From contig JADFWT010000001.1 of assembly GCA_015233785.1 (NCBI GenBank), forward strand, positions 27,752 to 91,751: 64,000 nucleotides of DNA, read 5' to 3'. Made by a program: the position numbers and the translations under genes. The notes under the pieces were generated by a model, which searched no databases, was not told the DNA's origin, and saw only the letters and a program-made list of their open reading frames with translations. This document shows positions 1 to 64,000 of this stretch, piece after piece (positions within the stretch are counted from its first letter, which is position 1; the number at the start of each line of letters is the position of its first letter). The DNA is from Magnetococcales bacterium. Lineage in GTDB: Bacteria > Pseudomonadota > Magnetococcia > Magnetococcales > JADFWT01.

Positions 1-1634
1 GTCGACGCTGCGGGCTTCCAACTCCCCTGGCGGGTAGGCACCGTGGGGGATTTCGTCACGCGGGCTGGATCTGGAGCCGGTGGCAAGCTCTTCCACGAAA
101 CCGGCGGGCCGGGAGGCTGTTTAGGCATTGGTGCCACGCCGGGAACCGGAGAGATGGGGCCCGTCGTGGCCGTGGTGAGATCGGAAACCCCTTGAGGTGT
201 GGCCGCCATGGGCAGCGGTTGCCCCTTCTGCTGATCCAACGGCACAAAAATCGGCTGATTTTGGAAGCCCAGATAGGGCGCATAGGCCCGTGCATCCGGC
301 GCAACCCCACCGCTGTACTTGGGATGGTTCTGACGCATCAACACCTTAAAGACCGGATCGGCCAGGGAGAGACGCCCTTTGGCCTTCAGCAGTTGATACT
401 GGGCCAGAAGAATCCGATAACGCCCGTTGACCAACGCCTCCTGGGCGGTGAAGAGCTGGTCCTGCGCCCCCAATAGATCAATGGAGCTGCGGGTGCCGAC
501 TTGAAACTCACGATTCACCCCCTGCATCGCCTCACGGGCCGCCCGCTCAGAATAGGCCAGGGCGCTTTGGGCCGCCATGGCGCTTTGCAGATCCAACACC
601 GCCTGCTGCACCTCCCGCACCACCTGTTTGCGCAGCCGCTCCACGGTAGAGCGCTTCTCATCCCGCCCCCAAACCGCTTGCCGGACTTTTGACGCTGTAC
701 GGCCTCCTTGGTAAAGAGGTACCGACAACGAAAGCCCTACAGTGGCCGCATCACTGGGACTGGTGGAGCTGGAGGCGGTCCAGGTGCGACCAGCACTGGA
801 GCTGAGCGAGAGGGTCGGTAGATGACCCGCCTTCTGCACATCCACATTGGAGATAGCGCTCTCCAGACGCAGTTGCGCCGCATGCAGATCCGGGCGCTTT
901 AACCCCTTCTCAGGGGGCGACAGCATCACCTGTTGAATCAACCCCTTCGGTAGCGGCGGCAAGCTCAGATGAAGCGGCGGCGGGGCGCCCACCAGCTCCA
1001 GAAAGGCCGCCTCATGGATACGCACACTGTTTTCAGCATGGATCAGGGCGGCCCGTGTGGAGGCGAGTCGTGCTTCCGCCTGACGCATATCGGTTTGGGT
1101 CAACTCCCCCACTGTAAAACGGGTGCGGGTGGCGGCGGCGTGCTGCTCGGTAACCTGTAGATTTTTTCGCGCCCAATGGGCCATCTCACGGCTTTTCAGT
1201 AGATTATTAGTCTGCTGGGCCACTTGAAAAAAGACCGACTGAATGGCACTCATCAAATCTTGTTCCGCCGCCGTTGGCAACAGGTGAGAGGCGCTGAGTT
1301 TCTCGTAAACACCCATATCAAACAGCGTGTTGGAAAGTGACATCTTCACAGCTGTGGGTTGAGCGTCGCTATCTCCCCCGTCCCACTTGGAAGCCGTATA
1401 GCTGGCAGTAGAGTCCAGCGTGACGGTGGGCAGTAACCCGGCACGGGTCTGAATAATCCCCTCTTCGGCCCCTTTATAGCGTGCCCATGACTCACGCACC
1501 TGCTCATTATGGTTGAGAGCCATGTGCAACGCGCTAAAAAAACCCTGGTGAGGGCCGCTCAAGGCGGGTGTCGGCCACAAAAACAGCATGGCCAATAGAC
1601 ACCAAAAACGACGCAACCATTGTGGACTCATCAT
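1..1634 (-). CDS. TolC-family outer-membrane efflux / type I secretion protein (C-terminal end runs off the window)
   Basis: Manual minus-strand translation from ATGATG at 1634 stays open to position 1. It is absent from the ORF track because no stop lies in the window. The N-terminus is signal-like (MMSPQWLRRFWCLLAMLFLWPTPALS). Typical outer-membrane-efflux repeats follow (ALHMALNHNEQVRESWARYKGAEEGIIQTRAGLLPTVTLDSTASY ... GTRSSIDLLGAQDQLFTAQEALVNGRYRILLAQYQLLKAKGRL). The gene is divergent from an ABC/HlyD pair. Confidence 0.8.
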   Translation of the reverse strand, partial: MMSPQWLRRFWCLLAMLFLWPTPALSGPHQGFFSALHMALNHNEQVRESWARYKGAEEGIIQTRAGLLPTVTLDSTASYTASKWDGGDSDAQPTAVKMSLSNTLFDMGVYEKLSASHLLPTAAEQDLMSAIQSVFFQVAQQTNNLLKSREMAHWARKNLQVTEQHAAATRTRFTVGELTQTDMRQAEARLASTRAALIHAENSVRIHEAAFLELVGAPPPLHLSLPPLPKGLIQQVMLSPPEKGLKRPDLHAAQLRLESAISNVDVQKAGHLPTLSLSSSAGRTWTASSSTSPSDAATVGLSLSVPLYQGGRTASKVRQAVWGRDEKRSTVERLRKQVVREVQQAVLDLQSAMAAQSALAYSERAAREAMQGVNREFQVGTRSSIDLLGAQDQLFTAQEALVNGRYRILLAQYQLLKAKGRLSLADPVFKVLMRQNHPKYSGGVAPDARAYAPYLGFQNQPIFVPLDQQKGQPLPMAATPQGVSDLTTATTGPISPVPGVAPMPKQPPGPPVSWKSLPPAPDPARVTKSPTVPTRQGSWKPAAS

Positions 1635-2079
1635 GGCTTGGACCCATGGCACCGCTGGACCGGCGCACTTCTATTATCGACTTTGTATTTCAATATGTTG
1701 AGCAAACAATACGCCTTACTCAACCCCTATACGAGGTGCTGGACCCACCTCATATATCTCTTCATATCCCTTTCTATGGAAGCAAGTTACGGGCCGATTA
1801 TGTCAAATACCACCCCCGGCCCTGAACCCCCATCAAAGCATCGCGTTCCACTACTATAATGAGGATAAACATCTAATATAACGATGCCAATTAACCCACG
1901 ATTGTTCGTATAGCGCCCTTATCCACATCATATATTCGAAGATATATGGCTGCTTTTCGAATATCAGCAACAATTCGATTCATAAGATCGATCAATCAAC
2001 CGATAAAGTTGGATAACGCCGTGGATTCTTCGAACCATAGTGAGCGTATAACACCAACGGAGAGCGAGTCTTAACGGAT

Positions 2080-4503
2080 ATGCAATCGGGTCTCAAATGT
2101 TTGGCGCTGGTGGGTCGCCACCACGGCCTTGAGATTGGTGTCGAACGGCTTCGCCATGACTACCGCGTGGGGGAGTCCGACGAACCGGACCAGACGCTGA
2201 TGACACGCATGGCCAGTGAGCATGGCCTGAAGGCGCGTCTTGTGACGTTTACCTGGCCAAAGATCCAGACCTTGGGCAAGGCCTTTCCGGTGGTGGCCCC
2301 GCTCAACAACGGCCACTATGTGATTCTTACCGGCTTCAAGAGCGCCCCTGCCGACGGTCAGGGGGAACCCACCGTCATGGTGCTGAATCCCATGCATCCC
2401 GACCAGGGCGTACAGCAGGTGGGGCAGCACGCGTTCAGTAAGCTCTGGAGTGGTGCGCTTCTGCTTTTGAAGCGGGCCTATGAACTGACCGATCTGGAGC
2501 AGCCCTTCTCCAGCTCCTGGGTGCTGGGGGCCTATCTGCGCCAAAAGGGGCTGATGGCCATGCTGGTACTCATCGCCTTTGTGCTGAATCTGTTTGCAGT
2601 GGTTCCGGCGGTGTTTATGATCCTGGTGCTGGATAAGGTGGTCAACTATCAGGCCACCGACACCCTGTACGTGATCTCCATTGGCGTCATTATCGCCTAT
2701 ATTTTCAATGCCATACTTGGGTACCTGCGGGATTACACCATCCTGTTCACCACCAGCCGCCTGGAGGCGCGGCTCAATGTGGATGCCTTTAACCGCATGA
2801 TGAATCTCCCTCTGGAGTTTTTTCAAAAACGGGGCCTGAGCGGCGTCATCAAAACCATGCAGCAGACCTCTACCCTGCGGCAGGTGATCAGTGGTCGCTT
2901 TATCGGGGCTGCCCTGGACTCCACGGCACTGTTGATATTTGTACCGATTCTCTACTTTTACAGTCCGCTGCTATCGTTGATTGTCATCGGCTTTTCAGCG
3001 TTGATCTCCCTGAATGTAATTCTCACCGCCCGGATGCAGAAGAGCCGCTTGCGCCAAGCTATTGAGGCCGATAACCGCAAACAGTCCATCATGATGAACT
3101 CGGTGAGCGGCATCGAAACCATCAAGTCCCTGGCCATTGAACCGGAGCAAAAAAGAAGCTGGGAAGAGGCGGTATTTCAACACATCAGCGCCAACTTTCA
3201 ACTGGGCAAGATCAACGCCCTCTCCAGCCAGATCGGTTCGGCGCTCCAGTCGCTGATGACCGTGGCCGTGATCGTGGTGGGCGTTAACCTGGTCTTTGCC
3301 GGAGAGCTGAGCGCCGGCGTTATTATCGGCATCTCCATGCTGGCGGGTCGGGTCACCGGGCCGCTGGTGCAGTTGGTGACGCTGGAGACCGACCTGGAGA
3401 AGACCAACACCGCCATCCAATCACTGGGCTCCATCCTAAACACCAAAGGAGAGACCGGTCAGGGTCGGCTGACGGTGGAGTTTCTCGGCGGCGTACAGTT
3501 TCGCAACGTCACCCTGGCCTACCCGGATGGCACCATCGCTCTGGACAACCTCAGCTTCACTCTGAAACCGCGCCAGCACGTGGCCATTGTCGGGCGACAA
3601 GGGGCCGGAAAAACCAGCATCGCCCGCCTGCTGCAAAAGATGCTTCAAGTGCAGTCCGGCTCGGTCAATATTGATGCCCAGGATGTGCGCACCATGGATC
3701 CGAACAAGCTGCGCTACAACGTGGCCATGGTGAATGAAAGCACCATTTTGTTTGATGAAACCATCCGGGAGAACATCATCAAGCCTTTCCCGGAGGCGGA
3801 CATGGCCCGCGTAGAGTGGGCCGCCAAAACGGTGGGATTGCATGATGATGTGCTGGCCATGCCGCTCTGTTATGAGACGGTTCTAGTGGATGGCGGGGCC
3901 AATCTGCCGGAGGTGCAACGTAAAAAAATCGCCTTGGCCCGCGCCCTGATTCGCAACCCGAAAATTCTCATTCTGGATGAAATTTTCTCACGACTGGATG
4001 TGGATGGCGGTCTGGCGTTGAAGGCACGCCTTGAGAAGATCGGCAGTGGGCGCACATTGATTCTGCTCTCGGCCCACGTAGCACCCATTCTTAATACGCC
4101 GTTGATCATGGTGATGGAGAAGGGGCGCATCACCGAGTGGGGCAACCATGGGCAGTTGATGCAGCGTGGGCGACTCTACGCCGATCTCTACCATAAGGAG
4201 AGTATGCTCTGGGGTGGCATGCCAGCCACACAACCGGCCCAAAAACAGCGCAACAGGACTCAGCAACCGGCCCAGCCGCCACAGCAGGCCACAGCTCAAC
4301 CCCCTTCTGCCCCAAGCCGGAAGCGTGCGGCCCAACTTCAAACCGCAGAGGGCAACACCCAAGAGAAGAAGACCCAAGAGAAAGTGACCCAACAGAATCG
4401 ACTACAACAGGCCCTGAAGCATCTCCAGACCAAGCAGACGCCCAGTCAGGCCAGCCCGCCGCCGCCTCCAGGACGCCAGGAGCTCCAGCATGGCGACGCC
4501 TGA
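2080..4503 (+). CDS. Type I secretion ABC exporter (short C39-like N-terminal domain, 6-TM domain, NBD, Gln/Pro-rich tail)
   Basis: 807-aa ORF with an in-frame TGA at 2041-2043 upstream. The N-terminus resembles a C39 peptidase-like domain (QSGLKCLALVGRHHGLE ... NGHYVILTGF). Hydrophobic TM segments follow. NBD motifs are Walker A GRQGAGKTS, signature-like LPEVQRKKIALARAL, Walker B ILILDE and an H-loop LLSAH. The stop overlaps the next gene by 14 nt. Confidence 0.85.
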   Translation: MQSGLKCLALVGRHHGLEIGVERLRHDYRVGESDEPDQTLMTRMASEHGLKARLVTFTWPKIQTLGKAFPVVAPLNNGHYVILTGFKSAPADGQGEPTVMVLNPMHPDQGVQQVGQHAFSKLWSGALLLLKRAYELTDLEQPFSSSWVLGAYLRQKGLMAMLVLIAFVLNLFAVVPAVFMILVLDKVVNYQATDTLYVISIGVIIAYIFNAILGYLRDYTILFTTSRLEARLNVDAFNRMMNLPLEFFQKRGLSGVIKTMQQTSTLRQVISGRFIGAALDSTALLIFVPILYFYSPLLSLIVIGFSALISLNVILTARMQKSRLRQAIEADNRKQSIMMNSVSGIETIKSLAIEPEQKRSWEEAVFQHISANFQLGKINALSSQIGSALQSLMTVAVIVVGVNLVFAGELSAGVIIGISMLAGRVTGPLVQLVTLETDLEKTNTAIQSLGSILNTKGETGQGRLTVEFLGGVQFRNVTLAYPDGTIALDNLSFTLKPRQHVAIVGRQGAGKTSIARLLQKMLQVQSGSVNIDAQDVRTMDPNKLRYNVAMVNESTILFDETIRENIIKPFPEADMARVEWAAKTVGLHDDVLAMPLCYETVLVDGGANLPEVQRKKIALARALIRNPKILILDEIFSRLDVDGGLALKARLEKIGSGRTLILLSAHVAPILNTPLIMVMEKGRITEWGNHGQLMQRGRLYADLYHKESMLWGGMPATQPAQKQRNRTQQPAQPPQQATAQPPSAPSRKRAAQLQTAEGNTQEKKTQEKVTQQNRLQQALKHLQTKQTPSQASPPPPPGRQELQHGDA

Positions 4504-6373
4504 GACCAGACCACCTCAGACCCAAGAAGCTCAGGCCCGGCAGGCTCAGGCGTCAGCCCCCATCGTTGCCCAGCGACGATCAGCTCCCAATGCCGCCGGA
4601 CAGCCCTCACCACCCCCCCACCGAGAACATACGCTGGCCCCCGGTCAGTTTGTCTTCGAGGAGGGGGAGATCGGCGATTATGCCTATGTGCTGGTCTCCG
4701 GCTCGGTGGAGATCTGCAAGCTGGGCGGCAGCGAATACATTACCCTGAAAAAGCTGGAGCCGGGGGCGCTGTTTGGCGAAATGGCGCTTCTGGACAAGAC
4801 ACCACGCAGCGCATCGGCCCGCGTTACCACGGCCTCGGTGGTGCGCGAGATTGACGAGCAGGCTCTTAAATCTCACATCCGCCAATCCCCTGCGGTGGCT
4901 ATGGACATGATGCACCGTCTGGCCAGCTATGTTCGGGACTCCAACAAGAGCCTTGGCGGGTCACTCTTTAACGGCCGCAATGGAGATCAAAGCGCCCCCC
5001 TACCGCCCCCTTCCGACCTGGAAGAGAACAAACGGCACAAGAGCCAGGCTGAAAGAGAGCTTGAAGATCTGCTATTGGAGTTTCAATCCCCACGTGAGGC
5101 GCTGGAGAGACGACGCTACCCCATGGCACTGATCTACACCTTTGGGGCCATTCTCTTCATGATTCTCAGCTTTACCCTCTGGGCGTCGTTGTCGGTGATT
5201 GATACCACTGTCTCGGCCCGTGGACGGCTCACCACGACCGTACCCACCATTCCGGTACAGGCCACCGATCACGCCATGGTCAAGGAGATTCTGGTCCAAG
5301 AAGGGGTGCGGGTGGCCAAAGGGGAGCCGATGGTGATTCTGGACGAGACTTTTGCCGTGGCCGATCTGGCTCAGGCAGAGGTCGGCTTCCGGCAACTCAC
5401 CGCAAAAATCCAACGCCTCAGCGCCGAGATGAACCGTGAAAATTTGCAGAGCGCCGCCAACATCGACAGTGAGATTGAGCGCAAGGTGTTTCGCAATCGC
5501 TTGCAGGAGTATCACGCCCGCATTGCCGCCTTTGATCTTGATCTGGTCAATCTGGAGCAGCAGCTGACCACCAGCGAAAACAATGCCCGCCTTAACTGGG
5601 AGCAGCTCTCCATTCAGGCACAAATTGCCCAGGCGCGGCAGCAGCTCTTTGATGAGAAAGTGGGCTCTCAGCTGAATCTACTTCAGGCCCGCAACAGCTA
5701 TCTCAGCAGCCTGAAGAGTTACCACGCCCATCTGGATACCGCCCACCAACTCACCAGCCGGATGGAGAGCATCCGCGCCAATCGTATGGCCTTTATCAGC
5801 GACTGGTTCTCTCAGATTGGCCAGCAGCTCTCCGAATCGCTCAAACAGCGGGATGCTCAAAAAGAGGGACTGGTTAAACTGAATCGGCGCATGAAGAATA
5901 TTCGCATTCTGGCCCCTGCCGATGGGGTGGTGATGGCGCTGGAGAAGACTCTGTTTGTGGGGGCTATCGTCAGCAAGGGCAACACCATTCTCTCCTTGGT
6001 GCCGAGTAATGTCCCTCTTACAGCCGAGCTGGATATCGATCCCCGTGATATCGGCAATCTGATGATGGGGGCGAGTGTCTCCATCAAGCTGGACGCGTTG
6101 CCCTTCCAGAAGCATGGCGAAATGCGCGGCGAGGTCACCTTTATCTCCGAAGACACCGTGGCGGAATCCACCGATGGCACGCCGGGCACCTTCTATCGGG
6201 CCAGAGCCACCATCATAGAGAATAAACTGGAGAAGCTGCCGCCTAACTTCCGACTGGTGCCGGGCATGCTTTTTACCGGGGATATTCTGGCCGGAAGAAG
6301 GCGCTTGATCACCTACTTTATCTATCCGGTGGTGCGCACCATAAACACCAGCTTCACCGAGCCGGGGCAGTGA
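4490..6373 (+). CDS. HlyD-family type I secretion membrane fusion protein with N-terminal cyclic-nucleotide-binding domain
   Basis: 627-aa ORF. Residues ~50-165 look like a CAP/Crp-type cNMP-binding domain (FVFEEGEIGDYAYVLVSGSVEI ... FGEMALLDKTPRSASARV). A single TM follows (MALIYTFGAILFMILSFTLWASL). The remainder is a typical HlyD region (VSARGRLTT ... coiled coil ... lipoyl/beta-barrel part ending YFIYPV). Confidence 0.85.
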   Translation: MATPETRPPQTQEAQARQAQASAPIVAQRRSAPNAAGQPSPPPHREHTLAPGQFVFEEGEIGDYAYVLVSGSVEICKLGGSEYITLKKLEPGALFGEMALLDKTPRSASARVTTASVVREIDEQALKSHIRQSPAVAMDMMHRLASYVRDSNKSLGGSLFNGRNGDQSAPLPPPSDLEENKRHKSQAERELEDLLLEFQSPREALERRRYPMALIYTFGAILFMILSFTLWASLSVIDTTVSARGRLTTTVPTIPVQATDHAMVKEILVQEGVRVAKGEPMVILDETFAVADLAQAEVGFRQLTAKIQRLSAEMNRENLQSAANIDSEIERKVFRNRLQEYHARIAAFDLDLVNLEQQLTTSENNARLNWEQLSIQAQIAQARQQLFDEKVGSQLNLLQARNSYLSSLKSYHAHLDTAHQLTSRMESIRANRMAFISDWFSQIGQQLSESLKQRDAQKEGLVKLNRRMKNIRILAPADGVVMALEKTLFVGAIVSKGNTILSLVPSNVPLTAELDIDPRDIGNLMMGASVSIKLDALPFQKHGEMRGEVTFISEDTVAESTDGTPGTFYRARATIIENKLEKLPPNFRLVPGMLFTGDILAGRRRLITYFIYPVVRTINTSFTEPGQ

Positions 6374-6494
6374 TGCTTCGGTAACCAGATGGAGCCTCTT
6401 GGCTCCTGTCCCAGCGGACGACTTCCAATACCTGTCTCTCTCTCTTCTCCAGGGTTGGGGGTCGTCCGCAGGGTTCATCCAGAAGACCCCAGAC

Positions 6495-6523
6495 AAAAAA
6501 AGGCCTCACCCGAAGGCAAGACC
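6495..6523 (-). terminator. Rho-independent terminator downstream of the acidic-protein gene
   Basis: The minus-strand RNA reads GGUCUUGCC-UUCG-GGUGAGGCC. That is a 9-bp stem including G-U pairs with a UUCG tetraloop, followed by UUUUUUU. It sits 77 nt after the stop at 6600. Confidence 0.6.
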
Positions 6524-6599
6524 CTTTGATTTGAAGAGACGCCAGAATCCCCCCGCAGGCAAGACACCAGAAAGATATCGGCCATAGGCGAGACGTCTA

Positions 6600-7595
6600 T
6601 TATACCACTTCGGCATCCGCCCCCATATCTGGAGGCACACCAGCTCCTGCCATATCGGCCACATCCGGCCCGGTTGCTCCGCCGGGAGACTCCGGCATCG
6701 GCGCGGTATCGGTGGCGGTCTGATCCATGGCGTTGGTCATGGCATCGTCTCCCATATCGGGCATGGGCGGGGGAACCGTTCCAGTACCAGCTGAATCGGG
6801 GGTCTCTCCCATGGGTACATCGGTCGGGGGCGGAGCGCTGTCCGTCGTACTGGCCGTATCGGCACCGTAGCTGGGAATCATTCCAGTACCGGTTCCCGCC
6901 GTGTCAGCTGGCATGTAGCCATCTTCACCCGCTCCTCCCTCTGCTCCCGGTACCGGCGGGACATAGCCGCCGTCAGTGGGATCGTTGGGTTCGCCGCCGT
7001 AGGGACCGGTAGGGGGCGCGCCACCAGCGCCATCCTGTTGAGGAAGATAGTCGTCATTGGGATCGTCGCCAAACGTGCCCGTGGGAGGCGTCATGCCACC
7101 CGGTCCATAACCACCCCCTCCTCCACCATCCCCATCTTGTTGGGGAGGATAATCACCGTTTGGGCCATCACCAAAAGTGCCCGGAGGCGGCACGGTTCCG
7201 CCATAGGGCTCGGCGGCTTCACCTTCTTCATGGTGGCCGTGGTGGCCGTGGTCACCACCATCGTCGTCGTGGTCATCATCATCATCATCATCGTGGGGAG
7301 GAGGCTGATGACCATAACTGGCTGGATCCACATAGCCATCCACCATACCGGCCGAGTCCGCATAGCCAGTCGTACCGGCCGCTGGATCCACATAATCGGC
7401 CTCCATATCGGTAGCGGAGACGGGACTATTTGCAGCCTCACCGTAACTGTTGGGATCTACATAACCGGTGGGTCCTGTATCCGCCGCATCGGTGGGCATC
7501 GGGGCCATATTGCTATCCGTGCCTGGAACCGGGGCAGCTGCGGGATTGGTGGTTGCGGTGTCGGTGGCTGTCGCTGCCGTCGTGTCTTCTGCCAT
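6600..7595 (-). CDS. Hyper-acidic low-complexity (Asp/Gly/Pro/Thr/Tyr-rich) protein with poly-Asp/His tract; function unknown
   Basis: 331-aa ORF, the longest frame in this low-complexity region. A GGGAGG Shine-Dalgarno lies 8 nt upstream of the ATG. Internal repeats include GYVDP x3 and GTFGD(G/D)PN(G/D)DY(P/L)PQQDG x2. There is a DDDDDDDHDDDGGDHGHHGHH tract. Confidence 0.7.
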   Translation of the reverse strand: MAEDTTAATATDTATTNPAAAPVPGTDSNMAPMPTDAADTGPTGYVDPNSYGEAANSPVSATDMEADYVDPAAGTTGYADSAGMVDGYVDPASYGHQPPPHDDDDDDDHDDDGGDHGHHGHHEEGEAAEPYGGTVPPPGTFGDGPNGDYPPQQDGDGGGGGGYGPGGMTPPTGTFGDDPNDDYLPQQDGAGGAPPTGPYGGEPNDPTDGGYVPPVPGAEGGAGEDGYMPADTAGTGTGMIPSYGADTASTTDSAPPPTDVPMGETPDSAGTGTVPPPMPDMGDDAMTNAMDQTATDTAPMPESPGGATGPDVADMAGAGVPPDMGADAEVV

Positions 7596-7920
7596 GAGAA
7601 AGGCCTCCCACAGATCGAATAGGATAGAGTATGTTTATGAAATCAGATTCTTTCGTTGGCCGACACTCTTCTTGGGGAGTCCGTTCCAGCGGGTGCTGCG
7701 GTCATTCGTGAACGAATAAATGAGTGATACAGTTCGCATCACACCCCATTCACCAAACAATTGGACCAAATTGAGATTAATTAATCAATACAAATCGTTC
7801 ATCCCACAAGATTAAATACCCGATCCATATAACAGACAGATCGTTTTCCAACATCGGATATATCAATAACCGATAAGTGGTCAAACAACCTTCATCAGAT
7901 GATGGGGAATCATCTCTCGG

Positions 7921-7944
7921 GAAAAGCTGGCCAGGAAGGCCAGC
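7921..7944 (-). terminator. Candidate Rho-independent terminator after the hemerythrin-rhodanese pair
   Basis: The minus-strand RNA reads GCUGGCC-UUCCU-GGCCAGC followed by UUUUC. It sits about 67 nt downstream of the rhodanese stop. Confidence 0.45.
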
Positions 7945-8010
7945 CAAAATGTCAAAAAAAGCACCGCACGATCTCTTAACGCGTGCATTGAAGCATCAAG
8001 GGGACTTCAT

Positions 8011-8478
8011 TCAGCCGGTGGCGACCTGAGGTAGATCCTCCGGGGTCTCCAACGGATACGCCTGACGTTGCCACTCCACCACACCGCCAATCAGTTCGCA
8101 CGCCTGCAAGCCCCCATCCAGAAAGTGATCCAACGCTATGGCCGTACGCGGCCCTGAACGACAGATCAGTACGTAGCGCACCTCCGGGTCAAAGAGCGAA
8201 GGATCGAACTTGGCCAAAAAATCCTTGGAAAAAGCGCCGGTATCCTGCCGGTTGGCCAGATTATGCTCGCAAGGAAAACAGAGACTGGATGGAATCAACC
8301 CCTCTTGCTGCTCCACCTCGGTGCGCAGGTCCAGCGGCGTCATCTGGGTGAGACCGGCATCCATTAGCTGCTTGAGCTGCTTGACGGAGATCATCTCGTT
8401 GAAAAGAACCTTCTCCATGATCTCTTCAGGATTCTCTTGGGGCTGATTATCCATCATCAATACGCCATCTTTTTTCAA
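8011..8478 (-). CDS. Rhodanese-domain sulfurtransferase-like protein
   Basis: 155-aa ORF. It has a rhodanese active-site loop CRSGPR (VLICRSGPRTAIALDHF) and a C-terminal GGVVEWQRQAYP. The start codon is uncertain because several in-frame Met codons exist. Confidence 0.75.
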   Translation of the reverse strand: MKKDGVLMMDNQPQENPEEIMEKVLFNEMISVKQLKQLMDAGLTQMTPLDLRTEVEQQEGLIPSSLCFPCEHNLANRQDTGAFSKDFLAKFDPSLFDPEVRYVLICRSGPRTAIALDHFLDGGLQACELIGGVVEWQRQAYPLETPEDLPQVATG

Positions 8479-8526
8479 GTTGGGTTAAATCAACATCCAC
8501 CTGCAAACCGTGAAAATACGGATAGG

Positions 8527-8949
8527 CTAATCAACGCCCTTCTCCTGGAAAAAGGCCGAATACCTGACATCGTGATCGTTGATGTGCTCCAGTAACCACT
8601 TGGCGAGAAACGCCTTCACTTCGGTAAAACGACCCGCCTGCCGAGACTCAATCTGCTCCCGAAGCCGGTGCAGAGTATCAATCAGATCTGCATGCTGTTT
8701 AAGGTGCTCTTCCAACTGAGGATAATCGTACGCACGCATCAGCTCCTCTTCCGCCTTGAAGTGAATCTGCGTGTATTTGTCGAACCGCTTAAAGATGGAG
8801 TCCAGTTGGTCCCACTCATCCTCCTCCGCTTCACGCTCGGCAAAACGGTCAGAGAGCCTGTTGAACTCCTGGACATAGAATAGAAGCCGTTGATGATCTT
8901 TATTAAAACGCTCAACACCAACATCGGCAACAAACAGATTCGACATCAC
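8527..8949 (-). CDS. Bacteriohemerythrin (hemerythrin-like metal-binding protein)
   Basis: 140-aa ORF with the spaced His/Glu/Asp ligand pattern of hemerythrins (DHQRLL ... HFKAEEELM ... YPQLEEHLKQH ... WLLEHINDHDVRY). Confidence 0.85.
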   Translation of the reverse strand: MMSNLFVADVGVERFNKDHQRLLFYVQEFNRLSDRFAEREAEEDEWDQLDSIFKRFDKYTQIHFKAEEELMRAYDYPQLEEHLKQHADLIDTLHRLREQIESRQAGRFTEVKAFLAKWLLEHINDHDVRYSAFFQEKGVD

Positions 8950-9081
8950 TTCCTCTCACACTTGGCGGGGCATGGTTTGATCCCTCAAGATCAATTATAC
9001 GCCTGAACTATGCATAAAGGTAGTTATTGCACCGCCCAAGAGAGAAAATAGGGCCTTTTATCTCGTGATGCCTGCCAAACC

Positions 9082-9109
9082 TTGATCCCTTCCAGTATCT
9101 TAATAATTT
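9082..9109 (+). promoter_or_regulatory. Candidate sigma70-type promoter for the first TPR-GT41 array
   Basis: TTGATC (9082-9087), a 16-nt spacer, then TAATTT (9104-9109), about 24 nt upstream of the ATG at 9133. This is a sequence match only. Confidence 0.3.
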
Positions 9110-9132
9110 GTACCCAATGCTCACTGACCGCG

Positions 9133-11358
9133 ATGCCGCTCATGAATCCAATGGCCCCGAATCAAAACCAGCCCAATGCCCATCAGGCCCTCTCCATAGC
9201 AGATGCCCTGGCTCTGGCCATGCAGCACCACCAAAGTGGGAACCTCCCTCAGGCCGAAGCGCTTTATCGGCAGATTCTGGCCACGGACCCCCACCACCCG
9301 GATGCCCTCTATCTACTCGGCATCCTGGCCCAACAGGCAGGGCAACCCACTCAGGCGCTATCCACCCTCAAGCAACTAACCCGGCGCCAACCCAAGTTGG
9401 GACAGGCCTGGTGCGCTTTGGGCGGCGTCCAGAGGGATCTTGGCCAGCTTGCTCAGTCACTTAAAAGCTTGCGCAAGGCACTCTCCATAGCCCCACAGGA
9501 TGCAGAGAGCCGCATGAGCCTCGGCATCACGCTGGGGGCCATGCAACGACTGCCGGAAGCCAAAGCCGCCTTTGATCGCTGCCTGCAGATCGAACCCAAC
9601 CACGCCGAAGCCCACAACAATCTTGGGCTGATCCAACAGCAGCAGGGAGAAACGGAAAAGGCACTGGCCAGCTTTCAACGCGCCATTGAGTTGCAACCGG
9701 ATATGGTGGCGGCCATGAACAACCTGGGAAGCGTTCTACATGCCCAAGGCGCGCTCGAAGAGGCCCGACAGTGGCTGGAAAAAGCGTTGGCCATCCAGCC
9801 GGACCATGGAGATGCCCTGCGCAATACGGGTCATCTATTGCGGGACATGGGGCATGACGACGAGGCCCAGAGCCGATACCAACAAGCACTGGACCTCTAC
9901 CCCCAATGGCCGGAACCCCATGATGATCTGGGCCGACTGCACCAGAAGATGAAACGATTCGATCAGGCCATCGCCTGCTATCAGGAGGTTCTCTCCCGTC
10001 AGCCGGACCATACTGAAGCCCACCACAATCTCTCGGTACTCTTCACCCACTTGGGCCAGTTGGATCAAGCGCTGAATCATGCCCAACAGGCCGCCGAACA
10101 TAGCGGGCTGTTTCGGCGCTGGAAAAATCTGGTCAATCTGATGCTGCTGCACCCCGATACGGACCATCAGCCACTCTATGCGACCTGCCGTGAGGCAAGC
10201 CGACGGGCGGTGATCAAACCCAAACGCAAGGCGGCCCGCCCACCGTCCCCATCCGGCAGAGTGCGCATCGGCTATCTCTCCTCCGATTTTCGTGATCATC
10301 CGGTAGGACGCAACGTACTGCCGCTCATCACCCACCATGATCGGAACAGCTTTGAAATATTCTGCTACGCCGAACCCCGGCAACAAGATGACATCACCAG
10401 GCAGTTCAAGGAGCTGGCGGATCATTGGCGCCCTATCCAAAACCTGAGCGACCAGGAAGTAGCCCGGCAGATCACCAGCGATGGCATCCACATGATGATC
10501 TACCTGGGGGGCATGTTTGACGAAAACCGCTTCACCATCGCCGCCCTACGTCCGGCCCCGCTCCAGCTCAGCTTTCACGGCGGCTCAACCACCGGATTGG
10601 ATGCCATGGACTACTGGATTACCGACAGCACCCTGCACCCTCCCAATCAGAGCCGGGAACAGTTCTCCGAATCGTTGCTGCGTCTGCCGGTTTTCTACAA
10701 CTACCCGCCCCTGGCCGAGACCCCGGATGTGACCCCTCTTCCAGCTCTGGAGAGAGGCTTTATCACCTTTGCCTCCCTTAACAATCCCGACAAGATCAAC
10801 GATGCCGTGATGGCCGCCTGGGGGAAGATTCTCAGCCAGCTCCCCAAGGCCCGTCTGCTGCTTAAATATCGGGATCAACTGGCCATTCCCACGCTCAAAA
10901 TGAACCTCCTTGCCCGCTTCGAAGCCCAAGGCATCTCTCCAGACCGCCTCACGCTGCTCAGCGGCCACGAAGATCACGCCACCCATCTGGCCCACTACCA
11001 GCAGGCCGATATCGCGCTGGACACCTTCCCCTGTACCGGCGCCACCACCACCTTTCAGGCACTCTGGATGGGCGTGCCGGTGGTGACACTGCTTGGCGCG
11101 CGCTTTATCGGGCGCATGGCCGGGGATATCGTGGTGCATGCCGGCGTGACTGAACTGGCTGAGTTGGCCGTTGAGACTCCTGCGGAGTATGTATCTCGTG
11201 CTGTCGCGCTTGCGGAGGATCTGCCCCGATTGGCCGGACTGCGGCATCATCTCCGAGCCGCCCTCTGCGCCTCCCCCATCTGCGATGGTCCCACCTATGC
11301 CAGGCAGATGGAGCAGGCCCTGCATACCATCTGGAATCAACGGGAGAATCAGGCATGA
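9133..11358 (+). CDS. TPR repeat protein fused to GT41 (OGT/SPINDLY-like) glycosyltransferase domain, paralog 1
   Basis: The ORF is open from TTG 9082, but I prefer ATG 9133 (MPLMNPMAP) by alignment with paralog N-termini. TPR units carry AEAHNNLG-type motifs. C-terminal domain motifs RIGYLSSDFRDHPVGRNVLPL and DIALDTFPCTGATTTFQALWMGVPVVTLLG align by eye with human OGT ([39 protein letters not shown]). Confidence 0.85.
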   Translation: MPLMNPMAPNQNQPNAHQALSIADALALAMQHHQSGNLPQAEALYRQILATDPHHPDALYLLGILAQQAGQPTQALSTLKQLTRRQPKLGQAWCALGGVQRDLGQLAQSLKSLRKALSIAPQDAESRMSLGITLGAMQRLPEAKAAFDRCLQIEPNHAEAHNNLGLIQQQQGETEKALASFQRAIELQPDMVAAMNNLGSVLHAQGALEEARQWLEKALAIQPDHGDALRNTGHLLRDMGHDDEAQSRYQQALDLYPQWPEPHDDLGRLHQKMKRFDQAIACYQEVLSRQPDHTEAHHNLSVLFTHLGQLDQALNHAQQAAEHSGLFRRWKNLVNLMLLHPDTDHQPLYATCREASRRAVIKPKRKAARPPSPSGRVRIGYLSSDFRDHPVGRNVLPLITHHDRNSFEIFCYAEPRQQDDITRQFKELADHWRPIQNLSDQEVARQITSDGIHMMIYLGGMFDENRFTIAALRPAPLQLSFHGGSTTGLDAMDYWITDSTLHPPNQSREQFSESLLRLPVFYNYPPLAETPDVTPLPALERGFITFASLNNPDKINDAVMAAWGKILSQLPKARLLLKYRDQLAIPTLKMNLLARFEAQGISPDRLTLLSGHEDHATHLAHYQQADIALDTFPCTGATTTFQALWMGVPVVTLLGARFIGRMAGDIVVHAGVTELAELAVETPAEYVSRAVALAEDLPRLAGLRHHLRAALCASPICDGPTYARQMEQALHTIWNQRENQA

Positions 11359-13538
11359 ATCCGCAACAGCCCATCACCCTTGAGCAGGCGTTGCAATGGG
11401 CCATCGACCACCATCAGGCGGGACGCTTTCAGGAAGCGGAGTCGCTCTATCGTCAGATTTTAAATGCCGACCCCAACCAGCCGGATGCCCTGCATCTACT
11501 CGGTGTCATGGCCCATCAGGCGGGGCAGGCCCAGGATGCCGTGCCGATGATCCAAAAGGCTCTGGCCCTGCGCCCCAGGCAGGCGGAAATGCATAACAAT
11601 CTTGGCAACGCCCTCCGGGATCTCGGCCAGATTGAAGCCGCGATTCAAAGCTGTCGTCGAGCCATTGCCCTCAAAAGACGCTTCCCAGAGGCGTACAACA
11701 ATCTGGGTACCGCGCTCTTGCAGCAAGGGGCCTTTCAGCAAGCCGTAAAGCAATTTCGCAAGGCACTCTCCCAGCAGCCGAACTATGTCGCCGCTCACAA
11801 AAACCTCGGCGTTGCCTTGCGCTCCCTGGGCAACACGGACGCGGCCATCGCCAGCCTGCGCCGGGCATTAAACCTCAAGCCCCACGACCCGGAAATTCAT
11901 ATCAATCTCGGCGGACTGCTCACCGAAACGGCACGCTTCGATGAAGCCATAACACATCTGAATCGAGCCGCAGAACTGGCCCCGGATCACCCGGAGAATC
12001 TACACAATCTGGCCCTATACCATCAGAGACAAGGGTGCTTGGCAGAAGCCATCTCCCACTATCACAAGGTGCTGGCGCACCGCCCCAAGGATGCCGAAGC
12101 ACACTTTAATCTGGCCCAGGCTCTGGATAAAAATCGACAATTGGAAGAGGCCATTCAGAGCTACCGGAAGGCCCTCACCTTGGATCCTGGCCATCTGGGC
12201 AGCCATGATAACCTGGCCATTGTGCTGAGCCGAACCGGTATGCTGGATGAAGCCTTGATCCACGCCGAACAGGCCGCCGCCGGCGGGCAGCCCGCCATGA
12301 TTAAAAACTGGCTCAACCTGCAACTCGCCCATCCCGAGACCACATATGATGCACTGTTTAAAGCCTGCGTGAACTGGCGCGATGCGGCCGTGGATCCGGC
12401 CTGCAAACCCTTGATCCGTCAGATGCCCAAGGAGACTCCACCCCGGCTAAAAATAGGCTACCTCTCCTCTGATTTTCGTGACCATCCGGTGGGGCGTAAC
12501 GTCGCGCCGCTGCTGATGAACCACGATCACGACCGGTTTGAAATCACCCTCTACGCCGAACCTCCCAGAGAGGACCACTGGACCGAGCGATTCCAGAAGG
12601 CCGCTGACCGATGGCAAAATATTGCCGGTCTCAGCGACCTTCAGGTAGCCCGGCGTATCCGCAAAGACGGCATCCACATCATGGTCTATCTGGCCGGGCT
12701 ATTCGATACCAACCGCGTACAGGTGGCCGCCCACCGCCCAGCCCCCATTCAGGTGAGCTACCACAGCGGCACCACCACCGCCCTGGAGCAGATGGATTAC
12801 TGGTTCACAGATGAGGCTCTGCACCCGCCGGAGGCTACCTCGGAACAGTTCAGCGAGACCCTGTTCCGCCTGCCCTGTTTTTACGCCTATCCAGAGCCGG
12901 AGCAGGCCCCACCCATCGAACCGCTCCCAGCGCGCCAAAATGGCTACGTCACCTTTGCATCCCTGAATAATCTAAGTAAAATCAATAATAAGGTTATCCA
13001 ACTATGGGCCGCAATTCTGCATGGTGCAGCCGATGCCAGACTGATGCTTAAATATCGGGATCACTTGGATATTCCCTATCTTAAACAATGCATCATAGAG
13101 AGATTCCAGAAGCACGATATCGATACCGAACGGCTGATTCTGATCAGCGCTTTGGAGGACCACCCAAGCCATATGGCCCGCTACCATCAGGCCGACATCG
13201 CCTTGGATCCCTTCCCTTTTACCGGTGCCACCACCACGTTTCAGGCGCTCTGGATGGGGGTGCCGGTGATCACCTTACTGGGAAAGAACTTTATTGGACG
13301 CATGGCAGGGGATATTTTAATCCATACCGGACTGAAAGAACTGGCAACCGAAAGCAGCGACGCCTATTGTAAACAGGCTCTGGCGCTGGCCGGCGACCTG
13401 GATCGCCTGGAGAGGCTACGTCATACGCTGCGCGATCAACTGCTCGCCTCTCCCATATGTCATGAAAATCAATACGCCCAGAGTGTAGAAAGCAGTTACC
13501 AAACTATGTGGCGACAACGAATGAAAGCGAGAACCTGA
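11355..13538 (+). CDS. TPR-GT41 (OGT-like) glycosyltransferase, paralog 2
   Basis: 727-aa ORF with an ATGA start/stop overlap with paralog 1. Motifs: KIGYLSSDFRDHPVGRNVAPL and DIALDPFPFTGATTTFQALWMGVPVITLLG. Confidence 0.9.
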   Translation: MNPQQPITLEQALQWAIDHHQAGRFQEAESLYRQILNADPNQPDALHLLGVMAHQAGQAQDAVPMIQKALALRPRQAEMHNNLGNALRDLGQIEAAIQSCRRAIALKRRFPEAYNNLGTALLQQGAFQQAVKQFRKALSQQPNYVAAHKNLGVALRSLGNTDAAIASLRRALNLKPHDPEIHINLGGLLTETARFDEAITHLNRAAELAPDHPENLHNLALYHQRQGCLAEAISHYHKVLAHRPKDAEAHFNLAQALDKNRQLEEAIQSYRKALTLDPGHLGSHDNLAIVLSRTGMLDEALIHAEQAAAGGQPAMIKNWLNLQLAHPETTYDALFKACVNWRDAAVDPACKPLIRQMPKETPPRLKIGYLSSDFRDHPVGRNVAPLLMNHDHDRFEITLYAEPPREDHWTERFQKAADRWQNIAGLSDLQVARRIRKDGIHIMVYLAGLFDTNRVQVAAHRPAPIQVSYHSGTTTALEQMDYWFTDEALHPPEATSEQFSETLFRLPCFYAYPEPEQAPPIEPLPARQNGYVTFASLNNLSKINNKVIQLWAAILHGAADARLMLKYRDHLDIPYLKQCIIERFQKHDIDTERLILISALEDHPSHMARYHQADIALDPFPFTGATTTFQALWMGVPVITLLGKNFIGRMAGDILIHTGLKELATESSDAYCKQALALAGDLDRLERLRHTLRDQLLASPICHENQYAQSVESSYQTMWRQRMKART

Positions 13539-15652
13539 TGAGCGAAGAGGATTTTGTTGAGCGGGAAATGTCCGTTGAAAGTGCGTTGTCGATGGGCATC
13601 TCTTACCATCAGAAAGGCAACCTGCAAAAAGCGGAGTGGCTCTATCGGAAGATTCTTGAAAAGGTTCCCGACAATCCCGATGCCCTCCACTTTTTGGGCG
13701 TCATCGCCTATCAGGTTAAACAGCCGGATGTCGCCATTCCGCTGATTAAAAAAGCCATTAAAATACGCCCCAATCACGCCGAATCCCATAGCAACCTGGG
13801 GGCGGCACTGCGGGATGCCGGCCAACTGGATGCATCTATCGCCAGCTGTCGCAAGGCACTGGAACTGCGTGCTAATTTCCCTGAAGCCCAGAACAATCTC
13901 GGTGCTGCTCTACTGCGTCAGGATAAATTGAATCGGGCCAGCGCGGCCTTTCGAACCGCCATTGCCCAAAACCCGGAATACCATGCGCCGCATAAAAATC
14001 TGGCCAATATTCTGCACCGTCAGGGCCGCTCGACAGAGGCCGCACTGAGCCTGGAAAAAGCCATCAATCTGAGCCCTAACGACCACGAATCTTACTGCAA
14101 CATGGCCACCATTCTTTCCGAACTCGGCCAGTTTCAAGCGGCCGTTGATCACGCTCAAAAAGCACTGAATCTCGCACCAACCAACGTCAGCGCCCACAAC
14201 ACCATGGGCCTCATCCTCAAAAAAGTCGGCATTCTTGATGACGCCGAAATTGCGTTTCGGAACGCCATCAGCATTGCCGACGGAGCAGGAATCAGCCATA
14301 GCAACCTGGGTGAGATTCTGCTTTCTCAGGGCCACCAGAAAGAGGCGCTGGCCTCCCATAAACGCGCACTGGATATCAAATTACGTGTCAACAACGTTAA
14401 AAACTATCTTCGCGCTTTGCACTATCAAGAGGGCCTGAGCAACGAAAAGCTCTATCGAAAATGCCGCAAGTGGACCAATAAACTGGTAAAATCCGAAACC
14501 ATCACCCCCATGCCTCCACCGCTGATGAAGGATAGCCCCGAGCGGCTGCGCATCGGCTATCTCTCCTCCGATCTGCATAATCATCCCGTGGCGTTCAACA
14601 TGCTTCCGGTGATGGAGAATCACAACCATGACCAGTTTGAGATCTTTATCTACTACGACTCACCCATAAGTGACACCCCCGACTCATCCATGCATGGCAC
14701 GCTGACAGATAGTTTCCAGCAGTATGCCGACCACTGGCGAACAGTGGGAGCGATCAATGACCAACAGATAGCCGAGAAGATCCGCGCAGACCGAATTCAT
14801 ATCATGGTCTACCTGGCCAGTACGTTTGATAATAACCGATTGCTGGTCCCGGCCTACCGGCCCGCACCGATTCAAGTCAGCTATCATAACTGCTCCTCCT
14901 CCACCATCAACCAGATGGATTACTGGCTCACCGACAGCGTGATCCATCCCCCTCTGGATACCGAAGAGCTTTTCTCCGAGGATCTGGTGCGGATGCCCCA
15001 ATTCTACATCTATCCACCGCCCATCAACCTGCCCGACCCAGGGCCGTTACCCAGTAAGAAAAACGGTTACATCACCTTTGTCTCCCTCAACAATCCATCC
15101 AAAATCACCGGGCAGGTGGTGGAGACATGGGGCCGCATCCTCAAGGCGGTACCCGATGCGCGGTTATTGCTGAAATATCGCAACTTTTATAAAAGCAAGG
15201 CGGTGCTCAAGCGCCTGAAAGAACGCCTCGAAGGGATGGAGATAGATCCAGAACGGCTGGAGTATCGCACCGCCATGGACGACCATCCCGACCATCTTGC
15301 CAACTATCTGGATGCCGATATCGCCCTGGATCCCTTCCCATTTACCGGGGCCACCACCACCTTCCAGGCGCTCTGGATGGGGGTGCCGGTGGTCACATTA
15401 ATGGGCAAGCGCTTCATCAGCCGCATGGCCACCGACATCATCGTCCATGCCGGACTTGAAGAACCCCTTGGTGCTGATAACCTGGATGAATATGTTCGCA
15501 AAGCCGTCGCACTGGCAGAAAACCCCACCCGCTTAGCCGAGCTGAGATCCTCTCTTAGGGAACGCATTGCACAATCTCCACTTGTGGACGGTCCACGTTA
15601 TACCCGTAACTTGGAGAAGACCTATCTAGAACTCTGGGACAAACGGCGCTAA
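13538..15652 (+). CDS. TPR-GT41 (OGT-like) glycosyltransferase, paralog 3
   Basis: The ORF is open from 13508. ATG 13538 (MSEEDF) overlaps the upstream TGA by 1 nt, so I prefer it. Motifs: RIGYLSSDLHNHPVAFNMLPV and DIALDPFPFTGATTTFQALWMGVPVVTLMG. Confidence 0.85.
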   Translation: MSEEDFVEREMSVESALSMGISYHQKGNLQKAEWLYRKILEKVPDNPDALHFLGVIAYQVKQPDVAIPLIKKAIKIRPNHAESHSNLGAALRDAGQLDASIASCRKALELRANFPEAQNNLGAALLRQDKLNRASAAFRTAIAQNPEYHAPHKNLANILHRQGRSTEAALSLEKAINLSPNDHESYCNMATILSELGQFQAAVDHAQKALNLAPTNVSAHNTMGLILKKVGILDDAEIAFRNAISIADGAGISHSNLGEILLSQGHQKEALASHKRALDIKLRVNNVKNYLRALHYQEGLSNEKLYRKCRKWTNKLVKSETITPMPPPLMKDSPERLRIGYLSSDLHNHPVAFNMLPVMENHNHDQFEIFIYYDSPISDTPDSSMHGTLTDSFQQYADHWRTVGAINDQQIAEKIRADRIHIMVYLASTFDNNRLLVPAYRPAPIQVSYHNCSSSTINQMDYWLTDSVIHPPLDTEELFSEDLVRMPQFYIYPPPINLPDPGPLPSKKNGYITFVSLNNPSKITGQVVETWGRILKAVPDARLLLKYRNFYKSKAVLKRLKERLEGMEIDPERLEYRTAMDDHPDHLANYLDADIALDPFPFTGATTTFQALWMGVPVVTLMGKRFISRMATDIIVHAGLEEPLGADNLDEYVRKAVALAENPTRLAELRSSLRERIAQSPLVDGPRYTRNLEKTYLELWDKRR

Positions 15653-17731
15653 ATGAACCAGCCTCTCACCATCGAACAGGCCTTCTCTCTGGCTGTTCAG
15701 CATCACGAAGCCGGAGAACTGGAGACGGCAGTAGGGATCTATCAACAGATTCTGACCGCCTCTCCCGGACAGCCCGATACACTGAACAACCTCAGTATCG
15801 CCCTCAAGGATCTGGGCGATCCAGAGGGCGCCGTAGCCTCTGCTAAAGAGGCCATTGCCGCCCGACGCAACTACCCGGAAGCCCACAATAATCTCGGCAA
15901 CGCCCTGCGAGAGACCGGCCGCTTGAAAGAGGCCGCCATCAGCTATCGGACCGCCCTGAAACAGCGCTCCCGATATGCCGAAGCCCATAACAATCTCGGC
16001 ATCGTAGAGAAAAGCCTGGGACGCATGAAAGAGGCGGTGATCAGCTACCGGAAGGCGCTGGCCATTCAGCCCCGGTTTCCCGAAGCTCTAAACAACCTCG
16101 GCAACGCCCTCATCGCACTGGGCGAGGTGGAACAGGCCCAAGCCTGCTTTGAAAAAGCACTGATCCAAAAGCCCGACTACGCCGAAGCCCATAACAACTT
16201 CAGCAACATGCTGCGAGAAGCGGGCGACTTTAAAGCGGCCATCAAGCAGGCAGAGCAGGCTCTGACACTGAAACCTGACTACGCCGAAGCCCACAATAAT
16301 CTGGCCGCTGCCCACAGCCTCAACCAACGTACCGATCTGGCCCTACCCCACTTTGAGAAGGCCCTGACCCTCAATCCCCAGCACGCCGAATCCCACAGCA
16401 ACCTTGGCAACAGCCTGACCCGACTGGGATGTTTTGATCAGGCTATGCACCACTATCAGGCGGCACTCACCTGCGATGCCGATCTGGAACGGGTGAAGAA
16501 TCTTGTCAACACCATGCTCTATGTGCCCGACCTACCTCAAAAAACCATCTTTGAGGCCCACCAGCGCCACATCAACGCTGCACTTCCGACCGGTATCGCG
16601 CCGCTGCTGAAACCGGGCCGGTTGCCACGCTTGGCGAAAGGAAATCGGCTCAAAATAGGCTATCTCTCCTCGGACCTCAGGGATCATCCGGTGGGGCGAA
16701 ACGTCCTGCCGCTACTCACCCATCATGATCCGAAACAGGTGGAGATTACCGTCTATGCCCAGTGGGATGCAGATGATGAGATCGCTCGTAAATTTAAACA
16801 GGCGGTGCAACGCTGGCGGCCCATCCACGCGCTGAATGACCAACAGGCAGCACAGCGAATCCATAAGGATGGTATCCATATTCTGGTCTTTCTGGCCCCG
16901 CTGTTCGACACCAACCGACCTCTGATTGCTGCCTACCGCCCCGCCCCCATCCAGGTGAGCTTTCACAATGGGGCCACCACCGGACTCGATGCCATGGACT
17001 ACTGGATCACCGACAACGTGCTCCACCCGGAAGGCGCCGTGCAGGAGTCCTTTACCGAACAGCTCTTTCGACTGCCGGTGTTCTACAACTACCCCCCCAT
17101 TGAAGATGCGCCGGATCTGTCGCCTCTACCGCTGGAGCGTCAAGGCCACGTCACCTTCGGCTCTCTCAACAACCCCTCCAAGATCAACACACAAGTCATT
17201 GACCTATGGGCCGGAATTCTCAACAAGATTCCAGATTCCCGGTTGATTCTCAAGTACCAGGATGCCCTGCATGATCCCCCGGTCAAAGCGCGCATTCTGG
17301 AGCAATTCGAAGGGCTGGGTATCCATGGGGATCGCCTGGAGTTGATCTGCGAAAAAGATGGACTCTCCCAGCATCTGGCGCTCTATCAACGCGTGGACAT
17401 TGCACTGGATCCATTCCCATTTACCGGGGCCACCACCACCTTCCAGGCGCTCTGGATGGGGGTACCGGTCATCACGCTACTCGGTGAGAGCTTTATCCAA
17501 CGCATGGCGGCGGACATCATCATCCATAGCGGCCTGCAAGAGCTGGCTGCGGAGAATAAGGAACAGTACCAATCCCTGGCGGTGGAACTGGCCAATGCCC
17601 CCGCTCGACTGGCAACCCTGCGTCAGGAGCTGAGACAACGCCTGATGGACTCTCCCATCTGCGATGCGTCGCGCTATGCCGAACATGTTGAACGGGCCTA
17701 TCTTGAGATGTGGCAGCGCCTGGATGGTTAA
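15653..17731 (+). CDS. TPR-GT41 (OGT-like) glycosyltransferase, paralog 4
   Basis: 692-aa ORF whose ATG directly abuts the upstream TAA. It has six consecutive TPR units with (Y)(A/P)EAHNNLG, plus KIGYLSSDLRDHPVGRNVLPL and DIALDPFPFTGATTTFQALWMGVPVITLLG. Confidence 0.9.
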   Translation: MNQPLTIEQAFSLAVQHHEAGELETAVGIYQQILTASPGQPDTLNNLSIALKDLGDPEGAVASAKEAIAARRNYPEAHNNLGNALRETGRLKEAAISYRTALKQRSRYAEAHNNLGIVEKSLGRMKEAVISYRKALAIQPRFPEALNNLGNALIALGEVEQAQACFEKALIQKPDYAEAHNNFSNMLREAGDFKAAIKQAEQALTLKPDYAEAHNNLAAAHSLNQRTDLALPHFEKALTLNPQHAESHSNLGNSLTRLGCFDQAMHHYQAALTCDADLERVKNLVNTMLYVPDLPQKTIFEAHQRHINAALPTGIAPLLKPGRLPRLAKGNRLKIGYLSSDLRDHPVGRNVLPLLTHHDPKQVEITVYAQWDADDEIARKFKQAVQRWRPIHALNDQQAAQRIHKDGIHILVFLAPLFDTNRPLIAAYRPAPIQVSFHNGATTGLDAMDYWITDNVLHPEGAVQESFTEQLFRLPVFYNYPPIEDAPDLSPLPLERQGHVTFGSLNNPSKINTQVIDLWAGILNKIPDSRLILKYQDALHDPPVKARILEQFEGLGIHGDRLELICEKDGLSQHLALYQRVDIALDPFPFTGATTTFQALWMGVPVITLLGESFIQRMAADIIIHSGLQELAAENKEQYQSLAVELANAPARLATLRQELRQRLMDSPICDASRYAEHVERAYLEMWQRLDG
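15875..16411 (+). repeat. 102-nt periodic intragenic tandem repeat (six TPR units) inside paralog 4
   Basis: The block GCCGAAGCCCA(C/T)AA(C/T)AA(C/T)CT and its variants recur at 15875, 15977, 16079, 16181, 16283 and 16385. The spacing is exactly 102 nt, i.e. 34 codons. Confidence 0.9.
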
Positions 17732-17743
17732 CCGGACCACGGA

Positions 17744-19642
17744 TCAGGTGAGAAACTCACGCCAGAGCGGCTCCAGAGAGTCCCGATAGTTCTCCCAGGC
17801 CATCACCGAACTGCTGTAGATGGGCTTACGAACCTGACTGACGCTGGCTGTGGTCACCACCCGCTTGTTCTTATGAAACGCCATGCAGCGCGCATCCCAC
17901 CCCAGGTTGCAGTGCTCCAGAAGCAGGCGGGTCTCCCGCTCCTGATCCGCCACCAGCGCCTCGTAAGAGAGATCATAAATTCTGCCGGGCGCCACCCGAT
18001 GCCAATGCGCCATCAACGACTGATAGGCCCGGTAGTAACGCCCCAACTCGGAGAGGTGGTAGGCGTAGGGATGCGGCTCGCTGAACAGGGTCTTGAAGAT
18101 GGAAAAACAGGTGCCCATGGGATGGCGCACGCAGTGGATAATCTTCGCCTTGGGCAGCGCCGAGAGAATCCATCCTATATGCATATAATTATTGGGCATC
18201 TTATCAACAATATAGGGCGACTCAGGCGCACAGGCATGCAGTGCCTCCAGATAGCGCTGGCCCATGGTGCGAATCTGCTCGCCACTCAAGGCCCGGCTAT
18301 CCTGCCGCCAGCTCACCGGCGGACCAACTCGCCCTCCTGAGTTATGAGAAATCTCCCGCCAGAGCTTCTGCACCTCCAGCGGCATCTGTACCCGCTCTCC
18401 GGCGCCATACACCTGCGGGTGGCTGGAGAGTATCTGCTCAGCCAACGTGGTGCCGGAACGAGGCATGCCGAGAATAAAAATCGGTGCTTTATCCTCAACA
18501 CCGAACCTCTGCCAGCGAGCCAGGAAATCGGCATCCATCATCTCTTGGAGAAATCCAAAGCGCGCCTCGTCCTCCGTGACAAAGTAGCGATGACGCGTCC
18601 GCTCCATGCGATTGCCCGCCGCCAGATGATCAAAGGCGCGACGATGATCCCCAAGATCCTCATGCAGCTTGCCTAACGCAAAGGCTAGATTGGTGCGCTC
18701 AAAACGGCTGATGCCGCGCTTGGTGTAGAGCCGCTGCATCGCCTCGGTATAATGATTGGTCTCCCGCATCCGCCCGCAGGAGACCATGTGCCGATAGGCG
18801 ATGGCGCAAGAGGGATCGATGGTGACCGCCTGCTCAAAAGCTGTCCGTGCCTCCTCCAGACGCCCCAACCCTTTGAGTGTCACCCCAAGATTGTTGTAGG
18901 TGGCGGCTTGTTGCGGGTTCAGCTCCAGTGCCTGCCGATAGCACACCTCCGCCTCTTCCAGTCGCTCCAGCATCCGTAATGTATTGCCGAGATTACCCAG
19001 GGCATCCGGGTAGTTGGGACGTATCTTCAACGCTTGACGAAAATGGTCGTGGGCCTCCTGGAAGCGGTTTTTGGAGACCAAAAGATTGCCCAAATTATTA
19101 TGGGCAGCAGCCAGAGTGGGCTTGTGATGAATGGCGCGCTCAAAACTGCGCATCGCCTCTTGAATCTGACCGCGATCCTTATGGGTCAGCCCGAGATTGT
19201 TGTGGGCCTCCGCCAGATCGGGCTTAAGAACAATCGCCCGATGCAAGGCCACCCCCGCCGCCTCCAAACGCCCCTGAAGACGCAACAGATGGCCCAAATT
19301 GTTATAGGCCATGGGGTTGTTGGGCTGTAGCGCCAACGCCTTGCGGTAGCAGGCCATGGCACCGCTTCTATCTCCCAAATCAAAACGCGTGATGCCAAGA
19401 TTATTCAGCGCCGGAGCCATCTTCGGATTGGCGGCCAGGGCATATTCAATCAACCGCCTGGCATCCTGCATCCGGCCCTGCTGCCGAGCAATGAGACCCT
19501 GTCTGTGCAGCGCCTCGGCATAGTGGGCGTCCGCCGGTGAGATGGCCTCAAATCGGGCCAGCGCTTCATCCAATGCCCCCTGCTGATGCAGCGCCATTCC
19601 CTGCTGAAAAATCGCCTGAAAGTTGGACGCCTGGGCCACCAT
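17744..19642 (-). CDS. TPR repeat protein fused to a sulfotransferase domain (TPST/RaxST-like PAPS-binding motifs)
   Basis: The ORF is open to 19714. I prefer ATG 19642 (MVAQASNF), which has GGGGGAG about 7 nt upstream. N-terminal TPRs are followed by FILGMPRSGTTLAEQIL (5'-phosphosulfate-binding loop) and IIHCVRHPMGTCFS (3'-phosphate motif region). Confidence 0.85.
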   Translation of the reverse strand: MVAQASNFQAIFQQGMALHQQGALDEALARFEAISPADAHYAEALHRQGLIARQQGRMQDARRLIEYALAANPKMAPALNNLGITRFDLGDRSGAMACYRKALALQPNNPMAYNNLGHLLRLQGRLEAAGVALHRAIVLKPDLAEAHNNLGLTHKDRGQIQEAMRSFERAIHHKPTLAAAHNNLGNLLVSKNRFQEAHDHFRQALKIRPNYPDALGNLGNTLRMLERLEEAEVCYRQALELNPQQAATYNNLGVTLKGLGRLEEARTAFEQAVTIDPSCAIAYRHMVSCGRMRETNHYTEAMQRLYTKRGISRFERTNLAFALGKLHEDLGDHRRAFDHLAAGNRMERTRHRYFVTEDEARFGFLQEMMDADFLARWQRFGVEDKAPIFILGMPRSGTTLAEQILSSHPQVYGAGERVQMPLEVQKLWREISHNSGGRVGPPVSWRQDSRALSGEQIRTMGQRYLEALHACAPESPYIVDKMPNNYMHIGWILSALPKAKIIHCVRHPMGTCFSIFKTLFSEPHPYAYHLSELGRYYRAYQSLMAHWHRVAPGRIYDLSYEALVADQERETRLLLEHCNLGWDARCMAFHKNKRVVTTASVSQVRKPIYSSSVMAWENYRDSLEPLWREFLT

Positions 19643-19717
19643 GACACGCTCCCCCTGCTGAAGTGATCGAAAAAGAGATATTAACACGCATGACGACGCG
19701 GTTGAATGCGACAATTA

Positions 19718-22087
19718 TCAATTTGTCGTCAACGCCTTAAAAACCTTCTCCGCACCAGGTGGAATGCTGGTGAGATGCAGCTGCAACGTCCCCGCCTCTT
19801 CATCCTGGGCCATCACCTTGCCGTAGAGCTGATCGGAGATAGAGAGACCATCGGCATCAAACAGCTCCAGTTGCAAATTGGTCAGACGCCGCGCCTTGAG
19901 ACGGGTTGCAATCTCCAAGAGCTTACCGTCCATGGCGCTGATACGACCGGCATGACGCGCCTTATCACTCCGTTTGCCCTCCAGAACCGCCATCATCACC
20001 TCCGGGCCATTCTCCAGAAACTTTAACTCAGGAGGCCTCGGCTCCGGCAACTGAATGCCGTAAAGGCCTCGAATACCGCCAATCAGGTAGATGGGAACCG
20101 GCTCGGGAACCCCCTTTAAGGAGACCCGCCATTCATCATCGATGCGGGCCAGATTGTTGCACCCCTTCAGGGTGGTCTCAGAGATCAACACCTGCCCACC
20201 AATGGTTTGCGACTCCACCCGTGCCGCCAGATTGATGGTCGCCCCCACGACGCCGTACTTGGCCCGCAGATCCGAACCGATATTTCCAGCTACCACCGAT
20301 CCGCTGTTGATGCCAATCCCCATGGCCGCTTCGGGAAAGCCACGAGCACCGAACTTGGCATTCACCTCCGGCATCGCTTTCTGCATCTCCAGGGCGCAGG
20401 CCACCGCCCGCTGGGGATCATCCTCATGGGTAACCGGCGCGCCAAACAGCGCCAGAATGCCATCGCCAAGGAACTCAATGATGGTGCCGCTATATTTCAG
20501 GATGATCTCGGTCATGCGCTCCAGATAGATGTTGAGCATGGAGATCACCTCTTCCGGCGGCAAGCGCTCGCTAATGGCGGTGAAGCCCCGCAGGTCGGAC
20601 ATCATCACCGTCACCTCCTTCTGCTCACCCCCCAGACGCAACCCCTCGGGTCGATCCAGAATCGATGCCACCACCTCATCGGACATATAGCGCCCAAAGG
20701 TCTTGCGAATAAACAGGTTGGCCCGATTCAGCCCCTCATTGAGGTGCTTCTGCTCAAACAACATATGCTCCAACTCTTTGTTGAGCTGACCCTTCTCCTC
20801 CGTGGCCTGCTCGGCACTCTCCAAAGCCTTCTGCAACTCCTCTTGCGTGTGTTTGCGCTCCACCGCCACCTGCAACACAAACGCCAGTTGGTCGATCACC
20901 TCACGCGCCTCATCGGTGATCTGTATCGCCCCTTCCAGATGGAGAAAAAAGAGCGCAAAAACAGTATCACGCCCCGGTGAGAAGAGCGGAATCAACAGTC
21001 GTGCGCCATCCAGATCTTCGGGAAACTGCTCCTCATAGCCATGCTGGTGGTGCACCTTCCAACTACTGCGATCCTGAGAGAAGTAACGCATGAACTGGAG
21101 GGGGAGCATCACCACTTCGCCCGCATAGCCGCTCTCGGCACTCAGACGAAGCCCCTGACCATTGTCGCGAAGGGTGTAGAACTCCATGCCGGCGGCGGGA
21201 AGCATTCGGCGAGTAATCTCCAGAAGCGCTTCCACAATCTGGTCAAACTCCCGGTGGGCAACCATCGCCTCTTTAATATCCCGCAACATATCGTTGAGCG
21301 TGGTCAGCCGTCGCACATCGGTACTATCTGCCGCTTTCAGATAGAGCCCGCAATCCAATTTTTTCAGGCGGCTGAAAATCTCGGGGACCAGGTGACCGGG
21401 AATAATGGAGCCGTGCTGGGGGGCTATCATGCCGAGCTCCAGCTTCTCCAGCTTCAAAAGCCCATTGAGCAGCACCTCTCGGCTAGGCATGTAGTGCTCG
21501 TGAAATGGGCGCATCGCCTCAAAATAGTCGGCATCCCGAGCCACCAATGTCCAGTCGTCGGTAAAGCCGCCAAACAGATCGCTGGAGAATAGAATGCGAC
21601 TCTCCTCATCATAGGTGCAGAACGCCCCAGGAAAGTGCAAATAGGGGGTGAAGACAAATTTCAGCCGACGACTGCCAAGATCAAGATGCCAGCCGTGATC
21701 CTGCTCGATACACTTTAATGGCATTTTGAGATCATAATGCTTAAGCAGTACGTTGGCCCGCCAATGGCTGAGAAGATAGGCATCATCCCGCGTCACCATG
21801 GCGTCAATGGTGGGCATGATGGCTGTGATGTCGGGATCCTGATGCTGGCAGAGAAAATATCGAATATTACTGAATTCGGTAATCTTCTTGATCTTTTCCA
21901 GGGTGTGATCAAAGGTGAGCTTGGAGCCGGGATCAAACAGAACCGATTGATCGCCGTTCTCAATCAGATAGGCGTGGCACTGAAAAGGATCCCCAGGAAG
22001 ATAGTGGCCAACCCACCAGGTGCGATCTGCAATCTCAATGGGATGATCGGCGGAGGCGTATTGAATGTGATCTAAAGGGTCGCTCAT
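19718..22087 (-). CDS. Class III nucleotidyl cyclase with N-terminal metallo-beta-lactamase/flavodiiron-like domain and GAF-like linker (cyclase 1)
   Basis: The ORF is open to 22171, but I prefer ATG 22087 (MSDPLDHIQY). The N-terminus reads WWVGHYL...CHAYLIENGDQSVLFDPG...LCQHQDPDITA...HFPGAF...SSDLFGG...APQHGSII. The catalytic domain reads VTVMMSDLRGFT...IIEFLGDGILALFGAP...KYGVVGATINLAARVES. Confidence 0.85.
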   Translation of the reverse strand: MSDPLDHIQYASADHPIEIADRTWWVGHYLPGDPFQCHAYLIENGDQSVLFDPGSKLTFDHTLEKIKKITEFSNIRYFLCQHQDPDITAIMPTIDAMVTRDDAYLLSHWRANVLLKHYDLKMPLKCIEQDHGWHLDLGSRRLKFVFTPYLHFPGAFCTYDEESRILFSSDLFGGFTDDWTLVARDADYFEAMRPFHEHYMPSREVLLNGLLKLEKLELGMIAPQHGSIIPGHLVPEIFSRLKKLDCGLYLKAADSTDVRRLTTLNDMLRDIKEAMVAHREFDQIVEALLEITRRMLPAAGMEFYTLRDNGQGLRLSAESGYAGEVVMLPLQFMRYFSQDRSSWKVHHQHGYEEQFPEDLDGARLLIPLFSPGRDTVFALFFLHLEGAIQITDEAREVIDQLAFVLQVAVERKHTQEELQKALESAEQATEEKGQLNKELEHMLFEQKHLNEGLNRANLFIRKTFGRYMSDEVVASILDRPEGLRLGGEQKEVTVMMSDLRGFTAISERLPPEEVISMLNIYLERMTEIILKYSGTIIEFLGDGILALFGAPVTHEDDPQRAVACALEMQKAMPEVNAKFGARGFPEAAMGIGINSGSVVAGNIGSDLRAKYGVVGATINLAARVESQTIGGQVLISETTLKGCNNLARIDDEWRVSLKGVPEPVPIYLIGGIRGLYGIQLPEPRPPELKFLENGPEVMMAVLEGKRSDKARHAGRISAMDGKLLEIATRLKARRLTNLQLELFDADGLSISDQLYGKVMAQDEEAGTLQLHLTSIPPGAEKVFKALTTN

Positions 22088-22424
22088 GACTAACGAACAG
22101 CTCCTGATTGCACAGTAAAGCTCTACCGGCACGACCACACTTTGCGCCGACGGACTTGCCTCCCCCCACAATCTGGCTGCATCAATTCATACCATGAAGC
22201 GAAGCCTTCCCCTCTTTCGGCCCCAGCATAACTCCTGCATGATTATGAACCATTTATTATTATTGTCGGATCATACAGAACATGAGATAAAACGACCACT
22301 TTTTTGTGACGTACCTTCCGGTTTCATCCATTGCAGACCCTGATGGTTCAGGAGAGACTACCCTCTACTTTCAGTTATGGAGCGACCTCCTGACAACCAC
22401 CCTTCAAGTCATTGATCCTCTACC

Positions 22425-24653
22425 ATGGCAACGCCTCCCACTCCCACGACACTCATTGAGCTATTCCACCTGGGCGTAGAACACCACCATGCCGGACGAC
22501 TCCCAGAAGCGGAGACACTCTACCGGCAGATTCTGGAAGCCGACCCCTTGCAGGCCGAAGTGTGGCATCAAATAGGCCTGCTTGCCTACCAGTTGGGCCA
22601 GCCCCAACAAGCGACCCAACTGATCGGAGAAGCCCTGCGCCTGCGCCCCGACGATGCCGCCGCCCATTGCAACATGGGCAACGCCTTGGCCGACTGCGGC
22701 GCGTGGGATCAAGCCGTGGCACACTTGCACCAGGCAACCACCTTGCAGCCCGCCATGCCGGAAGCCCATCTCAATCTGGGCAACACACTGCGCAGGCGCG
22801 GCGGACCAGGGGATCTGGAGGCCTCCCTGGAGAGCTGTCAAGCGGCCATCCGGCTGCGTCCAGCCATGCCGGAAGCCCACCTGAACTGTGGCAATGCCTT
22901 GAAAGCGTTGGCGCGTTACGATCAAGCCGTCACAGCCTTTGGCAGAGCGATCCGGTTGGCCCCCGATTATGCCGATGCCTACAGCAATCTCGGCAGCACG
23001 CAACAAGCGTTAGGCCAATTGGATGAGGCCATTGCCAATCATCATCATGCCATCTCCCTAAATCCCAACCAGGGACTCTTTCATGGAAATCTTGGCCATG
23101 CATTGCGGGAGAAAGGGCTACTTGAACAAGCACTTAAAAGCTTCCGCACCGCCGCCACACTGAGCCCGGACCAGGCCAAAGTTCATGACGATCTTGGTCA
23201 AATTCTCTCGCAACTGGCATGCCCAGACCAGGCCCTGGCCTGCTTTGAGACCGCCCTGAAACTGGAGCCGGATAGCGCTCACCTCCTCCAGCAGATGGCC
23301 CTACAACTCAACGATATGGGGCGTACCGAAGAGGCGCTGACATCGCTCCAACAAGCAGTGGCATTGGCCCCAGACCGCCCTGAACTACACGCCTCCTTGA
23401 TCTTTACCAAAGACATGACGCCGGGTATTGAGATACAGGCTCAACAAACAGAGCGACAACGCTGGGTGAAGCGCTACTGCTCCAAGGTCCATGCCGGGAC
23501 GCACCACCCTAACAATCCTGACCCGGCACGGCGATTACGAGTCGGCTATGTCTCTGCCGATTTTCATCTCCACTCGGCAGCCTCTACCTTCGGGGCCTGC
23601 CTGCTGCACTACGATAGAGATCAATTCGAACTGTACGCGTACGCCAACAACCGCACACGCCCCGATCAACCGGATGATGCCGTCACCGAAAAGTTTCGGC
23701 GCTCGGTGGACCACTGGCGGGATATCGCCCATCTGGACGATGATGCCCTGGCCACTTTGGTTCGCCGAGACCGCATTGATATTCTGGTGGATCTCTCCGG
23801 TCACTCCACCGGCAACCGGCTGGAGCTCTTCGCCCGGCGTCCAGCCCCTATTCAATGCACAGGCTGGGGCTACATCCAGGGAACCGGCATGAAGACCATC
23901 GACTATCTGATTACAGATCCAGTGATTCTTCCTCCGATTCAGCGTCCAACAATTACGGAAGAGGTACTGGATCTACCTTGCGGCGTGCATCTGCAACCCC
24001 TTGGAAAATGGCCGGAACCTGCGCCCATTCCAGCCTTGAAGCGTGGCTTCATCACCTTTGGAACCTTCCACCGCACCGACAAGATCAACGCCAAAACACT
24101 CAAGCTCTGGGCCAAGGTTTTGGCAGCGGTTCCCCATTCGAGACTTCTGATCAAAATTCCCAAAAATAGCACCGATTTTTTTGGGGGCTATTATCGGCAG
24201 AGCTTCAAGAGTCACGGCGTTGATCCTCAACGTATTGAGCTTTTAGGGGCCACCTCTCAATTTGATCATCTGGCCTGCTTCAATAAGGTGGATATCGCCT
24301 TGGACCCCACGCCGCACTGTGGCGGCGTTACATCGCTGGAGGCACTTCGCATGGGAACGCCGGTAGCAACGCTCTGGTGCGAGACCATCGCAGGCCGGCT
24401 CTCCGCATCATTTAACGCCACCCTGAACTTGGCATCCTGGACCGCAGAGTCCGAGTCGCAATTCATTGAGATTGTTAAGATAAAATCATCCGATATTTCA
24501 AACCTATCCAAGCTAAACAGCAGCCTTCGAGAGCGCTTTGACCGCTCTATCCTGGGAGATCATAAGCTCTATATGCACCATCTGGAGGCACTCTACCGGC
24601 AGATCTGGCAACGATGGGTAGCCGACCATCTCCCCAGCCATGACGCAAGCTGA
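22425..24653 (+). CDS. TPR-GT41 (OGT-like) glycosyltransferase, paralog 5 (subfamily B)
   Basis: 742-aa ORF with variant motifs RVGYVSADFHLHSAASTFGACLL and DIALDPTPHCGGVTSLEALRMGTPVATL. Confidence 0.85.
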   Translation: MATPPTPTTLIELFHLGVEHHHAGRLPEAETLYRQILEADPLQAEVWHQIGLLAYQLGQPQQATQLIGEALRLRPDDAAAHCNMGNALADCGAWDQAVAHLHQATTLQPAMPEAHLNLGNTLRRRGGPGDLEASLESCQAAIRLRPAMPEAHLNCGNALKALARYDQAVTAFGRAIRLAPDYADAYSNLGSTQQALGQLDEAIANHHHAISLNPNQGLFHGNLGHALREKGLLEQALKSFRTAATLSPDQAKVHDDLGQILSQLACPDQALACFETALKLEPDSAHLLQQMALQLNDMGRTEEALTSLQQAVALAPDRPELHASLIFTKDMTPGIEIQAQQTERQRWVKRYCSKVHAGTHHPNNPDPARRLRVGYVSADFHLHSAASTFGACLLHYDRDQFELYAYANNRTRPDQPDDAVTEKFRRSVDHWRDIAHLDDDALATLVRRDRIDILVDLSGHSTGNRLELFARRPAPIQCTGWGYIQGTGMKTIDYLITDPVILPPIQRPTITEEVLDLPCGVHLQPLGKWPEPAPIPALKRGFITFGTFHRTDKINAKTLKLWAKVLAAVPHSRLLIKIPKNSTDFFGGYYRQSFKSHGVDPQRIELLGATSQFDHLACFNKVDIALDPTPHCGGVTSLEALRMGTPVATLWCETIAGRLSASFNATLNLASWTAESESQFIEIVKIKSSDISNLSKLNSSLRERFDRSILGDHKLYMHHLEALYRQIWQRWVADHLPSHDAS

Positions 24654-24762
24654 TCGTGGAATCATAAGGCCCATCTCTTTAAACGACTGAAAAGAACGCT
24701 TAGGATGAGTGCCTATCGAACCCATAGACCGTTCACCACCGCTGGAATCATCCGAGCCCACC

Positions 24763-26988
24763 ATGCCCACATCGCCCCACTTGCCTACCCCGGAAGAAGC
24801 ACTCCAACGCGCCATCGAACACCATGAAGCGGGGCATCTCACGGATGCAGAAGCGCTCTATCGCCAACTCCTGACCACGCACCCCCAACACGCCATGGCC
24901 TGGCATCGACTGGGACTGCTGGCGCTTCAGGTGGGACAGCCCCAGCAAGCCTCCCAGTTTATCGGCGAGTCCCTGCGCCTGGAGCCCAACGATGTCGCCG
25001 CCCTCTGCAACATGGGCCATGCCCTGGCCAGCTTCGGTGAATTCGACACCGCCATCACCCATCTACAACAGGCCACAGCCCTGCAACCAAACATGCCCGA
25101 GGCCCACCTTAATCTGGGTGAATTCCTACGTCTACGAGGAGCCGTTGGAGATTTGACGGCGTCGGAAGCCAGTTGCAGAGAGGCCATCCGCCTGCGTCCC
25201 AGCATGCCGGAGGCACACAATAATCTTGGCACGCTCCTCAAAGAGAGAAAACGTTACGGTGAGGCGGTCGAGGCCTTTGAAAAGGCGCTCCGCTTGGCCC
25301 CGAAATATGCCGACGCCCACACCAATCTCGGCACGACCTATGAGGCAATGGGACGTCTGGACGAGGCGATTGCCAGCCACAAGAAGGCCATTGACATCGC
25401 CCCTGAAAGCGGTCTGTATCACAGCAATCTAAGCCATGCTCTGATGACCAAAGGAGATCTGAAAGCCGCCAGAGAAAGCGGCGAGATGGCGGTTAAGCTA
25501 CACCCCGATTTGGCAAAGATTCACGCCAACCTTGGGCAGGCCCATATTCGTCTCGGCAGGCCCGATCAAGCGCTCATCTGCTTTCAAAAGGCTACCGAGC
25601 TTGAACCCAATCACGCCACTTATCTCAACCAGATCGGTGCCAATCTGGCCGATATGGGGCGCTGCACGGAAGCACTGGAGCCCTTAAGACGTGCATCCGC
25701 CATGGATCCCGGCAACCCGGAACTACATAATGCGCTGATCTTCTTTCTGGATATGACCCCTGGCGTCCAAACCGGTGATCATCAGCAAGAGCGACAGCGA
25801 TGGGTGGAACGCTTCCTGGCGGACACGGTTCCGTTTGGAAAGCACCATAACGATCCAGACCCACAACGCCCGCTTCGGGTGGGGTATCTCTCCTCCGATT
25901 TTCACAGCCACTCGGCAGCCTCCACTTTCGGAGCCTGTCTGCTGCACTACGATCGAACGCAATATGAGCTGTTCTGCTACGCCAACAATCAGCAGGGAGT
26001 CGGTAAGTGCGAAGATGAGGTGACCAATCGATTCCGTCAGTCGGTGGATCACTGGCGAGAAATCTCCCATCTGGACGATGAGGAAGTGACCCAAATGATT
26101 CGCTCGGATTGCATTGATATTCTGGTGGACCTATCCGGCCACACCACCGGCAACCGGCTTCGGGTCATGGCCCGACGTCCGGCCCCGATTCAATGCACCG
26201 GCTGGGGCTATAATCTCGGCACCGGGCTCTCCGCCATCGACTATCTGGTGATCGACCCGATCATGCTCCCCCCGGAAGAGCGCCCCCTTTTTGCCGAACA
26301 AGCGATGGATCTCCCCTGCGGTATCCATCTGCAACCGTTAACCGATTGGCCTGAACCAGCTCCGCTCCCGGCCCTGACCCATGGTACCATCACCTTCGGC
26401 TCGTTTAACCGCACCTGCAAAATCAACCCGGAGTTGCTGGCCTTATGGGGCCGACTGCTGGTCGCTGTTCCCGAATCGCGCATGCTCTTCAAAATCCCCA
26501 AACTGGAGACCGACTTCTACCTCAACTACTATCGTGAGGTGCTGGCTTCCCACGGCGTGGAGCCGCAACGGGTGGAGGTGCTGGGATCTACTTCACAATA
26601 TGAGCATCTGGCAGCCTTCAACCAGGTGGATATCGCCCTGGATCCCATCCCTCAAGGAGGCGGCATCACCTCGCTGGAAGCACTGCGTATGGGCGTGCCG
26701 GTCCTGACGTTGAAATACCCCACCATCACCGGGCGTCTGACCGCTTCGTTCTGCCATGCTTTGGATTTGGAGGATTGGGTCGCAGAGCGCCCGGAGGCCT
26801 GGATCGCCATCGCCCAAAAAAAAGCCCAAGATCTCGATGCTCTGGCTGCGCTTCGACGGGGACTTAGAGTGCGCTTTGACGACTCCATACTCGGCAATCA
26901 TGCCCTCTATATGCACCACCTGGAGCGACTCTATCGACAGATGTGGAAACGCTGGTCGGCTGGCCAATCAGAGCGTGCCCAGCTTTAA
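24763..26988 (+). CDS. TPR-GT41 (OGT-like) glycosyltransferase, paralog 6 (subfamily B)
   Basis: The ORF is open from GTG 24709. ATG 24763 (MPTSPHLPTPEEALQRAIEHHEAG) fits paralog N-termini better. Motifs: RVGYLSSDFHSHSAASTFGACLL and DIALDPIPQGGGITSLEALRMGVPVLTL. Confidence 0.8.
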   Translation: MPTSPHLPTPEEALQRAIEHHEAGHLTDAEALYRQLLTTHPQHAMAWHRLGLLALQVGQPQQASQFIGESLRLEPNDVAALCNMGHALASFGEFDTAITHLQQATALQPNMPEAHLNLGEFLRLRGAVGDLTASEASCREAIRLRPSMPEAHNNLGTLLKERKRYGEAVEAFEKALRLAPKYADAHTNLGTTYEAMGRLDEAIASHKKAIDIAPESGLYHSNLSHALMTKGDLKAARESGEMAVKLHPDLAKIHANLGQAHIRLGRPDQALICFQKATELEPNHATYLNQIGANLADMGRCTEALEPLRRASAMDPGNPELHNALIFFLDMTPGVQTGDHQQERQRWVERFLADTVPFGKHHNDPDPQRPLRVGYLSSDFHSHSAASTFGACLLHYDRTQYELFCYANNQQGVGKCEDEVTNRFRQSVDHWREISHLDDEEVTQMIRSDCIDILVDLSGHTTGNRLRVMARRPAPIQCTGWGYNLGTGLSAIDYLVIDPIMLPPEERPLFAEQAMDLPCGIHLQPLTDWPEPAPLPALTHGTITFGSFNRTCKINPELLALWGRLLVAVPESRMLFKIPKLETDFYLNYYREVLASHGVEPQRVEVLGSTSQYEHLAAFNQVDIALDPIPQGGGITSLEALRMGVPVLTLKYPTITGRLTASFCHALDLEDWVAERPEAWIAIAQKKAQDLDALAALRRGLRVRFDDSILGNHALYMHHLERLYRQMWKRWSAGQSERAQL

Positions 26989-28469
26989 ACGTCGTCCCCA
27001 AATATTCTATGCCGTTTGGTATTCTGACGCTCATACTGCTGGATATCAATACGCTTGGACATGTAATCCTGCCACACTTCACGACGACGACGTGCAATGT
27101 AACCCCTCTCCACGCCCTCCAAACGAATATTCTCCTTGGACCAGCGAATATCAAATCCGTCAAAATCGTCGTGAAACAGCTTCTCCTCCAGACATTGACG
27201 GTAGAGCGCCGTTCCAGGCAGAGGGTTGACAATGGAGAATGAGAGACGATCAAACCCATACTGGGTCGCCCGCTGAAAAGTGTGATCTATCTGCTCTTTG
27301 GTCTCACCAGGAAAACCCACCATAAAGACCCCCTCGGTAATCAATCCTGCCTTCTGGCACTTTTCCACAATCTTCTCAATACGATCCAAATTGACCCGCT
27401 TGGCCACCATGCGGTCCTGCACTTCCGCATTGGCACTCTCTACGGCAAGAAAAATCTTATTGAATCCCGCCTCCGCCATCAGTTCGATCATCTCATCGTC
27501 AAATGCGTTGACCTCCCCGCCACTGGGTACCTGGTAACGGAGGTCAGGCGTCTCCCGAATCACCCGCCGGAGCAACGTTTTGACCCGTTTGCGATGGATA
27601 AAAAAATTGTCGTCCCAAAAATGGATCTCGTCGGGATTGTAACGCGCCCGATTGTGGTGAATCTCGGCCATCACGTCGTCGATTTCACGCAGCCGATAGT
27701 GTCGCCGACTGGTCATGGGAGCCGTGCAGAAACCGCAGTTATGGGGACAGCCGCGAGAGGTGAGCATAATCATGAAGCGCTTCTCTCCTTCATGCACCTC
27801 ATAGTCGGCCAACCCGGCCTGCCAATACCGCTGAAGATCGACCTTGTCCCAGGCAGGCCAGGGTAGATCCTCCACCAAAGGGGGCTGGTAGTCCTCCACC
27901 TGATGAAAGCCTGCTGTGGTTTTGTAGATAAGCTGTCCGACCCTATCCAGAGGATGCCCGCCGTTGATCGCCCTGATCAGCCTTGGAAGCGCCAAATCAG
28001 ACTCGCCAAAGAGCAGATAGTCCACATGGGGATCAAGCACCATCTCCGGCATTCCAGAGGGGTGCTGCCCCCCCATCACCAGATGGGCTTCCGGGCATGT
28101 CTGTTTGGCCATCTTTGCCAATTTCAACACATCCTGAGCCCTGTTTGAAAAGGGACAACTGATCCCTATCATGTCAGGCTTATAGGCTTCCAGTTTGCGG
28201 CGGATGGCCGCATCGTCCAGGCCATAATAGATGGTACGACCCACCACACGCTCCTGCTGATACCCCTCAATCAAGGCATCAAGAATCTCCACCTGCACAT
28301 CAAGCAACTGAAGCTGCGCAGCCAGATAGGCTAATCCAAGAGGTGGAACAGCCAGCTTACGCTCCCTGGAACCCTCTTTGGTGAGGGTGATCTTGCCCGC
28401 TGGAGCGATAAGAAGCACCCGGCGGATCGGAGAACGTAAAGTAGGATAGAGTGCATGTGGAGTAGTCAT
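26985..28469 (-). CDS. B12-binding-domain radical SAM enzyme (class B radical SAM)
   Basis: 494-aa ORF. The N-terminus is a Rossmann-like B12-binding region (RVLLIAP...DMIGISCPFSN...HLVMGGQHPS). The radical SAM cluster motif is SRGCPHNCGFCTAP (CX3CX2C). Its stop overlaps the convergent paralog 6 stop by 4 nt. Confidence 0.85.
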   Translation of the reverse strand: MTTPHALYPTLRSPIRRVLLIAPAGKITLTKEGSRERKLAVPPLGLAYLAAQLQLLDVQVEILDALIEGYQQERVVGRTIYYGLDDAAIRRKLEAYKPDMIGISCPFSNRAQDVLKLAKMAKQTCPEAHLVMGGQHPSGMPEMVLDPHVDYLLFGESDLALPRLIRAINGGHPLDRVGQLIYKTTAGFHQVEDYQPPLVEDLPWPAWDKVDLQRYWQAGLADYEVHEGEKRFMIMLTSRGCPHNCGFCTAPMTSRRHYRLREIDDVMAEIHHNRARYNPDEIHFWDDNFFIHRKRVKTLLRRVIRETPDLRYQVPSGGEVNAFDDEMIELMAEAGFNKIFLAVESANAEVQDRMVAKRVNLDRIEKIVEKCQKAGLITEGVFMVGFPGETKEQIDHTFQRATQYGFDRLSFSIVNPLPGTALYRQCLEEKLFHDDFDGFDIRWSKENIRLEGVERGYIARRRREVWQDYMSKRIDIQQYERQNTKRHRIFGDDV

Positions 28470-28759
28470 AACGGGGTGGGACTATAGCATGGGCGGTGCC
28501 TACCATTCCATGCACGCCTTGCCAATTGACCCCACCGTACATTATGTGCCGTAAAAAGACGATAATGGTTCATCTTGATACAGAGTATTAATATGGTATC
28601 ATGATGCGGGTGCTTTTTAAGTTACATAGTGGTTCTGGGGGCTCTATCGAACAACCCCATGCTACACCATTTTTCGCATCGTAGTATTTATGAAATATCA
28701 AATTTTGACCACTCTCTATAAAGGATAAAACGTCCACACAGGGGGTCTGGAGAGCAGGT

Positions 28760-30388
28760 ATGCCAAATTTTGGCCCTATTACATCAAAAACCATTTTTGA
28801 ACATCTATGCGCCTTTCTGGATGGCCTTCCCACGCCATCCACCCTGCTTCTCAATTTTACAGATAAGCGGCGCGGCGGTCTTCTCCATCGTCGGCTATTC
28901 AATGGTAGTACGGCCCGCATTGAGTTCTCTCTGACCATCCTTACCGCCATTTTTGCACTTTCCTTTGGGATCATCCTCTACCTTCAGGGGATTAAAATTG
29001 AACAACTCAGCGCCATGCTATTTTCCCGTGGTCTTGAGAATCTTGGACAAGAGGCGCTGGCAAGAGCCAATTTTTTGAATCATGCCGCCTGGGTGCTGTT
29101 CTTATCGATCCCTGGCATTGGATTTATCGGCGGATTGAAGCGCAAATTGTTTACGTTGCGCCTTATGTATATTGTTGACGTGATGAAAAAGATCACCGAT
29201 GGCGATCACACGCAACGCATCCACATCAGCCCCGGCAATCAAAGCATTCTCTATACCCATATCGGTCGGATGATCAACACCCTGACCGACACCCTCAACA
29301 AAGAGGAAGCTGGACGGGAACAGGCCAATGCCAAACTGCTGAAATCCCTGGACCAAGAGCGGGCCACTACCCAACGCCTGGACAAGGCCAACCGCGTCAT
29401 TCGTCACACCTTCGGGCGCTATATGTCTCCAGATGTCATGGAGGCTATTCTGGATCGACCCGACGGCCTGAAGCTGGGCGGGAAAAAAATGACCGTTACC
29501 GTCATGATGACCGATCTGCGTGGCTTCACCTCCATCAGTGACCGCATGGATTCGGAACAACTGCTTTCCATGCTCAACATGTACCTGGAGGTGATGACCA
29601 AAATCATCCTGGACCATAAGGGCACGATCATCGAATTTCTGGGGGATGGCATTCTCATGCTGTTTGGGGCGCCTTTCAATCGCCCAGACGACCCCCAACG
29701 CGCCGTGCGTTGCGCGCTGAAAATGCAAAAATCCATGGAACAGGTCAACCGCAGAAACCGCAAACACGGCTTTCCCGAATTGGCCATGGGGGTGGGCATC
29801 ACTACTGGAGATGTGGTGGCCGGTAATATTGGTTCCAATATACGCAGCAAATATGGCGTGGTGGGTACAAGTATCAATTTGGCAGCCCGGATTGAGTCCC
29901 TCACGGTAGGAGGACAGATCCTGATCTCAATGAATACCTACCTCGCATGTGAAAATCTACTCCGCATTGGCCAGCAGTTCGACACCACCCCAAAGGGATT
30001 TAAAAAACCCATCGCCATCTATGAGGTGACCGGAATCGGCGGCACGTATGATCTCTATCTGGATGTCACAAAAAACGAGCATCTCGCCCCCGTTTCCCCA
30101 GCCAAGATGGTCAGGTTCAGCCTATTGAGGAACAAATACCCTGACGCCATCTGCCATGATGGCTGGCTCACCAGCCTGACCCTGCCCAATGCCGAAATCC
30201 GCACCATCACCATGCTGGATGAGCGCAGTGATATTCAGATACAGCTTTTTGACAATCGCGGGGTCTTTGTCAGCGATCAACTCTACGGAAAAGTCACAGC
30301 GGTGGATAGAAAGAAGAAGATCCTTGAGGTCACCTTCACCTCGGTTCACCCCGATGCACGCGCCTATATAGAGAGTGATCGTTTTTGA
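28760..30388 (+). CDS. Membrane-anchored HAMP-like class III nucleotidyl cyclase (cyclase 2)
   Basis: 542-aa ORF with GGAGAG 5 nt upstream of the ATG. There are two hydrophobic helices (FSLTILTAIFALSFGIILYL, AAWVLFLSIPGIGFIGGL) and a HAMP-like linker. The catalytic domain reads VTVMMTDLRGFT...IIEFLGDGILMLFGAP...KYGVVGTSINLAARIES. Confidence 0.85.
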   Translation: MPNFGPITSKTIFEHLCAFLDGLPTPSTLLLNFTDKRRGGLLHRRLFNGSTARIEFSLTILTAIFALSFGIILYLQGIKIEQLSAMLFSRGLENLGQEALARANFLNHAAWVLFLSIPGIGFIGGLKRKLFTLRLMYIVDVMKKITDGDHTQRIHISPGNQSILYTHIGRMINTLTDTLNKEEAGREQANAKLLKSLDQERATTQRLDKANRVIRHTFGRYMSPDVMEAILDRPDGLKLGGKKMTVTVMMTDLRGFTSISDRMDSEQLLSMLNMYLEVMTKIILDHKGTIIEFLGDGILMLFGAPFNRPDDPQRAVRCALKMQKSMEQVNRRNRKHGFPELAMGVGITTGDVVAGNIGSNIRSKYGVVGTSINLAARIESLTVGGQILISMNTYLACENLLRIGQQFDTTPKGFKKPIAIYEVTGIGGTYDLYLDVTKNEHLAPVSPAKMVRFSLLRNKYPDAICHDGWLTSLTLPNAEIRTITMLDERSDIQIQLFDNRGVFVSDQLYGKVTAVDRKKKILEVTFTSVHPDARAYIESDRF

Positions 30389-30452
30389 CCTTCCAGCAAC
30401 AGTATTCGTAGGTCCGGCACGTGATTTACACCCCCCACCGTAAGGAAGTACC

Positions 30453-32444
30453 GTGGATCCATCGCAACCGATGAGCCTAGCCGATGCCCTACAGTCAGGC
30501 ATCTCCCACCATCAAGCCGGTGATCTCCAACAGGCCGAATCCATCTACCGACAGATACTGGCTGCCGATCCCAATCAAGCCGATGCTTTGAACCTGCTTG
30601 GATTAATCGCCTTACAGGTGGAAGCCTTTGATCAGGCCATTCCTCTCATTGAAAGGGCCATTGAACTCCAACCCAATGAGGCCGAAGCCCACGGCAATCT
30701 CGGCAACGCCTACCGAGAGACCGGTCAATTGAACAAGGCCGTCGCCAGATATCAGAGGGCGCTGAAACTGAAGCCCGATTTTTCCGATGGTTACAATAAC
30801 TATGGCCTGGCCCTCCAGAAGATGGACCAACAGACCCAGGCCGAGGCGCAATTTCGCCGCGCCATCGCCCTGAACCCGAACAACCCAAAACTCCACAACA
30901 ATCTCGGCGTTACCTTGGCCGCCCAGAACCGTAACAATGAGGCGCAACAGAGCTACCGGGAAACCCTGCGCCTGGACCCTCAATTCGTCGGGACCTATAA
31001 CAATCTGTGCCTGCTTCTCCAGGATGCCGGCGAGCTGGATGAGGCGCTAAAGTGTGGCCGCAAGGCGATTGATCTTGCCCCGGAATACGCTGATGCCTAC
31101 GACAATGTGGGCAATGTACTCCGCAACCTTGGGCAACTCGACGAGGCGTTACAGAGCTATCGCAAGGGCCTGAAGATCGCCCCCAACCTAAACATCGCCC
31201 GCCACCTGATCAACACCATGCTCTATCATCCGGCCACCCGCCCGGAAGCACTCTTTCAGAACTGCCAATCTCAGATTCGCGCCGCTTTGCCGCCGCAAAT
31301 AAAACCATTGACCCATGACGCCAAAACGCTCTCCAACCACCAGACCGGCCCTCTACGTATCGGCTACCTCTCGGCGGATTTTCGCAATCATCCGGTGGGA
31401 CACAATGTGCTGCCACTCATCCGCCATCACGACCCCAACGCGGTAGAGCTTTTTCTATATGCAGAACCTACCTGGCGGGATGATGTGACCAAGCAGTTCG
31501 AGAAAGCTGCCCATCACTGGCGACCGACCCACGGACTGAACGATGCCCAACTGGCGGACATGATCCGCGCAGACGGCATCCAGGTCATGATCTATCTGGC
31601 CACGGGATTTGACCAGAACCGACCCGGTATCGCCGCCTATCGACCGGCTCCGGTACAGGTGAGTTTTCACAGCGGTGTCACCAGCGGTCTGCAAGAGATG
31701 GATTACTGGCTGACCGACGAGGTACTCCACCCCAAGGAGGCGACTCGGGAGCTGTTCACCGAGCAGCTCTTCCGGCTACCTATCTTCTACAACTATCCCA
31801 TCCCGGATCAGGCACCCCCAGTCGGACCGTTGCCGGCGGATCGGAACGGTCACATCACCTTTGCCTCCTTTAACGCAACCACCAAGCTCAACCCGGAGGT
31901 GATCGCCTGCTGGTCCAAAATTCTAACGGCACTACCCGATGCCCGGCTGATACTCAAGCACCACAACAAACTGGGCAACCCCTCGCTACGCAAACTGATT
32001 CTGACACGCTTTAAGAGCCATGGGATTGATTCAGAGAGCGTGCAACTAATCAGTGCCCATGAACCACTTCAGGATCATTTAGCACGTTACCACGAAGCCG
32101 ATATCGCCCTGGATCCATTCCCCTTCACCGGAGCCACCACAACCTTTCAGGCCCTCTGGATGGGGGTGCCGGTGATCACTCTGCTGGGGGAACGTTTTGT
32201 GGGTCGCATGGCCGGAGATATTATCTGCCACGCAGGCCTAAAGACGCCCCTGACCACTGACAATCAGGAAGGGTATGTTGAAAGGGCGCTTACACTGGCC
32301 GGAAAACGGGAAGAGCTACGGGAAATGCGTGCGACCATGCGACAACGCCTTATGGATTCGCCTCTATGCGATGGCCCCGGATATGCCCGGAACCTTGAAG
32401 CGGCCTATCGCACCATGTGGCAAGCTGCGGCGAAGCCCGAATAA
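30453..32444 (+). CDS. TPR-GT41 (OGT-like) glycosyltransferase, paralog 7
   Basis: 663-aa ORF with a GTG start preceded by AAGGAAG. Motifs: RIGYLSADFRNHPVGHNVLPL and DIALDPFPFTGATTTFQALWMGVPVITLLG. Confidence 0.85.
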   Translation: MDPSQPMSLADALQSGISHHQAGDLQQAESIYRQILAADPNQADALNLLGLIALQVEAFDQAIPLIERAIELQPNEAEAHGNLGNAYRETGQLNKAVARYQRALKLKPDFSDGYNNYGLALQKMDQQTQAEAQFRRAIALNPNNPKLHNNLGVTLAAQNRNNEAQQSYRETLRLDPQFVGTYNNLCLLLQDAGELDEALKCGRKAIDLAPEYADAYDNVGNVLRNLGQLDEALQSYRKGLKIAPNLNIARHLINTMLYHPATRPEALFQNCQSQIRAALPPQIKPLTHDAKTLSNHQTGPLRIGYLSADFRNHPVGHNVLPLIRHHDPNAVELFLYAEPTWRDDVTKQFEKAAHHWRPTHGLNDAQLADMIRADGIQVMIYLATGFDQNRPGIAAYRPAPVQVSFHSGVTSGLQEMDYWLTDEVLHPKEATRELFTEQLFRLPIFYNYPIPDQAPPVGPLPADRNGHITFASFNATTKLNPEVIACWSKILTALPDARLILKHHNKLGNPSLRKLILTRFKSHGIDSESVQLISAHEPLQDHLARYHEADIALDPFPFTGATTTFQALWMGVPVITLLGERFVGRMAGDIICHAGLKTPLTTDNQEGYVERALTLAGKREELREMRATMRQRLMDSPLCDGPGYARNLEAAYRTMWQAAAKPE

Positions 32445-32528
32445 CCCGCTCACCCAGGATGACTGAACGGCTCTCCATTCAGAGAAGATAAAGAGCACGT
32501 TCAAATCATCCAAGGGGAGCCGAGTGGC

Positions 32529-33158
32529 TTACTTCATAAAGAAGGAGGCCGCCTTCCAGAGCGAAAGCACAGCCAGAATAAGAAAGAAGATACCGCTGAC
32601 TCTGTGCAAGGTCTCTTCAGGAATCTTACTGAGGAGCTTGCTACCCGCCACAATGCCCAGTGCCGAGATGAAGATCAAGGCTACTGTACCACCAATCCAA
32701 ACAGAAACGGGGTCATAGCTACCAGAGAGTGCCGCAACGGCAATCTGGGTCTTGTCGCCAAACTCCGCCACAAAGATCAGAATGAAAGTGGTGATCAGAA
32801 CACTACGACCACTCTTCTCGGTGATCTCTTCGTCATCTTCCTCTTCATCATCGCCCCGCAACATCTGAATGCCGAACACGCCAAACAGAAGACCAACAGC
32901 AAGCGCCACCACCCACTCCGGCACCCAGGCCGCCACCGAAGCTCCAAAAGCCACAGCCAGGACATTGAGGATGATAAACGCCAGTGAAACCCCCGCCAGC
33001 ACAGGTAAACCGCGATGACGGGCCGCCAGTGTCATACAGACCAACTGGCTCTTGTCGCCAATCTCAGCCAAAGAGATCAACGCGAAGGTGGTCCCAATCA
33101 CAGAAACATTGGAGAGACCGCTTTGTGTACCAGAGAGAAAAAGATCAAGATCCATCAT
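32529..33158 (-). CDS. UPF0016 (TMEM165/GDT1-family) putative Mn2+/Ca2+ transporter
   Basis: There are two E-x-G-D-K-(S/T) motifs (LAEIGDKSQL, VAEFGDKTQIA) in a polytopic hydrophobic protein. The ORF is open to 33239. I prefer ATGATG at 33158 (MMDLDLF), because the upstream part overlaps the riboswitch expression platform and AAAGG lies just upstream. Confidence 0.85.
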   Translation of the reverse strand: MMDLDLFLSGTQSGLSNVSVIGTTFALISLAEIGDKSQLVCMTLAARHRGLPVLAGVSLAFIILNVLAVAFGASVAAWVPEWVVALAVGLLFGVFGIQMLRGDDEEEDDEEITEKSGRSVLITTFILIFVAEFGDKTQIAVAALSGSYDPVSVWIGGTVALIFISALGIVAGSKLLSKIPEETLHRVSGIFFLILAVLSLWKAASFFMK

Positions 33159-33240
33159 GAAACCTTTACAGAGGGCCGGGCTTAACAAACACGATAGGCG
33201 TAACCGCACGCCCAGCCCTCTTCGCTGAGACGCGATCACG

Positions 33241-33354
33241 CCTAAAGTCTTGCCAAGCCGTTCTTATTAAGAACGACCGCGCATGCCATGGTGGATTCAC
33301 CAAGTATGTTGACATGCGCCCACTGTAACGGTGAGGAGGCTACTCCCCTTAGGC
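33241..33354 (-). promoter_or_regulatory. yybP-ykoY family Mn2+ riboswitch
   Basis: The minus-strand RNA reads CCUAAGGGGAGUAGCCUCCUCACCG...GCGCAUGUCAACAUAC...hairpins...CGGCUUGGCAAGACUUUAGG. It contains the hallmark GGGGAGUAGC, UCAACAUAC and UUGGCAAGAC blocks. P1 pairing is between CCUAAG and CUUUAGG. It lies upstream of a UPF0016 transporter, a known gene context for this riboswitch class. Confidence 0.8.
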
Positions 33355-33361
33355 AAGAGAC

Positions 33362-33390
33362 AGGCTAAACCAGCTCAGCGGCGCTGTCAA
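33362..33390 (-). promoter_or_regulatory. Candidate sigma70 promoter driving the Mn2+ riboswitch/UPF0016 transcript
   Basis: On the minus strand: TTGACA (33390-33385), a 17-nt spacer, TAGCCT (33367-33362), then about 7 nt to the start of the riboswitch P1 helix. Confidence 0.5.
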
Positions 33391-33574
33391 CGACTATAAA
33401 TGATTCTCACTGAATATTCTGCACTGCCTGCCGGCATACCTTTCCTCACACACTCTGTTGACATACCCCCGATGTTGACGTGGTGACCCCTTAATCTGCT
33501 GATGGTTTACCCTATACATCCTCTATTTTCAGCACGTTTATGACATTTTGTCGATATTATTCAGCAACAATCCA

Positions 33575-34246
33575 TCACACTCTCTTCCCCACCCAGACCA
33601 CACGGCCAATAATCTCAGCCTTATCAATGCTATGCTCATCCAAAATAACATTCTCGATATTTCGATTGTCACTCTTGATCAGCATTCTGCCGCCGGGGAC
33701 TATCTGTAGACGTTTGACATAGAGCTTCATATCTAGCCGCATGACATATATTCGCCCATCAATAACCTCTTTTTCCCTTTGATTTACCAGCAAAACATCG
33801 CCATCCGTCAAAGTTGGCTCCATGGTGTCGCCTTCCACACGCACCAAAGAGAGACGCCCCAGAGGAAACCCTTCCTTCATCAGCCATTCACGTCGAAACG
33901 CCAAACAGCGCGCACTACGCTCTTCATAAACCTCCCCACCCAGCCCCGCAGAGGCTACCGGCGAATAGTAGGGAATGACCATGAACTCCTCGGAAATACG
34001 CGTACCATCGGGATCACTTACCACCGCTTCATGCGTATGACGCGGCTCTTCTCCGGTCAACAACCACTCCGGCCTAACCGCTAACGCTTTGGCCAGAATA
34101 AGAATATCGGCCAACTTTGGCGACCGCACACCGCGCTCATAATTCGACAATCTTCCCTGTGAACGCCATCCACACCGAGCTTCCACTACACCTTGTCGAA
34201 GACCCAATGACTTACGCGCTCGCTTCAGACGATCATGAAACCCCAT
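33575..34246 (-). CDS. HTH (XRE-type) + S24 peptidase repressor (LexA/CI-like)
   Basis: The N-terminal HTH reads LKRARKSLGLRQGVVEARCGWRSQGRLSNYERGVRSP. The C-terminal S24 domain reads VRVEGDTMEPTLTDGDVLLV...YVKRL. The ORF is open to 34261; I prefer ATG 34246 (MGFHDRL). Confidence 0.8.
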   Translation of the reverse strand: MGFHDRLKRARKSLGLRQGVVEARCGWRSQGRLSNYERGVRSPKLADILILAKALAVRPEWLLTGEEPRHTHEAVVSDPDGTRISEEFMVIPYYSPVASAGLGGEVYEERSARCLAFRREWLMKEGFPLGRLSLVRVEGDTMEPTLTDGDVLLVNQREKEVIDGRIYVMRLDMKLYVKRLQIVPGGRMLIKSDNRNIENVILDEHSIDKAEIIGRVVWVGKRV

Positions 34247-34703
34247 ACGCACCCCCCACACAATACATTACTCGCCATATCGTCTATTAATACGACAATA
34301 TGATTAATGACACAATCATCAAACGGATGCATACCTGCCTAGATATACAAATTCCTGCCTTTTTTCGCTTCTGAATAGGGTTTTTAGAATACCTACTATA
34401 GCCAAGATCGGGTATTCTTATGCGAGGTCTCGACTATGGATACTCAAGATTTGAGCGCATGTCAGCCTCCCATTAGGTGAATTGGGGTAGTGCTTCAGAA
34501 TTTTAGCATATATAGATTATCAAAATTTTAACTATAGAGGATTTTCAATAATTTACGGGATTTTCAGACATATGTGATACGCCTATTACGTACCCACTCT
34601 ATACAGCTAAACTGGAGGACCTTCGCGATCATCACCATGACGGTCTCCATCAAATGCAACCAGTTGCTGCACCGCTTTCTTTGGGAACGATTGGCAGCGC
34701 CCG

Positions 34704-37052
34704 ATGTCAGAAATGAACGCCACTCTGTTGAGGAGTACCCTCATGCATGACGAAAACAGACAGGAAACCGGGCGCCAGGTCACTCTGAAAGAGGCACTGG
34801 AGATGGCGGTTCAACACCATCGTGCCGGTGAGTTGAACCAGGCGGAAACGCTCTATCGCCAAATTCTGAATGCCGACCCCAGGCAGGCTGATGCACTCCA
34901 CCTTCTCGGTGTGATCGCCCATCAGGCGGAACAGCTTGATCAGGCCGAACGACTGATGAAGCAAGCCCTGGAGTCACAACCGGACATGATCGGCGTCAAC
35001 GGCAATCTCGGCGGTGTCTATTGGGATCGAGGGCTGCTGGATGCGGCCATCCGCTGCTACGAAGCCGAACTATGCCTCCAGCCGAATGATATGGGCATGC
35101 TCAACAATTTAGCTGTGGCCCTCACCCAACAGGAGCGCGCTGAAGAGGCCCTGGTACATATTGAACACGCCTTGAAGATCGAGCCCGATAATTTCAGCGC
35201 CCACATCAACCACGGAAAAGCTCTCAAGGCGGTCGGCGACTATTCCGCCGCTGAACTGGCCTTCCTTGAAGGGGCGAAGATCCAGACCGAATCGGCCGAA
35301 CTCTACAATAACTTAGGCCAACTTTTTCAAGAGCAGAGCATCCTGGACCGGGCGCTGGAGTGCTATCAAAAAGCACTGGACCTCGATGATGGCGATCATC
35401 CCGATCCACATAACAATCTGGGTACGGTTCTGGTGGCTATGGGACGCCCGGAAGAGGCGGTGGCGCATTACCAACACGCCTTGGATATGCGCCCCAACGA
35501 CGTCATGATTCTGCGCAATATCGGCCACGCCTTTCGCGATACAGGCAATATGGAAGAAGCCATCTCCAGCTATCGGGCCGCTCTGGAGCGCCACCCCGGC
35601 AATGCGGATATTCACAACGATCTGGGCGCTATCTATGTCGAGATGGGACGCTATGATGACGCTGAACCCCTCTATCGGGCAGGATTAATGCTCAACCCCC
35701 GCCACACGGACATGATGAGCAATCTGGGACTGCTGATGGTGGAGTTGGGACGCACAGGAGAGGCGGTGGCCTGCTACCAAAAGGCGCTGACACACAACCC
35801 CACGCCGCACGTAGTAAAAAGCTTGCTGGGATCACTTCTCTACCTGCCGGACATGAATCCCATTGTGCTGTTCGATGCCTTCCGGCGTCATATGGCGCAC
35901 ACGCTTCCGGAGCAGAGCCCGCTCACCCCCAATCCTGAGCCACACCCCAAACGACTACGCATTGGCTACCTCTCCAGCGACCTGTGCGACCACCCTGTGG
36001 GGCACAACGTAGGACCGCTCATGGAACACCACGACGCTGAACGCTTTGAAGTGTTCTGCTACGCGGAAACCACCAGAGAAGATGCCATTTCGGCCCGTTT
36101 TCAGGAACATTGCCACCACTGGCTGGAGATAGGCCACCTCAACGACCGACAGATCGCCGAACGCATTCACAGCGACGGCATCCATATCATGGTCTACCTT
36201 GCAGGGCTGTTTGACAACAATCGTCTCCTCGTGGCGGCTCACCGCCCGGCCCCGGTTCAGGTCAGCTTCCACAGCGGTGCAACCACCACACTACAGCAGA
36301 TGGATTACTGGCTTACCGATGGTGTGCTACACCCTGAGGAGGCAACCCTGGAGCGCTTTTCAGAGCGCCTCTTTCGACTGCCTATGTTCTACAACTATCC
36401 TATCCCGGACCATGCTCCCCCCATCTCGCCACTACCTGCCGATGAGAAGGGACACATTGGCTTTATCTCACTCAACAACCCCTCCAAAGTGAATGATGCA
36501 GTGGTGGATCTGTGGTCTTCCATTCTGCGCAGAATCCCCGATGCCACCCTGACGTTGAAATATCGCAATCGCTATGAAACCACATCACTTAGAGCTCGGC
36601 TGGGCAAAGCATTCAAACAGCGCGGCATCGATACCCGACGCATACTCTTTCTCAGCGCCTTAGACCAACTGGATGAACATCTGGCACTCTATGATCAGGC
36701 TGATATTGCCTTGGACCCCTTTCCATTCAGTGGGGCAACCACCACCTTCCAGGCCCTCTGGATGGGCGTACCGGTGATCTCGTTGCTTGGTGATAATTTT
36801 TGCGGACGAATGGCAGCGGATATTCTGGTGCACACCGGCCTTGAAGAGCTGACGGCTAAAGATAAATCCTCCTATATCAATCTGGCAGTAACATTGGCCA
36901 ATGACCGAAACAGACTACGCAAACTGCGTGCAAGCATACGGAAGCAGGTCATGGCATCACCGATCTGTGATGGGAAAGGATATGCTCAGAGTATGGAGAA
37001 AGCTTATGAAGAGATGTGGAAGAAACGAATACTTGGGCAGGTTCCGGAGTAG
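34704..37052 (+). CDS. TPR-GT41 (OGT-like) glycosyltransferase, paralog 8
   Basis: 782-aa ORF, the longest TPR array in the set. Motifs: RIGYLSSDLCDHPVGHNVGPL and DIALDPFPFSGATTTFQALWMGVPVISLLG. Confidence 0.9.
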   Translation: MSEMNATLLRSTLMHDENRQETGRQVTLKEALEMAVQHHRAGELNQAETLYRQILNADPRQADALHLLGVIAHQAEQLDQAERLMKQALESQPDMIGVNGNLGGVYWDRGLLDAAIRCYEAELCLQPNDMGMLNNLAVALTQQERAEEALVHIEHALKIEPDNFSAHINHGKALKAVGDYSAAELAFLEGAKIQTESAELYNNLGQLFQEQSILDRALECYQKALDLDDGDHPDPHNNLGTVLVAMGRPEEAVAHYQHALDMRPNDVMILRNIGHAFRDTGNMEEAISSYRAALERHPGNADIHNDLGAIYVEMGRYDDAEPLYRAGLMLNPRHTDMMSNLGLLMVELGRTGEAVACYQKALTHNPTPHVVKSLLGSLLYLPDMNPIVLFDAFRRHMAHTLPEQSPLTPNPEPHPKRLRIGYLSSDLCDHPVGHNVGPLMEHHDAERFEVFCYAETTREDAISARFQEHCHHWLEIGHLNDRQIAERIHSDGIHIMVYLAGLFDNNRLLVAAHRPAPVQVSFHSGATTTLQQMDYWLTDGVLHPEEATLERFSERLFRLPMFYNYPIPDHAPPISPLPADEKGHIGFISLNNPSKVNDAVVDLWSSILRRIPDATLTLKYRNRYETTSLRARLGKAFKQRGIDTRRILFLSALDQLDEHLALYDQADIALDPFPFSGATTTFQALWMGVPVISLLGDNFCGRMAADILVHTGLEELTAKDKSSYINLAVTLANDRNRLRKLRASIRKQVMASPICDGKGYAQSMEKAYEEMWKKRILGQVPE

Positions 37053-37074
37053 GCAATGGAGGAAAAACAAACAA

Positions 37075-39195
37075 TCAGGTAAAGTCCCGCATTTTCTCTT
37101 CCACACGCTGTGGTACCGATGTGAAGTAGACCGTCAAAACCCCCTCACAGACGTCTAAAACTTTACCAAAAAGCTGATCGGAGACCTGTTCGCCACGCTT
37201 GTTGAACAGCTCCACCTTCAGGTTGGTCATACGATCCACATTAAGGGGCGTCGTGATTTCAGTGAGCGGATAGTTAATGGCCGTAATACGACCATCATAA
37301 ATTTCTTCAGCCGCATACTTCCCATCCATGATCATCAGCCGCACCTGATGAGCATAGTGGAGAGGATGCACAACAATCTGGTCCATCTCGGGAAGACGGA
37401 TCTGATAGACCCCCTCGATACCACCCACCTGGAAAACTGAAATCGGCTTGGAAACCCCCTTGGGAGCCACGCGCCACTCGTCATCAATACGCAGAATAGG
37501 GCCACAAGCATTACGGGTGCTCTCAGAGATCAAGATCTGTCCGCCCACGGTCAGAGACTCAATGCGTGCCGTCAGGTTGATGGCATTGCCCACCACGCCA
37601 TACTTACTGCGTTTATCGGAGCCGATGTTGCCGGCAATCACCAGGCCGGTGTTAATCCCTCCGCCCATCACCATTTGCGGATAACCCAGTTCACGATTTT
37701 TCTCGTTTACCTTGGGCATCGCCAACTGCATGGCCAACGCGCAGGCCACCGCCCGCTGAGCATCATCCTCCCTGGGAATCGGAGCACCAAACAGCACCAG
37801 TATACCATCACCCAAAAACTCAATGATGGTGCCGTTGTACTGATGGATAATCTCGGTCATCGCCTCCAGATAGAGGTTCAGCATGGTAATAACATCTTCC
37901 GGAGCCATGCGTTCACTAACCGCCGTAAAGCCGCGCAGGTCGGTCATCATCACCGTCACCTCACGCTGCTCGCCCCCCAACTCCAATCCATCCGGGGTGT
38001 CCAGAATGGTCTTGACCACCTCGTCGGACATATAGCGACCAAAGGTCTTTCGGATAAAGTGGTTGGCGCGGTCCAGCTTTTCGTTGGCCTCTTTCTCATC
38101 CGCCAACGCCTTGCGTACCCGATCATCCATCTCATGACGCTGGATAATCACCGACAGAATCGAGGCGATGGATCTTAGAAAATCTTCATTCTCCTGAGAG
38201 AGCTGCTGACCCACATTCAAGTAGAGATTCATCACACCCAATACCCGCTCATCCGCCAAAATGGGAATGCAGCAGTGTCGGTGGGGAGTCTCCATCTCCA
38301 GGGATTTGATATCATGCCGTGGGTCGTCAAAGTCGGCGTGAATAATCTCACGTTCCAGAGCAGCCCGACCACAGATGCAGCGTCCAAACGGCACCCGGCC
38401 GCAGGTATCAAACAGATGCCGTACATCTTCCGAATAGGCACGCAGCACCAGATCTCCTGTATCTGGATCGGTAATAAATATCGCCCCTTTAGGCTGAACC
38501 TGAAGCCAAGGTAGATAAAAAAGCATGATCAATACTTGGTCCAACTGATCCTGGAGCGGAACCGGCTCCATAGCGGAGTGGAGAAGCATCTGGATCAGTT
38601 GAGAGCCATCCATGGACTGGGTAAGCTCTTTTTCGGTTTTACTCCGCTGAATCATTTCCGCCAGGGTGCCGGCGGCTGTACTGAGAAACACCTCCTCATC
38701 AGAATCGCGCACATGACCCTCAGGAAGATAGAGCGTCAAAACCCCTTGAAGCTCCATATCTTTGGAGAGAATCGGCACACAATAGTGACCATGCGGATGA
38801 ATGCCTTCCACCTGAGTTTCATGGGAATCGTGAGACGATACAAACACCAACTCCTTGAGCTCCGCCGCTTTTCCGCAGAGACATTTTCCCACTGGTATCT
38901 CGGAGCAGGTTTTCACCATATCCGGCAGAAAGTTACGGTGTGCGGTCAGAGTGAGGTTGTTACGTTTCTTATCAAAAAGAAAAATGGCCGCTCGATCATC
39001 CATCAGGGACCAAGAAACACTGAGAATGATGCCCAATGCAATTTCAAACTGCTCCTGAAGAGAGGCGTGGGCTTCAATGCTGGTCTTGAGAAGGGCATTA
39101 ATAGCACGCTGCGACTCATGGTCACGCATCTTGCGCGCCTCTCGCTTTTTTGCCGCAGATCCAGGCCAATTAATTAGATTCATGGAAAATCCCAT
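37075..39195 (-). CDS. GAF-GAF class III nucleotidyl cyclase (cyclase 3)
   Basis: 706-aa ORF. It has two GAF-like domains, each with a C-x7-C-x-C-G-(K/R)-A-A motif and a His/Cys cluster. The catalytic domain reads VTVMMTDLRGFT...IIEFLGDGILVLFGAP...KYGVVGNAINLTARIES. Confidence 0.85.
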   Translation of the reverse strand: MGFSMNLINWPGSAAKKREARKMRDHESQRAINALLKTSIEAHASLQEQFEIALGIILSVSWSLMDDRAAIFLFDKKRNNLTLTAHRNFLPDMVKTCSEIPVGKCLCGKAAELKELVFVSSHDSHETQVEGIHPHGHYCVPILSKDMELQGVLTLYLPEGHVRDSDEEVFLSTAAGTLAEMIQRSKTEKELTQSMDGSQLIQMLLHSAMEPVPLQDQLDQVLIMLFYLPWLQVQPKGAIFITDPDTGDLVLRAYSEDVRHLFDTCGRVPFGRCICGRAALEREIIHADFDDPRHDIKSLEMETPHRHCCIPILADERVLGVMNLYLNVGQQLSQENEDFLRSIASILSVIIQRHEMDDRVRKALADEKEANEKLDRANHFIRKTFGRYMSDEVVKTILDTPDGLELGGEQREVTVMMTDLRGFTAVSERMAPEDVITMLNLYLEAMTEIIHQYNGTIIEFLGDGILVLFGAPIPREDDAQRAVACALAMQLAMPKVNEKNRELGYPQMVMGGGINTGLVIAGNIGSDKRSKYGVVGNAINLTARIESLTVGGQILISESTRNACGPILRIDDEWRVAPKGVSKPISVFQVGGIEGVYQIRLPEMDQIVVHPLHYAHQVRLMIMDGKYAAEEIYDGRITAINYPLTEITTPLNVDRMTNLKVELFNKRGEQVSDQLFGKVLDVCEGVLTVYFTSVPQRVEEKMRDFT

Positions 39196-39601
39196 CCCTC
39201 ACGTCAATCCAGGGTACATCACAGATCAATCCTTACGTAAATTATGGAGGTAAATGGGAAAGAAGACAATTTAAACTCTTCTTCACATAGATCACGAAGT
39301 TTTGATCGGAAAATTATGTCATTATATTAACAAATATGCTCATACGCTGAATTTATATGTGGTTATTTTGCCAACACTTCACAATCGAACCTTCTTCAAG
39401 ACACCATCAATACTGTAAAATACTTTTACAATACATCCCTCTATGCCTCTCCAAAACAGAGGATAATATGTGTATCATACATGCTCGACATAAGTGACGC
39501 CCCCACAGGCTACCAGTCAACCATATAAACTATGCATACGGACCCTTATTGGTCGTACGATAGCGATCCCTGTACGCCACCCTTTGCTGGAAAGAGGCAG
39601 A

Positions 39602-41599
39602 ATGAAACGTCAAACTCCCCGCCAGAGGCAGAATCAACACACTCTGAATCAGACACTCTCCATAGCCATCCAACATCACCAACAAGGGCATCTGGATCAG
39701 GCTGAACCGCTCTACCGGGAGATATTGCGCGGAGTTCCCGACCAGCCCAATGCAACGCATCTGCTAGGTGTTATCTCCATTCAACGCGGTCGCCCGGCCG
39801 AGGCGATCCCGCTCATCCGTAAAGCCCTGAGAAGCCAACCCAACAACACCGATATGTTATGCCATCTGGCCAGCGCCTTCATGGACAACAGCAATCTGGA
39901 TCAAGCAGAACAAAATTTTCGCAAAGCCCTACAATTCCAGCCCAACCTGGCCTTGGCCCACAATAATCTCAGTCTAGTCTTGCACCGCAAAGGACAGCTC
40001 CAGGCTTCCGAAGCCAGTGGCCGACGTGCCGTTGAGCTGGACCCCGATATTGCCGAAGCCCACAACAATCTTGGAATCGCCCTTAAAGATCAAAACAAGT
40101 TGGACGAGGCGGAGCATCACCTCAAGCGGGCACTGGAACTCAACCCAAATTTTCTGGAAGCCTACAACAATTTGGCCGATCTCTTCAGAAAACGCGGGCT
40201 CCTGCAACAATCGGTGGAGTCCTACCAAAAAGCCCTGGAGATCAATCCCAATCACGCGGACACACATAACAATCTTGGCGTGGCCTATCTTGATCAGGGA
40301 CGTTTGGAGCTTGCACGGGCCTGCTATGAAAAATCCCTCTCTATTGCCCAAGACACGCGCATGGTTCGTAATCTTCTGAATGTTCTGCTTTATGATGCCT
40401 CTCTTTCCCCACGAAAGCTGTATGAACTCTATCGACAACATATCAACGCCTGCCGTCCAGCAGAGGCCGCTGCACTCCTATCCGCCAAAGCCCGCGCCAA
40501 ACGCCCAGCCACCAAACGGCTCAGAGTCGGTTACCTCTCCGGCGATTTTCGCAACCACCCAGTGGCCCGTAATATCCTCCCCCTGTTGAACCACCATGAC
40601 CCAGAGGCTGTGGAGCTGTTTTGCTACAGTAACGCCCCCGAACGGGATGAGATGACCAAACAGATCAAAAAGGCCGCCCACCACTGGCGATCCGTCCACG
40701 AAATGACCGACTTTCAGACCGCACGGCGCATCCAGCGCGATCGAATTCAGGTAATGGTCTATCTGGCCGGATCCTTTGATAATAATCCATTTCTGGTGCC
40801 TATCTACAGACCGGCCCCGGTGCAGGTGAGCTTTCACAACGGCACCACCACCGCCTTGGATGAGATGGACTACTGGATGACCGATTCGGTCCTTCATCCC
40901 GAAGAGGACTTCGTTGAGCCGTTCAGCGAAACACTATATCGGCTACCGGTATTCTATAACTATCCCATACCCGATGAGCTGCCGCCCCCCTCATCTTCCC
41001 CTTTTGAGACAAACGGCTTCATCACCTTCGCATCCCTCAGTAACCCCTCGAAAATCAATGATGCCGTCATTGATCTATGGGCAGAGATCATGCGCCTGGT
41101 CCCCGACGCTCGCCTGATGCTTAAATACCGTAACCGCTACGCCGATCCCGGACTCTGCACCCAATTGAGAGAGGCGTTCAAGCACCGCCATGTGGACGCC
41201 CATCGACTACAATTTCTCACCTCCTGGGATAGTGACCAGGAACATATAAAGAGCTATTTCCAAGCCGATATCGCCCTGGACCCCTTCCCATTCAGTGGCG
41301 CCACCACTACCTTTCAGGCGCTCAGCATGGGGGTGCCCGTCGTCACACTGCGAGGTCGCAATTTCATCGGACGCATGGGGACCGATATTCTGGTACATGC
41401 CGGTTTTTCGTCATGGGCTGCACAGGATCATCCAAGCTATGTCAAGCAAGCCGTAGCACTGGCAGAAAACACCAACCAGCTTCGGACCCTTCGTCAAACA
41501 CTTCGACAAAGACTCATAGAGTCGCCAATCTGCGATGCTCGACAGTACGCCCAAAACGTGGAGAACGGATATCGACGGATGTGGGAATCCTCAATATGA
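39602..41599 (+). CDS. TPR-GT41 (OGT-like) glycosyltransferase, paralog 9
   Basis: The ORF is open from 39494. ATG 39602 (MKRQTPRQRQ..LSIAIQHHQQGHL) matches paralog N-termini. Motifs: RVGYLSGDFRNHPVARNILPL and DIALDPFPFSGATTTFQALSMGVPVVTLRG. Confidence 0.8.
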   Translation: MKRQTPRQRQNQHTLNQTLSIAIQHHQQGHLDQAEPLYREILRGVPDQPNATHLLGVISIQRGRPAEAIPLIRKALRSQPNNTDMLCHLASAFMDNSNLDQAEQNFRKALQFQPNLALAHNNLSLVLHRKGQLQASEASGRRAVELDPDIAEAHNNLGIALKDQNKLDEAEHHLKRALELNPNFLEAYNNLADLFRKRGLLQQSVESYQKALEINPNHADTHNNLGVAYLDQGRLELARACYEKSLSIAQDTRMVRNLLNVLLYDASLSPRKLYELYRQHINACRPAEAAALLSAKARAKRPATKRLRVGYLSGDFRNHPVARNILPLLNHHDPEAVELFCYSNAPERDEMTKQIKKAAHHWRSVHEMTDFQTARRIQRDRIQVMVYLAGSFDNNPFLVPIYRPAPVQVSFHNGTTTALDEMDYWMTDSVLHPEEDFVEPFSETLYRLPVFYNYPIPDELPPPSSSPFETNGFITFASLSNPSKINDAVIDLWAEIMRLVPDARLMLKYRNRYADPGLCTQLREAFKHRHVDAHRLQFLTSWDSDQEHIKSYFQADIALDPFPFSGATTTFQALSMGVPVVTLRGRNFIGRMGTDILVHAGFSSWAAQDHPSYVKQAVALAENTNQLRTLRQTLRQRLIESPICDARQYAQNVENGYRRMWESSI

Positions 41600-41846
41600 A
41601 CAATATGCGTAAATTGTCCATTTTTTTCCCCTTTTAGTTAAAAACTGTTCTATACTAGGCACCATTCATCCAAGAAATTCCGTCCGACGGCTACGTTACG
41701 GTGCGATTTGTTTCACGCGGTCTATTCTCGTTTCCAGATTCGTACCTTCTTTACGGCTGCCCTGCGATGTGGTGTAATGGGGATAGATCTTGATTTATCT
41801 GGATCGTCGGACCTGCCCTATCAGAAGATGATTCTCTTGCCGGAGT

Positions 41847-42038
41847 GTGTGCATGATTTTTTCTACGGCGTTTCTGTTTGGTGACGAAGCTGGGTTCATC
41901 CTGGCTGTTTTGGTTGCTCTGGCTATGGTGCTTGGAGCTCTGAAACTCTTTTCCAGCCAAGAGCCGGCCCGAGTTCCGGTTCCGGTTCGTCGCCGCTCTT
42001 CCATGCCTCGTCGCAGGCGCCATCACGACTGGGGATAG
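41847..42038 (+). CDS. Possible small membrane protein (one TM helix plus Arg-rich tail)
   Basis: 63-aa ORF reading MCMIFSTAFLFGDEAGFILAVLVALAMVLGALKLF...RRRSSMPRRRRHHDWG, with GGAG 7 nt upstream. It lies in an unusually long (514 nt) convergent intergenic gap. No homology was recognised. Confidence 0.25.
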   Translation: MCMIFSTAFLFGDEAGFILAVLVALAMVLGALKLFSSQEPARVPVPVRRRSSMPRRRRHHDWG

Positions 42039-42113
42039 GCTGCGAGTTTTCTGCTCTGCCTTTCTATTTGGTATCATGCCGTCATGTACGGTAGCGACAG
42101 CGCCTGGATCCAA

Positions 42114-44294
42114 TCATTTTACTGGGTTATTGATATGATTTTGGACCGCTCGGGCACGCCCTGTTCCAAATGAGGTCGGCTCCTCTCCCCTGCACCAGCG
42201 TCGCCAGGCTATGCGAAGCGCCGTCTCAAACTCAGCAGTGTGCAGGCGGGGGTTCATCAGGTTAGAGGCCTGCATCATTGGCCGGAGGCGCTTTCGATAC
42301 GCGCTCAGCCGCTCTGGGTCCTGGGCCAATGCGACAGCAATCCTGACATACTCTGCGCCATCTCTCGCCGCCAGCTCAGGGGCGCCAATGCGGCTTAAAT
42401 GGCTGTAGGTGTAGCGCCCATAGAGGGTCTCTCCAATTAACGTTACCGTCGGGATCCCCATCCAGAGCGACTCCGCCGACGTGCGCCCCCCCACAAACGG
42501 CAGGGTATCAAGCGCCAAATCTACCCGCTGATAGAGCGCCAAATGTTCCGTCTCCGCCACCAATCCAAGAATCTCCAATCGGGCCGTATCCACACCATAT
42601 TCAGCCAGCCGTGTTTGCAGGCGTTGTTGAATCTCCGGAAGATCGAGGAATTTCCCCTTGAGCAGCAACCGAGCCGTGGGAAGCGCTGTCAGAATCTCCG
42701 CCCATAGATGCAGCAGTCTATCGGAGAGCTTGGCTGGATTGGTAAAGACCCCCAGCGTGACACATCCAGCCTGCTCCGAAGGGGGCGCACCAATGGCAGG
42801 AGCCTGATCAAAGCCGGTCACCTGAAAACCGCCCTCCAACTCAATGATTTTTTCGGTAGCATGGGCCTGCATGGCCCCGTCACGATTGAGCCAACGATCT
42901 CCAATCGCGTAGTCCATGGCGCTGAGTCCGCTGGTCATGCCCTGGCACTGAAAGGCAATCTGAATCGGTGCCGGCTTACGAGCAAATACCGGCAACCGGT
43001 TATCGGCCCAGTGGCCCATGGGGTCGATCAAAATATCAATCTCGTCCGCCACGATGCGGGCAGCAATCTCATCATCCGAGAGGGTATGCACAAAGGTCCA
43101 GTGGTCCACCAAGCCCCGAAGCCGCTCTGTTACCGCATCCGGCCGAGGCACATGGGCGTATATATAGATCTCTACCTGACGGGCATCATGCGCTGCCAAT
43201 ACCGGCTCCAACGAGTAGACCAAAACATGCCGGGCTAAATTGGGCGACAGATAGCCAATCTTTAAACGTCGTTCCGGGTCGGGATCGTTGGCGTGTCGGC
43301 TTGGCCAGTACGAACGGTGCGGAGCCTCAAAGATGGCCCCGGTGTGGCGAGCCTGAGCCAGCACCGCCTCGCCATTAAACTGGGACATGAACGGCATGGA
43401 GACCAGAAGGTTGCTCAACGTAGCACGATGCTCCGGCTGAATGGCCAACACCTGCCGGTAACAGGCTGCCGCTTCACTCATGCGCGCCTGATGTTTCAAA
43501 ACGCCTCCCAGATTGCCCAGCCGGTCGGCGTGGCCGGGCTGGAGCGCCAACGACGCCCGCAAGGCCTGCTCCGCCTCCACCATGCGCCCCTGATCCTCCA
43601 ACACACGCCCCAGATTTGCCAGCGCATCCACATGGTTTGGATTCAGGGCCAAAGCCTCCCCATAGGCCGCCTCCGAGGCCGGCCAAGCCCCCTGCTCATG
43701 AAGCGCCAAGCCGAGGTTGTTCCACACATCGGGCTGCTGTGGGTCACGGGCCAATGTGTATCGATACAGCGTAATGGCCTCCTCCAGCTCGCCAAGCTCC
43801 TGGAGAGCCAGACTAAGATTGGCCATCGCTTTGGGGTGGTCAGGATGGTAGGTCAGACTCTGCCGATAACTGACGACAGCCTGCTGCAACGCCCCGGATG
43901 CGTGCTGAGCGGTTCCAAGATGCGCCCAAAGTTCACCATCTTCCGGAACAGCACACAGAGCTCCCTGAAAATGGGAGACCGCCTCATCCCAATCCCCACG
44001 CCCCTGGGCTATAAATCCAGCAAGCAGCAAAGCATCCGGCTGCTGGGGATCCCTGGCCAATAGATGAACGATCACCCTGGCGGCCTCCTCCAAACGGCCA
44101 AGCTGATAGTCAGCCCGAGCCAGATGAATGGTCGCCCCAAGATGATTAGGCACCACCTGCAACACCTGTTGATACCCCGCCACAGCCTCTTCCAGACGCC
44201 CAGCCATATGGTGGCCAAGGCTATCCTGAAAATGTTGCTCTGCGGTGCGTTCATGCTCTGGATGAGATGGGGTCATTGCGCCTGTTTCTGCCAT
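42114..44294 (-). CDS. TPR-GT41 (OGT-like) glycosyltransferase, paralog 10 (subfamily C, only minus-strand copy)
   Basis: 726-aa ORF with divergent motifs KIGYLSPNLARHVLVYSLEPV and DLALDTLPFVGGRTSAESLWMGIPTVTLIG. Confidence 0.85.
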   Translation of the reverse strand: MAETGAMTPSHPEHERTAEQHFQDSLGHHMAGRLEEAVAGYQQVLQVVPNHLGATIHLARADYQLGRLEEAARVIVHLLARDPQQPDALLLAGFIAQGRGDWDEAVSHFQGALCAVPEDGELWAHLGTAQHASGALQQAVVSYRQSLTYHPDHPKAMANLSLALQELGELEEAITLYRYTLARDPQQPDVWNNLGLALHEQGAWPASEAAYGEALALNPNHVDALANLGRVLEDQGRMVEAEQALRASLALQPGHADRLGNLGGVLKHQARMSEAAACYRQVLAIQPEHRATLSNLLVSMPFMSQFNGEAVLAQARHTGAIFEAPHRSYWPSRHANDPDPERRLKIGYLSPNLARHVLVYSLEPVLAAHDARQVEIYIYAHVPRPDAVTERLRGLVDHWTFVHTLSDDEIAARIVADEIDILIDPMGHWADNRLPVFARKPAPIQIAFQCQGMTSGLSAMDYAIGDRWLNRDGAMQAHATEKIIELEGGFQVTGFDQAPAIGAPPSEQAGCVTLGVFTNPAKLSDRLLHLWAEILTALPTARLLLKGKFLDLPEIQQRLQTRLAEYGVDTARLEILGLVAETEHLALYQRVDLALDTLPFVGGRTSAESLWMGIPTVTLIGETLYGRYTYSHLSRIGAPELAARDGAEYVRIAVALAQDPERLSAYRKRLRPMMQASNLMNPRLHTAEFETALRIAWRRWCRGEEPTSFGTGRARAVQNHINNPVK

Positions 44295-44481
44295 CCCAAT
44301 GATTTATCCACCAAGGGATGATCCTGCTGATAATGTGCGATATCCTGTTTTATATGGACGACTGGCCTCTCCAGCAGCCTAAGGGTACCATCTGAACGAC
44401 GCAACGCCGAAGCGGGATTTGGATCCATCGGCAACGAACCGAACCACAGACACTCCCCTCCTGCATGAGGAGACCCGCTCA

Positions 44482-45354
44482 ATGGCACAGATCGCACCCC
44501 GACTGCTCGACGGCAACCATCTGGCACTCAAAGCCTGTCGTCACGGCCTGATGGCCTATAATAAAAACGACGCCTTTGTCGGGCGGGCGCTGGATCTCTA
44601 CGGCGAGTGGTGCGAAGCGGAGATGGCACTTCTCGGCCAGATTCTACAACCCGGTCAAACCGTGCTTGATATCGGCGCCAATATCGGTACCCATACGCTA
44701 TTTTTCTCCCAACAGGTGACCGGGAAGGAGCAGATAGGCGTCGTACACGCCTTTGAGCCGCAACGATTGGCCTACCAAATGCTGTGCGCCAATCTGGCTA
44801 TCAATGAACGTCTCAACGTCTTCACCCATCAGGTTGCGGTGGGAGATGCCCCAGGAGAGACCCTGATACCCGCCATACATCCCCGTGAGAAAATCAACTT
44901 TTCGGGACTACCGGCCATCGGATATGAACAGGGCGAGACCGTCTCGGTGGTCACCATTGATGGCCTTAACCTGCCAGCCTGTCATCTTATCAAGATTGAT
45001 GTGGAAGGGATGGAGAGTCGCGTTCTTAACGGGGCACGAGAGACCATTGGCCGCTACCGTCCGGTAATCTACACCGAGAACAACACCGAGGAACGCGCAG
45101 CCGAAACCATCGCCACCATGACGTCACTGAACTACCGCTGCTGGTGGCACATCGAAGGCTATTATAACCCGAACAATCACTTCAACAATGAGGAGAATAT
45201 CTTCCAAAAATATGCGCCGGAAGCCAATATGCTCTGCTTTCACCAGGATCTGACAATCAACGTCGATGACTCTTTTCCACCGGTTACCGGGGTGGATGAC
45301 AACTATCTCAAGGCATTGGATCGACGGATGGAGGCACTCAACCCATCGCCATGA
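44482..45354 (+). CDS. FkbM-family SAM-dependent methyltransferase
   Basis: Motifs VLDIGANIGTHTLFFSQ, VHAFEPQ and IKIDVEGME. The ORF is open from 44419; I prefer ATG 44482, which has GAGGAG upstream. Confidence 0.75.
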   Translation: MAQIAPRLLDGNHLALKACRHGLMAYNKNDAFVGRALDLYGEWCEAEMALLGQILQPGQTVLDIGANIGTHTLFFSQQVTGKEQIGVVHAFEPQRLAYQMLCANLAINERLNVFTHQVAVGDAPGETLIPAIHPREKINFSGLPAIGYEQGETVSVVTIDGLNLPACHLIKIDVEGMESRVLNGARETIGRYRPVIYTENNTEERAAETIATMTSLNYRCWWHIEGYYNPNNHFNNEENIFQKYAPEANMLCFHQDLTINVDDSFPPVTGVDDNYLKALDRRMEALNPSP

Positions 45355-45381
45355 GCGATCCAAAGATGACGCCGACTACGA

Positions 45382-48018
45382 TCACTCCGGCGCAACCGCA
45401 TGAAGACGCTTCTCCAGCAGCGCAGGAAACTGCCCAGCCGGGACGGGGGGGCTGAACAGATAACCTTGTAGCTCATTGCACGCCAACTGCTTGAGGAAAG
45501 CCAACTGCTCAGCACTCTCTACCCCCTCGGCGATCACCTCCAACTGGAGCGTGTGGGCCATGGAGATAATGGCAGACACAATGGCGGCATCGTTGGGATC
45601 ATCGGAGAGATCCTTAATGAAAGACCGATCAATCTTCAAAAACTGAATGGGAAATTTTTTCAGCGATCCCAGGGAAGAGTAACCGGTGCCAAAATCATCC
45701 ACCGATATGTAGAGCCCCATGGCCCGCAACAGTTCCATGGTCTCAATGGCTCTGTCCACATCTTCCATGACCATGCTTTCGGTAATTTCCAGCTCCAGAT
45801 ACTCCGGCGGCAGGCCGGTATCTTCCAGAGTTTCCGCCACCAGCCTCACCAGATCATCACTCTCTTGAAACTGGCGCGGCGAGATATTGACCGCTACCCG
45901 GAGCGGCGCTATCCCATCATTCATCCACTGCATGGTCTGAACACAGGCTGTCTTGAGAACCCACCGCCCCATGGGAATCACCAAGCCGCTCTCTTCGGCC
46001 AGCGGAATAAAGGCCCCAGGAGAGATGATGGCGCCATCGGGCTGCACCCAACGCACCAATGCCTCCATGCCGGTCATCCGCCCGCTCTCCAAATCTACTT
46101 TGGGCTGGTAGTAGAGACGGAGCTGATCTTCATCAATGGCGGCCCGCAGCGCCTTCTCCATCTCAAGCCGGGCAACAACACGGGCATTCATTTCAGGGGT
46201 GTAAAAACGGAATGTGGAGCGGCCCGCCTCCTTGGCCTGATACATGGCACTGTCAGCATTTTTGAGAAGATCTTCCAGATTGTCACCATCCTGAGGATAG
46301 ACGGTGACCCCAATACTGCCGGAAACAACCCCCTCACCCGCCTTGAGTCGATACGGTTTGCCCACCTCCTCCAAAATACGACGCGCCACAAACTCCACAT
46401 AACAGACATGGGTCATCTCCGGCAGAATGACGGTAAACTCATCGCCGCCCAATCGTGCCACGGTGTCGTATTTTCTCAGACAGATCTGGATGCGCCGCGC
46501 CGCCTCCTGAAGCAGCTCATCCCCCGCCTCGTGGCCCATGGTATCATTGATCTGTTTGAAACGATCAAGATCGATAAACATCACCACCACCTCCCGCTTG
46601 GAACGGGAGGCGAACTCAATAGCCTGAGCCAGCCGATCCTTAAACAATACACGGTTCGGCAGTTGGGTCAGTTCGTCAAATTCTGCCTGAAATTTAAGCT
46701 GTTGCTCTAACCCTTTACGCTTGATCAATCCCGCAACCGTCGCCCCAACAGCCCCCAGAAATTCGGCCTCTCCTTCCTGAATCTCATAACCTGAAGGGAG
46801 TTGAAGGTGGATCACGCCTACCGGCTGCTTCTCCACCAAAATCGGTAAGCAGTAGTGCGCTTCCGGGTCCGACCGGTGACGAACAGACTCAAGCAGAATC
46901 TCCTCTGACGCCGTATAGAGCGGCCTCGCCTCCCTCATGGCACGCCGGGCAAGCGTCCAACCGGGCTCCATATGGGCACTCTGTTTGAGCTGTGCATCGC
47001 TAAATCCACAATAGGCCGCCAACTCAAGCTCACGCGCCCCCTGCGGTTGGAGAAAGATGGCTCCACGGGGCAGCATGCCTAACCACGGCACCCCGAAAAT
47101 CTCCTCCAAAATACCCTCTAAAAGCTCTGGAAGCGGCATGGGGTCCAAAGATTTTTCCAGCATGCGGCTGATCGCCAGGCGGGCCTGATAATCATGGCGG
47201 GTGCGCCTCTCCGCCGCTTCACGGCTCTCCACCTCCTTCCGAAGCTGATCCACCATCTGATGCAGCCTGAGATGGCTGTCGATGATGCCCATATTCTGGG
47301 TGATGCGACAGAAAAGCTCCTCTTCCTTATAGGGCTTGGCCAGAAAATCGTTGGCACCGGCTTTGATAAACTTTGCCGCCAAGTTGCCGCCATCGTGAGA
47401 TGAGATACCGATGACCGCCAACTCATCTCGGGGGGAACGGCTGCGAATCCTCTTGGTCAGCTCCGCACCGTCCATGTCCGGCATATTGTAGTCGGTAACC
47501 ACCAGGCGAATATCAGGGCTGCTCGACAGGATCTCCAGCGCCTCGCCCGGCCCCTTTGCCTCAAGCACCGGAAAACGATAACGCTCCAGCAACCTACGAA
47601 TCTTGATGCGCGAACTGCTGGAGTCATCTACCACCAAAATGGGATGGGCATGATTTTTCTGTAGGCGATCAATAAAAAACAGCACCGTATCAATAACACC
47701 GATATTGTCTTTTAGAAAATAGTCCAGCACCCCACGAGAGAGCATCTTCTTTTGAAGTTGAAGATCAAAATTTCCGGTTAGCACCACACAGGGAATCTGT
47801 TTGGGAAGAAACAGATCGACAATCTCACCCTCCAAGGCATCCGGCAGGTTGAGGTCCAATACCGCCAGAAAAAAGGGCGCGGCTCCTTCCCGCTCAATCA
47901 CCTGTTCCGCTTCCGCCTTGGTGCGTGCCCAGATGATCTCAAAGGAGAGCTTCCGTTCAAATCGCTGCTTAAGAAGCGACCCGAAGCTCTTGGAGTCTTC
48001 CACCAGGATAATTTTCAT
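45382..48018 (-). CDS. REC-REC-GAF-GGDEF-EAL c-di-GMP turnover protein
   Basis: There are two receiver domains (MKIILVEDS...LDLNLPD; ILVVDDSSSS...TDYNMPDMDG...LAKP) and a GAF-like segment. The GGDEF domain reads RLGGDEFTVIL. The EAL domain reads EALVRW...ELEITES...DDFGTGYSSL...LKID. The ORF is open to 48075; I prefer ATG 48018. Confidence 0.9.
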   Translation of the reverse strand: MKIILVEDSKSFGSLLKQRFERKLSFEIIWARTKAEAEQVIEREGAAPFFLAVLDLNLPDALEGEIVDLFLPKQIPCVVLTGNFDLQLQKKMLSRGVLDYFLKDNIGVIDTVLFFIDRLQKNHAHPILVVDDSSSSRIKIRRLLERYRFPVLEAKGPGEALEILSSSPDIRLVVTDYNMPDMDGAELTKRIRSRSPRDELAVIGISSHDGGNLAAKFIKAGANDFLAKPYKEEELFCRITQNMGIIDSHLRLHQMVDQLRKEVESREAAERRTRHDYQARLAISRMLEKSLDPMPLPELLEGILEEIFGVPWLGMLPRGAIFLQPQGARELELAAYCGFSDAQLKQSAHMEPGWTLARRAMREARPLYTASEEILLESVRHRSDPEAHYCLPILVEKQPVGVIHLQLPSGYEIQEGEAEFLGAVGATVAGLIKRKGLEQQLKFQAEFDELTQLPNRVLFKDRLAQAIEFASRSKREVVVMFIDLDRFKQINDTMGHEAGDELLQEAARRIQICLRKYDTVARLGGDEFTVILPEMTHVCYVEFVARRILEEVGKPYRLKAGEGVVSGSIGVTVYPQDGDNLEDLLKNADSAMYQAKEAGRSTFRFYTPEMNARVVARLEMEKALRAAIDEDQLRLYYQPKVDLESGRMTGMEALVRWVQPDGAIISPGAFIPLAEESGLVIPMGRWVLKTACVQTMQWMNDGIAPLRVAVNISPRQFQESDDLVRLVAETLEDTGLPPEYLELEITESMVMEDVDRAIETMELLRAMGLYISVDDFGTGYSSLGSLKKFPIQFLKIDRSFIKDLSDDPNDAAIVSAIISMAHTLQLEVIAEGVESAEQLAFLKQLACNELQGYLFSPPVPAGQFPALLEKRLHAVAPE

Positions 48019-48373
48019 GCACCCCCGATCCCCCACAATTGCTCCCCATAGCCCATTTAGAGTTGCACGCCGCACCCGACAAATTGCTGATTACCGATTG
48101 CTTTAATGGGGCTGTTAACAATTTCTTATCAATTTTTACACTACCATAACATTGATCAAAGATGGGAACGATTCTCGATCATGGTCAATAATGGGCAATA
48201 ATTGGTAAATTCCAGCCCCGAATCCGCCCTTTTCACCTCTCTTCCGTTCCATTTGGAATGGCAACCACCGCGCCAATCGCGTAGCATGTGGATCATTATT
48301 ACCGGAGGGTAGCCATGACAGAGGCCATCATTCATTCCGTTGGCTTCATTCTATTAAACGAGGGGGAACCCCA

Positions 48374-48808
48374 ATGAGTGATCCAGTGAAGCGGGCAACG
48401 CTGCTTCTGGTTGATGATCTTCCGGCCAACATCAAAATCCTGCTGACCGCACTGCGGGATGAGTTTGAAATTCTAGTGGCTACCAGTGGCCCATTAGCTC
48501 TAAAAACCGTGGCCAACAAACCGGTGGATCTTATCGTCCTGGATATCGTAATGCCGGAGATGGATGGCTATGAGGTGTGTCGCCAACTCAAGGATAATGA
48601 AGCCACCAGCAACATCCCGGTGATATTTCTCACCGGCGGTGATGCCGACTCCGATGAGCGTGAGGGGTTGGCGCTGGGCGCTGTGGATTATGTCACCAAG
48701 CCGGTCAACCCACAGCTTCTAAAACGTCGCATTGAGTCGCAGTTAACCATCCGTGAACTGATGCTGAGAGTGACTGAACTGGAACAGGCGCTGGCAGAAA
48801 AGTCTTAA
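48374..48808 (+). CDS. Single-domain CheY-like response regulator receiver
   Basis: 144-aa ORF with LLLVDDLP, LIVLDIVMPEMDG, PVIFLTG and DYVTKP motifs. Confidence 0.9.
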   Translation: MSDPVKRATLLLVDDLPANIKILLTALRDEFEILVATSGPLALKTVANKPVDLIVLDIVMPEMDGYEVCRQLKDNEATSNIPVIFLTGGDADSDEREGLALGAVDYVTKPVNPQLLKRRIESQLTIRELMLRVTELEQALAEKS

Positions 48809-48845
48809 CTGCGGTTTAATTAACCGCCGTGTACATTGAACTACC

Positions 48846-50237
48846 ATGGATAGAGACCCTATGAAACGTCGCACGCCCCTCGCACGCCCTGGAATCCTGC
48901 TGGCCGTCATGCTGCTGGCCACCCCACTCACCACGGCCCAGGCCGATTGGAAAGAGAAACTGCAAGGTGCCGTGGACGCCACCATGGAGGTTGGCGGAAA
49001 AGCGCTGGATGCCTCCAAAGAGATCGGTGGCAAGGCCCTGGACAGCTCCATGGAGATGGGCGGAAAAGCGCTGGATGCAACCCGTGAGATGAGCCATAAA
49101 GCGCTCGATAAGACCCGCCAGACCCAAGAGGAACTCTCCCGTGGCGTCACCGACCTAAGCCGTTCACCAGAAGATGAAAACGCCCACTTTCAAGAGGTGT
49201 GGAACAGCTCCCTGGGCAAGCTGGAACAAGCTCTGGAGCAGTTCGATAAGATTGAATCTGCCCCTGAATCCAGCTGGTTCGGCACCGACAAAAAATCTGC
49301 ACGGACCGACTTCGAGGAGATCCTGAACGATCTCATCCAGATCCTGGATGACGAACGTATTGGATCCCTGCGTCAGGAGATCCATCAAAGAGAGAGCCGC
49401 ATCAAGGAGCTTCAAGACGACATCCGCCGCTACAAAGAGCAAAAAATTGCCGCTCCCGTGAGCCATATGGTGGAGACCACACGCGGCCAATATGAACAAA
49501 AAATCAAACAGAGTCGCCAAGCCATCACCGAAGAACGCCACGAGATCAATGGCATTAAACGGCGCATGCTGGTGGCCCTTGAGCAGATCGGCGTCCACCT
49601 CACCAAAGATCAACTCTCGGTGCTGCTGGCACGGGTGGACTCCAACGACATCATCCAGATGTCTGCGGTGTTCAACGTGCTCAAGGATATGACCTCCCAG
49701 TTGATGCAGTTGACCGCAGATTCCGGCGAAGATCTCACCGCTGCCCGGCGCTACTACGGCATGCATCTTATGCTGCTGGAGACAGTGGTATTCATGCAGA
49801 CCAAATATATGGACCAAATCGCCACCATCTACATCCCCGGCATCGACCGCATCGGCGATGAAACCCGCAAGCTCAACGCCGACACCCGACGACAGCTCCA
49901 CGCCGAAACCGACGCCAACCGTAAGCGACTCTACCAGCAGAATCTCCACTCCCAGAAGGTAACGCTGAAAGCCACCAAACTCTATTTGAACAACCTCAAG
50001 TCCCAACGCAATAAAGTGGACAAGGCCCGCCAACAGGCGATGAAAAACCGTGCTCTGGCCCGCAACACCTACCGAACCGTGCGAATCAGCGCTGAATTTC
50101 TCACCCTGTTTAAAGCAAGCCAGGAGAGCTTTAAGGCCATCATCAATCTTCAGGTGCCTGAGATTGTGCCGTTCGAAAATCTGGAGGTTCAAAAGAAGTA
50201 TGAGGAGCTATCCTCACGATTGGGAAGCGGCTCCTAA
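48846..50237 (+). CDS. Secreted/periplasmic coiled-coil protein of unknown function
   Basis: 463-aa ORF. It has a signal peptide (MKRRTPLARPGILLAVMLLATPLTTAQA) and four 11-aa GGKALD repeats. The rest is a long, heptad-like charged helical region. A second possible start is at 48861. Confidence 0.7.
   Translation: MDRDPMKRRTPLARPGILLAVMLLATPLTTAQADWKEKLQGAVDATMEVGGKALDASKEIGGKALDSSMEMGGKALDATREMSHKALDKTRQTQEELSRGVTDLSRSPEDENAHFQEVWNSSLGKLEQALEQFDKIESAPESSWFGTDKKSARTDFEEILNDLIQILDDERIGSLRQEIHQRESRIKELQDDIRRYKEQKIAAPVSHMVETTRGQYEQKIKQSRQAITEERHEINGIKRRMLVALEQIGVHLTKDQLSVLLARVDSNDIIQMSAVFNVLKDMTSQLMQLTADSGEDLTAARRYYGMHLMLLETVVFMQTKYMDQIATIYIPGIDRIGDETRKLNADTRRQLHAETDANRKRLYQQNLHSQKVTLKATKLYLNNLKSQRNKVDKARQQAMKNRALARNTYRTVRISAEFLTLFKASQESFKAIINLQVPEIVPFENLEVQKKYEELSSRLGSGS
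48984..49115 (+). repeat. Four tandem 33-nt (11-codon) repeats inside the secreted coiled-coil gene
   Basis: The units start at 48984, 49017, 49050 and 49083. They encode MEVGGKALDAS, KEIGGKALDSS, MEMGGKALDAT and REMSHKALDKT. Units 1 and 3 share the block GGCGGAAAAGCGCTGGATGC. Confidence 0.85.
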
Positions 50238-50261
50238 TCCAGCAACGACAGCCCTAACATT

Positions 50262-52163
50262 ATGAGATCCAATTCTTCTACAGCTTCTCAAGAGCCGACG
50301 GTTGATCAAACCGTTCAACGCGCCCTTACGCATCATCAGGCCGGAGAGCTGGCCGAAGCGGAGCAGCTCTATCGTCAGGTACTGAGTGCCGACCCCAAAC
50401 ATGCAGACGCCCTGCATCTGCTCGGCGTCATCGCCCAACAGGTGGGCCACCCCGAACAGGCGGTGGAGTTGATCCAAAAGGCGCTGCGCCACAATCCCCA
50501 GCAGGCCGAAGCCCACAGCAATCTCGGTAACGCCCTGTATGATCTGGGGCGTTTGAAAGAGGCGGCCCGCGCCTTTCGCAGGGCCATTATCCTACAGCCG
50601 GAATTTGCCAACGCCCACAGCAACCTCGGCAATGCCCTCCTGGGACTCAATCGTCCTGGAGAGGCCATGGCGTGCTGTCAAACGGCCCTGAAACTGGACC
50701 CCGCCTTTGCCGATGCCGAAAACACGCTGGGCAACGCTCACAAAGCGCTGGGAGAGCTGGACAAGGCCGCCCATCACTATCAACGCGCCATGGAGCTGGC
50801 CCCCCAACACCCGCTGGCCTCCTTTAATCTGGGCGGGGTGCTTCTCGATCAGGGACATCTTGAAGGCGCACTCTCCTGCTATCGAGACCGTCTGGCCATT
50901 CAATTTGACTTTCGCATGGCCCGCAGCTATCTCAACGCCTTGCTGTTTCAACCCCAGCTCGACCATGAGACGCTGTTTACCGAGCAGACGCGCCTGATCT
51001 CCCAGGCCATTGCCCTCCAACCGCCCTGCCCAGCCCCTTCCAAGCCAGTCAAGCCTCTTCCAGACTCGACCAACACGCCCCGTTTGAGAATCGGCTATCT
51101 CTCCTCCGACCTCTACGATCACCCGGTAGGCCGTAATGTACTGCCCCTTCTGGCGCACCACGATCACAGCCGTTTTGAAATTTTCTGTTATGCAGAACAC
51201 CCGCGCAGTGATCGCTTTAACGATGCACTCCGCCAATCTGCGGACCATTGGCGGGAGACGGCTGGATACTCCGATGGCGAGGTGGCCAATCAGATCCGGC
51301 AGGATAATGTGCAGATCATGGTCTACCTGGGAGGCTGCTTCAACGACAACCGCATTCTGGTTGCCAACTACCGTCCAGCCCCGGTGCAGATCAGCTTTCA
51401 CGGCGGGGCCAGTACCGGCCTTGAGAACATGGACTACTGGTTAAGCGACAGTGCCATCCATCCTCCATCAGATACCCGCGAGCAGTTCACAGAGACACTG
51501 CATCGACTCCCGGTATTCTACAACTATCCAGCACCTCGGGATGCCCCTCCCATCTCGCCGCTGCCCGCCGAGCGAAACGGCATGATCACCTTTGGCTCCC
51601 TCAACAATCCTGCCAAAATCAATGACGAAGTGATCGCCCTATGGTCGGAGATCCTGCATCAGGTTTCCGATGCAAAAATGCTGCTGAAGTTTCGCAATAT
51701 TTACGATAATCCATCGGTTCGGCAGCGTATGCTGGATGCCTTCGCTGCCCATGACATTCCCGAACAGCGCTTGATGTTCCATAGCGCCCTTGAGCAGCAG
51801 AACCAGCACCTGACGCGTTATCATGTGATCGATATCGCCCTGGACCCGTTCCCCTTCACCGGTGCCACCACCACCTTCCAGGCCCTCTGGATGGGCGTGC
51901 CGGTGGTCACACTGCTCGGGGATCGATTCATCAGCCGTATGGCCGGGGATATTCTTATCCATGGCGGATTTGAATCATGGGCCGTTAGTTCCAAAGAGAC
52001 ATATCGGGAGCGTGCGGTGGCGTTGGCGTCCGACTGGAAACGTCTGGCGGCGCTTCGCACCCAGATTCGCCAGCAACTGGCCGACTCCCCCATCTGTCAG
52101 GGGGCACCCTACGCCGCCTCCGTGGAAACCACTTTTGAAGCCCTCTGGAAGCAACGGAATTGA
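50262..52163 (+). CDS. TPR-GT41 (OGT-like) glycosyltransferase, paralog 11
   Basis: 633-aa ORF. Motifs: RIGYLSSDLYDHPVGRNVLPL and DIALDPFPFTGATTTFQALWMGVPVVTLLG. Confidence 0.9.
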   Translation: MRSNSSTASQEPTVDQTVQRALTHHQAGELAEAEQLYRQVLSADPKHADALHLLGVIAQQVGHPEQAVELIQKALRHNPQQAEAHSNLGNALYDLGRLKEAARAFRRAIILQPEFANAHSNLGNALLGLNRPGEAMACCQTALKLDPAFADAENTLGNAHKALGELDKAAHHYQRAMELAPQHPLASFNLGGVLLDQGHLEGALSCYRDRLAIQFDFRMARSYLNALLFQPQLDHETLFTEQTRLISQAIALQPPCPAPSKPVKPLPDSTNTPRLRIGYLSSDLYDHPVGRNVLPLLAHHDHSRFEIFCYAEHPRSDRFNDALRQSADHWRETAGYSDGEVANQIRQDNVQIMVYLGGCFNDNRILVANYRPAPVQISFHGGASTGLENMDYWLSDSAIHPPSDTREQFTETLHRLPVFYNYPAPRDAPPISPLPAERNGMITFGSLNNPAKINDEVIALWSEILHQVSDAKMLLKFRNIYDNPSVRQRMLDAFAAHDIPEQRLMFHSALEQQNQHLTRYHVIDIALDPFPFTGATTTFQALWMGVPVVTLLGDRFISRMAGDILIHGGFESWAVSSKETYRERAVALASDWKRLAALRTQIRQQLADSPICQGAPYAASVETTFEALWKQRN

Positions 52164-52167
52164 CCGG

Positions 52168-53904
52168 ATGACACCTATCGAAGAGCAGCCCCCGGAGAGA
52201 GAACAGCTCACCCTTGGTGAGGCCTATAATCAAGCTGTCGAACAGTTTAATGCGGGTCGCTTAAACGAGGTAGAACGGATCGGTTCCATCATCCTGCAGG
52301 CTGTTCCCACTCACCTTGAAACCATCAATCTCCTTGGTGTCACGGCCCAGACTCTTCAGCAACATGATCAGGCCGTTGCACAGTTCAGGCATGGGCTTGA
52401 GCTTAATGACCAGGTGGCTACGTTGCACTTTAATCTCGGCATTTCGCTCCAGGCCTTGGGGGCCACGCAGGCGGCCATGTCGGCCTTGCAATCTGCAGTT
52501 GCACTGGAACCGGACAATCCTCAATACAAGGAAACACTGCGCCGCCTCCAGGAGGCCCCCTCATCCGTACCTATACCTGATCAGGCCGACTCGGCAGCCA
52601 TTCAGAGAGGGCTTGATCTGCATCATGCCGGGCAGCTTGATGAGGCATCCGCCTGCTTTCAGGAGATTCTAAGACAGCACCCTGACCACGCCCCGGCTCT
52701 GAACAATCTCGGCAACGTACTCAGTCAGGCCAACCAACTCGAAGAAGCCGTGGCCCATTATCAAAAAGCCATTGCCATCCAACCCGATTCCCCGCATACG
52801 CACTTCAATTTGGGCAATGCCCTCTCCGGCATGAATCGACTGGAAGAGGCGGTGGCCAGCTATCAGCGAGCGATTACCCTTGATGGGCAGCTTGCAGAGT
52901 ACCACTACAATCTTGGCATAGTTGAAGAGAAACGCCACAACACACTGGAAGCGCTCACCTGTTATCAGACCGCCCTCCGCATCAAACCGGACTTTGCAGA
53001 GGCTAGAAAAGCGTATGAAACCTTTCTGAAGCAACAGGTTCCAAACTGGCACTTTGCCATGATGAACGATCTGCCGCGAAATGATGCCTACGAAGCGGCC
53101 ATCAAAGCAGCCGTCACCCCGGACTCAACGGTGTTGGATATTGGAACAGGTGGCGGCTTATTAGCCATGATGGCTGCCAAACATGGAGCCAAAAAGGTCT
53201 ATACCGTAGAGGTCGTCCCAATCATTGCCCAACTTGCCAGAGAGATTATCCAAAAAAATGGCTATGAAGAGGTGATTACGGTTCTCAACAAGGAGTCAAC
53301 TCTTCTTAAGATCGGGCAGGATCTTCCCCAGCGGGCCGACATTTTGGTCACGGAGACCTTTGATGTGGGACTGATTGGCGAACGGGCGATCTCATTCATC
53401 CAACACGCCCATGAACATCTGCTTAAAGAGAACGCCACCATCATTCCACAGCGCGCCGTGGTCTATGGCGCACTACTTGAAAGCGATTCGCTATACAAGA
53501 TGGGAAAAGTTGAGACGGTCTCCGGATTTGATCTCTCTCCGTTCAATATCTGCACAACGCCCTATATGCAACTACCCCTGAAAGACTACGCCCACCACTT
53601 TCTTTCAGACCGTTTTGAAATATTTGATTTTGATTTTGCCAATGGTGAGATCCAAGAAGAGCACAAGATGCTCTCCATCACGCCGACGCAATCAGGAACT
53701 TGCCACGCGGTTGCCTTCTGGTTTCGTCTTTTTTTGGACCAAAACCAACACTACGACACCTCCACCCAGCACAACCCGGACAACCATTGGCAACAGGCCA
53801 TTCACATCGTGGATGACCCCAGATCCGTACAGCCTGGTGAGCCGGTATCGTTGATAACCAGCCACGATAGAAAAACCATTCATTTGGCGCTGGATCAATC
53901 GTAG
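52168..53904 (+). CDS. TPR repeat protein fused to a protein arginine N-methyltransferase (PRMT)-like class I methyltransferase domain
   Basis: The ORF is open from 51862, but that extension overlaps paralog 11. I prefer ATG 52168 (MTPIEEQPPE), 4 nt after the upstream stop. After the TPRs come WHFAMMNDLPRNDAYEAAI, motif I VLDIGTGGGLL, VYTVE, a double-E-loop-like TETFDVGLIGE and a THW-loop-like NHWQQA. Confidence 0.8.
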   Translation: MTPIEEQPPEREQLTLGEAYNQAVEQFNAGRLNEVERIGSIILQAVPTHLETINLLGVTAQTLQQHDQAVAQFRHGLELNDQVATLHFNLGISLQALGATQAAMSALQSAVALEPDNPQYKETLRRLQEAPSSVPIPDQADSAAIQRGLDLHHAGQLDEASACFQEILRQHPDHAPALNNLGNVLSQANQLEEAVAHYQKAIAIQPDSPHTHFNLGNALSGMNRLEEAVASYQRAITLDGQLAEYHYNLGIVEEKRHNTLEALTCYQTALRIKPDFAEARKAYETFLKQQVPNWHFAMMNDLPRNDAYEAAIKAAVTPDSTVLDIGTGGGLLAMMAAKHGAKKVYTVEVVPIIAQLAREIIQKNGYEEVITVLNKESTLLKIGQDLPQRADILVTETFDVGLIGERAISFIQHAHEHLLKENATIIPQRAVVYGALLESDSLYKMGKVETVSGFDLSPFNICTTPYMQLPLKDYAHHFLSDRFEIFDFDFANGEIQEEHKMLSITPTQSGTCHAVAFWFRLFLDQNQHYDTSTQHNPDNHWQQAIHIVDDPRSVQPGEPVSLITSHDRKTIHLALDQS

Positions 53905-54097
53905 GATAGATGATGCAGTCAATGAAGATGTAGCATCCCGCTATTCTCCAGCTACCTGGTTTACATGCAAAACAACAAGCCACTTTTTTGCTGCCCTACC
54001 ATAAACTACATATAAAACTAGATAAACTAAAAGACCATTTGACACCTACTTAATAAGTCCGCATAGTTAAGGTGAAATGAGTCGGTTATTCCCTTAA

Positions 54098-54412
54098 ATG
54101 ATCTGGAAAACCCTGTTAAACCGATGCACAAAGGATATGCCGCTGATGAAAATGTATGAGAAGAATGACCCCTACAAAGTGTTTGTAAAAACGGGTGAAT
54201 CGGTGCGGGTCTGCACCTGTGGTCTTAGCAAGGATCCGCCTTTTTGCGACGACGCTCATGAGGGCAAATCAGAAAAAATACCACTGGTAAATACAGCAGA
54301 GGCCGATACCAACTTGTTTGTGTGCGGATGCGGAAACAGTAAGGATATGCCCTGGTGTGATGGTGCCCATAAATCATGCCCTGAGAATGAGTATTTCAAA
54401 GAGCGCTACTGA
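54098..54412 (+). CDS. CDGSH-type iron-sulfur domain protein (two CDGSH motifs)
   Basis: The first motif is CTCGLSKDPPFCDDAH (Gly to Asp variant). The second, CGCGNSKDMPWCDGAH, is canonical. The start codon is uncertain because several Met codons lie near the N-terminus. Confidence 0.8.
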   Translation: MIWKTLLNRCTKDMPLMKMYEKNDPYKVFVKTGESVRVCTCGLSKDPPFCDDAHEGKSEKIPLVNTAEADTNLFVCGCGNSKDMPWCDGAHKSCPENEYFKERY

Positions 54413-54545
54413 GTTGCATTAAGCGATCCAGGAGAGAGTATCCGGCGGGGCTGCCCCCCGGCCCCGCCACACTATTCATCCTGTTGACAAAGCCCTGCAC
54501 CATTGATGTTCCAGCCCTCATAGACGCCATTAAAGAGTCATTTTC

Positions 54546-56837
54546 ATGAACCTCAACCAGGCATTGACGCTGGCGCTTCAGCACCACCAACAGGGCGACC
54601 TCGGCCAGGCAGAATCCATCTACCGGGAGATCCTGCACATCCGCCCCGATCAACCCGACGCGCTTGCCCTGCTAGGCGGACTCCTCCAGCAAACCAATCA
54701 TATCCAAGAAGCCCATCAAGTTCTGCAACGAGCTGTTGAGACCCACCCCACCCATGTGCCGGCTAACAACAATCTCGGTAACCTCTACCTTAATCAGGGC
54801 CACCTGGAACCGGCTATAGCCTGCTTTCAGAAGGCCCTTGAACAAGCCCCTGAAGTGGCTGAACTGCATAATAATCTTGGCAATGCCTTGAGCAAAAACA
54901 ACGCGCACCATAAAGCATTGCTGCATTTTCAACGCGCTATCCAGCTCCAGCCAGAGTACGCGGCACCCCATAACAATCTTGGACGTACACTTCTGGATAT
55001 GAATCGCCTGCAAGAGGCCATACACCACTTGCAGAAGGCCTTGAATCTGCAACCGGATTCTGCCTCGGCCCATGCCAACATGGGGTGCGCCCAACGCGAA
55101 GCCGGAGAACGGGATCAGGCCATGCACCACTTTCAACACGCCTGCGCTCTTGAACCCAACCATGAAGAACACCTGGTCAACTTGGCAGCGGCCCAGAGCG
55201 ACATGGGTGCGTATACCGGCGCCGAAGAGAGTCTGGCCAAAGCCCTGACCATCAACCCAGAGTGTGCCACTGCCCATGCTAACCTTTGCGATCTGATGTT
55301 AAAAAAAGGGGCGGTAGAACTGGCTAAGAACCATGGCCGTGAAGCATTGCGCCTTACCCCGAATGTGGCCAGCGTGCATGGTCATTGGGGACGCGTTCAG
55401 CTCAATCTTGGACATCTTCAACAGGCCGTGGAGAGTTTTCAAAGAGAACAATCCCTCTCCGGCGGCCAATCAGGGCAGCTCAATCTGGGCGTGGCCCTAC
55501 GCGATCAGGGGCATATCGAGCAGGCAGCCGAATGCTTCCATAAGCATTTGGCCCACCATCCACAAGACCTGAACGGCATGCGCGGTGTACTCACCGCCAG
55601 CCTCTATCAACCCGGCCTCCCTCCAGAGCAACCGTTAAAGCTCGCCCTGCAACAGATGCAGAGCCTCCGCCCCAGCAACCCACTTGAGCCCGCACCACCC
55701 GCAGCGCCATCCCATGGGGAGAGACTGCGTATCGGCTACCTCTCCTCAGACCTGTTCAATCACCCGGTGGGCCGAAATATTCTGCCCATTATTAAGCATC
55801 ACGACCACGCCGCTTTCGAAATATTTCTCTATTCCGAGAGCGAGATAGATGATGAACTCTCCAGGCAGCTCAAGGCATCGTCCCACCACTGGATTGCGAC
55901 CCGCAGGCTCACCGATAGAGAGCTGGCCAAACAGATTCAGTCCGATGGCATCCATGTGATGATCTATCTTGCAGCGTGGTTCAACAACAATCGATTTACC
56001 GTCGCCTTCCACAGGCCCGCGCCACTACAGGTCAGCTTCTATAATGGAGCGACTACCGGTCTGAATGAGATGGATGTCTGGCTGACCGACTCCTTTCTGC
56101 ACCCCCCAGAAGAGACTCAAGAGCAATTCTGTGAACAGTTGGCGCGGCTTCCTGTTTTCTACGCCTACTCACCCCCTAAGAACTTTCCAACCATCGAGCC
56201 GCCCCCTTCCATACGCAACGGTTTCATCACCTTTGTCTCCTTTAACAATCCAGCCAAGCTCAACACCGAGGTCATTGACCTATGGGCTCGAATTCTTCAA
56301 AGACTACCAGAGGCCAGACTCATGCTGAAATATGGCCATCTTATGGAAGATCCTGGCGTTCGAAAGCGACTGCTTGATGGCTTTTTCAAGCACGGTATTG
56401 AAGCCGACAAAATCGAACTCTCCCCAGGAAGCAAAGGGCTCAACAACCGTGACCTCGCCGAGCATCTGTCTCACTACGGTAGAGGGGATATCGCTCTTGA
56501 TCCCTTTCCGTTTAACGGGGCCACTACGACCTATCAGGCCCTCGCTATGGGGGTGCCGGTCATCTCGCTGTTGGGACAACACTTCATCTCCCGCATGGGG
56601 AGCAGTCTTCTACACCACATGGGCCTTCCGGAACTGATCGCAGTGAGCAAGGACGACTATGTTGAGAAGGCTGTTTCGCTGGCCAATGACCCACATAAGC
56701 TGACCGCATGGAGAAACAGACTCCGCACACAACTGGCAGAATCTCCTCTCTGTGACGGGAAAAGCCATGCCCGCCATGTGGAGGATGTCCTGCTTGATCT
56801 TTGGGCTCATCAACAAGAAATCACCTCCACCCATTAA
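54546..56837 (+). CDS. TPR-GT41 (OGT-like) glycosyltransferase, paralog 12
   Basis: 763-aa ORF. Motifs: RIGYLSSDLFNHPVGRNILPI and DIALDPFPFNGATTTYQALAMGVPVISLLG. Confidence 0.9.
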   Translation: MNLNQALTLALQHHQQGDLGQAESIYREILHIRPDQPDALALLGGLLQQTNHIQEAHQVLQRAVETHPTHVPANNNLGNLYLNQGHLEPAIACFQKALEQAPEVAELHNNLGNALSKNNAHHKALLHFQRAIQLQPEYAAPHNNLGRTLLDMNRLQEAIHHLQKALNLQPDSASAHANMGCAQREAGERDQAMHHFQHACALEPNHEEHLVNLAAAQSDMGAYTGAEESLAKALTINPECATAHANLCDLMLKKGAVELAKNHGREALRLTPNVASVHGHWGRVQLNLGHLQQAVESFQREQSLSGGQSGQLNLGVALRDQGHIEQAAECFHKHLAHHPQDLNGMRGVLTASLYQPGLPPEQPLKLALQQMQSLRPSNPLEPAPPAAPSHGERLRIGYLSSDLFNHPVGRNILPIIKHHDHAAFEIFLYSESEIDDELSRQLKASSHHWIATRRLTDRELAKQIQSDGIHVMIYLAAWFNNNRFTVAFHRPAPLQVSFYNGATTGLNEMDVWLTDSFLHPPEETQEQFCEQLARLPVFYAYSPPKNFPTIEPPPSIRNGFITFVSFNNPAKLNTEVIDLWARILQRLPEARLMLKYGHLMEDPGVRKRLLDGFFKHGIEADKIELSPGSKGLNNRDLAEHLSHYGRGDIALDPFPFNGATTTYQALAMGVPVISLLGQHFISRMGSSLLHHMGLPELIAVSKDDYVEKAVSLANDPHKLTAWRNRLRTQLAESPLCDGKSHARHVEDVLLDLWAHQQEITSTH

Positions 56838-56909
56838 GGCACCACCCCTCAGATCCTCAGGCTATGGTATCCTCATCCTGCATCCAATTACTCCAACGCC
56901 ACCCGAGCC

Positions 56910-58982
56910 ATGAACCAACAACGTCTATCGATCCCGGAAGCGATCCAACACGCCTGCCAACGCCACCAGAGTGGTGAATTGGAGGCTGCCGAACAGATCT
57001 ATCGTGATATTCTCAAGGCAGACCCGCACAATGCCGATGCCCTGCACCTGCTGGGCGTGCTGGTGCAGCAAAAAGGGGATCCTGCACAGGCTCTGGGCTG
57101 GATTCGGCAGGCTATCGCCGTCATGCCCAACCAACCGGCCTTTCATATCAACCTTGGCGAGGTGTTTCGAGCCATGGGAGAGCCTCAAGAGGCGATTCCA
57201 TGCTATGAAGCGGCCCTGAAGCTGGATGACAATATGGCTCAGGCCCACTTCAACATGGCCCACGCCCTCCAGCAACTCAACCAAGCCGAACAGGCCATCA
57301 CCAGCTTCCATCAGGCGCTGGCACTGGACCCCACCCTGCTGGGGGCCTGGAACGATCTGGGCAATCTTCATAAACGCAGGGGATCACTCAAAGAGGCCAT
57401 TACCTGCTACCAAAAGGTGTTGGAGCAGCACCCGGACCACTTGGAGACACTCTATAACCTGGCCAACACCCTGAGTGCCGCCGGAGAGTTGGATGAAGCG
57501 GCTAGGCTCTTCACGCGGGCGATTGCCCTGAAACCGGGGTTTTTCCAGGCCCAGTGCAACCTTGGCCACACTCTGCGGGAAATGGGCCGACTGGATGAGG
57601 CGGCAGAGGGGTTGGAACAGGCTCTGACCACACGCCCTGATGATCCACGCATTCTTAATAATCTGGGTAATGCGCGTCTGGCGCTGGGAGAGCTGGATCA
57701 AGCCGTCACATGCTACAACAAGGCGCTGACGCTGGGGCGTGACTTCAATATGATGAAGAACCTCATCAGCGCCATGCTCTACCATCCAGGCACCCGCAAC
57801 GATACCCTGTTCGAAACCTGTCGCAGCCAGATGCGCGCTTGCCAACCCACCATGCAGATGGCCACCCTATCGCCCCCCAAGGGGCCTATTCATGGTAGAA
57901 TGCGCATCGGCTACCTCTCCTCCGACTTTCGCGGCCACCCGGTGGCAGACAATATTCTGCCGCTCCTGCAACACCACGACCCGCAACAGGTGGAGATCTT
58001 CGCCTATGTGGAGACCGCCCAAAGCGATGCGGTTACCAAAGAGCTGCGTCGCCATGTACACCACTGGCGCCCCACCGATGGCCTTAGCGATGAACAGGCC
58101 GCGGAGATGATCCGCCAGGATGGCATTCATGTCATGGTCTATCTGGCTGGGCTGTTCGATACCAATCGACTGATGATCGCCAGCCATCGCCCGGCTCCGG
58201 TGCAGGTGAGCTTTCACAACGGCTGCACCACCGCCATGGATCAGATGGACTTCTGGATCAGTGACGCCCTGCTCCATCCACCACAGGCTACCCAGGAGCG
58301 CTTTTCCGAGACGCTCTGTCGACTGCCGGTCTTCTACACCTTTCCGCCTCCCAAGGAGACCCCGGATGTGGGGCCGTTGCCAGTGGATAATAATGGCTTC
58401 ATCACCTTCATTTCACTCAATAATCCTGCAAAAATTACCGCGCCTACCGTACATCTTTGGTCGGAAATTCTCACCGCGCTGCCCGACGCCCGTCTGATTC
58501 TTAAATACCGTAACCATCTGGAGAATGAATCTCTACGACAGCGGCTGTTCAACCAATTCTCAGAGCGCGACATACACCCCGAGCGGCTGGAGATGATCAG
58601 CGCCCGAGACCGACACCAACACCATCTATCCCTCTACAACCGAGCCGATATTGCCCTGGATCCGTTCCCTTTTACCGGAGCCACCACCACCTTTCAGGCC
58701 CTCTGGATGGGGGTGCCGGTCATCTCCTTGTTGGGGGACCGCTTTATCAGCCGCATGGCGGGGGATATCCTCTTTCATGCTGGTCTTGCCGAGCTGCTGG
58801 CCGACACGCCGGAACGCTATGCAGAAAACGCCGCCGCGCTTGCCGGAAACACAACCCGGTTGCGAACACTGCGAGCCGGACTCCGAGACCAACTCAAGGC
58901 ATCGCCGCTGCTGGATGGTGCCACCTATGCCCGCCATATGGAGCAGGCCTACCGCATGATGTGGAACCATCAAAGTGGCTGA
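56910..58982 (+). CDS. TPR-GT41 (OGT-like) glycosyltransferase, paralog 13
   Basis: 690-aa ORF. Motifs: RIGYLSSDFRGHPVADNILPL and DIALDPFPFTGATTTFQALWMGVPVISLLG. Confidence 0.9.
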   Translation: MNQQRLSIPEAIQHACQRHQSGELEAAEQIYRDILKADPHNADALHLLGVLVQQKGDPAQALGWIRQAIAVMPNQPAFHINLGEVFRAMGEPQEAIPCYEAALKLDDNMAQAHFNMAHALQQLNQAEQAITSFHQALALDPTLLGAWNDLGNLHKRRGSLKEAITCYQKVLEQHPDHLETLYNLANTLSAAGELDEAARLFTRAIALKPGFFQAQCNLGHTLREMGRLDEAAEGLEQALTTRPDDPRILNNLGNARLALGELDQAVTCYNKALTLGRDFNMMKNLISAMLYHPGTRNDTLFETCRSQMRACQPTMQMATLSPPKGPIHGRMRIGYLSSDFRGHPVADNILPLLQHHDPQQVEIFAYVETAQSDAVTKELRRHVHHWRPTDGLSDEQAAEMIRQDGIHVMVYLAGLFDTNRLMIASHRPAPVQVSFHNGCTTAMDQMDFWISDALLHPPQATQERFSETLCRLPVFYTFPPPKETPDVGPLPVDNNGFITFISLNNPAKITAPTVHLWSEILTALPDARLILKYRNHLENESLRQRLFNQFSERDIHPERLEMISARDRHQHHLSLYNRADIALDPFPFTGATTTFQALWMGVPVISLLGDRFISRMAGDILFHAGLAELLADTPERYAENAAALAGNTTRLRTLRAGLRDQLKASPLLDGATYARHMEQAYRMMWNHQSG

Positions 58983-60723
58983 ACAGACCCTCACCCTGCC
59001 GGAGGCCCTGGCCCTGGCACAGCAACACCATAACGCCGGAGAACTACCCCAGGCCGAGCAGATCTATCGGCAGATACTTCAGGCAGAGCCCAACCAGCCC
59101 GATGCACTGCACCTTCTCGGTCTGCTGGCCCAGCAGGTGGAACAGTTTGAACTGGCCATCCCGCTGATTCGTCGGTCACTGGAGATCAACCCCCATAACG
59201 CCGATGCCCACTGCAACCTTGGCAACGCCTTTCGAGCCGTGGGAGACCTTGCCGAAGCCGTTGCCAGTTGCCGAAGCGCCATCGCTCTGGAACCACAGAT
59301 GGCCGAGGCGCATAATAATCTTGGAAACGCCCTGCGGGATTTGGGGGATCTGGACGGTGCGCTGGAGAGCTTCAGTACAGCTTGCCAATGCCAGTCAAAG
59401 GCTGGTTGCGGCGACTTCAATATGGTGAAAAATCTCATCAGTGCCCTACTCTATCAGCCCGATCTCAGCCATCAGGCGCTGTTCGACAGATGCGCTGGAG
59501 AGATGGCCGCCTGTCGTCCGCCCCATGCTCGGCACAGCCTCTCCAAAATTGACAATGAATGCCGCTCAATACCCGCTAAATCGCCTCCTGAACAGGACGA
59601 TTCGGCAGGCAAAATACGCATTGGCTATCTCTCCTCCGATTTTTACAACCACCCGGTGGGTCAAAACATCCGACCCCTACTGGCCCATCATGACCACAGC
59701 CGGTTTGAGATATTCTGCTACGCCGAGCGCCCCCAAGGAGATGAGATCACCGAAGAGCTGCGCCGCCATAGTGACCATTGGCGGGACACCCACTTAATGA
59801 ACGACGCTCAAACAGCCAACCAGATCCGCCAGGACGGCATTCAGATTATGGTCTATCTGGCCGGTTTTTTTGATGCCAACCGACTGATGGTGGCCACCTA
59901 TCGCCCGGCTCCGGTTCAGGTGAGCTTTCACAACCTCACCAGTACCACCCTTCCCGAGATGGACTACTGGCTTACCGATGAGCTGCTTCACCCTACGGAA
60001 GACACCTATGAATTATTCTCGGAGCAGCTCTGCCGCCTGCCCAATTTCTACATCTATCCAACCCTGGACCAAGCCCCATCGGTTGGGCCTCTTCCAGCGC
60101 TGAAAAACGGCTTTATCACCTTTGCATCGTTTAATAATCCCACCAAGATTAACAACGCGGTCATCCGACTTTGGTCGCATATTCTCAAGGCGGTTCCAGG
60201 TTCCCGGCTACTGCTGAAATACCGAAACCATCTCGCCAACAGCGCCCTTCAGGAGCGGTTGATCCAGGGATTTACCCGGCATGACATTCCCGCACACCGC
60301 CTGGAGCTAATCAGCGCCCGTGACCAGCACCGTGCCCACTTGGACCACTACAACCGCGCCGATATCGCCCTGGATCCGTTCCCATTCACTGGGGCCACCA
60401 CCACCTTTCAGGCCCTCTGGATGGGGGTGCCGGTGGTGACGCTCAAAGGGGAACGTTTTATTCATCGCATGGCAGCAGATATCGTCACCCATGGCGGTTT
60501 TCCTGAACTGGCTGTGGACTCCCACCTGGATTATCTGGCAAAGGCAGTGCAGATGACTAACAATTGGCAACAATTGCAGATAATCAGAGCAGAACTTCGA
60601 GAGAAGATCTCAGCATCGCCTTTGTGCGATGGTCTTCAATATGCAAAAAATATTGAGGCTCTCTATGCCACCATGAAGCATAAAAAAGCACCTCCAGATC
60701 CCCCCACCAACACCACCACATGA
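58975..60723 (+). CDS. TPR-GT41 (OGT-like) glycosyltransferase, paralog 14 (shortest TPR array)
   Basis: 582-aa ORF with a GTG start overlapping the upstream stop by 8 nt. The N-terminus (AEQTLTLPEALALAQQHHNAGEL) aligns with the other paralogs. Motifs: RIGYLSSDFYNHPVGQNIRPL and DIALDPFPFTGATTTFQALWMGVPVVTLKG. Confidence 0.85.
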   Translation: MAEQTLTLPEALALAQQHHNAGELPQAEQIYRQILQAEPNQPDALHLLGLLAQQVEQFELAIPLIRRSLEINPHNADAHCNLGNAFRAVGDLAEAVASCRSAIALEPQMAEAHNNLGNALRDLGDLDGALESFSTACQCQSKAGCGDFNMVKNLISALLYQPDLSHQALFDRCAGEMAACRPPHARHSLSKIDNECRSIPAKSPPEQDDSAGKIRIGYLSSDFYNHPVGQNIRPLLAHHDHSRFEIFCYAERPQGDEITEELRRHSDHWRDTHLMNDAQTANQIRQDGIQIMVYLAGFFDANRLMVATYRPAPVQVSFHNLTSTTLPEMDYWLTDELLHPTEDTYELFSEQLCRLPNFYIYPTLDQAPSVGPLPALKNGFITFASFNNPTKINNAVIRLWSHILKAVPGSRLLLKYRNHLANSALQERLIQGFTRHDIPAHRLELISARDQHRAHLDHYNRADIALDPFPFTGATTTFQALWMGVPVVTLKGERFIHRMAADIVTHGGFPELAVDSHLDYLAKAVQMTNNWQQLQIIRAELREKISASPLCDGLQYAKNIEALYATMKHKKAPPDPPTNTTT

Positions 60724-60754
60724 CGTTCTGCATAAGACAATCTGCATTCGAATC

Positions 60755-62629
60755 ATGGATCAACCCACAAGCAATCACGGTGAAATGATTAACAGCACGC
60801 CACCAAACAATCCCCAAACCATGACCCTGGAAGAGGCCCTCAACCACGCTCTGGGTCTGCATAATGCCGGGAACCTCGCCGAGGCCGAACAGATCTACCG
60901 GCAGGTTTTGGCGGTGGAGCCAAACCACGCCATCGCCCTGCACCTGCTGAGCGTCATCGCGCTCCAAGCCGGACGGCCCGACCTTGCAGAACCCCTGATG
61001 CATCAAGCCCTGGCCTCCAACCCAGACTTGGCAGAGACCCATATCAATCTGGCCGACCTGCTGCACCAGCGTGGAGAGCACAAAGCCTCCGTGAACCACT
61101 GCCGACGCGCCATCGAACTAAATCCGCAGTTACCGGAAGGACATAACAACCTGGGCAACGTGCTGCGCACCCTGGGACAGCTTAATGAATCCGTCGACGC
61201 ATGCCGGCAGGCCATCAGGTTGCAACCCGACTTCAACAAGGCCTATCACAATCTCGGCAACGCCCTACGGGATCTGGGATCCATGCATGAGGCCATGACC
61301 AACTACCGCAAAGCTCTGGATCTTGGACCTATATCGCTAAACATCGTTAAGAGCTATCTAAGCGGGCTGCTCTACCTGACGGACGTTACGCCGGATGAAC
61401 TGTTCGACACCATTCGCCGGGAGATGGCCCCGCTGATCGCCGAAGCCTCCCCTCTATATCAAGATCAACCCCCGTCAAAGAGCAGAGCCACTCCACCACT
61501 GCGTATCGGCTATCTCTCATCAGACATGAACAATCACCCGGTGGGTCGCAATGTGCTGCCGCTTCTGCTGCACCACAATCCCGAAGCTTTTGAGGTCTAC
61601 GCCTACTCCGATGCCCCCTTTCACGACCCAATCAGTGCCCGGATTAAAGAAGCGGTGCATGGCTGGCGAGAGACGCGGTCACTCTCGGATCGACAGGTGG
61701 CAGAGTTGATTCATCAAGACGGCATCCAGGTGATGATCTATCTGGCCGGACTGTTCGACGGCAACCGCGATACCGTAGCGGCCCATCGTCCGGCCCCTAT
61801 TCAGGTGAGCTTTCACAGTGGAACCACAAGCGGCCTGGAGACCATGGACTACTGGCTGACCGATCGCGTTATCCATCCACCAGATGAGACCCAGGAACGA
61901 TTCTCCGAGCAGCTCTACCGACTTCCGGTATTCTACAACTATCCCCCGCTGGAGCCCGCCCCGGAGATCAACCCACCGCCGATGGAGAAGAACGGCTTCA
62001 TCACCTTCGCCTCCTTTAACAATCCCACCAAGATTAACGGTAAGGTGATGGATCTGTGGGCACGGATTCTTAAAGCCCTCCCGGATGCCCGATTGATGAT
62101 CAAATATAAATACGTGCTGGGTGATCCGCAGATGCAGGAACGCATGGTGCACCAGTTCGAACGGCGGGGCGTGGTAGCCGGCAGGCTAACGCTGATTGGC
62201 GTACAGGAGAATCTCATCGACCATCTGGCCTACTACCACCAAGCCGATATCGCCCTGGATCCCTTTCCGTTTACCGGTGCCACCACCACCTTTCAGGCCC
62301 TCTGGATGGGCGTGCCGGTGGTGACGCTGATGGGAGATCGCTTCATCGGACGCATGGCCGGAGATATTGTGATCCACGCCGGGTTGGAGGAACTGGCCGC
62401 CCCATCCCCCGATCACTACGTCGCAGCCGCCTTGAAGCTGGCCGATGATCCCGTCCATCTACGCCACCTGAGAGAGACATTGAGAGAGCGACTTAAATCT
62501 TCACGCCTCTGTGACGGCGCATCCTATGCCCGCTCTGTAGAACACGCCTATCAGAGCATGTGGAAGAAGCAAGAGACCGATCACCCTCATCTCTCCCACA
62601 CTCAACCGCCCCCCTCTACCCTTGCCTAA
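60755..62629 (+). CDS. TPR-GT41 (OGT-like) glycosyltransferase, paralog 15
   Basis: 624-aa ORF. Motifs: RIGYLSSDMNNHPVGRNVLPL and DIALDPFPFTGATTTFQALWMGVPVVTLMG. Confidence 0.9.
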   Translation: MDQPTSNHGEMINSTPPNNPQTMTLEEALNHALGLHNAGNLAEAEQIYRQVLAVEPNHAIALHLLSVIALQAGRPDLAEPLMHQALASNPDLAETHINLADLLHQRGEHKASVNHCRRAIELNPQLPEGHNNLGNVLRTLGQLNESVDACRQAIRLQPDFNKAYHNLGNALRDLGSMHEAMTNYRKALDLGPISLNIVKSYLSGLLYLTDVTPDELFDTIRREMAPLIAEASPLYQDQPPSKSRATPPLRIGYLSSDMNNHPVGRNVLPLLLHHNPEAFEVYAYSDAPFHDPISARIKEAVHGWRETRSLSDRQVAELIHQDGIQVMIYLAGLFDGNRDTVAAHRPAPIQVSFHSGTTSGLETMDYWLTDRVIHPPDETQERFSEQLYRLPVFYNYPPLEPAPEINPPPMEKNGFITFASFNNPTKINGKVMDLWARILKALPDARLMIKYKYVLGDPQMQERMVHQFERRGVVAGRLTLIGVQENLIDHLAYYHQADIALDPFPFTGATTTFQALWMGVPVVTLMGDRFIGRMAGDIVIHAGLEELAAPSPDHYVAAALKLADDPVHLRHLRETLRERLKSSRLCDGASYARSVEHAYQSMWKKQETDHPHLSHTQPPPSTLA

Positions 62630-62699
62630 CCCAGAGTTCAACCTGTATGGATAAGGTCACCCAGAGTCGTTCAATCACCCAGCAGGAGCTATTCGCCCC

Positions 62700-64000
62700 A
62701 TGGATTTCGAAGACCCTTTTATGGATACGACGGATCCATTTGATGCGGGCCATCTACCCTTTGAGAACCCTGCTGCCGCCTCCGACCCGACTCATGCAGA
62801 GGGTGCCGATCCCATATTGGCGGTTCTTAACGACACCTTTGGCTACGATGCCTTTCGCGGCTTTCAGAGGCAGGTGATCGATCATGTCATCGCCGGGCAG
62901 GACGCCCTGGTGCTGATGCCAACCGGCGGCGGAAAGTCGCTCTGCTTTCAGATTCCGGCGCTGATTCGAAGGGGAATCGGTATCGTGGTATCCCCCCTCA
63001 TCGCGCTGATGCAGGATCAAGTGAACGCCCTGCTGCTCAATGGCGTACGGGCAGCCTTTATCAACTCGACCCAGGAAGGGTTTGAGAGCGCCGAGGTGAT
63101 GCGCCAAGCCCGAAATGGCGAACTGGACCTGCTCTACATGGCCCCCGAGCGACTCACCATGCCCGGCACACTGGATTTTCTCTCCAGCCTTCCGGTGGCC
63201 CTGTTTGCCATTGATGAGGCCCACTGCGTCTCCCAATGGGGCCACGATTTTCGGCCAGACTATCTGGGACTGTCGGTGTTGGCGGATCGCTTTCCCGGCA
63301 CTCCGCGTCTGGCGCTTACCGCCACCGCCGATGCCCCCACCCGTACCGAGATCATCCAACGGCTGCGCATGGACCAGGCAGAGATCTACGTGGCCGGATT
63401 CGACCGTCCCAATATTCGCTACCGGGTGATGCCCAAAGATAGACCCAAAGAGCAGTTGGAGCGCTTTCTCTCCGCTGAACATGAAGGAGACGCAGGCATC
63501 GTCTACTGCCTCTCCCGGCGCAAGGTGGAGGATACCGCCGATTGGCTCCAGGCCCGTGGATACAACGCCCTGCCCTACCACGCCGGACTCCCCCACGCCA
63601 TGCGCCAGAGCCATCAGGACCGCTTTCTGCGTGAAGAGGGCGTGATCATCGTCGCCACCATCGCCTTCGGCATGGGGATCGATAAGCCGGACGTACGCTT
63701 TGTGGCACATCTTGACCTGCCGAAAAACCTGGAAGCCTACTATCAGGAGACCGGACGCGCCGGACGGGATGGACACCCCTCAACCGCCTTCATGACCTAC
63801 GGCTATGAAGATGTGATCATGCTACGACGCTGGCTGGTGGAATCCAACGCAGAAGAGCGCATCAAACGAATTGAAAACCAAAAGCTGGACGCCATCCTCG
63901 GCTTTTGCGAAACCACCTCCTGCCGTCGTCAGGCGCTACTCAACTACTTTGGCGAAGAGCACCACGACCGCTGCGAAAACTGTGATGCCTGCCTGGAGCC
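62700..64000 (+). CDS. recQ: ATP-dependent DNA helicase RecQ (C-terminal part beyond the window)
   Basis: Manual translation from ATG 62700 stays open to the window end. It is not in the track because there is no stop in the window. Motifs: [70 protein letters not shown], and a Zn-binding [12 protein letters not shown]...CENCDAC. An in-frame TAA at 62652-62654 bounds the N-terminus. Confidence 0.9.

Follow-up and report, generated by a model that had tools for sequence, protein, structure and literature searches.

A type I secretion adaptor with an N-terminal cyclic-nucleotide-binding domain in Magnetococcales: a candidate for cNMP-gated export

Introduction

Type I secretion systems (T1SS) can neither recognise their substrate nor assemble without the cytoplasmic region of the adaptor (PMC8277102). 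The REKDE motif of HlyD touches HlyB and is required for TolC recruitment, and in the cryo-EM complex HlyD protomers pair with HlyB dimers (bioRxiv 10.1101/2025.05.27.656419). Both studies agree with the first-pass annotation of the locus described here, which had named the cytoplasmic N-terminus of HlyD as the site from which substrate engagement sets off TolC recruitment.

Among exporters that bear a cNMP-fold domain, only HetC, a PCAT ABC exporter of Nostoc PCC 7120, has been characterised. Its N-terminal cNMP-fold domain is needed for function in vivo; neither cAMP nor 2-OG stabilised it, and it bound ppGpp (Kd 59 uM). CAP-family domains bind diverse effectors (PMC10986499). In the literature, cNMP/CAP_ED domains are found on ABC exporters such as HetC (PMC10986499) or standalone in cyanobacterial bacteriocin clusters (PMC4558948). 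Our literature searches found no such domain on a membrane fusion protein (MFP) and no paper that describes a cNMP-HlyD adaptor fusion. They concur with the first-pass annotation, which knew of cNMP domains on ABC exporters but not of a characterised cNMP-MFP fusion. Here, we describe such a fusion in the window, a stretch of 64,000 nucleotides from a Magnetococcales bacterium (contig JADFWT010000001.1; Table 1).

Table 1. Features of the secretion locus and of the cyclase genes in the window
Feature	Position	Strand	Details
TolC-like outer-membrane factor gene	1..1652	-	partial, 3' end beyond window start
HlyB-type T1SS ABC transporter	2080..4503	+	807 aa; Pfam Peptidase_C39, ABC_membrane, ABC_tran
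cNMP-binding/HlyD fusion adaptor gene	4490..6373	+	627 aa, ATG start
Cytoplasmic cNMP-binding (CAP/CNB) domain	4625..4960	+	residues 46-157, beta-roll and C-terminal helices
Phosphate-binding cassette (PBC) FGEMALLDKTPRSASA	4772..4819	+	residues 95-110
Conserved juxtamembrane segment (residues 187-207, ERELEDLLLEFQSPREALERRR) and TM helix (212-234)	5048..5191	+	AF2, family consensus
Periplasmic MFP body	5192..6370	+	lipoyl and beta-barrel domains, long alpha-helical hairpin; TIGR01843
Terminator-like hairpin, strong	6498..6527	-	13-bp stem then T-run; between convergent MFP and cargo genes
Candidate cognate cargo	6600..7595	-	331 aa, acidic Pro/Gly/Met-rich repeat protein, previously unnoticed
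ODP (di-iron sensor) and class III cyclase	19718..22171	-	Pfam ODP, Guanylate_cyc
Class III cyclase, Cya2-like E-G pair	28760..30388	+	Pfam Guanylate_cyc, alignment
GAF-GAF and class III cyclase, Cya2-like E-G pair	37075..39195	-	Pfam GAF_2, GAF, Guanylate_cyc, alignment

Results

Architecture of the adaptor

The first-pass annotation had claimed a CAP-family cNMP fold joined to HlyD and had suggested a profile search for both. In this search, both domains scored above cutoff: residues 47-132 match cNMP_binding (PF00027, E=4.4e-20, 71.9 bits, cutoff 27.5), and residues 216-624 match the NCBIfam model TIGR01843 type_I_hlyD (267 bits, cutoff 208.65), with additional Pfam matches to HlyD_3 and HlyD_D23. 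The reading frame is preceded by an AGGAG Shine-Dalgarno sequence 6 nt upstream of the start, and the gene begins with a 14-nt overlap with the end of the ABC gene before it. The protein is 100% identical to MBF0587508.1 from a Magnetococcales MAG, which NCBI names only 'HlyD family type I secretion periplasmic adaptor subunit'.

From N- to C-terminus, the adaptor consists of a CAP-type cNMP-binding domain, a disordered linker, one TM helix and the HlyD body. The AF2 model (mean pLDDT 83) has a beta-roll at residues 46-121, helices at 123-157, a disordered linker at ~156-190, juxtamembrane helices at 187-198 and 201-207, and a TM helix at 212-234 that is followed by the MFP body; it is uninformative on the placement of the CNB domain relative to the ABC transporter. 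The CNB domain itself is modelled with a pLDDT of ~90. Its sequence matches in the PDB are PKG, PKA-R, Mtb CRP and Bd1971, with E-values down to 5e-16; all of these nearest relatives of solved structure do bind cNMPs. The PBC that had been pointed out earlier, FGEMALLDKTPRSASA, was located in the domain with the canonical G-E...R-S-A residues present.

The domain had been described as lying immediately before the single TM helix. Its cytoplasmic side was borne out, and the basic residues (RRR) N-terminal to the TM helix fit an N-in topology; 'immediately', however, does not hold, as the two are separated by a variable linker (~30 aa) and a conserved juxtamembrane segment (~20 aa). This segment has the family consensus ..D.D.II.EFQ.P..AI..R..P, which presumably resembles the REKDE-NEFLP...RRP segment of HlyD.

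On the periplasmic side, the MFP body matches full-length HlyD (8DCK, E=4e-19) and LipC (5NEN) in phmmer searches, and its Foldseek matches are EmrA, MacA, LipC (TM-target 0.84) and HlyD (5C22, 0.73). By its TIGR01843 match, the protein is a true HlyD-type adaptor of a T1SS. Its layout of a cytoplasmic N-terminus, a single TM helix, lipoyl and beta-barrel domains and a long alpha-hairpin is that of E. coli HlyD and of the related LipC (Foldseek TM 0.73-0.84). Whereas the cytoplasmic part of HlyD has ~60 aa and no ligand-binding fold, that of the window adaptor has ~210 residues with a complete CNB domain.

Secretion partners and comparison to other exporters

As in HlyB-HlyD-TolC of E. coli and the related LipBCD, the system is tripartite with a CLD-bearing ABC transporter that has no catalytic Cys. 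The ABC transporter is composed of a C39-like domain (residues 2-132), a TMD (160-428), an NBD (488-636) and a Q/P/A-rich C-terminal tail of ~95 aa. Its best NCBIfam match is TIGR01846 type_I_sec_HlyB with 468 bits, which is below the cutoff of 725. In an alignment with the LahT peptidase domain (6MPZ), a Ser takes the place of the catalytic Cys, and the C39-like domain lacks the catalytic Cys in 22/22 aligned partner ABCs, where the His is not conserved either; the domain is predicted to be catalytically dead. Wherever a locus extends upstream of the fusion gene, the gene immediately before it encodes an ABC transporter. The TolC-like gene is divergent from the ABC gene, and its translation (3-1652, minus strand) matches OEP (PF02321, E=6e-52). 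Eight loci have a TolC-like gene adjacent; besides the window, an OEP gene adjoins the ABC/MFP pair in L002, L006, L007, L022, L086, L087 and L089.

HetC likewise has a PF00027-type domain inside an ABC export machine (PMC10986499). There, however, the domain resides on the ABC transporter, whose C39 peptidase is active (Cys/His) and whose gene has no MFP gene as a neighbour, whereas in the window it resides on the MFP, has a canonical PBC and is partnered with an ABC transporter with a dead CLD. The cyanobacterial bacteriocin/NHLP cassettes (groups IV and V, PMC4558948) also link cNMP domains to HlyD-family and ABC cassettes. Unlike the window system, they have CAP_ED either as part of the ABC transporter or in a standalone protein that is bimodular, along with peptidase-type transporters and GG-leader peptide cargos. 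The CNB domain of the window scores 30.9 bits against TIGR03896 cyc_nuc_ocin (cutoff 161) and thus is not a member of this family.

Conservation of the fusion

A survey of how widespread the fusion is, which had also been suggested earlier, found PF00027 and HlyD domains together in 118/120 best homologues, with identities down to 32%. In ~40 clusters at 50% identity, from Magnetococcales and marine Alphaproteobacteria, one continuous stretch runs from the cNMP domain through the TM helix to the beginning of the periplasmic domain. A GTDB scan found the fusion in 19 species-level genomes. Across the family, the PBC consensus FGEMAL[IL]D..xR[STA]A is essentially invariant: F95, G96, E97, R106 and A108 do not vary in 41 non-redundant sequences, and the GE..R[STA]A motif is present in 117/120 homologues; the three without it are two sequences truncated at the N-terminus and one in which the R is replaced by L. 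The CNB domain has an identity of 34-66% to distant homologues, equal to or higher than that of the periplasmic body (e.g. 55% vs 40%). Both the conserved PBC and the domain identity indicate that the ligand site is under selection.

Candidate cargo

Convergent to the adaptor gene lies a gene for an acidic protein with a GGGAGG Shine-Dalgarno sequence 8 nt upstream and the best codon score of the six frames. The protein contains no Lys, Arg, Cys or Trp, consists of 18% G, 15% P and 15% D, has a DHGHHGHHEE patch, ends in ...PPDMGADAEVV and has no Pfam match. At least 17 other loci have a protein of this type beside their ABC/cNMP-MFP pair. Among 2463 ORFs of at least 120 aa from 86 loci, 15 are acidic with K+R<=2; all 15 belong to fusion loci and 14 lie close to the ABC/MFP pair. 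One of them, an ORF of 410 aa in L020, overlaps an ORF on the opposite strand and may be spurious. With adequate flanks, L004, L006, L010 and L088 have no acidic cargo-type gene nearby.

Against an HMM built from the other C-termini, the C-terminal 60 aa of the candidate reach 37.3 bits, whereas shuffled versions score 21.7+-3.9 bits, with 37.3 reached by 1/1000. No significant similarity to the other cargo-type proteins was found for the N-terminus, nor did standard phmmer link the candidate to them; its tie to this family consists only of composition, position and C-terminal motif order (1/1000 shuffles). As in the haemolysin T1SS, the gene of the candidate cargo is adjacent and the tail is acidic and then hydrophobic; unlike haemolysin, the protein has no RTX GGxGxD repeats (no HemolysinCabind match) but Lys/Arg-free Pro/Gly/Met/Asp repeats. 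The acidic protein is most likely the cargo of this T1SS.

Cyclases and further cNMP genes

Pfam recovers the three class III cyclases that had been reported within 35 kb (Table 1). Their catalytic domains are closely homologous to Synechocystis Cya2 (2W01), and the Glu-Gly pair that they share with it is the mark of this guanylyl cyclase (PMC4215837); for the ODP cyclase, the match to 2W01 has E=7e-60 with Glu and Gly retained. They differ from Cya2 in their sensor regions (ODP, GAF-GAF and an unassigned N-terminus) and look like Cya2-like guanylyl cyclases by predicted activity rather than generic cyclases. The three are possible sources of the ligand. They lie 13-31 kb from the T1SS with unrelated genes between, and two other Magnetococcales loci lack them within their 10-kb flanks; their proximity to the T1SS is not conserved.

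A closer linkage was found in six marine alphaproteobacterial genomes, where a gene for a CHASE2 and class III cyclase abuts or overlaps the adaptor gene (3-25 nt from its stop). Downstream of this cyclase gene come one or two genes for small CNB proteins, whose GE..RTA cassette is intact. These CHASE2 cyclases have a Lys/Ser pair and look adenylyl-type. The operon-linked cyclase is limited to this one clade; most fusion loci have no cyclase within 10 kb, among them L086-L089 from four other contexts. In Rhodospirillales and Methylocystaceae, an unfused MFP of 460 aa is followed by a standalone CNB protein of 112-163 aa, an arrangement that we read as a split version of the adaptor/cNMP pairing. 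The standalone CNB proteins of the split loci and of the marine-clade operon resemble the layout of the cyanobacterial CAP_ED cassettes.

Discussion

The checkable parts of the first-pass interpretation all held, and its 'candidate cNMP-gated secretion' is strengthened by the conserved fusion and PBC, the operon-linked cyclase of one clade and the split lineages. With moderate confidence, we favour a dedicated T1SS whose adaptor carries a CRP/PKA-type CNB domain, by which cAMP or cGMP would gate the export of the acidic cargo. This system would consist of the TolC-like channel, the ABC transporter, the adaptor and most likely the cargo, which most likely bears a C-terminal secretion signal. 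The short cytoplasmic N-terminus of an ordinary HlyD, which contacts the ABC transporter and couples substrate engagement to TolC recruitment, is here extended by the CNB domain, from which a flexible linker leads to the conserved juxtamembrane segment. On binding cAMP or cGMP, the CNB domain would shift its C-helix and the linker, and this shift may alter how the juxtamembrane segment engages the CLD/NBD of the ABC transporter or the cargo. Because the ligand would alter this engagement, the second messenger could license or block assembly and export post-translationally.

In Pseudomonas, c-di-GMP controls the adhesin LapA, a T1SS substrate, by LapD and LapG. As proposed here, a nucleotide messenger sets the fate of a T1SS substrate post-translationally via an inner-membrane receptor. 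However, LapD is a separate receptor with a degenerate GGDEF-EAL that responds to c-di-GMP and acts neither on the adaptor nor on the export step; it controls adhesin retention because it controls a periplasmic protease.

A CNB fold alone does not prove the ligand, since the HetC domain bound ppGpp, while cAMP and 2-OG had no stabilising effect on it, and CAP-family domains bind diverse effectors (PMC10986499). The domain might instead sense ppGpp, a GTP-like nucleotide or another small molecule, so that the gating would be stringent or metabolic and not cyclase-driven, for which the missing cyclase within 10 kb of most fusion loci also speaks. We consider this unlikely: the ribose/cyclic-phosphate residues G-E...R-[ST]-A are invariant in ~40 divergent clusters, which would be unexpected if these residues were irrelevant, six genomes have an operon cyclase with extra CNB proteins, and, by sequence, PKG, PKA and CRP are the nearest among the solved structures. 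Degenerate CNB domains that do not bind a ligand have typically lost the Arg and Glu of the PBC. Both are invariant here, and the cyclase in the operon and the CNB genes of the split loci point to signalling. It is thus quite improbable that the domain is a sensor relic without a switch, that is, a ligand-independent structural module for docking to CLD, NBD or cargo or for oligomerisation by the C-helix, even though CRP-type C-helices dimerise. Such a module would also be consistent with the need for the adaptor's cytoplasmic region in substrate recognition and assembly (PMC8277102) and with the pairing of HlyD protomers with HlyB dimers (bioRxiv 10.1101/2025.05.27.656419).

If the adaptor does bind cNMP, the output could be localisation or buffering of cNMP, or an occupancy relay via ligand competition, rather than gating of export. 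The marine-clade operon with its cyclase and soluble CNB proteins would fit such a local signalling hub, but the extra CNB proteins are missing from most loci, and this output is less parsimonious for a domain tethered to the segment that couples ABC transporter, substrate and TolC in HlyD; we regard it as very unlikely. The source is a metagenome-assembled genome, where mis-assembly or a frameshift could join a CRP-like and an HlyD gene. An artefact of this kind is next to impossible given the continuous reading frame with a good Shine-Dalgarno sequence, and it is refuted by the fusion in 118/120 homologues from many independent assemblies, among them complete genomes of isolates such as Terasakiella sp. 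SH-1 (CP038255).

For the preferred reading of a cNMP-gated T1SS, the architecture, the topology logic, the conservation of the fusion and of the ligand contacts, and the linkage to ABC, TolC, candidate cargo and, in one clade, cyclase genes are observed, whereas we infer that the ligand is a cyclic mononucleotide and that the acidic protein is the cargo, as well as the identity of the ligand and the sign of the regulation. Because a well-conserved putative cAMP/cGMP sensor sits on the cytoplasmic end of the adaptor, a second messenger probably switches the export of an unusual and very acidic protein on or off in these mostly marine bacteria.

Architecture of the adaptor

The gene that follows the ABC transporter encodes a membrane fusion protein (MFP) of type I secretion (T1SS) that carries a cyclic-nucleotide-binding (CNB) domain at its N-terminus. 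The first-pass annotation had described a CAP-family cNMP fold in front of a HlyD membrane fusion protein with one transmembrane (TM) helix, and profile searches and a structure model agree with it. Pfam places PF00027 (cNMP_binding) at residues 47-132 (E=4.4e-20, 71.9 bits against a cutoff of 27.5), with HlyD_3 and HlyD_D23 C-terminal to it, and the NCBIfam model TIGR01843 (type_I_hlyD) matches residues 216-624 with 267 bits, above the curated cutoff of 208.65. The protein shows all testable features of HlyD T1SS adaptors and of CNB domains, and we assign it to both families. In NCBI, a protein of 100% identity from a Magnetococcales MAG (MBF0587508.1) is named merely an HlyD-family adaptor; by exact look-up, the neighbouring ABC transporter is MBF0587507.1.

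We modelled the adaptor with AlphaFold2 on the basis of 41 non-redundant homologues (mean pLDDT 83; Table). The layout consists of a cytoplasmic N-terminus, a single TM helix and a periplasmic lipoyl/alpha-hairpin/beta-barrel body. With Foldseek, the body matches EmrA, MacA, LipC (TM 0.84) and HlyD (TM 0.73). The top 50 Foldseek matches of the full-length model are all MFPs and include no CNB-fold structure, a gap for the CNB part that is covered by sequence matches. Full-length HlyD (8DCK) was matched by phmmer at E=4e-19, and the alignment covers the protein only from the TM helix onward. The earlier placement of the sensor domain in the cytoplasm thus holds, whereas its position 'immediately' before the TM helix does not, as about 50 residues lie between the two, comprising a variable linker and a conserved juxtamembrane segment.

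Table. Features of the secretion locus, the modelled adaptor and the surrounding genes; positions are window nucleotides unless adaptor residues or another locus are named
Feature	Position	Strand	Remarks
TolC-like outer-membrane factor (OEP)	3-1652	-	Runs past window start; PF02321, E=6e-52
ABC transporter, 807 aa	2080-4503		Directly upstream of adaptor; Peptidase_C39, ABC_membrane, ABC_tran
Fusion adaptor, 627 aa	4490-6373	+	ATG start; AGGAG Shine-Dalgarno before start
Adaptor: disordered N-terminus	residues 1-45		AlphaFold2
Adaptor: beta-roll	residues 46-121		AlphaFold2, confident, pLDDT ~90
Adaptor: helices after beta-roll	residues 123-157		AlphaFold2
Adaptor: disordered linker	residues ~156-190		AlphaFold2
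Adaptor: two short juxtamembrane helices	residues 187-207		AlphaFold2
Adaptor: TM helix	residues 212-234		AlphaFold2
Adaptor: typical body with very long alpha-hairpin	long helices at residues 287-469		AlphaFold2
Strong hairpin terminator	6498-6527		Between adaptor and cargo genes
Candidate cargo ORF, 331 aa	6600-7595	-	Downstream of and convergent with adaptor; GGGAGG ribosome-binding site
Rhodanese-domain gene	8011-8478	-	Between cargo and first TPR-GT41 gene
Hemerythrin-domain gene	8527-8949	-	Adjacent to rhodanese-domain gene
Fifteen paralogous TPR-GT41 genes	9082-62629		N-terminal TPR arrays + Glyco_transf_41 (OGT/SPINDLY-like); starts 9082, 11355, 13508, 15653, 22425, 24709, 30453, 34704, 39494, 42114(-), 50262, 54546, 56910, 58975, 60755
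TPR-sulfotransferase	17744-19714	-	Among TPR-GT41 genes
Cyclase with ODP di-iron sensor	19718-22171	-	Class III, Cya2-like
B12-radical SAM gene	26985-28469	-	Among TPR-GT41 genes
Cyclase with N-terminus without domain assignment	28760-30388	+	Class III, Cya2-like
GDT1/TerC-like cation transporter gene	32529-33239	-
yybP-ykoY Mn2+ riboswitch	33196-33360	-	RF00080, 61.5 bits, E=1e-13
LexA-like repressor	33575-34261	-	HTH_3 + Peptidase_S24
Cyclase with GAF-GAF sensor	37075-39195	-	Class III, Cya2-like
FkbM methyltransferase	44419-45354		Among TPR-GT41 genes
RR receiver + GGDEF + EAL protein	45382-48075	-
TPR-only gene	51862-53904		Among TPR-GT41 genes
Marine-clade operon, example	10001-14555 of L002		Also in L007, L008, L009, L022, L024

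Conservation and spread of the fusion

A phosphate-binding cassette had been noted in the N-terminal domain, and FGEMALLDKTPRSASA at residues 95-110 indeed carries the canonical residues, among which E97 and R106 are clear predicted ligand contacts. The nearest solved relatives of this domain by sequence match (Plasmodium PKG, PKA regulatory subunits, M. tuberculosis CRP and the cAMP-binding EAL protein Bd1971) are genuine cyclic-nucleotide binders throughout. The motif GE-x(8-12)-R[STA]A was found in 117 of 120 homologues, the exceptions being two N-terminally truncated sequences and one R-to-L variant. In the 41-sequence alignment, F95, G96, E97, R106 and A108 are invariant, as are E58/G59, G71, P134, A137 and R149 on the C-helix. 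Over the sensor domain, homologues share 34-66% identity with the window protein, compared to 34-60% over the periplasmic body, and in distant members the sensor domain is the better conserved part (e.g. 55% versus 40%); the linker reaches merely 4-33%. This pattern is as expected for a working ligand site and not for a relic. The invariant cassette also argues against a purely structural role of the sensor domain.

The survey of the fusion that the first-pass annotation had called for showed that it is no isolated case. Precomputed PF00027 and HlyD-type domains occur together in 118 of the 120 best database homologues, down to 32% identity, and the remaining two are N-terminally truncated. 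A filter-free scan of 1.84 billion representatives with adaptor residues 44-330 yielded about 40 clusters at 50% identity in which a single aligned stretch runs from the sensor domain through the TM helix into the beginning of the periplasmic domain. With one genome per species, the fusion was detected in 19 genomes, and its hosts include Magnetococcales, SAR116, Rhodospirillaceae, Magnetovibrio, Nisaea and uncultured marine Alphaproteobacteria or 'Rickettsiales' single-cell genomes; complete Terasakiella genomes carry it as well. An assembly artefact is excluded, as independent genomes share the fusion. Furthermore, every fusion protein outscores the best non-fused adaptors, in keeping with one ancient fusion event. 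Some tblastn matches that appeared full-length at 26% identity (homologous loci L027-L030 and L033) proved not to be fusions; they combine an MFP gene with a separate downstream CNB gene.

Transport partners

The window holds a complete set of T1SS genes. The adaptor ORF overlaps the stop codon of the preceding ABC gene by 14 nt, suggesting translational coupling. In every locus with upstream sequence, the fusion is directly preceded by an ABC gene, and the ABC and OEP layout of the window recurs in relatives. The transporter is closest to HlyB (TIGR01846, 468 bits, below cutoff). In its C39-like domain, the position of the catalytic Cys in the LahT peptidase domain (6MPZ) is taken by Ser. Because none of the 22 partner ABCs has this Cys and the His is variable among them, we classify the transporter as HlyB-type and non-proteolytic. 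Such transporters go with unprocessed cargos that bear C-terminal signals.

At its C-terminus, the window ABC carries a Q/P/A-rich low-complexity tail of about 95 aa (residues ~712-807, window 4213-4500). Most relatives' ABCs are without it (712-757 aa), and that of locus L006 has 782 aa. The disordered residues 1-45 of the adaptor (window 4490-4624) form a similar Q/P/A-rich stretch.

Candidate cargo

Next to the adaptor, we detected an acidic ORF whose frame has the best codon score of the six. Its product contains no Lys, Arg, Cys or Trp but 59 Gly, 50 Pro and 49 Asp, with a DHGHHGHHEE patch and the tail ...PPDMGADAEVV. At least 17 other loci encode similar proteins beside the ABC/adaptor pair, in most cases directly upstream of it. 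They have in common 0-3 Lys plus Arg, 13-32% Asp plus Glu, DGQPPM- or PPPEGDM-type repeats, EHH pairs, a MAE[DE] start and a tail of D-P-x-x-G-x-[DE]-[VI]-[VI] or DPxAGM[GA]. Acidic ORFs with at most two Lys plus Arg are rare: just 15 were found among 2463 ORFs of at least 120 aa in 86 loci. All 15 belong to fusion loci and 14 lie near the ABC/adaptor pair. One of them, a 410-aa ORF in locus L020, overlaps a longer ORF on the opposite strand and may be spurious.

The window cargo is the most divergent copy of this type. As a phmmer query it matched only itself, and with default or --nobias scoring neither the N-terminal nor the C-terminal HMM of the family recovered it. With filters and null2 correction off, its C-terminal 60 residues reached 37.3 bits against the HMM of the other C-termini, a score that resembles leave-one-out positives; composition-preserving shuffles reached 21.7+-3.9 bits, and 1 of 1000 attained the observed score. 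Under the same settings, the N-terminus was not significant (67 of 1000 shuffles). Because standard homology fails, family membership rests on composition, position and the order of C-terminal motifs. We conclude with moderate confidence that the ORF probably encodes the cognate cargo. Its exact sequence is absent from a collection of 15 billion proteins that contains both neighbours, and the ORF was thus probably not called in the public MAG annotation.

The candidate cargos of the window, L001 and L002 have no Pfam match and no GGxGxD (HemolysinCabind) repeats, and by these profiles the cargo is not an RTX protein. When a Terasakiella cargo was used as database query, eight unnamed matches were obtained; the search was uninformative, probably because low complexity limited it. 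One of the eight, P0270, is a weak relative of the family with a HemolysinCabind (RTX) domain, which hints that RTX-type T1SS substrates may share the N-terminal helical motif found in some cargos. The Lys/Arg-free acidic repeat proteins constitute an unannotated family in their own right, without Pfam match or names, that is widespread in marine Alphaproteobacteria (SAR116, Rhodospirillaceae) and Magnetococcales.

Cyclases and other cyclic-nucleotide links

One link to cyclic nucleotides comes from six marine alphaproteobacterial genomes (L002/3, L007, L008, L009, L022 and L024), where TolC, cargo, ABC transporter and cNMP-adaptor form an operon. Within 3-25 nt of the adaptor stop, abutting or overlapping it, lies a gene for a protein that combines CHASE2 with a class III cyclase domain. 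Behind it, one or two genes encode proteins of 145-155 aa that consist of a CNB domain only and keep the GE..RTA cassette intact. At the positions that specify the substrate, the cyclases show Lys (DKYMGD) and Ser, an adenylyl-type pattern. A few kb further downstream, the opposite strand of these loci encodes another T1SS, an ordinary one with an RTX protein. Rhodospirillales and Methylocystaceae loci encode an unfused adaptor (460 aa), with a standalone CNB protein (112-163 aa) encoded 400-600 nt downstream on the same strand. That adaptor and CNB domain are fused in some lineages and encoded by adjacent genes in others is classical evidence for a functional partnership. In L027-L032 (~9824-12200), two ABC genes precede the unfused adaptor and a standalone CNB protein with a GE..RMA cassette.

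Guanylyl cyclases are rare in bacteria. The window encodes three class III cyclases within 35 kb, as had been stated before and as profile matches confirm, and each is closely homologous to Cya2, a guanylyl cyclase of Synechocystis (2W01; E=7e-60 for one of them). Each has IEFLGD and YGVVG, a Glu-Gly pair aligned to the same residues of Cya2, whereas Lys stands at the Glu position in 6FHT, an engineered adenylyl-cyclase variant. The Glu-Gly pair specifies the substrate and marks Cya2 as a guanylyl cyclase (PMC4215837). Because of this pair and the homology to Cya2, we predict that the three are guanylyl cyclases. They lie 13-31 kb from the T1SS with unrelated genes between, and no cyclase was found within 10 kb in the Magnetococcales loci L086 and L087 nor in two further relatives. 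As proximity is not conserved, we do not count the window cyclases as part of the system, and their connection to the T1SS is only a possibility. The RR receiver-GGDEF-EAL protein indicates that c-di-GMP signalling is also encoded in the region.

Transcriptional control by cNMP left no sign in the window: the CRP-type operator TGTGA-N6-TCACA (up to two mismatches) has 18 matches compared to 24+-5 expected, with none in the TolC/ABC divergent promoter region.

Neighbouring genes

The TPR-GT41 genes, which encode putative modifiers of proteins or glycans, have expanded locally to a very large number. TPR and B12-radical SAM genes also adjoin the T1SS in L087. In L086, a gene for the magnetosome protein MamC (3684-4151, minus strand) lies about 3.6 kb upstream of the T1SS ABC gene and about 6 kb from the adaptor, which is probably a coincidence. 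The yybP-ykoY riboswitch lies upstream of the cation transporter gene, an ordinary arrangement.

Proposed mechanism and comparison with known systems

The sensor domain and its flexible linker precede a conserved charged juxtamembrane segment (ERELEDLLLEFQSPREALERRR in the window; family consensus ..D.D.II.EFQ.P..AI..R..P). We take this segment to resemble the REKDE-NEFLP...RRP region of HlyD. In T1SS adaptors, sizeable cytoplasmic regions are indispensable for recognising the substrate and assembling the complex (PMC8277102), and the cytoplasmic charged motif R34EKDE38 of HlyD contacts HlyB and is needed for TolC recruitment (bioRxiv 10.1101/2025.05.27.656419). In the mechanism that we propose, nucleotide binding would rearrange the C-helix and hence the tether, and the moved tether would alter the contact of the juxtamembrane segment with the ABC transporter or the cargo, so that assembly or export would be switched. 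In this model, we infer the ligand (cAMP or cGMP), the sign of regulation and any dimerisation via the C-helix. While the architecture is confirmed, gated secretion is supported as a hypothesis.

It is possible that the sensor domain binds a non-cyclic ligand, since the cNMP-fold domain of HetC from Nostoc, the sole characterised exporter with such a domain, was not stabilised by cAMP and bound ppGpp (PMC10986499, which is silent on whether the HetC cassette is canonical). It is also possible that the adaptor serves as a local cNMP hub. PCAT/bacteriocin exporters have an active C39 peptidase whereas that of the window ABC is dead, so the system does not belong to them. RTX-type T1SS share the non-catalytic C39-like domain but not the cargo, which is without GGxGxD repeats, and the system is thus not classical RTX. 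With 30.9 bits against a cutoff of 161.05, the adaptor is no member of TIGR03896 (cyanobacterial bacteriocin-associated CNB). CAP_ED domains are known as parts of ABC exporters and, in bacteriocin clusters that include HlyD, as standalone proteins (PMC4558948). For a cNMP-binding domain on the adaptor itself, we found no description in the literature searched, which lies outside subscription journals and domain-architecture databases; the first-pass annotation likewise knew of no characterised fusion.

Implications

Taken together, we describe a T1SS with a conserved second-messenger receptor on its adaptor, paired with unannotated Lys/Arg-free acidic candidate cargos. As a tentative reading, which we hold somewhat short of an even chance, the system may represent an undescribed class of second-messenger-gated T1SS. 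In this class, a receptor built into the MFP would let cAMP (or here possibly cGMP from the Cya2-like cyclases) directly license assembly or export of a new family of secreted, Lys/Arg-free, polyanionic, Met/His/Pro-rich disordered cargos, plausibly binding metal outside the cell. Control of type I secretion is usually ascribed to transcription and substrate availability. To our knowledge, the sole well-known second-messenger control of a T1SS is that of c-di-GMP via LapD/LapG, whose target is the retention of the substrate rather than the machine. The family is compact, and one clade has a self-contained operon with sensor cyclase, CNB adaptor, ABC transporter, TolC and cargo. The whole circuit is genetically testable in one operon, and Terasakiella spp. 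are cultured hosts. If our reading is true, a receptor hard-wired at the segment that couples ABC transporter, substrate and TolC would be a direct post-translational export switch and would give bacterial CNB domains a new class of output. Should cGMP be the ligand in Magnetococcales, the adaptor would add one more to the rare bacterial cGMP effectors.

Follow-up and report, generated by a model that had tools for sequence, protein, structure and literature searches.

A gene in a 64,000-nucleotide stretch of Magnetococcales DNA (hereafter the window) encodes a Lys- and Arg-free polyanion, probably the cognate cargo of an adjacent type I secretion system (T1SS) of the tripartite kind. By sequence comparison, the protein belongs to a previously unannotated, conserved protein family. 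Because this family sits beside one particular, cyclic-nucleotide-sensing T1SS, the protein is very probably exported by that system. The first-pass annotation had proposed a type I substrate with a C-terminal signal, and the proposal is strengthened by synteny at 16 of 18 loci, by conservation of the C-terminal ~75 residues and by the non-catalytic C39-like domain of the transporter.

The gene lies on the reverse strand (6600..7595) and encodes, from an ATG start, a hyper-acidic protein of 331 residues, predicted to be disordered, that begins with MAEDTT and ends with DAEVV before the stop. As annotated originally, Lys, Arg, Cys and Trp are absent (0 of each). The 49 Asp and 13 Glu give a net charge of −62; further counts are Gly 59, Pro 50, Ala 42, Thr 36, Met 16, Val 15, Tyr 14 (the number first reported), Ser 11 and His 8, and Ile, Leu and Phe are scarce (1, 1 and 2). 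Across all frames of the 64 kb, this is the single stop-to-stop segment of at least 60 residues with K+R below 3% and D+E above 12%. Single-sequence AF2 prediction gave no secondary structure (mean pLDDT 45), and the protein has no match in Pfam or NCBIfam. The initial reading that an N-terminal signal peptide is absent also holds, as the Kyte–Doolittle(15) maximum is 0.53, with no hydrophobic segment and no basic residue.

A Shine–Dalgarno sequence, GGGAGG (7604..7609, reverse strand), lies 8 nt 5′ of the ATG, and G occupies 54% of first codon positions. An intrinsic-terminator-like hairpin of 13 pairs followed by a T-run (6498..6527, reverse strand) is found 73 nt past the stop, between the convergent HlyD and target genes. 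Overlapping shadow ORFs are present on the opposite strand. An ORF that arose by chance in repetitive, GC-rich DNA would fit these shadow ORFs, the low-complexity sequence and the lack of a database homolog; however, the ribosome-binding site, terminator and codon-position bias argue against it, as does a syntenic family with conserved termini at 16 loci, and the searches came back empty because the databases contain no family members. That the ORF is spurious is thus extremely improbable and effectively refuted by the comparative data: it is a real gene.

Direct searches returned no homolog of the target, whether by word-indexed phmmer (5.8 billion proteins), exhaustive phmmer (1.84 billion representatives) or a tblastn-confirmed pattern scan of GTDB genomes. 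A protein search with a profile of six C-termini was also empty, the target had no match in the PDB, and a search of genome contigs with the window HlyD gave one irrelevant Bacteroidetes match only. Exact look-ups found none of six family proteins in the protein collection, including some that are called as genes on public contigs. Since verified relatives are missing from the same databases, the empty searches are uninformative, and we rejected the reading of the gene as an ORFan. The literature held nothing relevant on the family or on Lys-free secreted disordered proteins.

The check for homologs and for their synteny with T1SS genes that the first-pass annotation had suggested was answered by the neighbourhoods. 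At 16 of 18 informative loci with a T1SS of the window type, a Lys/Arg-poor (0–2 residues), hyper-acidic, Pro/Gly/Met-rich ORF adjoins the transporter genes. In these systems, the ABC transporter is of the HlyB type and has a non-catalytic C39-like domain (CLD), HlyD is fused to a cyclic-nucleotide (cNMP)-binding domain, and a TolC-like gene is usually present. The positive loci are the window, L002/3, L004–6, L007, L008, L009 (Terasakiella sp. A23), L010, L011, L013, L015, L016, L020, L022, L027, L032 and L093, with HlyD proteins roughly 30–57% identical to that of the window. The two other loci (L012 and L025) have the T1SS and no such ORF within the available flank. Control loci that match the cNMP domain only, amounting to ~314 kb, contain no Lys/Arg-poor acidic ORF.

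Carriers of the family are magnetotactic cocci, marine Alphaproteobacteria represented by metagenome-assembled genomes (MAGs) and Terasakiella sp. A23, a cultured bacterium whose ortholog spans 4441–5679 of L009. Members share an N-terminal MAE[ED], and a leader ending in GG, GA or GS is not conserved. The middle region consists of fast-evolving repeats; L002 and L003, for example, differ by 65 residues of repeats. Absence of Cys is confined to the closer subfamily (12 Cys in L016, 22 in L020), and Met makes up 7–25% of most members (24.9% in L022, 21.9% in L027), with none in the fragment L011c. The window protein lacks the GGWG motif of the family and is Met-poor, and is on these grounds a divergent member.

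The orientation of the ORF varies between loci, being 5′ on the same strand, 5′ and divergent (L007) or 3′ and convergent (window), whereas its adjacency is constant. The original placement of the gene beside the T1SS is correct as to adjacency, but the gene is convergent with the ABC and HlyD genes and outside their operon. Given this arrangement and its own terminator, co-expression with the T1SS is not guaranteed. No sigma-70-like promoter was found 5′ of the gene, and a scan for CRP sites (TGTGA-N6-TCACA, at most 2 mismatches) gave 18 matches against 24 ± 5 expected, a result that does not point to a CRP operator there. Hemerythrin and rhodanese genes lie just 5′ of it on the same strand; such neighbours are not kept at other loci.

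A gene that adjoins a T1SS and yet is convergent with it and separately terminated might encode a protein that stays in the cell, either to assist the T1SS from the cytoplasm, for instance as its regulator or plug, or as an acidic scaffold in the manner of the magnetosome protein MamJ. Magnetosome biology includes acidic repetitive proteins, and in L002/L003 the distance between the locus and a MamC gene is 3.5 kb. Against such a role, the window has no mam genes (matches to MamA are generic TPR matches), and the loci of the marine Alphaproteobacteria MAGs and of Terasakiella sp. A23 show no magnetosome genes in the retrieved flanks. A conserved extreme C-terminus joined to a hypervariable body also speaks against it, and we regard retention in the cell as very unlikely.

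Export as T1SS cargo is better matched by where the family is conserved. In alignments, conservation sits at both termini and above all in the C-terminal ~75 residues, a module that is a candidate uncleaved T1SS signal (6603..6827, reverse strand). In the family it comprises a PPP stretch, then DDAMxxAMD, and ends in [DE][VI][VI]; in the target, VPPP is followed by GDDAMTNAMDQ, a Pro/Gly-rich stretch and VPPDMGADAEVV. A hidden Markov model built from five orthologs, with the target left out, scored the real target C-terminus at 22.3 bits, compared with −12.4 ± 3.5 (maximum 0.0) for 1,000 shuffles (z ~10). Smith–Waterman comparisons of the target with five orthologs gave z values of 3.2–8.0, and on these sequence comparisons the homology of the target to the family exceeds shared composition. 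With a composition-corrected profile, the divergent full-length target scored below 0. DDAMxxAMD forms the longest Pro/Gly-free segment of the C-terminal region in most members, the target included, and in about half of them, again with the target, the helical hydrophobic moment peaks there. The acidic end followed by Val or Ile resembles what we take to be the terminal motif of the protease- and lipase-type substrates PrtG and AprA. As read from the alignments, the family pairs a hypervariable body with an extreme C-terminus that is conserved, the pattern of a secretion signal plus cargo.

The neighbouring T1SS, which the first-pass annotation had also recognized, is complete in the window. 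[quoted passage not shown] A dedicated outer-membrane factor gene is likewise present in L002, L007, L008 and L010. Identified by domain searches and ortholog alignment, the C39-like domain of the window transporter has Ser at the catalytic Cys position; all six transporters in the alignment have Ser or Thr there, and the His is not conserved either. C39-like domains of this type accompany uncleaved substrates such as HlyA (PMC8277102), and the degenerate domain, as in HlyB, fits substrates with an uncleaved C-terminal signal. The ABC transporter also has a Q/P-rich, mildly basic C-terminal tail, at which the polyanion might have docked; we rejected this idea, as the tail is not conserved in orthologs.

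The cytoplasmic N-terminus of the adaptor is a cNMP-binding domain (residues 47–132) with an intact phosphate-binding cassette, FGEMALLDKTPRSASA, that precedes a single transmembrane helix (residues 212–230). The cassette residues are invariant among 27 HlyD homologs. In the window adaptor, the cassette Arg is residue 106, within the motif PRSA. Class III cyclases are encoded near the window T1SS; the window contains three cyclases, one of them fused to an ODP diiron domain. At L010, a cyclase and a cNMP protein lie directly 3′ of HlyD, and L011 has a CRP-like regulator. Our literature search found no description of a cNMP domain fused to HlyD. The fusion suggests that type I secretion is linked here to cAMP or cGMP sensing.

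The body of the target carries an Asp/His tract, HDDDDDDDHDDDGGDHGHHGHHEEGE (residues 101–126; 7218..7295, reverse strand), that composition and motif scans mark as a candidate transition-metal or cation site. The string first reported, DDDDDDDHDDDGGDHGHHGHHEEGE, matches exactly at residues 102–126, and the underlying DNA contains microrepeats at 7231–7252 and 7273–7292. His clusters are present in relatives at L002/L003, L013, L015 and L032 and absent at L007, L008 and L010. The 20-residue repeat PP.GTFGD.PN.DY.PQQDG occurs twice, as annotated, at residues 136–155 and 170–189 with a Gly-rich spacer (7029..7190, reverse strand), but the supposed threefold GYVDP is GYVDP twice and DYVDP once, that is, YVDP three times. 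Canonical GGxGxD nonapeptides had been called absent; an RTX array is indeed lacking, yet there is one loose match, GGAGED, at residue 220. Judged from composition, divalent-metal binding by the target is plausible.

Composition also raises the possibility that the family is secreted for a redox or antioxidant role, in which the regularly spaced Met of the repeats (7–25% of residues in most members) would serve as an extracellular oxidant sink or as Cu(I) ligands. Such a role, if true, would be in keeping with the life of surface-ocean bacteria and of microaerophilic magnetotactic cocci. The target itself has fewer Met and is the sole member with many Tyr, its hemerythrin and rhodanese neighbours would fit, and so would the window cyclase with the ODP diiron domain. 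The basis of this reading is nonetheless purely compositional, the hemerythrin and rhodanese genes are not conserved at other loci and one family fragment (L011c) is free of Met, and we consider it rather unlikely.

Modification of the target by enzymes of the surrounding 55-kb island had been suggested from sequence context. A TPR-fused sulfotransferase is encoded 10 kb from the target (17744..19714, reverse strand) and, by adjacency, is a candidate modifier. When its catalytic domain alone was used as the PDB query (the full-length protein gave mostly TPR matches), TPST1/2 were the closest solved structures (E = 3.8 × 10−9). The window also contains 15 (TPR-)GT41 paralogs. A T1SS substrate that is Tyr-sulfated and O-glycosylated in the cytoplasm by the TPST-like and GT41 enzymes would be a mucin- or proteoglycan-like polymer. 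TPR fusions suggest protein substrates, the Tyr content of the target (4.2%) is unique in the family and its Thr+Ser content (14.2%) high, L004 and L007 have TPR-enzyme genes a few kb from the T1SS, and the RaxX/RaxST/RaxAB system provides a case of bacterial Tyr sulfation followed by type I export.

Several observations weigh against this reading, and the claims on which it was first based are not supported in the form given. The Tyr residues, said to lie almost all in acidic contexts, have on average 1.79 acidic residues within ±5, compared with 1.85 at other positions (permutation p = 0.58), and Asp at −1 in 3 of 14 cases; the quoted contexts DGDYPP and DDDYLP are in fact NGDYPP and NDDYLP. 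Rather than many Thr/Ser-Pro stretches, there are 4 [ST]P dipeptides. Richness in Tyr and Thr is confined to the window ortholog, and Tyr is not conserved, numbering 0–2 in 14 of 15 relatives and 6 in L010. TPR-enzyme genes occur near the T1SS at about 3 sampled loci and are not near most family loci; the sulfotransferase is linked to the target by adjacency only, and flagellins or other proteins are equally conceivable targets of the TPR-GT41 arrays (FlmG-type enzymes are flagellin glycosyltransferases). Sulfation of the Tyr-rich window ortholog is possible, given the TPST-like enzyme in the island and the Rax precedent; for the target as a modified substrate, the balance of evidence makes the reading unlikely. 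The combined proposal is quite unlikely to hold in full, namely that unannotated, widespread Lys/Arg-free polyanions are exported by cyclic-nucleotide-gated T1SSs in Magnetococcales and marine Alphaproteobacteria, and that the window cargo is a Tyr/Thr-rich variant, sulfated and glycosylated by the TPR-fused TPST-like and OGT-like enzymes of the island, forming a T1SS-exported analogue of sulfated mucin or proteoglycan.

We infer secretion, cNMP gating, cation binding and an extracellular role for the target from its sequence and genomic setting, and favour the following route for the type I cargo. After synthesis in the cytoplasm, the protein would stay unfolded throughout as a polyanion (net charge −62); it has no N-terminal leader and would not be cleaved. 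Its C-terminal ~75 residues, with the short amphipathic DDAMxxAMD, Pro-rich flanks and the acidic-Val-Val end, would be recognized by the inner-membrane complex of the HlyB-type ABC transporter, with its non-catalytic C39-like domain, and the HlyD adaptor, and the chain would be threaded outward in one step via the TolC-like channel. Because the cytoplasmic N-terminus of the adaptor is a cyclic-nucleotide-binding domain, export is probably licensed by cAMP or cGMP from the nearby class III cyclases. Outside the cell, the polyanion may bind divalent cations, either in soluble form or associated with the surface, with the Asp/His tract adding a transition-metal site in the window ortholog. In classical substrates, RTX repeats act as a ratchet against backsliding, a task that cation binding outside the cell may also take over here.

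Type I substrates without RTX repeats are poorly catalogued, and the family illustrates how a whole class of cargo can escape notice: it has no Pfam or NCBIfam model and is absent from the protein databases searched. Standard proteomics would miss the target, which has no tryptic cleavage sites. Coomassie staining relies largely on basic residues, and the target is expected to stain poorly. As putative natural, minimal and fully unfolded T1SS cargo with a compact C-terminal signal, the family may be useful for studies of signal recognition and for the engineering of secretion tags. As it occurs in abundant marine Alphaproteobacteria as well as in Terasakiella and magnetotactic cocci, the family may represent an extracellular polyanion of ecological relevance, with cation or metal buffering and redox protection as possible roles.

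Among known systems, eukaryotic proteins offer one likeness. Salivary acidic Pro-rich proteins and Asp-rich shell proteins are secreted, disordered, Asp/Pro/Gly-rich polyanions that bind Ca2+; these acidic Pro-rich and biomineralization proteins resemble the target in composition only, have no homology to it and take a different export route. Unlike the MamJ-like acidic proteins of magnetosomes, the target lies outside a mam cluster, and its family is also found at loci from marine MAGs and metagenomes whose flanks contain no mam genes. Gly-Gly-leader bacteriocins and other PCAT cargo differ in that the window transporter lacks the catalytic Cys and the family lacks a GG, GA or GS leader. The cyanobacterial TIGR03896 ‘cyc_nuc_ocin’ proteins share the association of a cNMP module with C39-ABC/HlyD export, and the window HlyD N-terminus matches this model with E = 1.8 × 10−7, at a score well below the model cut-off; in the window, however, HlyD itself carries the cNMP domain as a fusion, and the putative cargo, a large polyanion, is no Gly-Gly-leader bacteriocin. 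In the literature searched, a single paper mentions a cNMP domain together with HlyD, and it deals with cyanobacterial clusters (PMC4558948).

In Xanthomonas, genes for a tyrosine sulfotransferase and for type I export share one neighbourhood (RaxX/RaxST/RaxA–RaxB; PMC6637879, PMC4646787), and the window likewise has a TPST-like sulfotransferase. RaxX is a 60-residue precursor whose leader is cleaved by an active peptidase-containing transporter, whereas the target has 331 residues and no leader, the window C39-like domain lacks the catalytic Cys, and the sulfotransferase is TPR-fused and 10 kb away. In the target family, moreover, sulfation-site Tyr is not conserved and the TPST-like gene is absent from most loci. 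The Ehrlichia proteins TRP32/47/120 are described as acidic, tandem-repeat, disordered T1SS effectors with a C-terminal signal (PMC5895000, PMC10225607). They resemble the target family in being acidic, repetitive, disordered and found in Alphaproteobacteria, a likeness that is functional and compositional only; they belong to obligate intracellular pathogens and are targeted to the host as nucleomodulins, while the family occurs in free-living aquatic bacteria. To our knowledge, these TRPs are not Lys/Arg-free and their T1SS is not cNMP-fused.

The comparison with RTX substrates of HlyA/HlyB/HlyD/TolC systems turns on both cargo and machinery. The target has no GGxGxDxUx array, the usual hallmark of CLD-type T1SS cargo (no Pfam or NCBIfam RTX/HemolysinCabind match was obtained), no folded domain and no Lys or Arg, and the window adaptor, unlike HlyD, has a cNMP-binding domain. 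Like those substrates, however, the target is acidic, Cys-free, without an N-terminal signal and predicted to be unfolded in the cytoplasm, its family is conserved at the extreme C-terminus, and the genes beside its own encode a HlyD-family adaptor, a TolC-like outer-membrane factor and an ABC transporter whose C39-like domain is non-catalytic.

The ORF at 6600–7595 is a real gene at the coordinates first assigned to it, lying on the minus strand and encoding a 331-aa protein. A Shine–Dalgarno-like GGGAGG is found 8 nt upstream of its ATG start, a strong hairpin and T-run follow its stop, and 54% of first codon positions are G. It is also the sole stop-to-stop segment of such composition in any of the window's six reading frames. 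Our recount agrees with the first-pass annotation in finding no Lys, Arg, Cys or Trp and 14 Tyr; the protein contains 49 Asp and 13 Glu (net charge −62), together with 59 Gly, 50 Pro, 42 Ala, 36 Thr, 16 Met and 8 His. Its description of the Asp/His tract and of both 20-residue repeats proved exact, and the shorter motif does occur three times, with YVDP rather than GYVDP as its unit. Structure prediction (AF2, single-sequence input) gave a pLDDT of 45 and no secondary structure. The protein has neither a hydrophobic segment nor a basic N-terminus and thus, as proposed, no Sec signal. Because a protein free of Lys and Arg yields no tryptic peptides, and poor Coomassie staining would be expected, the proteomics test suggested for it would be falsely negative unless adapted.

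The gene lies 227 bp past a type I secretion system (T1SS) module, in convergent orientation. The ABC transporter, HlyD adaptor and TolC-like outer-membrane factor (OMF) genes are all in the window. By its HlyD gene, which has a match at 100% identity (P0001), the source is a Magnetococcales MAG. The HlyB-type transporter (2080–4503; TIGR01846, E = 3 × 10−140) has a Peptidase_C39 N-domain, the HlyD-family adaptor (4490–6373) scores above the TIGR01843 cut-off and begins with a cNMP-binding domain, and the OMF gene (3–1634) is divergent from the transporter gene. In the C39-like domain (CLD), the catalytic Cys has given way to Ser in the window and, in the five orthologs compared, to Ser or Thr, and the His is not conserved among these transporters; this makes it a HlyB-type CLD without catalytic function. 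Non-catalytic CLDs accompany uncleaved substrates with a C-terminal signal (PMC8277102). A role as PCAT or bacteriocin cargo is ruled out, as the transporter lacks the catalytic Cys and the acidic protein lacks a GG leader. The transporter also ends in a mildly basic, Gln/Pro-rich tail of about 95 aa whose coding sequence (4210–4503) runs into the start of HlyD; this tail is shorter in one Magnetococcales locus (L002) and missing in most orthologs. Rhodanese and hemerythrin genes (8011–8949) lie upstream of the acidic gene on the same strand, across a 415-bp gap, a neighbourhood that is not conserved at other family loci.

We surveyed fetched loci with orthologous cNMP-HlyD genes (L numbers; coordinates are locus-internal), of which only those with enough flank are informative. 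At all but two of these, a Pfam-negative acidic ORF adjoins the same type of T1SS. Positive loci came from Magnetococcales MAGs (L002/L003, L004–L006, L007 and L008), Terasakiella sp. A23 (L009), a marine ‘Rickettsiales’ MAG (L010), a Rhodospirillales-like contig (L011) and metagenome contigs (L013, L015, L016, L020, L022, L027 and L032), with L093 as a further case. No such ORF was found within the available flank of L012 and L025, or in about 314 kb of loci matching the cNMP domain only, which served as a built-in control. The ORF is mostly upstream on the same strand, upstream and divergent in L007, and downstream and convergent in the window; adjacency is kept despite these changes.

Where complete, the family ORFs encode 184–540 aa with 0–2 Lys plus Arg and net charges of −25 to −102; Pro, Gly and Asp/Glu are abundant in them, as in most cases is Met. 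They share an MAE[ED] N-terminus and, in many members although not in the window's protein, a GGWG motif. The C-terminal module comprises PPP, [MLF]xDxMxxxMD[DE]A, a Pro/Gly-rich stretch, MPPPxD and a terminal [DE][VI][VI], which in the most distant members is replaced by DVG or similar. The proteins of L002 (256 aa; 6755–7525) and L003 (321 aa; 6560–7525), from two MAGs with otherwise identical loci, differ by 65 residues of GQPPMD repeats, through either copy-number variation or assembly collapse; judged from this difference, the repeat body appears to evolve fast. Four members (L004, L009, L010 and L093) have an Ala-rich N-terminal module of about 100 aa, absent from the window's protein, with repeated A[FY]x[DE]A[LI]xxGA[ST]P[EQ]EA[FL] units that are probably helical hairpins.

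Against an HMM built from the C-termini of five orthologs, with the window's protein excluded, its C-terminal 120 residues scored 22.3 bits, compared with −12.4 ± 3.5 (maximum 0.0) for 1,000 shuffles of the same residues; with null2 off, the values were 55.3 and 21.2 ± 4.1. Smith–Waterman z-scores were 3.2–8.0. The protein thus belongs, as a divergent member, to a widespread family that had no annotation: Lys/Arg-free polyanions, probably T1SS cargo, that are tied to cNMP-HlyD systems. It has no match in Pfam or NCBIfam. Searches with phmmer (5.8 billion and 1.84 billion proteins), a pattern scan of GTDB genomes with tblastn, a profile of six sequences and a PDB search likewise gave zero matches. 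These results are not evidence of uniqueness, because the protein and five verified relatives are all absent from the protein collection by exact look-up, and composition correction pushes its full-length score below zero.

The best explanation, which we consider likely, is that the protein is cognate cargo of the adjoining T1SS. The family keeps its place beside a single kind of T1SS, its extreme C-terminus is conserved whereas the unfolded body is hypervariable, the CLD is degenerate, a leader is missing and there is a dedicated OMF. The core idea of the first-pass annotation is thereby supported. The adaptor's cNMP domain (residues 47–132) precedes a single TM helix (212–230) and is thus placed in the cytoplasm by HlyD topology; across 27 homologs, the phosphate-binding cassette of this domain (FGEMA...PRSA) does not vary. 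This domain and its context genes suggest that secretion may be gated by cyclic nucleotides, which would license export through the cytoplasmic end of HlyD. The idea is supported by three class III cyclases in the window (19718–22171, 28760–30388 and 37075–39195), one of which is a fusion with an ODP diiron domain, by a CHASE2-cyclase and cNMP protein directly after HlyD (L010:8730–11555) and by a CRP-like regulator (L011:3860–4558). Our literature search found no description of a cNMP-HlyD fusion or of cyclic-nucleotide-gated type I secretion.

Sulfation or glycosylation of the protein by enzymes of the surrounding island is a weak reading that we consider unlikely. The island is remarkable for its 15 (TPR-)GT41/OGT-like paralogs (9082–62629), a B12-binding radical SAM methyltransferase (26985–28469, minus strand) and a TPR-fused sulfotransferase (17744–19714, minus strand). 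Among solved structures, the closest to this enzyme's sulfotransferase domain are without exception protein-tyrosine sulfotransferases (TPST1, E = 3.8 × 10−9). RaxX/RaxST/RaxAB offers a precedent for cytoplasmic sulfation followed by type I export, and the protein ranks first in its family for Tyr and second for Thr plus Ser. However, this Tyr content is peculiar to it (14 versus 0–6 in 15 relatives), and the sulfation-like acidic contexts ascribed to these residues match the protein average (P = 0.58; Asp at −1 in 3 of 14). The supposedly many Thr/Ser-Pro stretches amount to four [ST]P dipeptides, and TPR-enzyme neighbours are missing at most family loci. Such a density of putative protein-modifying enzymes with TPR fusions (9082–62629) is unusual; the island also contains genes for a GDT1-family Ca2+/Mn2+:H+ antiporter (32529–33239) and a response-regulator-GGDEF-EAL protein (45382–48075).

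Outside the cell, cation binding by the polyanion is plausible and is the role we favour, and its Asp/His tract is a plausible candidate transition-metal site; His clusters recur in L002/L003, L013, L015 and L032 and are absent in other members. Met content is extreme in most members (up to 25%), and Cu(I) binding or action as an oxidant sink is a less probable alternative role. Two distant members without Lys or Arg have 111 Met in 445 residues (L022:3205–4542) and 118 in 540 (L027:3105–4736). Cys residues number 12 in L016 and 22 in L020; the close subfamily is Cys-free.

The one hint of a magnetosome link, which is otherwise not supported, is a MamC gene that two Magnetococcales MAGs carry about 3.5 kb upstream of the genes for the T1SS and the acidic protein (L002:3684–4151 and L003:3489–3956); it is seen at no other locus. 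In its mode of working, the protein would resemble RTX/HlyA-type substrates; however, as already noted in the first-pass annotation, it lacks the nonapeptide array that defines RTX proteins and so fails as one. The TRPs of Ehrlichia (Alphaproteobacteria), to which it shows a functional likeness, are acidic, disordered, tandem-repeat T1SS cargo.

Follow-up and report, generated by a model that had tools for sequence, protein, structure and literature searches.

Fifteen TPR-GT41 glycosyltransferase genes in a 53-kb Magnetococcales island with a possible role in flagellin glycosylation

Introduction

Cultured Magnetococcales carry 14 (MO-1) or 15 (MC-1) flagellin genes, and in MO-1 every one of the 14 is expressed and carries heavy glycosylation (PMC7175107). 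In the flagellin glycosyltransferase FlmG the TPR domain binds flagellin (PMC7591256), the TPR-GT41 protein Ogt of Synechococcus is needed for pilin glycosylation (PMC9306852), and FkbM and GT41 proteins are both known from enterobacterial islands for flagellin glycosylation (PMC4875605). For the plant GT41 enzyme SPINDLY, roles have been assigned to active-site residues, among them the essential K665, and a bulky residue at the position of human OGT C917 has been argued to be incompatible with UDP-GlcNAc (PMC9715652). Here we analyze a 64-kb window, the whole stretch of DNA studied, from a 93-kb contig of an NCBI Magnetococcales MAG. The window contains an island of 17 TPR-enzyme genes: 15 encode GT41 proteins, one a TPR-sulfotransferase and one a TPR-arginine-methyltransferase. 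We propose, with a probability of roughly 0.45, that the GT41 proteins are cytoplasmic flagellin O-glycosyltransferases whose acceptors are chosen by divergent TPR arrays.

Results

Exactly 15 complete genes combining TPRs with a GT41 domain (PF13844) lie within ~53 kb between positions 9082 and 62629 (Table 1); their only NCBI label is "tetratricopeptide repeat protein". All 15 ORFs match Pfam TPR families and Glyco_transf_41 with E values of 1e-38 to 1e-55, and a profile built from the 15 C-terminal domains finds, across all six reading frames of the window, 15 domains and no more, each of full length (profile positions 1 to ~360), and no GT41 fragments or pseudogenes. The proteins are 582–782 aa long with ~5–11 TPRs each, and their alignment reveals a conserved N-terminal head (HHQAGxLxxAExxYRQIL...P...DALHLLG) and three motif subfamilies: a main subfamily of 12 copies (DHPVG/GATTTFQALWMG), subfamily 2 with two copies (HSAASTFG/GG(V/I)TSLEALRMG) that share 62% identity in the GT domain, and a single-copy subfamily 3 (ARHVLVYS/GGRTSAESLWMG). 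Genes of the left array are joined by an ATGA overlap at 11355, a TGATG at 13536–13540 in which the ATG of paralog 3 and the upstream TGA have one base in common, and a TAA followed by ATG at 15650–15655; junction gaps in the right array are 72, −8 and 31 nt, the second being the 8-nt overlap of paralogs 13 and 14. Gene positions and lengths, the shared head, the subfamilies and the junctions of both arrays all match those described in an earlier sequence-only reading of this DNA. The longest ORF begins at TTG 9082 for paralog 1, for which ATG 9133 is the likelier start, and at GTG 13508 for paralog 3; the NCBI version of paralog 8 (MBF0587525.1, 769 aa) is 13 codons shorter.

Table 1. Coordinates of the GT41 paralogs and neighboring genes in the window
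Feature	Coordinates	Strand	Description	Evidence
TolC-type OEP	3..1631	-	type I secretion set	
Thr/Ser/Asp-rich acidic ORF	6600..7595	-		
TPR-GT41 paralog 1	9133..11358	+	main subfamily	PF13844 (E 1.2e-44), TPR families
TPR-GT41 paralog 2	11355..13538	+	main subfamily; ATGA overlap with paralog 1; MBF0587513.1	Pfam
TPR-GT41 paralog 3	13538..15652	+	main subfamily	Pfam
TPR-GT41 paralog 4	15653..17731	+	main subfamily; start codon abuts paralog 3 stop	Pfam
TPR + Sulfotransfer_3 protein	17744..19714	-	convergent with left array	PF13469 (E 1.6e-50)
TPR-GT41 paralog 5	22425..24653	+	subfamily 2; donor-gating His; GGVTSLEALRMG	Pfam, active-site map
TPR-GT41 paralog 6	24709..26988	+	subfamily 2; donor-gating Gln	Pfam, active-site map
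B12-binding radical SAM enzyme	26985..28469	-	convergent with paralog 6, 4-nt overlap	PF04055, PF02310
TPR-GT41 paralog 7	30453..32444	+	main subfamily	Pfam
TPR-GT41 paralog 8	34704..37052	+	main subfamily; longest copy (782 aa)	Pfam
TPR-GT41 paralog 9	39494..41599	+	main subfamily	Pfam
TPR-GT41 paralog 10	42114..44294	-	subfamily 3 (GGRTSAESLWMG)	Pfam, tree, active-site map
FkbM-family methyltransferase	44419..45354	+	divergent from paralog 10	PF05050
TPR-GT41 paralog 11	50262..52163	+	main subfamily	Pfam
TPR + PRMT7/PRMT9-like protein arginine methyltransferase	52168..53904	+		Pfam PrmA, PRMT_C
TPR-GT41 paralog 12	54546..56837	+	main subfamily; opens right array	Pfam
TPR-GT41 paralog 13	56910..58982	+	main subfamily	Pfam
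TPR-GT41 paralog 14	58975..60723	+	main subfamily; shortest (582 aa, ~5.5 TPRs)	Pfam
TPR-GT41 paralog 15	60755..62629	+	main subfamily	Pfam

A sequence search of the Protein Data Bank with paralog 8 returned SPINDLY (7y4i, 8dtf) as the best match with an E value of about 1e-105 (6e-106); the OGT enzymes of human, X. campestris and T. terrenum (the last 5djs, E 1.5e-78) were also matched. The AlphaFold model of paralog 14 (pLDDT 91.6, pTM 0.90) likewise has SPINDLY as its top Foldseek match (8dtf_A, E 2e-42, TM 0.87, 29% identity). These matches and Pfam bear out the GT41 assignment of the C-terminal domain made in the sequence-only reading; its wording "O-GlcNAc-transferase-like" was imprecise, since the intervening domain of metazoan OGT is missing from these proteins, which stand nearer to SPINDLY. 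Equivalents of SPINDLY K665, H495, H728, D740, G746 and T749 are invariant in 15/15 copies, in agreement with the active-site His and Lys recognized earlier, and since every copy keeps the catalytic Lys, both His and the Thr, none looks decayed. Judged from these sequence features, the 15 genes almost certainly encode active GT41 protein glycosyltransferases. The donor-gating position (human OGT C917, SPINDLY Y744) is Phe in 12 of the 15 proteins and Cys in paralog 1 only, and with Phe replacing the OGT Cys in most copies UDP-GlcNAc is not the default expectation. N[LMIF][GAS] motifs, up to seven per protein, repeat at an exact 34-residue spacing.

Redundant or decaying copies with little individual function, left by a recent tandem duplication, might be expected from the tandem arrangement and the one architecture common to the 12 main copies. 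This explanation is extremely improbable and already largely refuted: none of the 15 copies is truncated and their catalytic residues are invariant, the copies are old (GT domains 48–58% identical, TPR parts ~39% identical, dS saturated), and in the tree the 15 paralogs are interspersed with proteins of other Magnetococcales MAGs and have thus been retained across lineages. Calculated per domain, dN/dS is below 1, though dS is saturated, and main-subfamily pairs show a dN of 0.55–0.79 in the TPR part against 0.33–0.38 in the GT domain, a ~2-fold difference.

We compared the island with related loci, comprising the matches listed in a genome scan from which 78 genome loci were fetched; this listing holds no Magnetococcales locus, and flagellar linkage is therefore seen only in relatives 38–53% identical. 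The sequence-only reading had called the gene density exceptional, but arrays of 4–7 GT41 genes per 16–21 kb are frequent among the 78 loci fetched, with many alphaproteobacterial MAGs carrying them, and the matches listed also include another MAG with about 17 copies across four loci and fusions that carry as many as six TPR-GT41 modules in one polypeptide. Arrays of this kind are thus commonplace, one half of what that reading had named as grounds for refutation; as to the decay it had coupled with this, the 15 copies are intact. Its other suggestion, combinatorial hetero-oligomers, would fit both the translationally coupled genes and the fused polyproteins elsewhere.

Homologues of the paralogs are linked to flagellar genes. 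One or more of flagellin, FlbT, FlaF, FlgE, FlgD, FliK, FliF or DUF1217 is encoded at 18 of the 80 related loci listed, and 62 carry no flagellar gene. Six GT41 genes are followed by two flagellin genes at locus L039, four GT41 genes lie between flanking flagellin genes (four in total) at L015, and flagellin genes likewise occur at L005, L012, L029 and L078. In the tree, paralog 10 is sister to GT41 genes immediately upstream of flagellin in L005, L012, L015 and L039. The two closest non-Magnetococcales relatives with readable neighborhoods both sit among flagellar genes, one (P0039) between FliF/FlgE/FlgD/FliK and flagellin-FlbT-FlaF and the other (P0048) between FlgE and FliF-FliG; around three more distant ones (P0049, P0016, P0062) the context is unrelated. 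Since arrays are common in related bacteria and often stand beside flagellin genes, flagellin decoration is the likeliest job of the island, and flagellins are tentatively its main acceptors. The suggestion in the sequence-only reading that multi-flagellin bacteria could need many such enzymes gains real support from the Magnetococcales source of the DNA, the 14–15 glycosylated flagellins of cultured members (PMC7175107) and the homologous arrays that adjoin flagellin, FlaF/FlbT, FlgE and FliF. A correspondence of roughly one enzyme for each flagellin is quite unlikely: GT41 and flagellin gene numbers differ in L039 (6 against 2) and agree in L015 (4 against 4), and the match of 15 enzymes with 14–15 flagellins may be coincidence.

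Within the 64-kb window we found no flagellin or other flagellar gene and no nucleotide-sugar biosynthesis gene, including those of nonulosonic-acid synthesis, and scans for σ28 and σ54 promoters did not support the flagellar reading. Several other modifying enzymes are encoded among the paralogs. The TPR module of the sulfotransferase is 30–37% identical to the GT41 paralogs' TPR modules (blastp against TPR regions), and the arginine methyltransferase gene, which starts 5 nt past the paralog 11 stop, encodes a protein matching PRMT9 (6pdm, E 5.7e-50) and PRMT7 (4c4a, E 1e-49). Homologues of the FkbM protein (phmmer, E ~1e-49) are embedded in 5–7-gene GT41 arrays at four related loci (L014, L016, L018, L061). 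The B12-binding radical SAM enzyme is a possible accessory modifying enzyme.

Signaling genes are also interspersed in the island, with Pfam matches identifying three class III nucleotide cyclases, a response-regulator-GGDEF-EAL protein and a cNMP-binding HlyD. The island could accordingly be viewed as a signaling hub for general intracellular O-glycosylation, in which OGT/SPINDLY-like enzymes modify many cytoplasmic regulators and TPR variants widen the substrate range. Besides these signaling genes, such a role draws on the closest characterized homologue, SPINDLY, whose targets number in the hundreds and are nucleocytoplasmic proteins, on the same kind of TPR module in the eukaryote-like PRMT7/9-like and sulfotransferase modifiers, and on the housekeeping contexts of several distant relatives. 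We consider it unlikely, as the nearest relatives with readable neighborhoods sit in flagellar operons, flagellar genes accompany 18/80 related loci listed, no OGA-like O-glycan hydrolase needed for reversibility was seen by Pfam in the window's larger ORFs, and XcOGT and TtOGT lacked O-GlcNAc activity on bacterial lysates or the enzyme's own proteome (PMC9715652).

A complete type I secretion set of a TolC-type OEP, an ABC transporter with a C39-like domain and an HlyD borders the island, and an acidic Thr/Ser/Asp-rich ORF has no assigned function. Both could point to other exported filament or surface acceptors, such as a type I substrate or adhesin, the MO-1 flagellar sheath protein, type IV pilins or an S-layer. 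HMW1C-type GT41 enzymes glycosylate secreted adhesins (PMC3012730), the MO-1 sheath protein is glycosylated (reference 32 of PMC7175107), and pilin glycosylation depends on Synechococcus Ogt (PMC9306852). Such acceptors are nevertheless doubtful here: no pilin, RTX/adhesin or S-layer gene was recognized in the 64-kb window, the match to the NCBIfam model for N-glycosyltransferases is weak (24 bits, where the cut-off is 1000), and the inspected related neighborhoods show no noted linkage to secretion-system or pilin genes, unlike the flagellar linkage.

Discussion

Each paralog is best read as a soluble GT41 enzyme of the SPINDLY/bacterial type, in which a TPR superhelix is joined to a GT-B catalytic domain of two lobes and the intervening domain is absent. 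OGT, SPINDLY and FlmG suggest by analogy how such an enzyme might act: the superhelix with its OGT-like Asn ladder may thread or dock an extended acceptor segment in the cytoplasm, and the catalytic domain would pass a monosaccharide from its nucleotide-sugar donor to Ser/Thr, with flagellins, before their export, as the likeliest acceptors. The 12 main copies, with one donor-site signature and TPR parts diverging ~2-fold more, probably attach a common sugar but differ in the flagellin or site that receives it; for the three outliers, which have two other active-site signatures, a different donor or a role in glycan extension is probable. Further modifications might come from the FkbM methyltransferase, the B12-radical-SAM enzyme, the TPR-sulfotransferase and the TPR-arginine-methyltransferase.

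Arabidopsis SPINDLY (SPY; 7Y4I, 8DTF), a GT41 protein O-fucosyltransferase, is the best sequence match over both TPRs and the whole catalytic domain as well as the best structural match. The paralogs share its order of TPR array, connector and GT-B domain without an intervening domain and keep K665, H495, H728 and T749. They differ at Y744 (Phe, Cys, His or Gln), T747 (Ala or Gly) and, in the main subfamily, S496 (Pro, as in human OGT) and E567 (Tyr or Phe), and a GDP-fucose donor is therefore not predictable; they are also bacterial, multi-copy and have fewer TPRs (~5–11 against 11). Human OGT has the same catalytic Lys and His and a TPR-lumen Asn ladder at 34-residue spacing, and full-length OGT sequences match at E ~1e-104, largely via the TPRs. 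The paralogs lack its intervening domain, replace C917 with Phe in 12/15 copies, and the paralog 14 model superposes poorly on whole OGT (rmsd 10–12 Å, TM ~0.6).

Among bacterial enzymes, XcOGT (2JLB), TtOGT (5DJS) and Synechococcus elongatus Ogt are likewise cytoplasmic TPR-GT41 proteins, and an aromatic residue again occupies the donor-gating position of XcOGT and TtOGT. As PDB matches of paralog 8 they are weaker than SPINDLY (E 1.5e-78 for TtOGT, ~1e-35 for XcOGT), and none of the three is described in large gene arrays. Ogt, which adjoins pilin filament-subunit genes and is needed for pilin glycosylation, pairs pilin with GlcNAc, and the acceptors and donors of solved bacterial GT41 enzymes differ or are not known. 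The FlmG class of Caulobacter and Brevundimonas is similar in logic, with an N-terminal flagellin-binding TPR domain, a C-terminal GT-B domain that sets the donor, a cytoplasmic location and several flagellin paralogs served by one enzyme. FlmG differs in being single-copy, reportedly confined to Caulobacterales, and in transferring pseudaminic or legionaminic acid, whose nonulosonic-acid synthesis genes the Magnetococcales window lacks. Enterobacterial flagellin islands combine flagellin-linked GT41/SPINDLY enzymes (COG3914) with FkbM methyltransferases (PMC4875605), but hold one to three glycosyltransferases, most GT41 enzymes there have a methyltransferase domain, and they lie within the flagellin locus, whereas the Magnetococcales island has no flagellar gene in 64 kb. 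OGT/SPINDLY-type arrays themselves are common in related bacteria.

Fifteen intact TPR-GT41 genes

All 15 TPR-GT41 genes that a sequence-only reading had placed between positions 9082 and 62629 (named here by start coordinate) are present there as long open reading frames (ORFs). Each product matches Pfam PF13844 (Glyco_transf_41) at 132-189 bits, where the curated threshold is 25 bits, in two stretches corresponding to the N and C lobes, and carries an array of TPR_1, TPR_2 and related families N-terminal to the catalytic domain (E down to 1e-55). A profile built from an alignment of the 15 C-terminal domains and run against all six-frame ORFs of at least 40 aa recovered exactly 15 members, each spanning the full profile, and no partial GT41 copies in the window. 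The protein alignment bore out the conserved N-terminal head, the variable TPR block and three signature groups: a main subfamily of 12 copies with DHPVG.../GATTTFQALWMG, the 22425 and 24709 pair with HSAASTFG/GG(V/I)TSLEALRMG (subfamily 2), and the single 42114 copy with ARHVLVYS/GGRTSAESLWMG (subfamily 3). Gene junctions are likewise as first described, with an ATGA overlap at 11355, TGATG at 13536-13540 and a TAA followed directly by ATG at 15650-15655 in the left array (9133-17731), and gaps of 72, -8 and 31 nt in the right array (54546-62629). The first gene of the left array likely starts at ATG 9133. The 34704 product is 100% identical to NCBI protein MBF0587525.1 and the 11355 product corresponds to MBF0587513.1.

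Searches of the Protein Data Bank by sequence and by structure place these proteins closest to Arabidopsis SPINDLY. The best sequence match is SPINDLY (7Y4I/8DTF, E about 1e-105), in an unbroken alignment from the TPRs through the C-terminus, followed by full-length human OGT (largely via its TPRs), Thermobaculum OGT 5DJS (E 1.5e-78) and Xanthomonas XcOGT. We modeled the shortest paralog with AlphaFold2 from a 33-sequence alignment (mean pLDDT 91.6, pTM 0.90), and the model reveals 11 paired helices ahead of the GT domain. SPINDLY structures are the top Foldseek matches (E 2e-42, TM 0.87, rmsd about 3 Å), with TtOGT (TM 0.79/0.87) and XcOGT (TM 0.72/0.76) lower and metazoan OGTs superposing poorly overall. 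The C-terminal domain, assigned to GT41 by eye, is thus GT41-like in both searches and the family assignment stands. The catalytic domain spans 360-384 aa, aligns continuously with SPINDLY and lacks the metazoan intervening domain; the 15 proteins are of the SPINDLY/bacterial type of GT41. NCBIfam holds no model specific to them, and the sole match is NF049992 (HMW1C/NGT N-glycosyltransferase), which 11 of the 15 hit far below threshold (best E 2.2e-08; 23.7 bits for the first member, with a cut-off of 1000). We dropped an HMW1C-type N-glycosyltransferase on that score and on the presence of TPRs, in place of which the HMW1C/NGT type has an all-α AAD domain.

Three active-site signatures in one catalytic scaffold

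We mapped active-site residues onto the paralog alignment from the SPINDLY structure paper (PMC9715652). The essential phosphate-binding lysine (K665 in SPINDLY, K842 in human OGT) and the active-site histidine (H495/H498) are invariant in all 15 proteins, as are the base-stacking histidine (H728/H901), the equivalents of SPINDLY D740 and G746, and T749/T922. Variation is found at the donor-gating position (SPINDLY Y744, human OGT C917), argued to set the size of sugar that fits (PMC9715652), which is Phe in 12 copies, Cys only in 9133, and His and Gln in the 22425/24709 pair. At the equivalent of SPINDLY S496 the 12 main copies have Pro, both subfamily-2 copies Ser and subfamily 3 Val; the main subfamily keeps Thr at the T748 equivalent, where subfamily 2 has Val/Ile and subfamily 3 has Arg. 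All three resulting signatures look catalytically competent. Judged by these residues, the donor-site pattern is compatible with a small sugar and not diagnostic of fucose, and UDP-GlcNAc would not be the obvious donor for most copies, as we infer from the SPINDLY study (PMC9715652). With a probability of about 0.95, we interpret the 15 proteins as active cytoplasmic GT41 protein O-glycosyltransferases.

Ancient divergence concentrated in the TPRs

Among the 12 main copies the GT domains share 48-58% pairwise identity (mean 53%) and the TPR regions 39% on average, with N-terminal parts of 212-416 residues, or roughly 5-11 repeats. The subfamily-2 proteins 22425 and 24709 are 62% identical to each other, and 42114 is about 34% identical to all others. 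The dN/dS ratio per domain, proposed earlier as a check, is uninformative because dS is saturated (1.1-3.9); relative dN is usable and is about twofold higher in the TPRs than in the catalytic part. N[LMIF][GAS] motifs recur at an exact 34-residue spacing, up to seven per protein; in OGT, such spacing is the signature of the TPR-lumen asparagine ladder that grips extended peptide backbones.

Set against 78 loci of other genomes, the 12 main copies group in a single star-like clade of a neighbor-joining tree. Once proteins of other Magnetococcales metagenome-assembled genomes (MAGs) are added, they interleave with those of the window; one of them, P0025, has the 11355 copy as its partner (60% identity). 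The interleaving therefore points to an old expansion shared within the order and not to a recent burst in this genome, a signal that is indicative and, with short internal branches, not robust. Redundancy or decay of the copies is very improbable, as they are full length, mutually divergent and invariant in their catalytic residues and have counterparts interleaving from other MAGs of the order; recent duplication or decay was dropped for copies this old and intact.

GT41 arrays and polyproteins in other bacteria

Scanned with motifs from the C-terminal domain alignment, a collection of one genome per GTDB species yielded at least 587 confirmed relatives. The best 80 of these (78 loci) come mostly from Rhodospirillales and other alphaproteobacterial MAGs, with no Magnetococcales locus among the matches listed. 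Within loci of at most 21 kb we counted seven GT41 domains in L016 and L061, six in L039, five in L014, L018 and L066, and three or four in many others, and the MAG SRP124364_co1_94 holds about 17 copies, some partial, over four loci. Single ORFs with at least five catalytic domains occur in L046 (8909-21073), L074 (1208-18000) and L075 (2-11116). Among 1.84 billion cluster representatives (50% identity clustering), a profile search returned 25,434 at E ≤ 1e-30; the highest scores go to polyproteins that join two to six complete TPR-GT41 modules, including the 3,732-aa protein P0121 with six. Such giant polyproteins (P0121-P0126) reach 3,855 aa and come from a range of bacteria, Desulfatirhabdium and Pelobacter MAGs among them. 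No relative turned up in a metagenome scan for which one full-length paralog served as query.

The density in the window, one GT41 gene per 3.6 kb, is therefore equaled or surpassed elsewhere: 15 copies on a single contig are toward the upper extreme and not unique, the family to which the proteins belong as ordinary members is very large, and the earlier description of the density as exceptional was overstated given these arrays, the 17-copy MAG and the polyproteins. We argue that the polyproteins are fused counterparts of the gene arrays, with neighboring modules acting together. Bacterial GT41 tandem arrays and multi-module polyproteins thus appear widespread and, in the literature searched, essentially undescribed, as are arrays of this density and any GT41 expansion in Magnetococcus; database annotation of such proteins is largely just "tetratricopeptide repeat protein".

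Companion enzymes on the same TPR scaffold

The island also encodes a TPR-sulfotransferase and a TPR-arginine methyltransferase, and the window therefore contains 17 TPR-enzyme genes. The sulfotransferase TPR module resembles those of the GT41 paralogs (30-37% identity) and shares their HHQAG-like head and periodic AHNNLG motif, and thus one scaffold type is carried on three different catalytic domains. The methyltransferase gene begins 5 nt past the stop codon of a GT41 gene; human PRMT9 likewise has N-terminal TPRs. Further genes encode a B12-radical-SAM enzyme, an FkbM methyltransferase, a LexA-like repressor and, at the right edge, RecQ. The Mn2+ riboswitch and cation transporter are an ordinary, expected pairing, and the tRNA-Trp call is probably a false positive, with no tRNA reported there by Rfam.

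Features of the window other than the GT41 genes
Feature	Position	Strand	Evidence or note
HlyD-type membrane fusion protein of type I secretion system, N-terminal cyclic-nucleotide-binding domain	4490-6373	+	
331-aa ORF, Thr/Ala/Asp/Gly/Pro-rich, HDDDDDDDHDDDGGDHGHHGHH stretch	6600-7595	-	Extreme composition; no Pfam match; adjoins type I secretion genes
TPR + Sulfotransfer_3 protein	17744-19714	-	Sulfotransfer_3 E 1.6e-50
Class III cyclase, ODP di-iron sensor-cyclase	19718-22171	-	
Class III cyclase, membrane-cyclase	28760-30388	+	
GDT1/TerC-type cation transporter gene	32529-33239	-	Riboswitch directly upstream
Mn2+ (yybP-ykoY) riboswitch	33196-33360	-	61.5 bits, E 1e-13
Class III cyclase, GAF-GAF-cyclase	37075-39195	-	
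Response-regulator-GGDEF-EAL ORF	45382-48075	-	
tRNA-Trp call, 93 nt	46547-46639	-	ARAGORN; wholly within GGDEF-EAL ORF
463-aa protein, signal peptide, short GGKALD(A/S)S repeats	48846-50237	+	Long predicted coiled-coil-like stretches; no Pfam match; directly upstream of GT41 gene 50262
TPR (about 8) + PRMT7/PRMT9-like arginine methyltransferase	52168-53904	+	PDB PRMT9 6pdm E 5.7e-50, PRMT7 4c4a E 1e-49

The three class III adenylate/guanylate cyclases are paralogous and scattered among the GT41 genes. A type I secretion set comprises a TolC-type OEP, an ABC transporter with a C39-like domain, and the HlyD protein fused to a cNMP-binding domain; this fusion would suggest cNMP-regulated secretion. 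The compositionally extreme 331-aa ORF, if a real gene, is a candidate secreted substrate or metal-binding acidic protein. Cyclase and c-di-GMP genes within the island speak for a general, OGT/SPINDLY-like role of the GT41 proteins in intracellular signaling, which we consider unlikely.

Flagellar linkage of homologs

The window lacks flagellin, pilin, adhesin and nucleotide-sugar genes, as well as any other flagellar gene; a flagellar connection emerges from related loci. Pfam-confirmed flagellin genes adjoin the arrays in L005, L012, L015, L029, L039 and L078: in L039 six co-oriented GT41 genes run directly into two flagellin genes, and four flagellin genes flank the four GT41 genes of L015. 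Of the non-Magnetococcales relatives whose neighborhoods could be read, the closest two both lie inside flagellar clusters, the P0039 gene between FliF-FlgE-FlgD-FliK and flagellin-FlbT-FlaF and the P0048 gene between FlgE and FliF-FliG. Homologs with a flagellar location include those of L079, L081, L005, L015, L039 and others. Three more distant relatives occur in unrelated gene contexts. Using FliF, FlgE, FlgD, FliK, flagellin, FlbT, FlaF and DUF1217 sequences from the related loci as queries, we found at least one flagellar gene in 18 of the 80 related loci among the matches listed and none in the other 62; by rough estimate, with no computed control, a random 20-kb window would hold such a gene a few percent of the time. 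In the tree, the sister group of 42114 consists of GT41 genes from four loci that stand immediately ahead of flagellin genes. Homologs (E about 1e-49) of the FkbM methyltransferase next to 42114 lie within arrays of 5-7 genes at four loci.

A DUF1217 (PF06748) protein recurs beside GT41 arrays in L016 (15097-17439, minus strand), L024, L039 and L061, where its neighbors include flagellin matches and an NAD-dependent sugar epimerase/dehydratase. Promoter scans of the window gave σ54 matches no commoner than chance and σ70 and terminator matches not above shuffled expectation; a σ28-like excess was set aside as mostly an artifact of repeated DIALDPFPF-coding sequence read on the opposite strand.

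The Magnetococcales strains MO-1 and MC-1, with 14 and 15 flagellin genes, had the highest counts known at the time (PMC7175107), and neither the published review nor the literature searched links any glycosyltransferase or glycosyltransferase family to these flagellins. The proposal that a multi-flagellin bacterium would need many such enzymes gains ground from the flagellar linkage of homologs and from the multi-flagellin lineage, and is tentative for the organism of the window. We tentatively regard flagellins as the main acceptors, at a little under even odds. Some other exported protein, whether a type I secretion substrate, a glycosylated sheath protein or a pilin, is an improbable target to set beside them; the window holds a type I secretion set and no pilin gene, and a Synechococcus TPR-GT41 Ogt is needed to glycosylate the pilin encoded adjacent to it (PMC9306852).

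A proposed model for acceptor choice

If flagellins are the acceptors, the 12 main copies, which share donor-site residues and have fast-diverging TPRs of different length, would plausibly transfer a single type of sugar to different flagellins or sites, and the three outlier copies, the FkbM and radical-SAM enzymes, the TPR-sulfotransferase and the TPR-PRMT would supply further chemistry. Neighboring paralogs may work together, compatible with the tight gene coupling here and the fused polyproteins elsewhere. Extending this to a substrate code is a long shot: the TPR-GT41 paralogs, about 15 in number, would keep one conserved donor site but vary in their TPR lumens, and each would recognize particular members or sites of about 15 flagellins. 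Under such a code the paralogs might form hetero-oligomers, as translational coupling and polyproteins of up to six modules would suggest, and the same TPR scaffold would steer the sulfotransferase and the PRMT9-like methyltransferase to the same substrates.

If flagellins are indeed the acceptors, these genes would supply the candidates so far missing for the heavy glycosylation that the 14-15 flagellins of magnetotactic cocci undergo, and a substrate code would further imply combinatorial modification of the filament in what is the most complex flagellar apparatus known among bacteria. What deserves attention is the pairing of a multi-flagellin lineage with a multi-paralog, TPR-diversified glycosyltransferase set, and the presence of a TPR-guided sulfotransferase and arginine methyltransferase in the same island. 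Were flagellins not the acceptors, the island would still represent a compact bacterial set of eukaryote-like protein modifiers (GT41, PRMT7/9-like, sulfotransferase). Twelve enzymes that share a catalytic site and vary in their TPR arrays could be used to learn how TPR superhelices select acceptors in OGT, SPINDLY and FlmG.

Comparison with known glycosyltransferase systems

Metazoan OGT has an intervening domain and a small Cys917 that admits GlcNAc, whereas all 15 copies lack the former and 14 of 15 lack the cysteine; on these two differences we dropped a true O-GlcNAc transferase, and the label O-GlcNAc-transferase-like does not hold in its strict sense. SPINDLY-type O-fucosyltransferases are marked by the gating residue Tyr744, Ser496 and Thr747/Thr748 in contact with GDP-fucose, and in 12 window copies the tyrosine gives way to Phe, also aromatic. 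Enterobacterial flagellin glycosylation islands include GT41/COG3914 enzymes together with FkbM methyltransferases (PMC4875605). In Caulobacter FlmG, a TPR and GT-B protein of a class said to be confined to Caulobacterales, the TPR domain binds all tested flagellins and the GT domain sets donor specificity (PMC7591256; bioRxiv 2022.03.25.485807), and flagellin binding by Maf-1 is likewise via a TPR domain. FlmG depends on CMP-pseudaminic or CMP-legionaminic acid, and no Pse or Leg biosynthesis genes are found in the window. The TPR plus GT-B architecture is common to FlmG and the 15 proteins, and a place in or beside a flagellin/FlaF/FlbT locus, as genes of the FlmG class have, is not seen within the window but is seen for homologs in several related loci.
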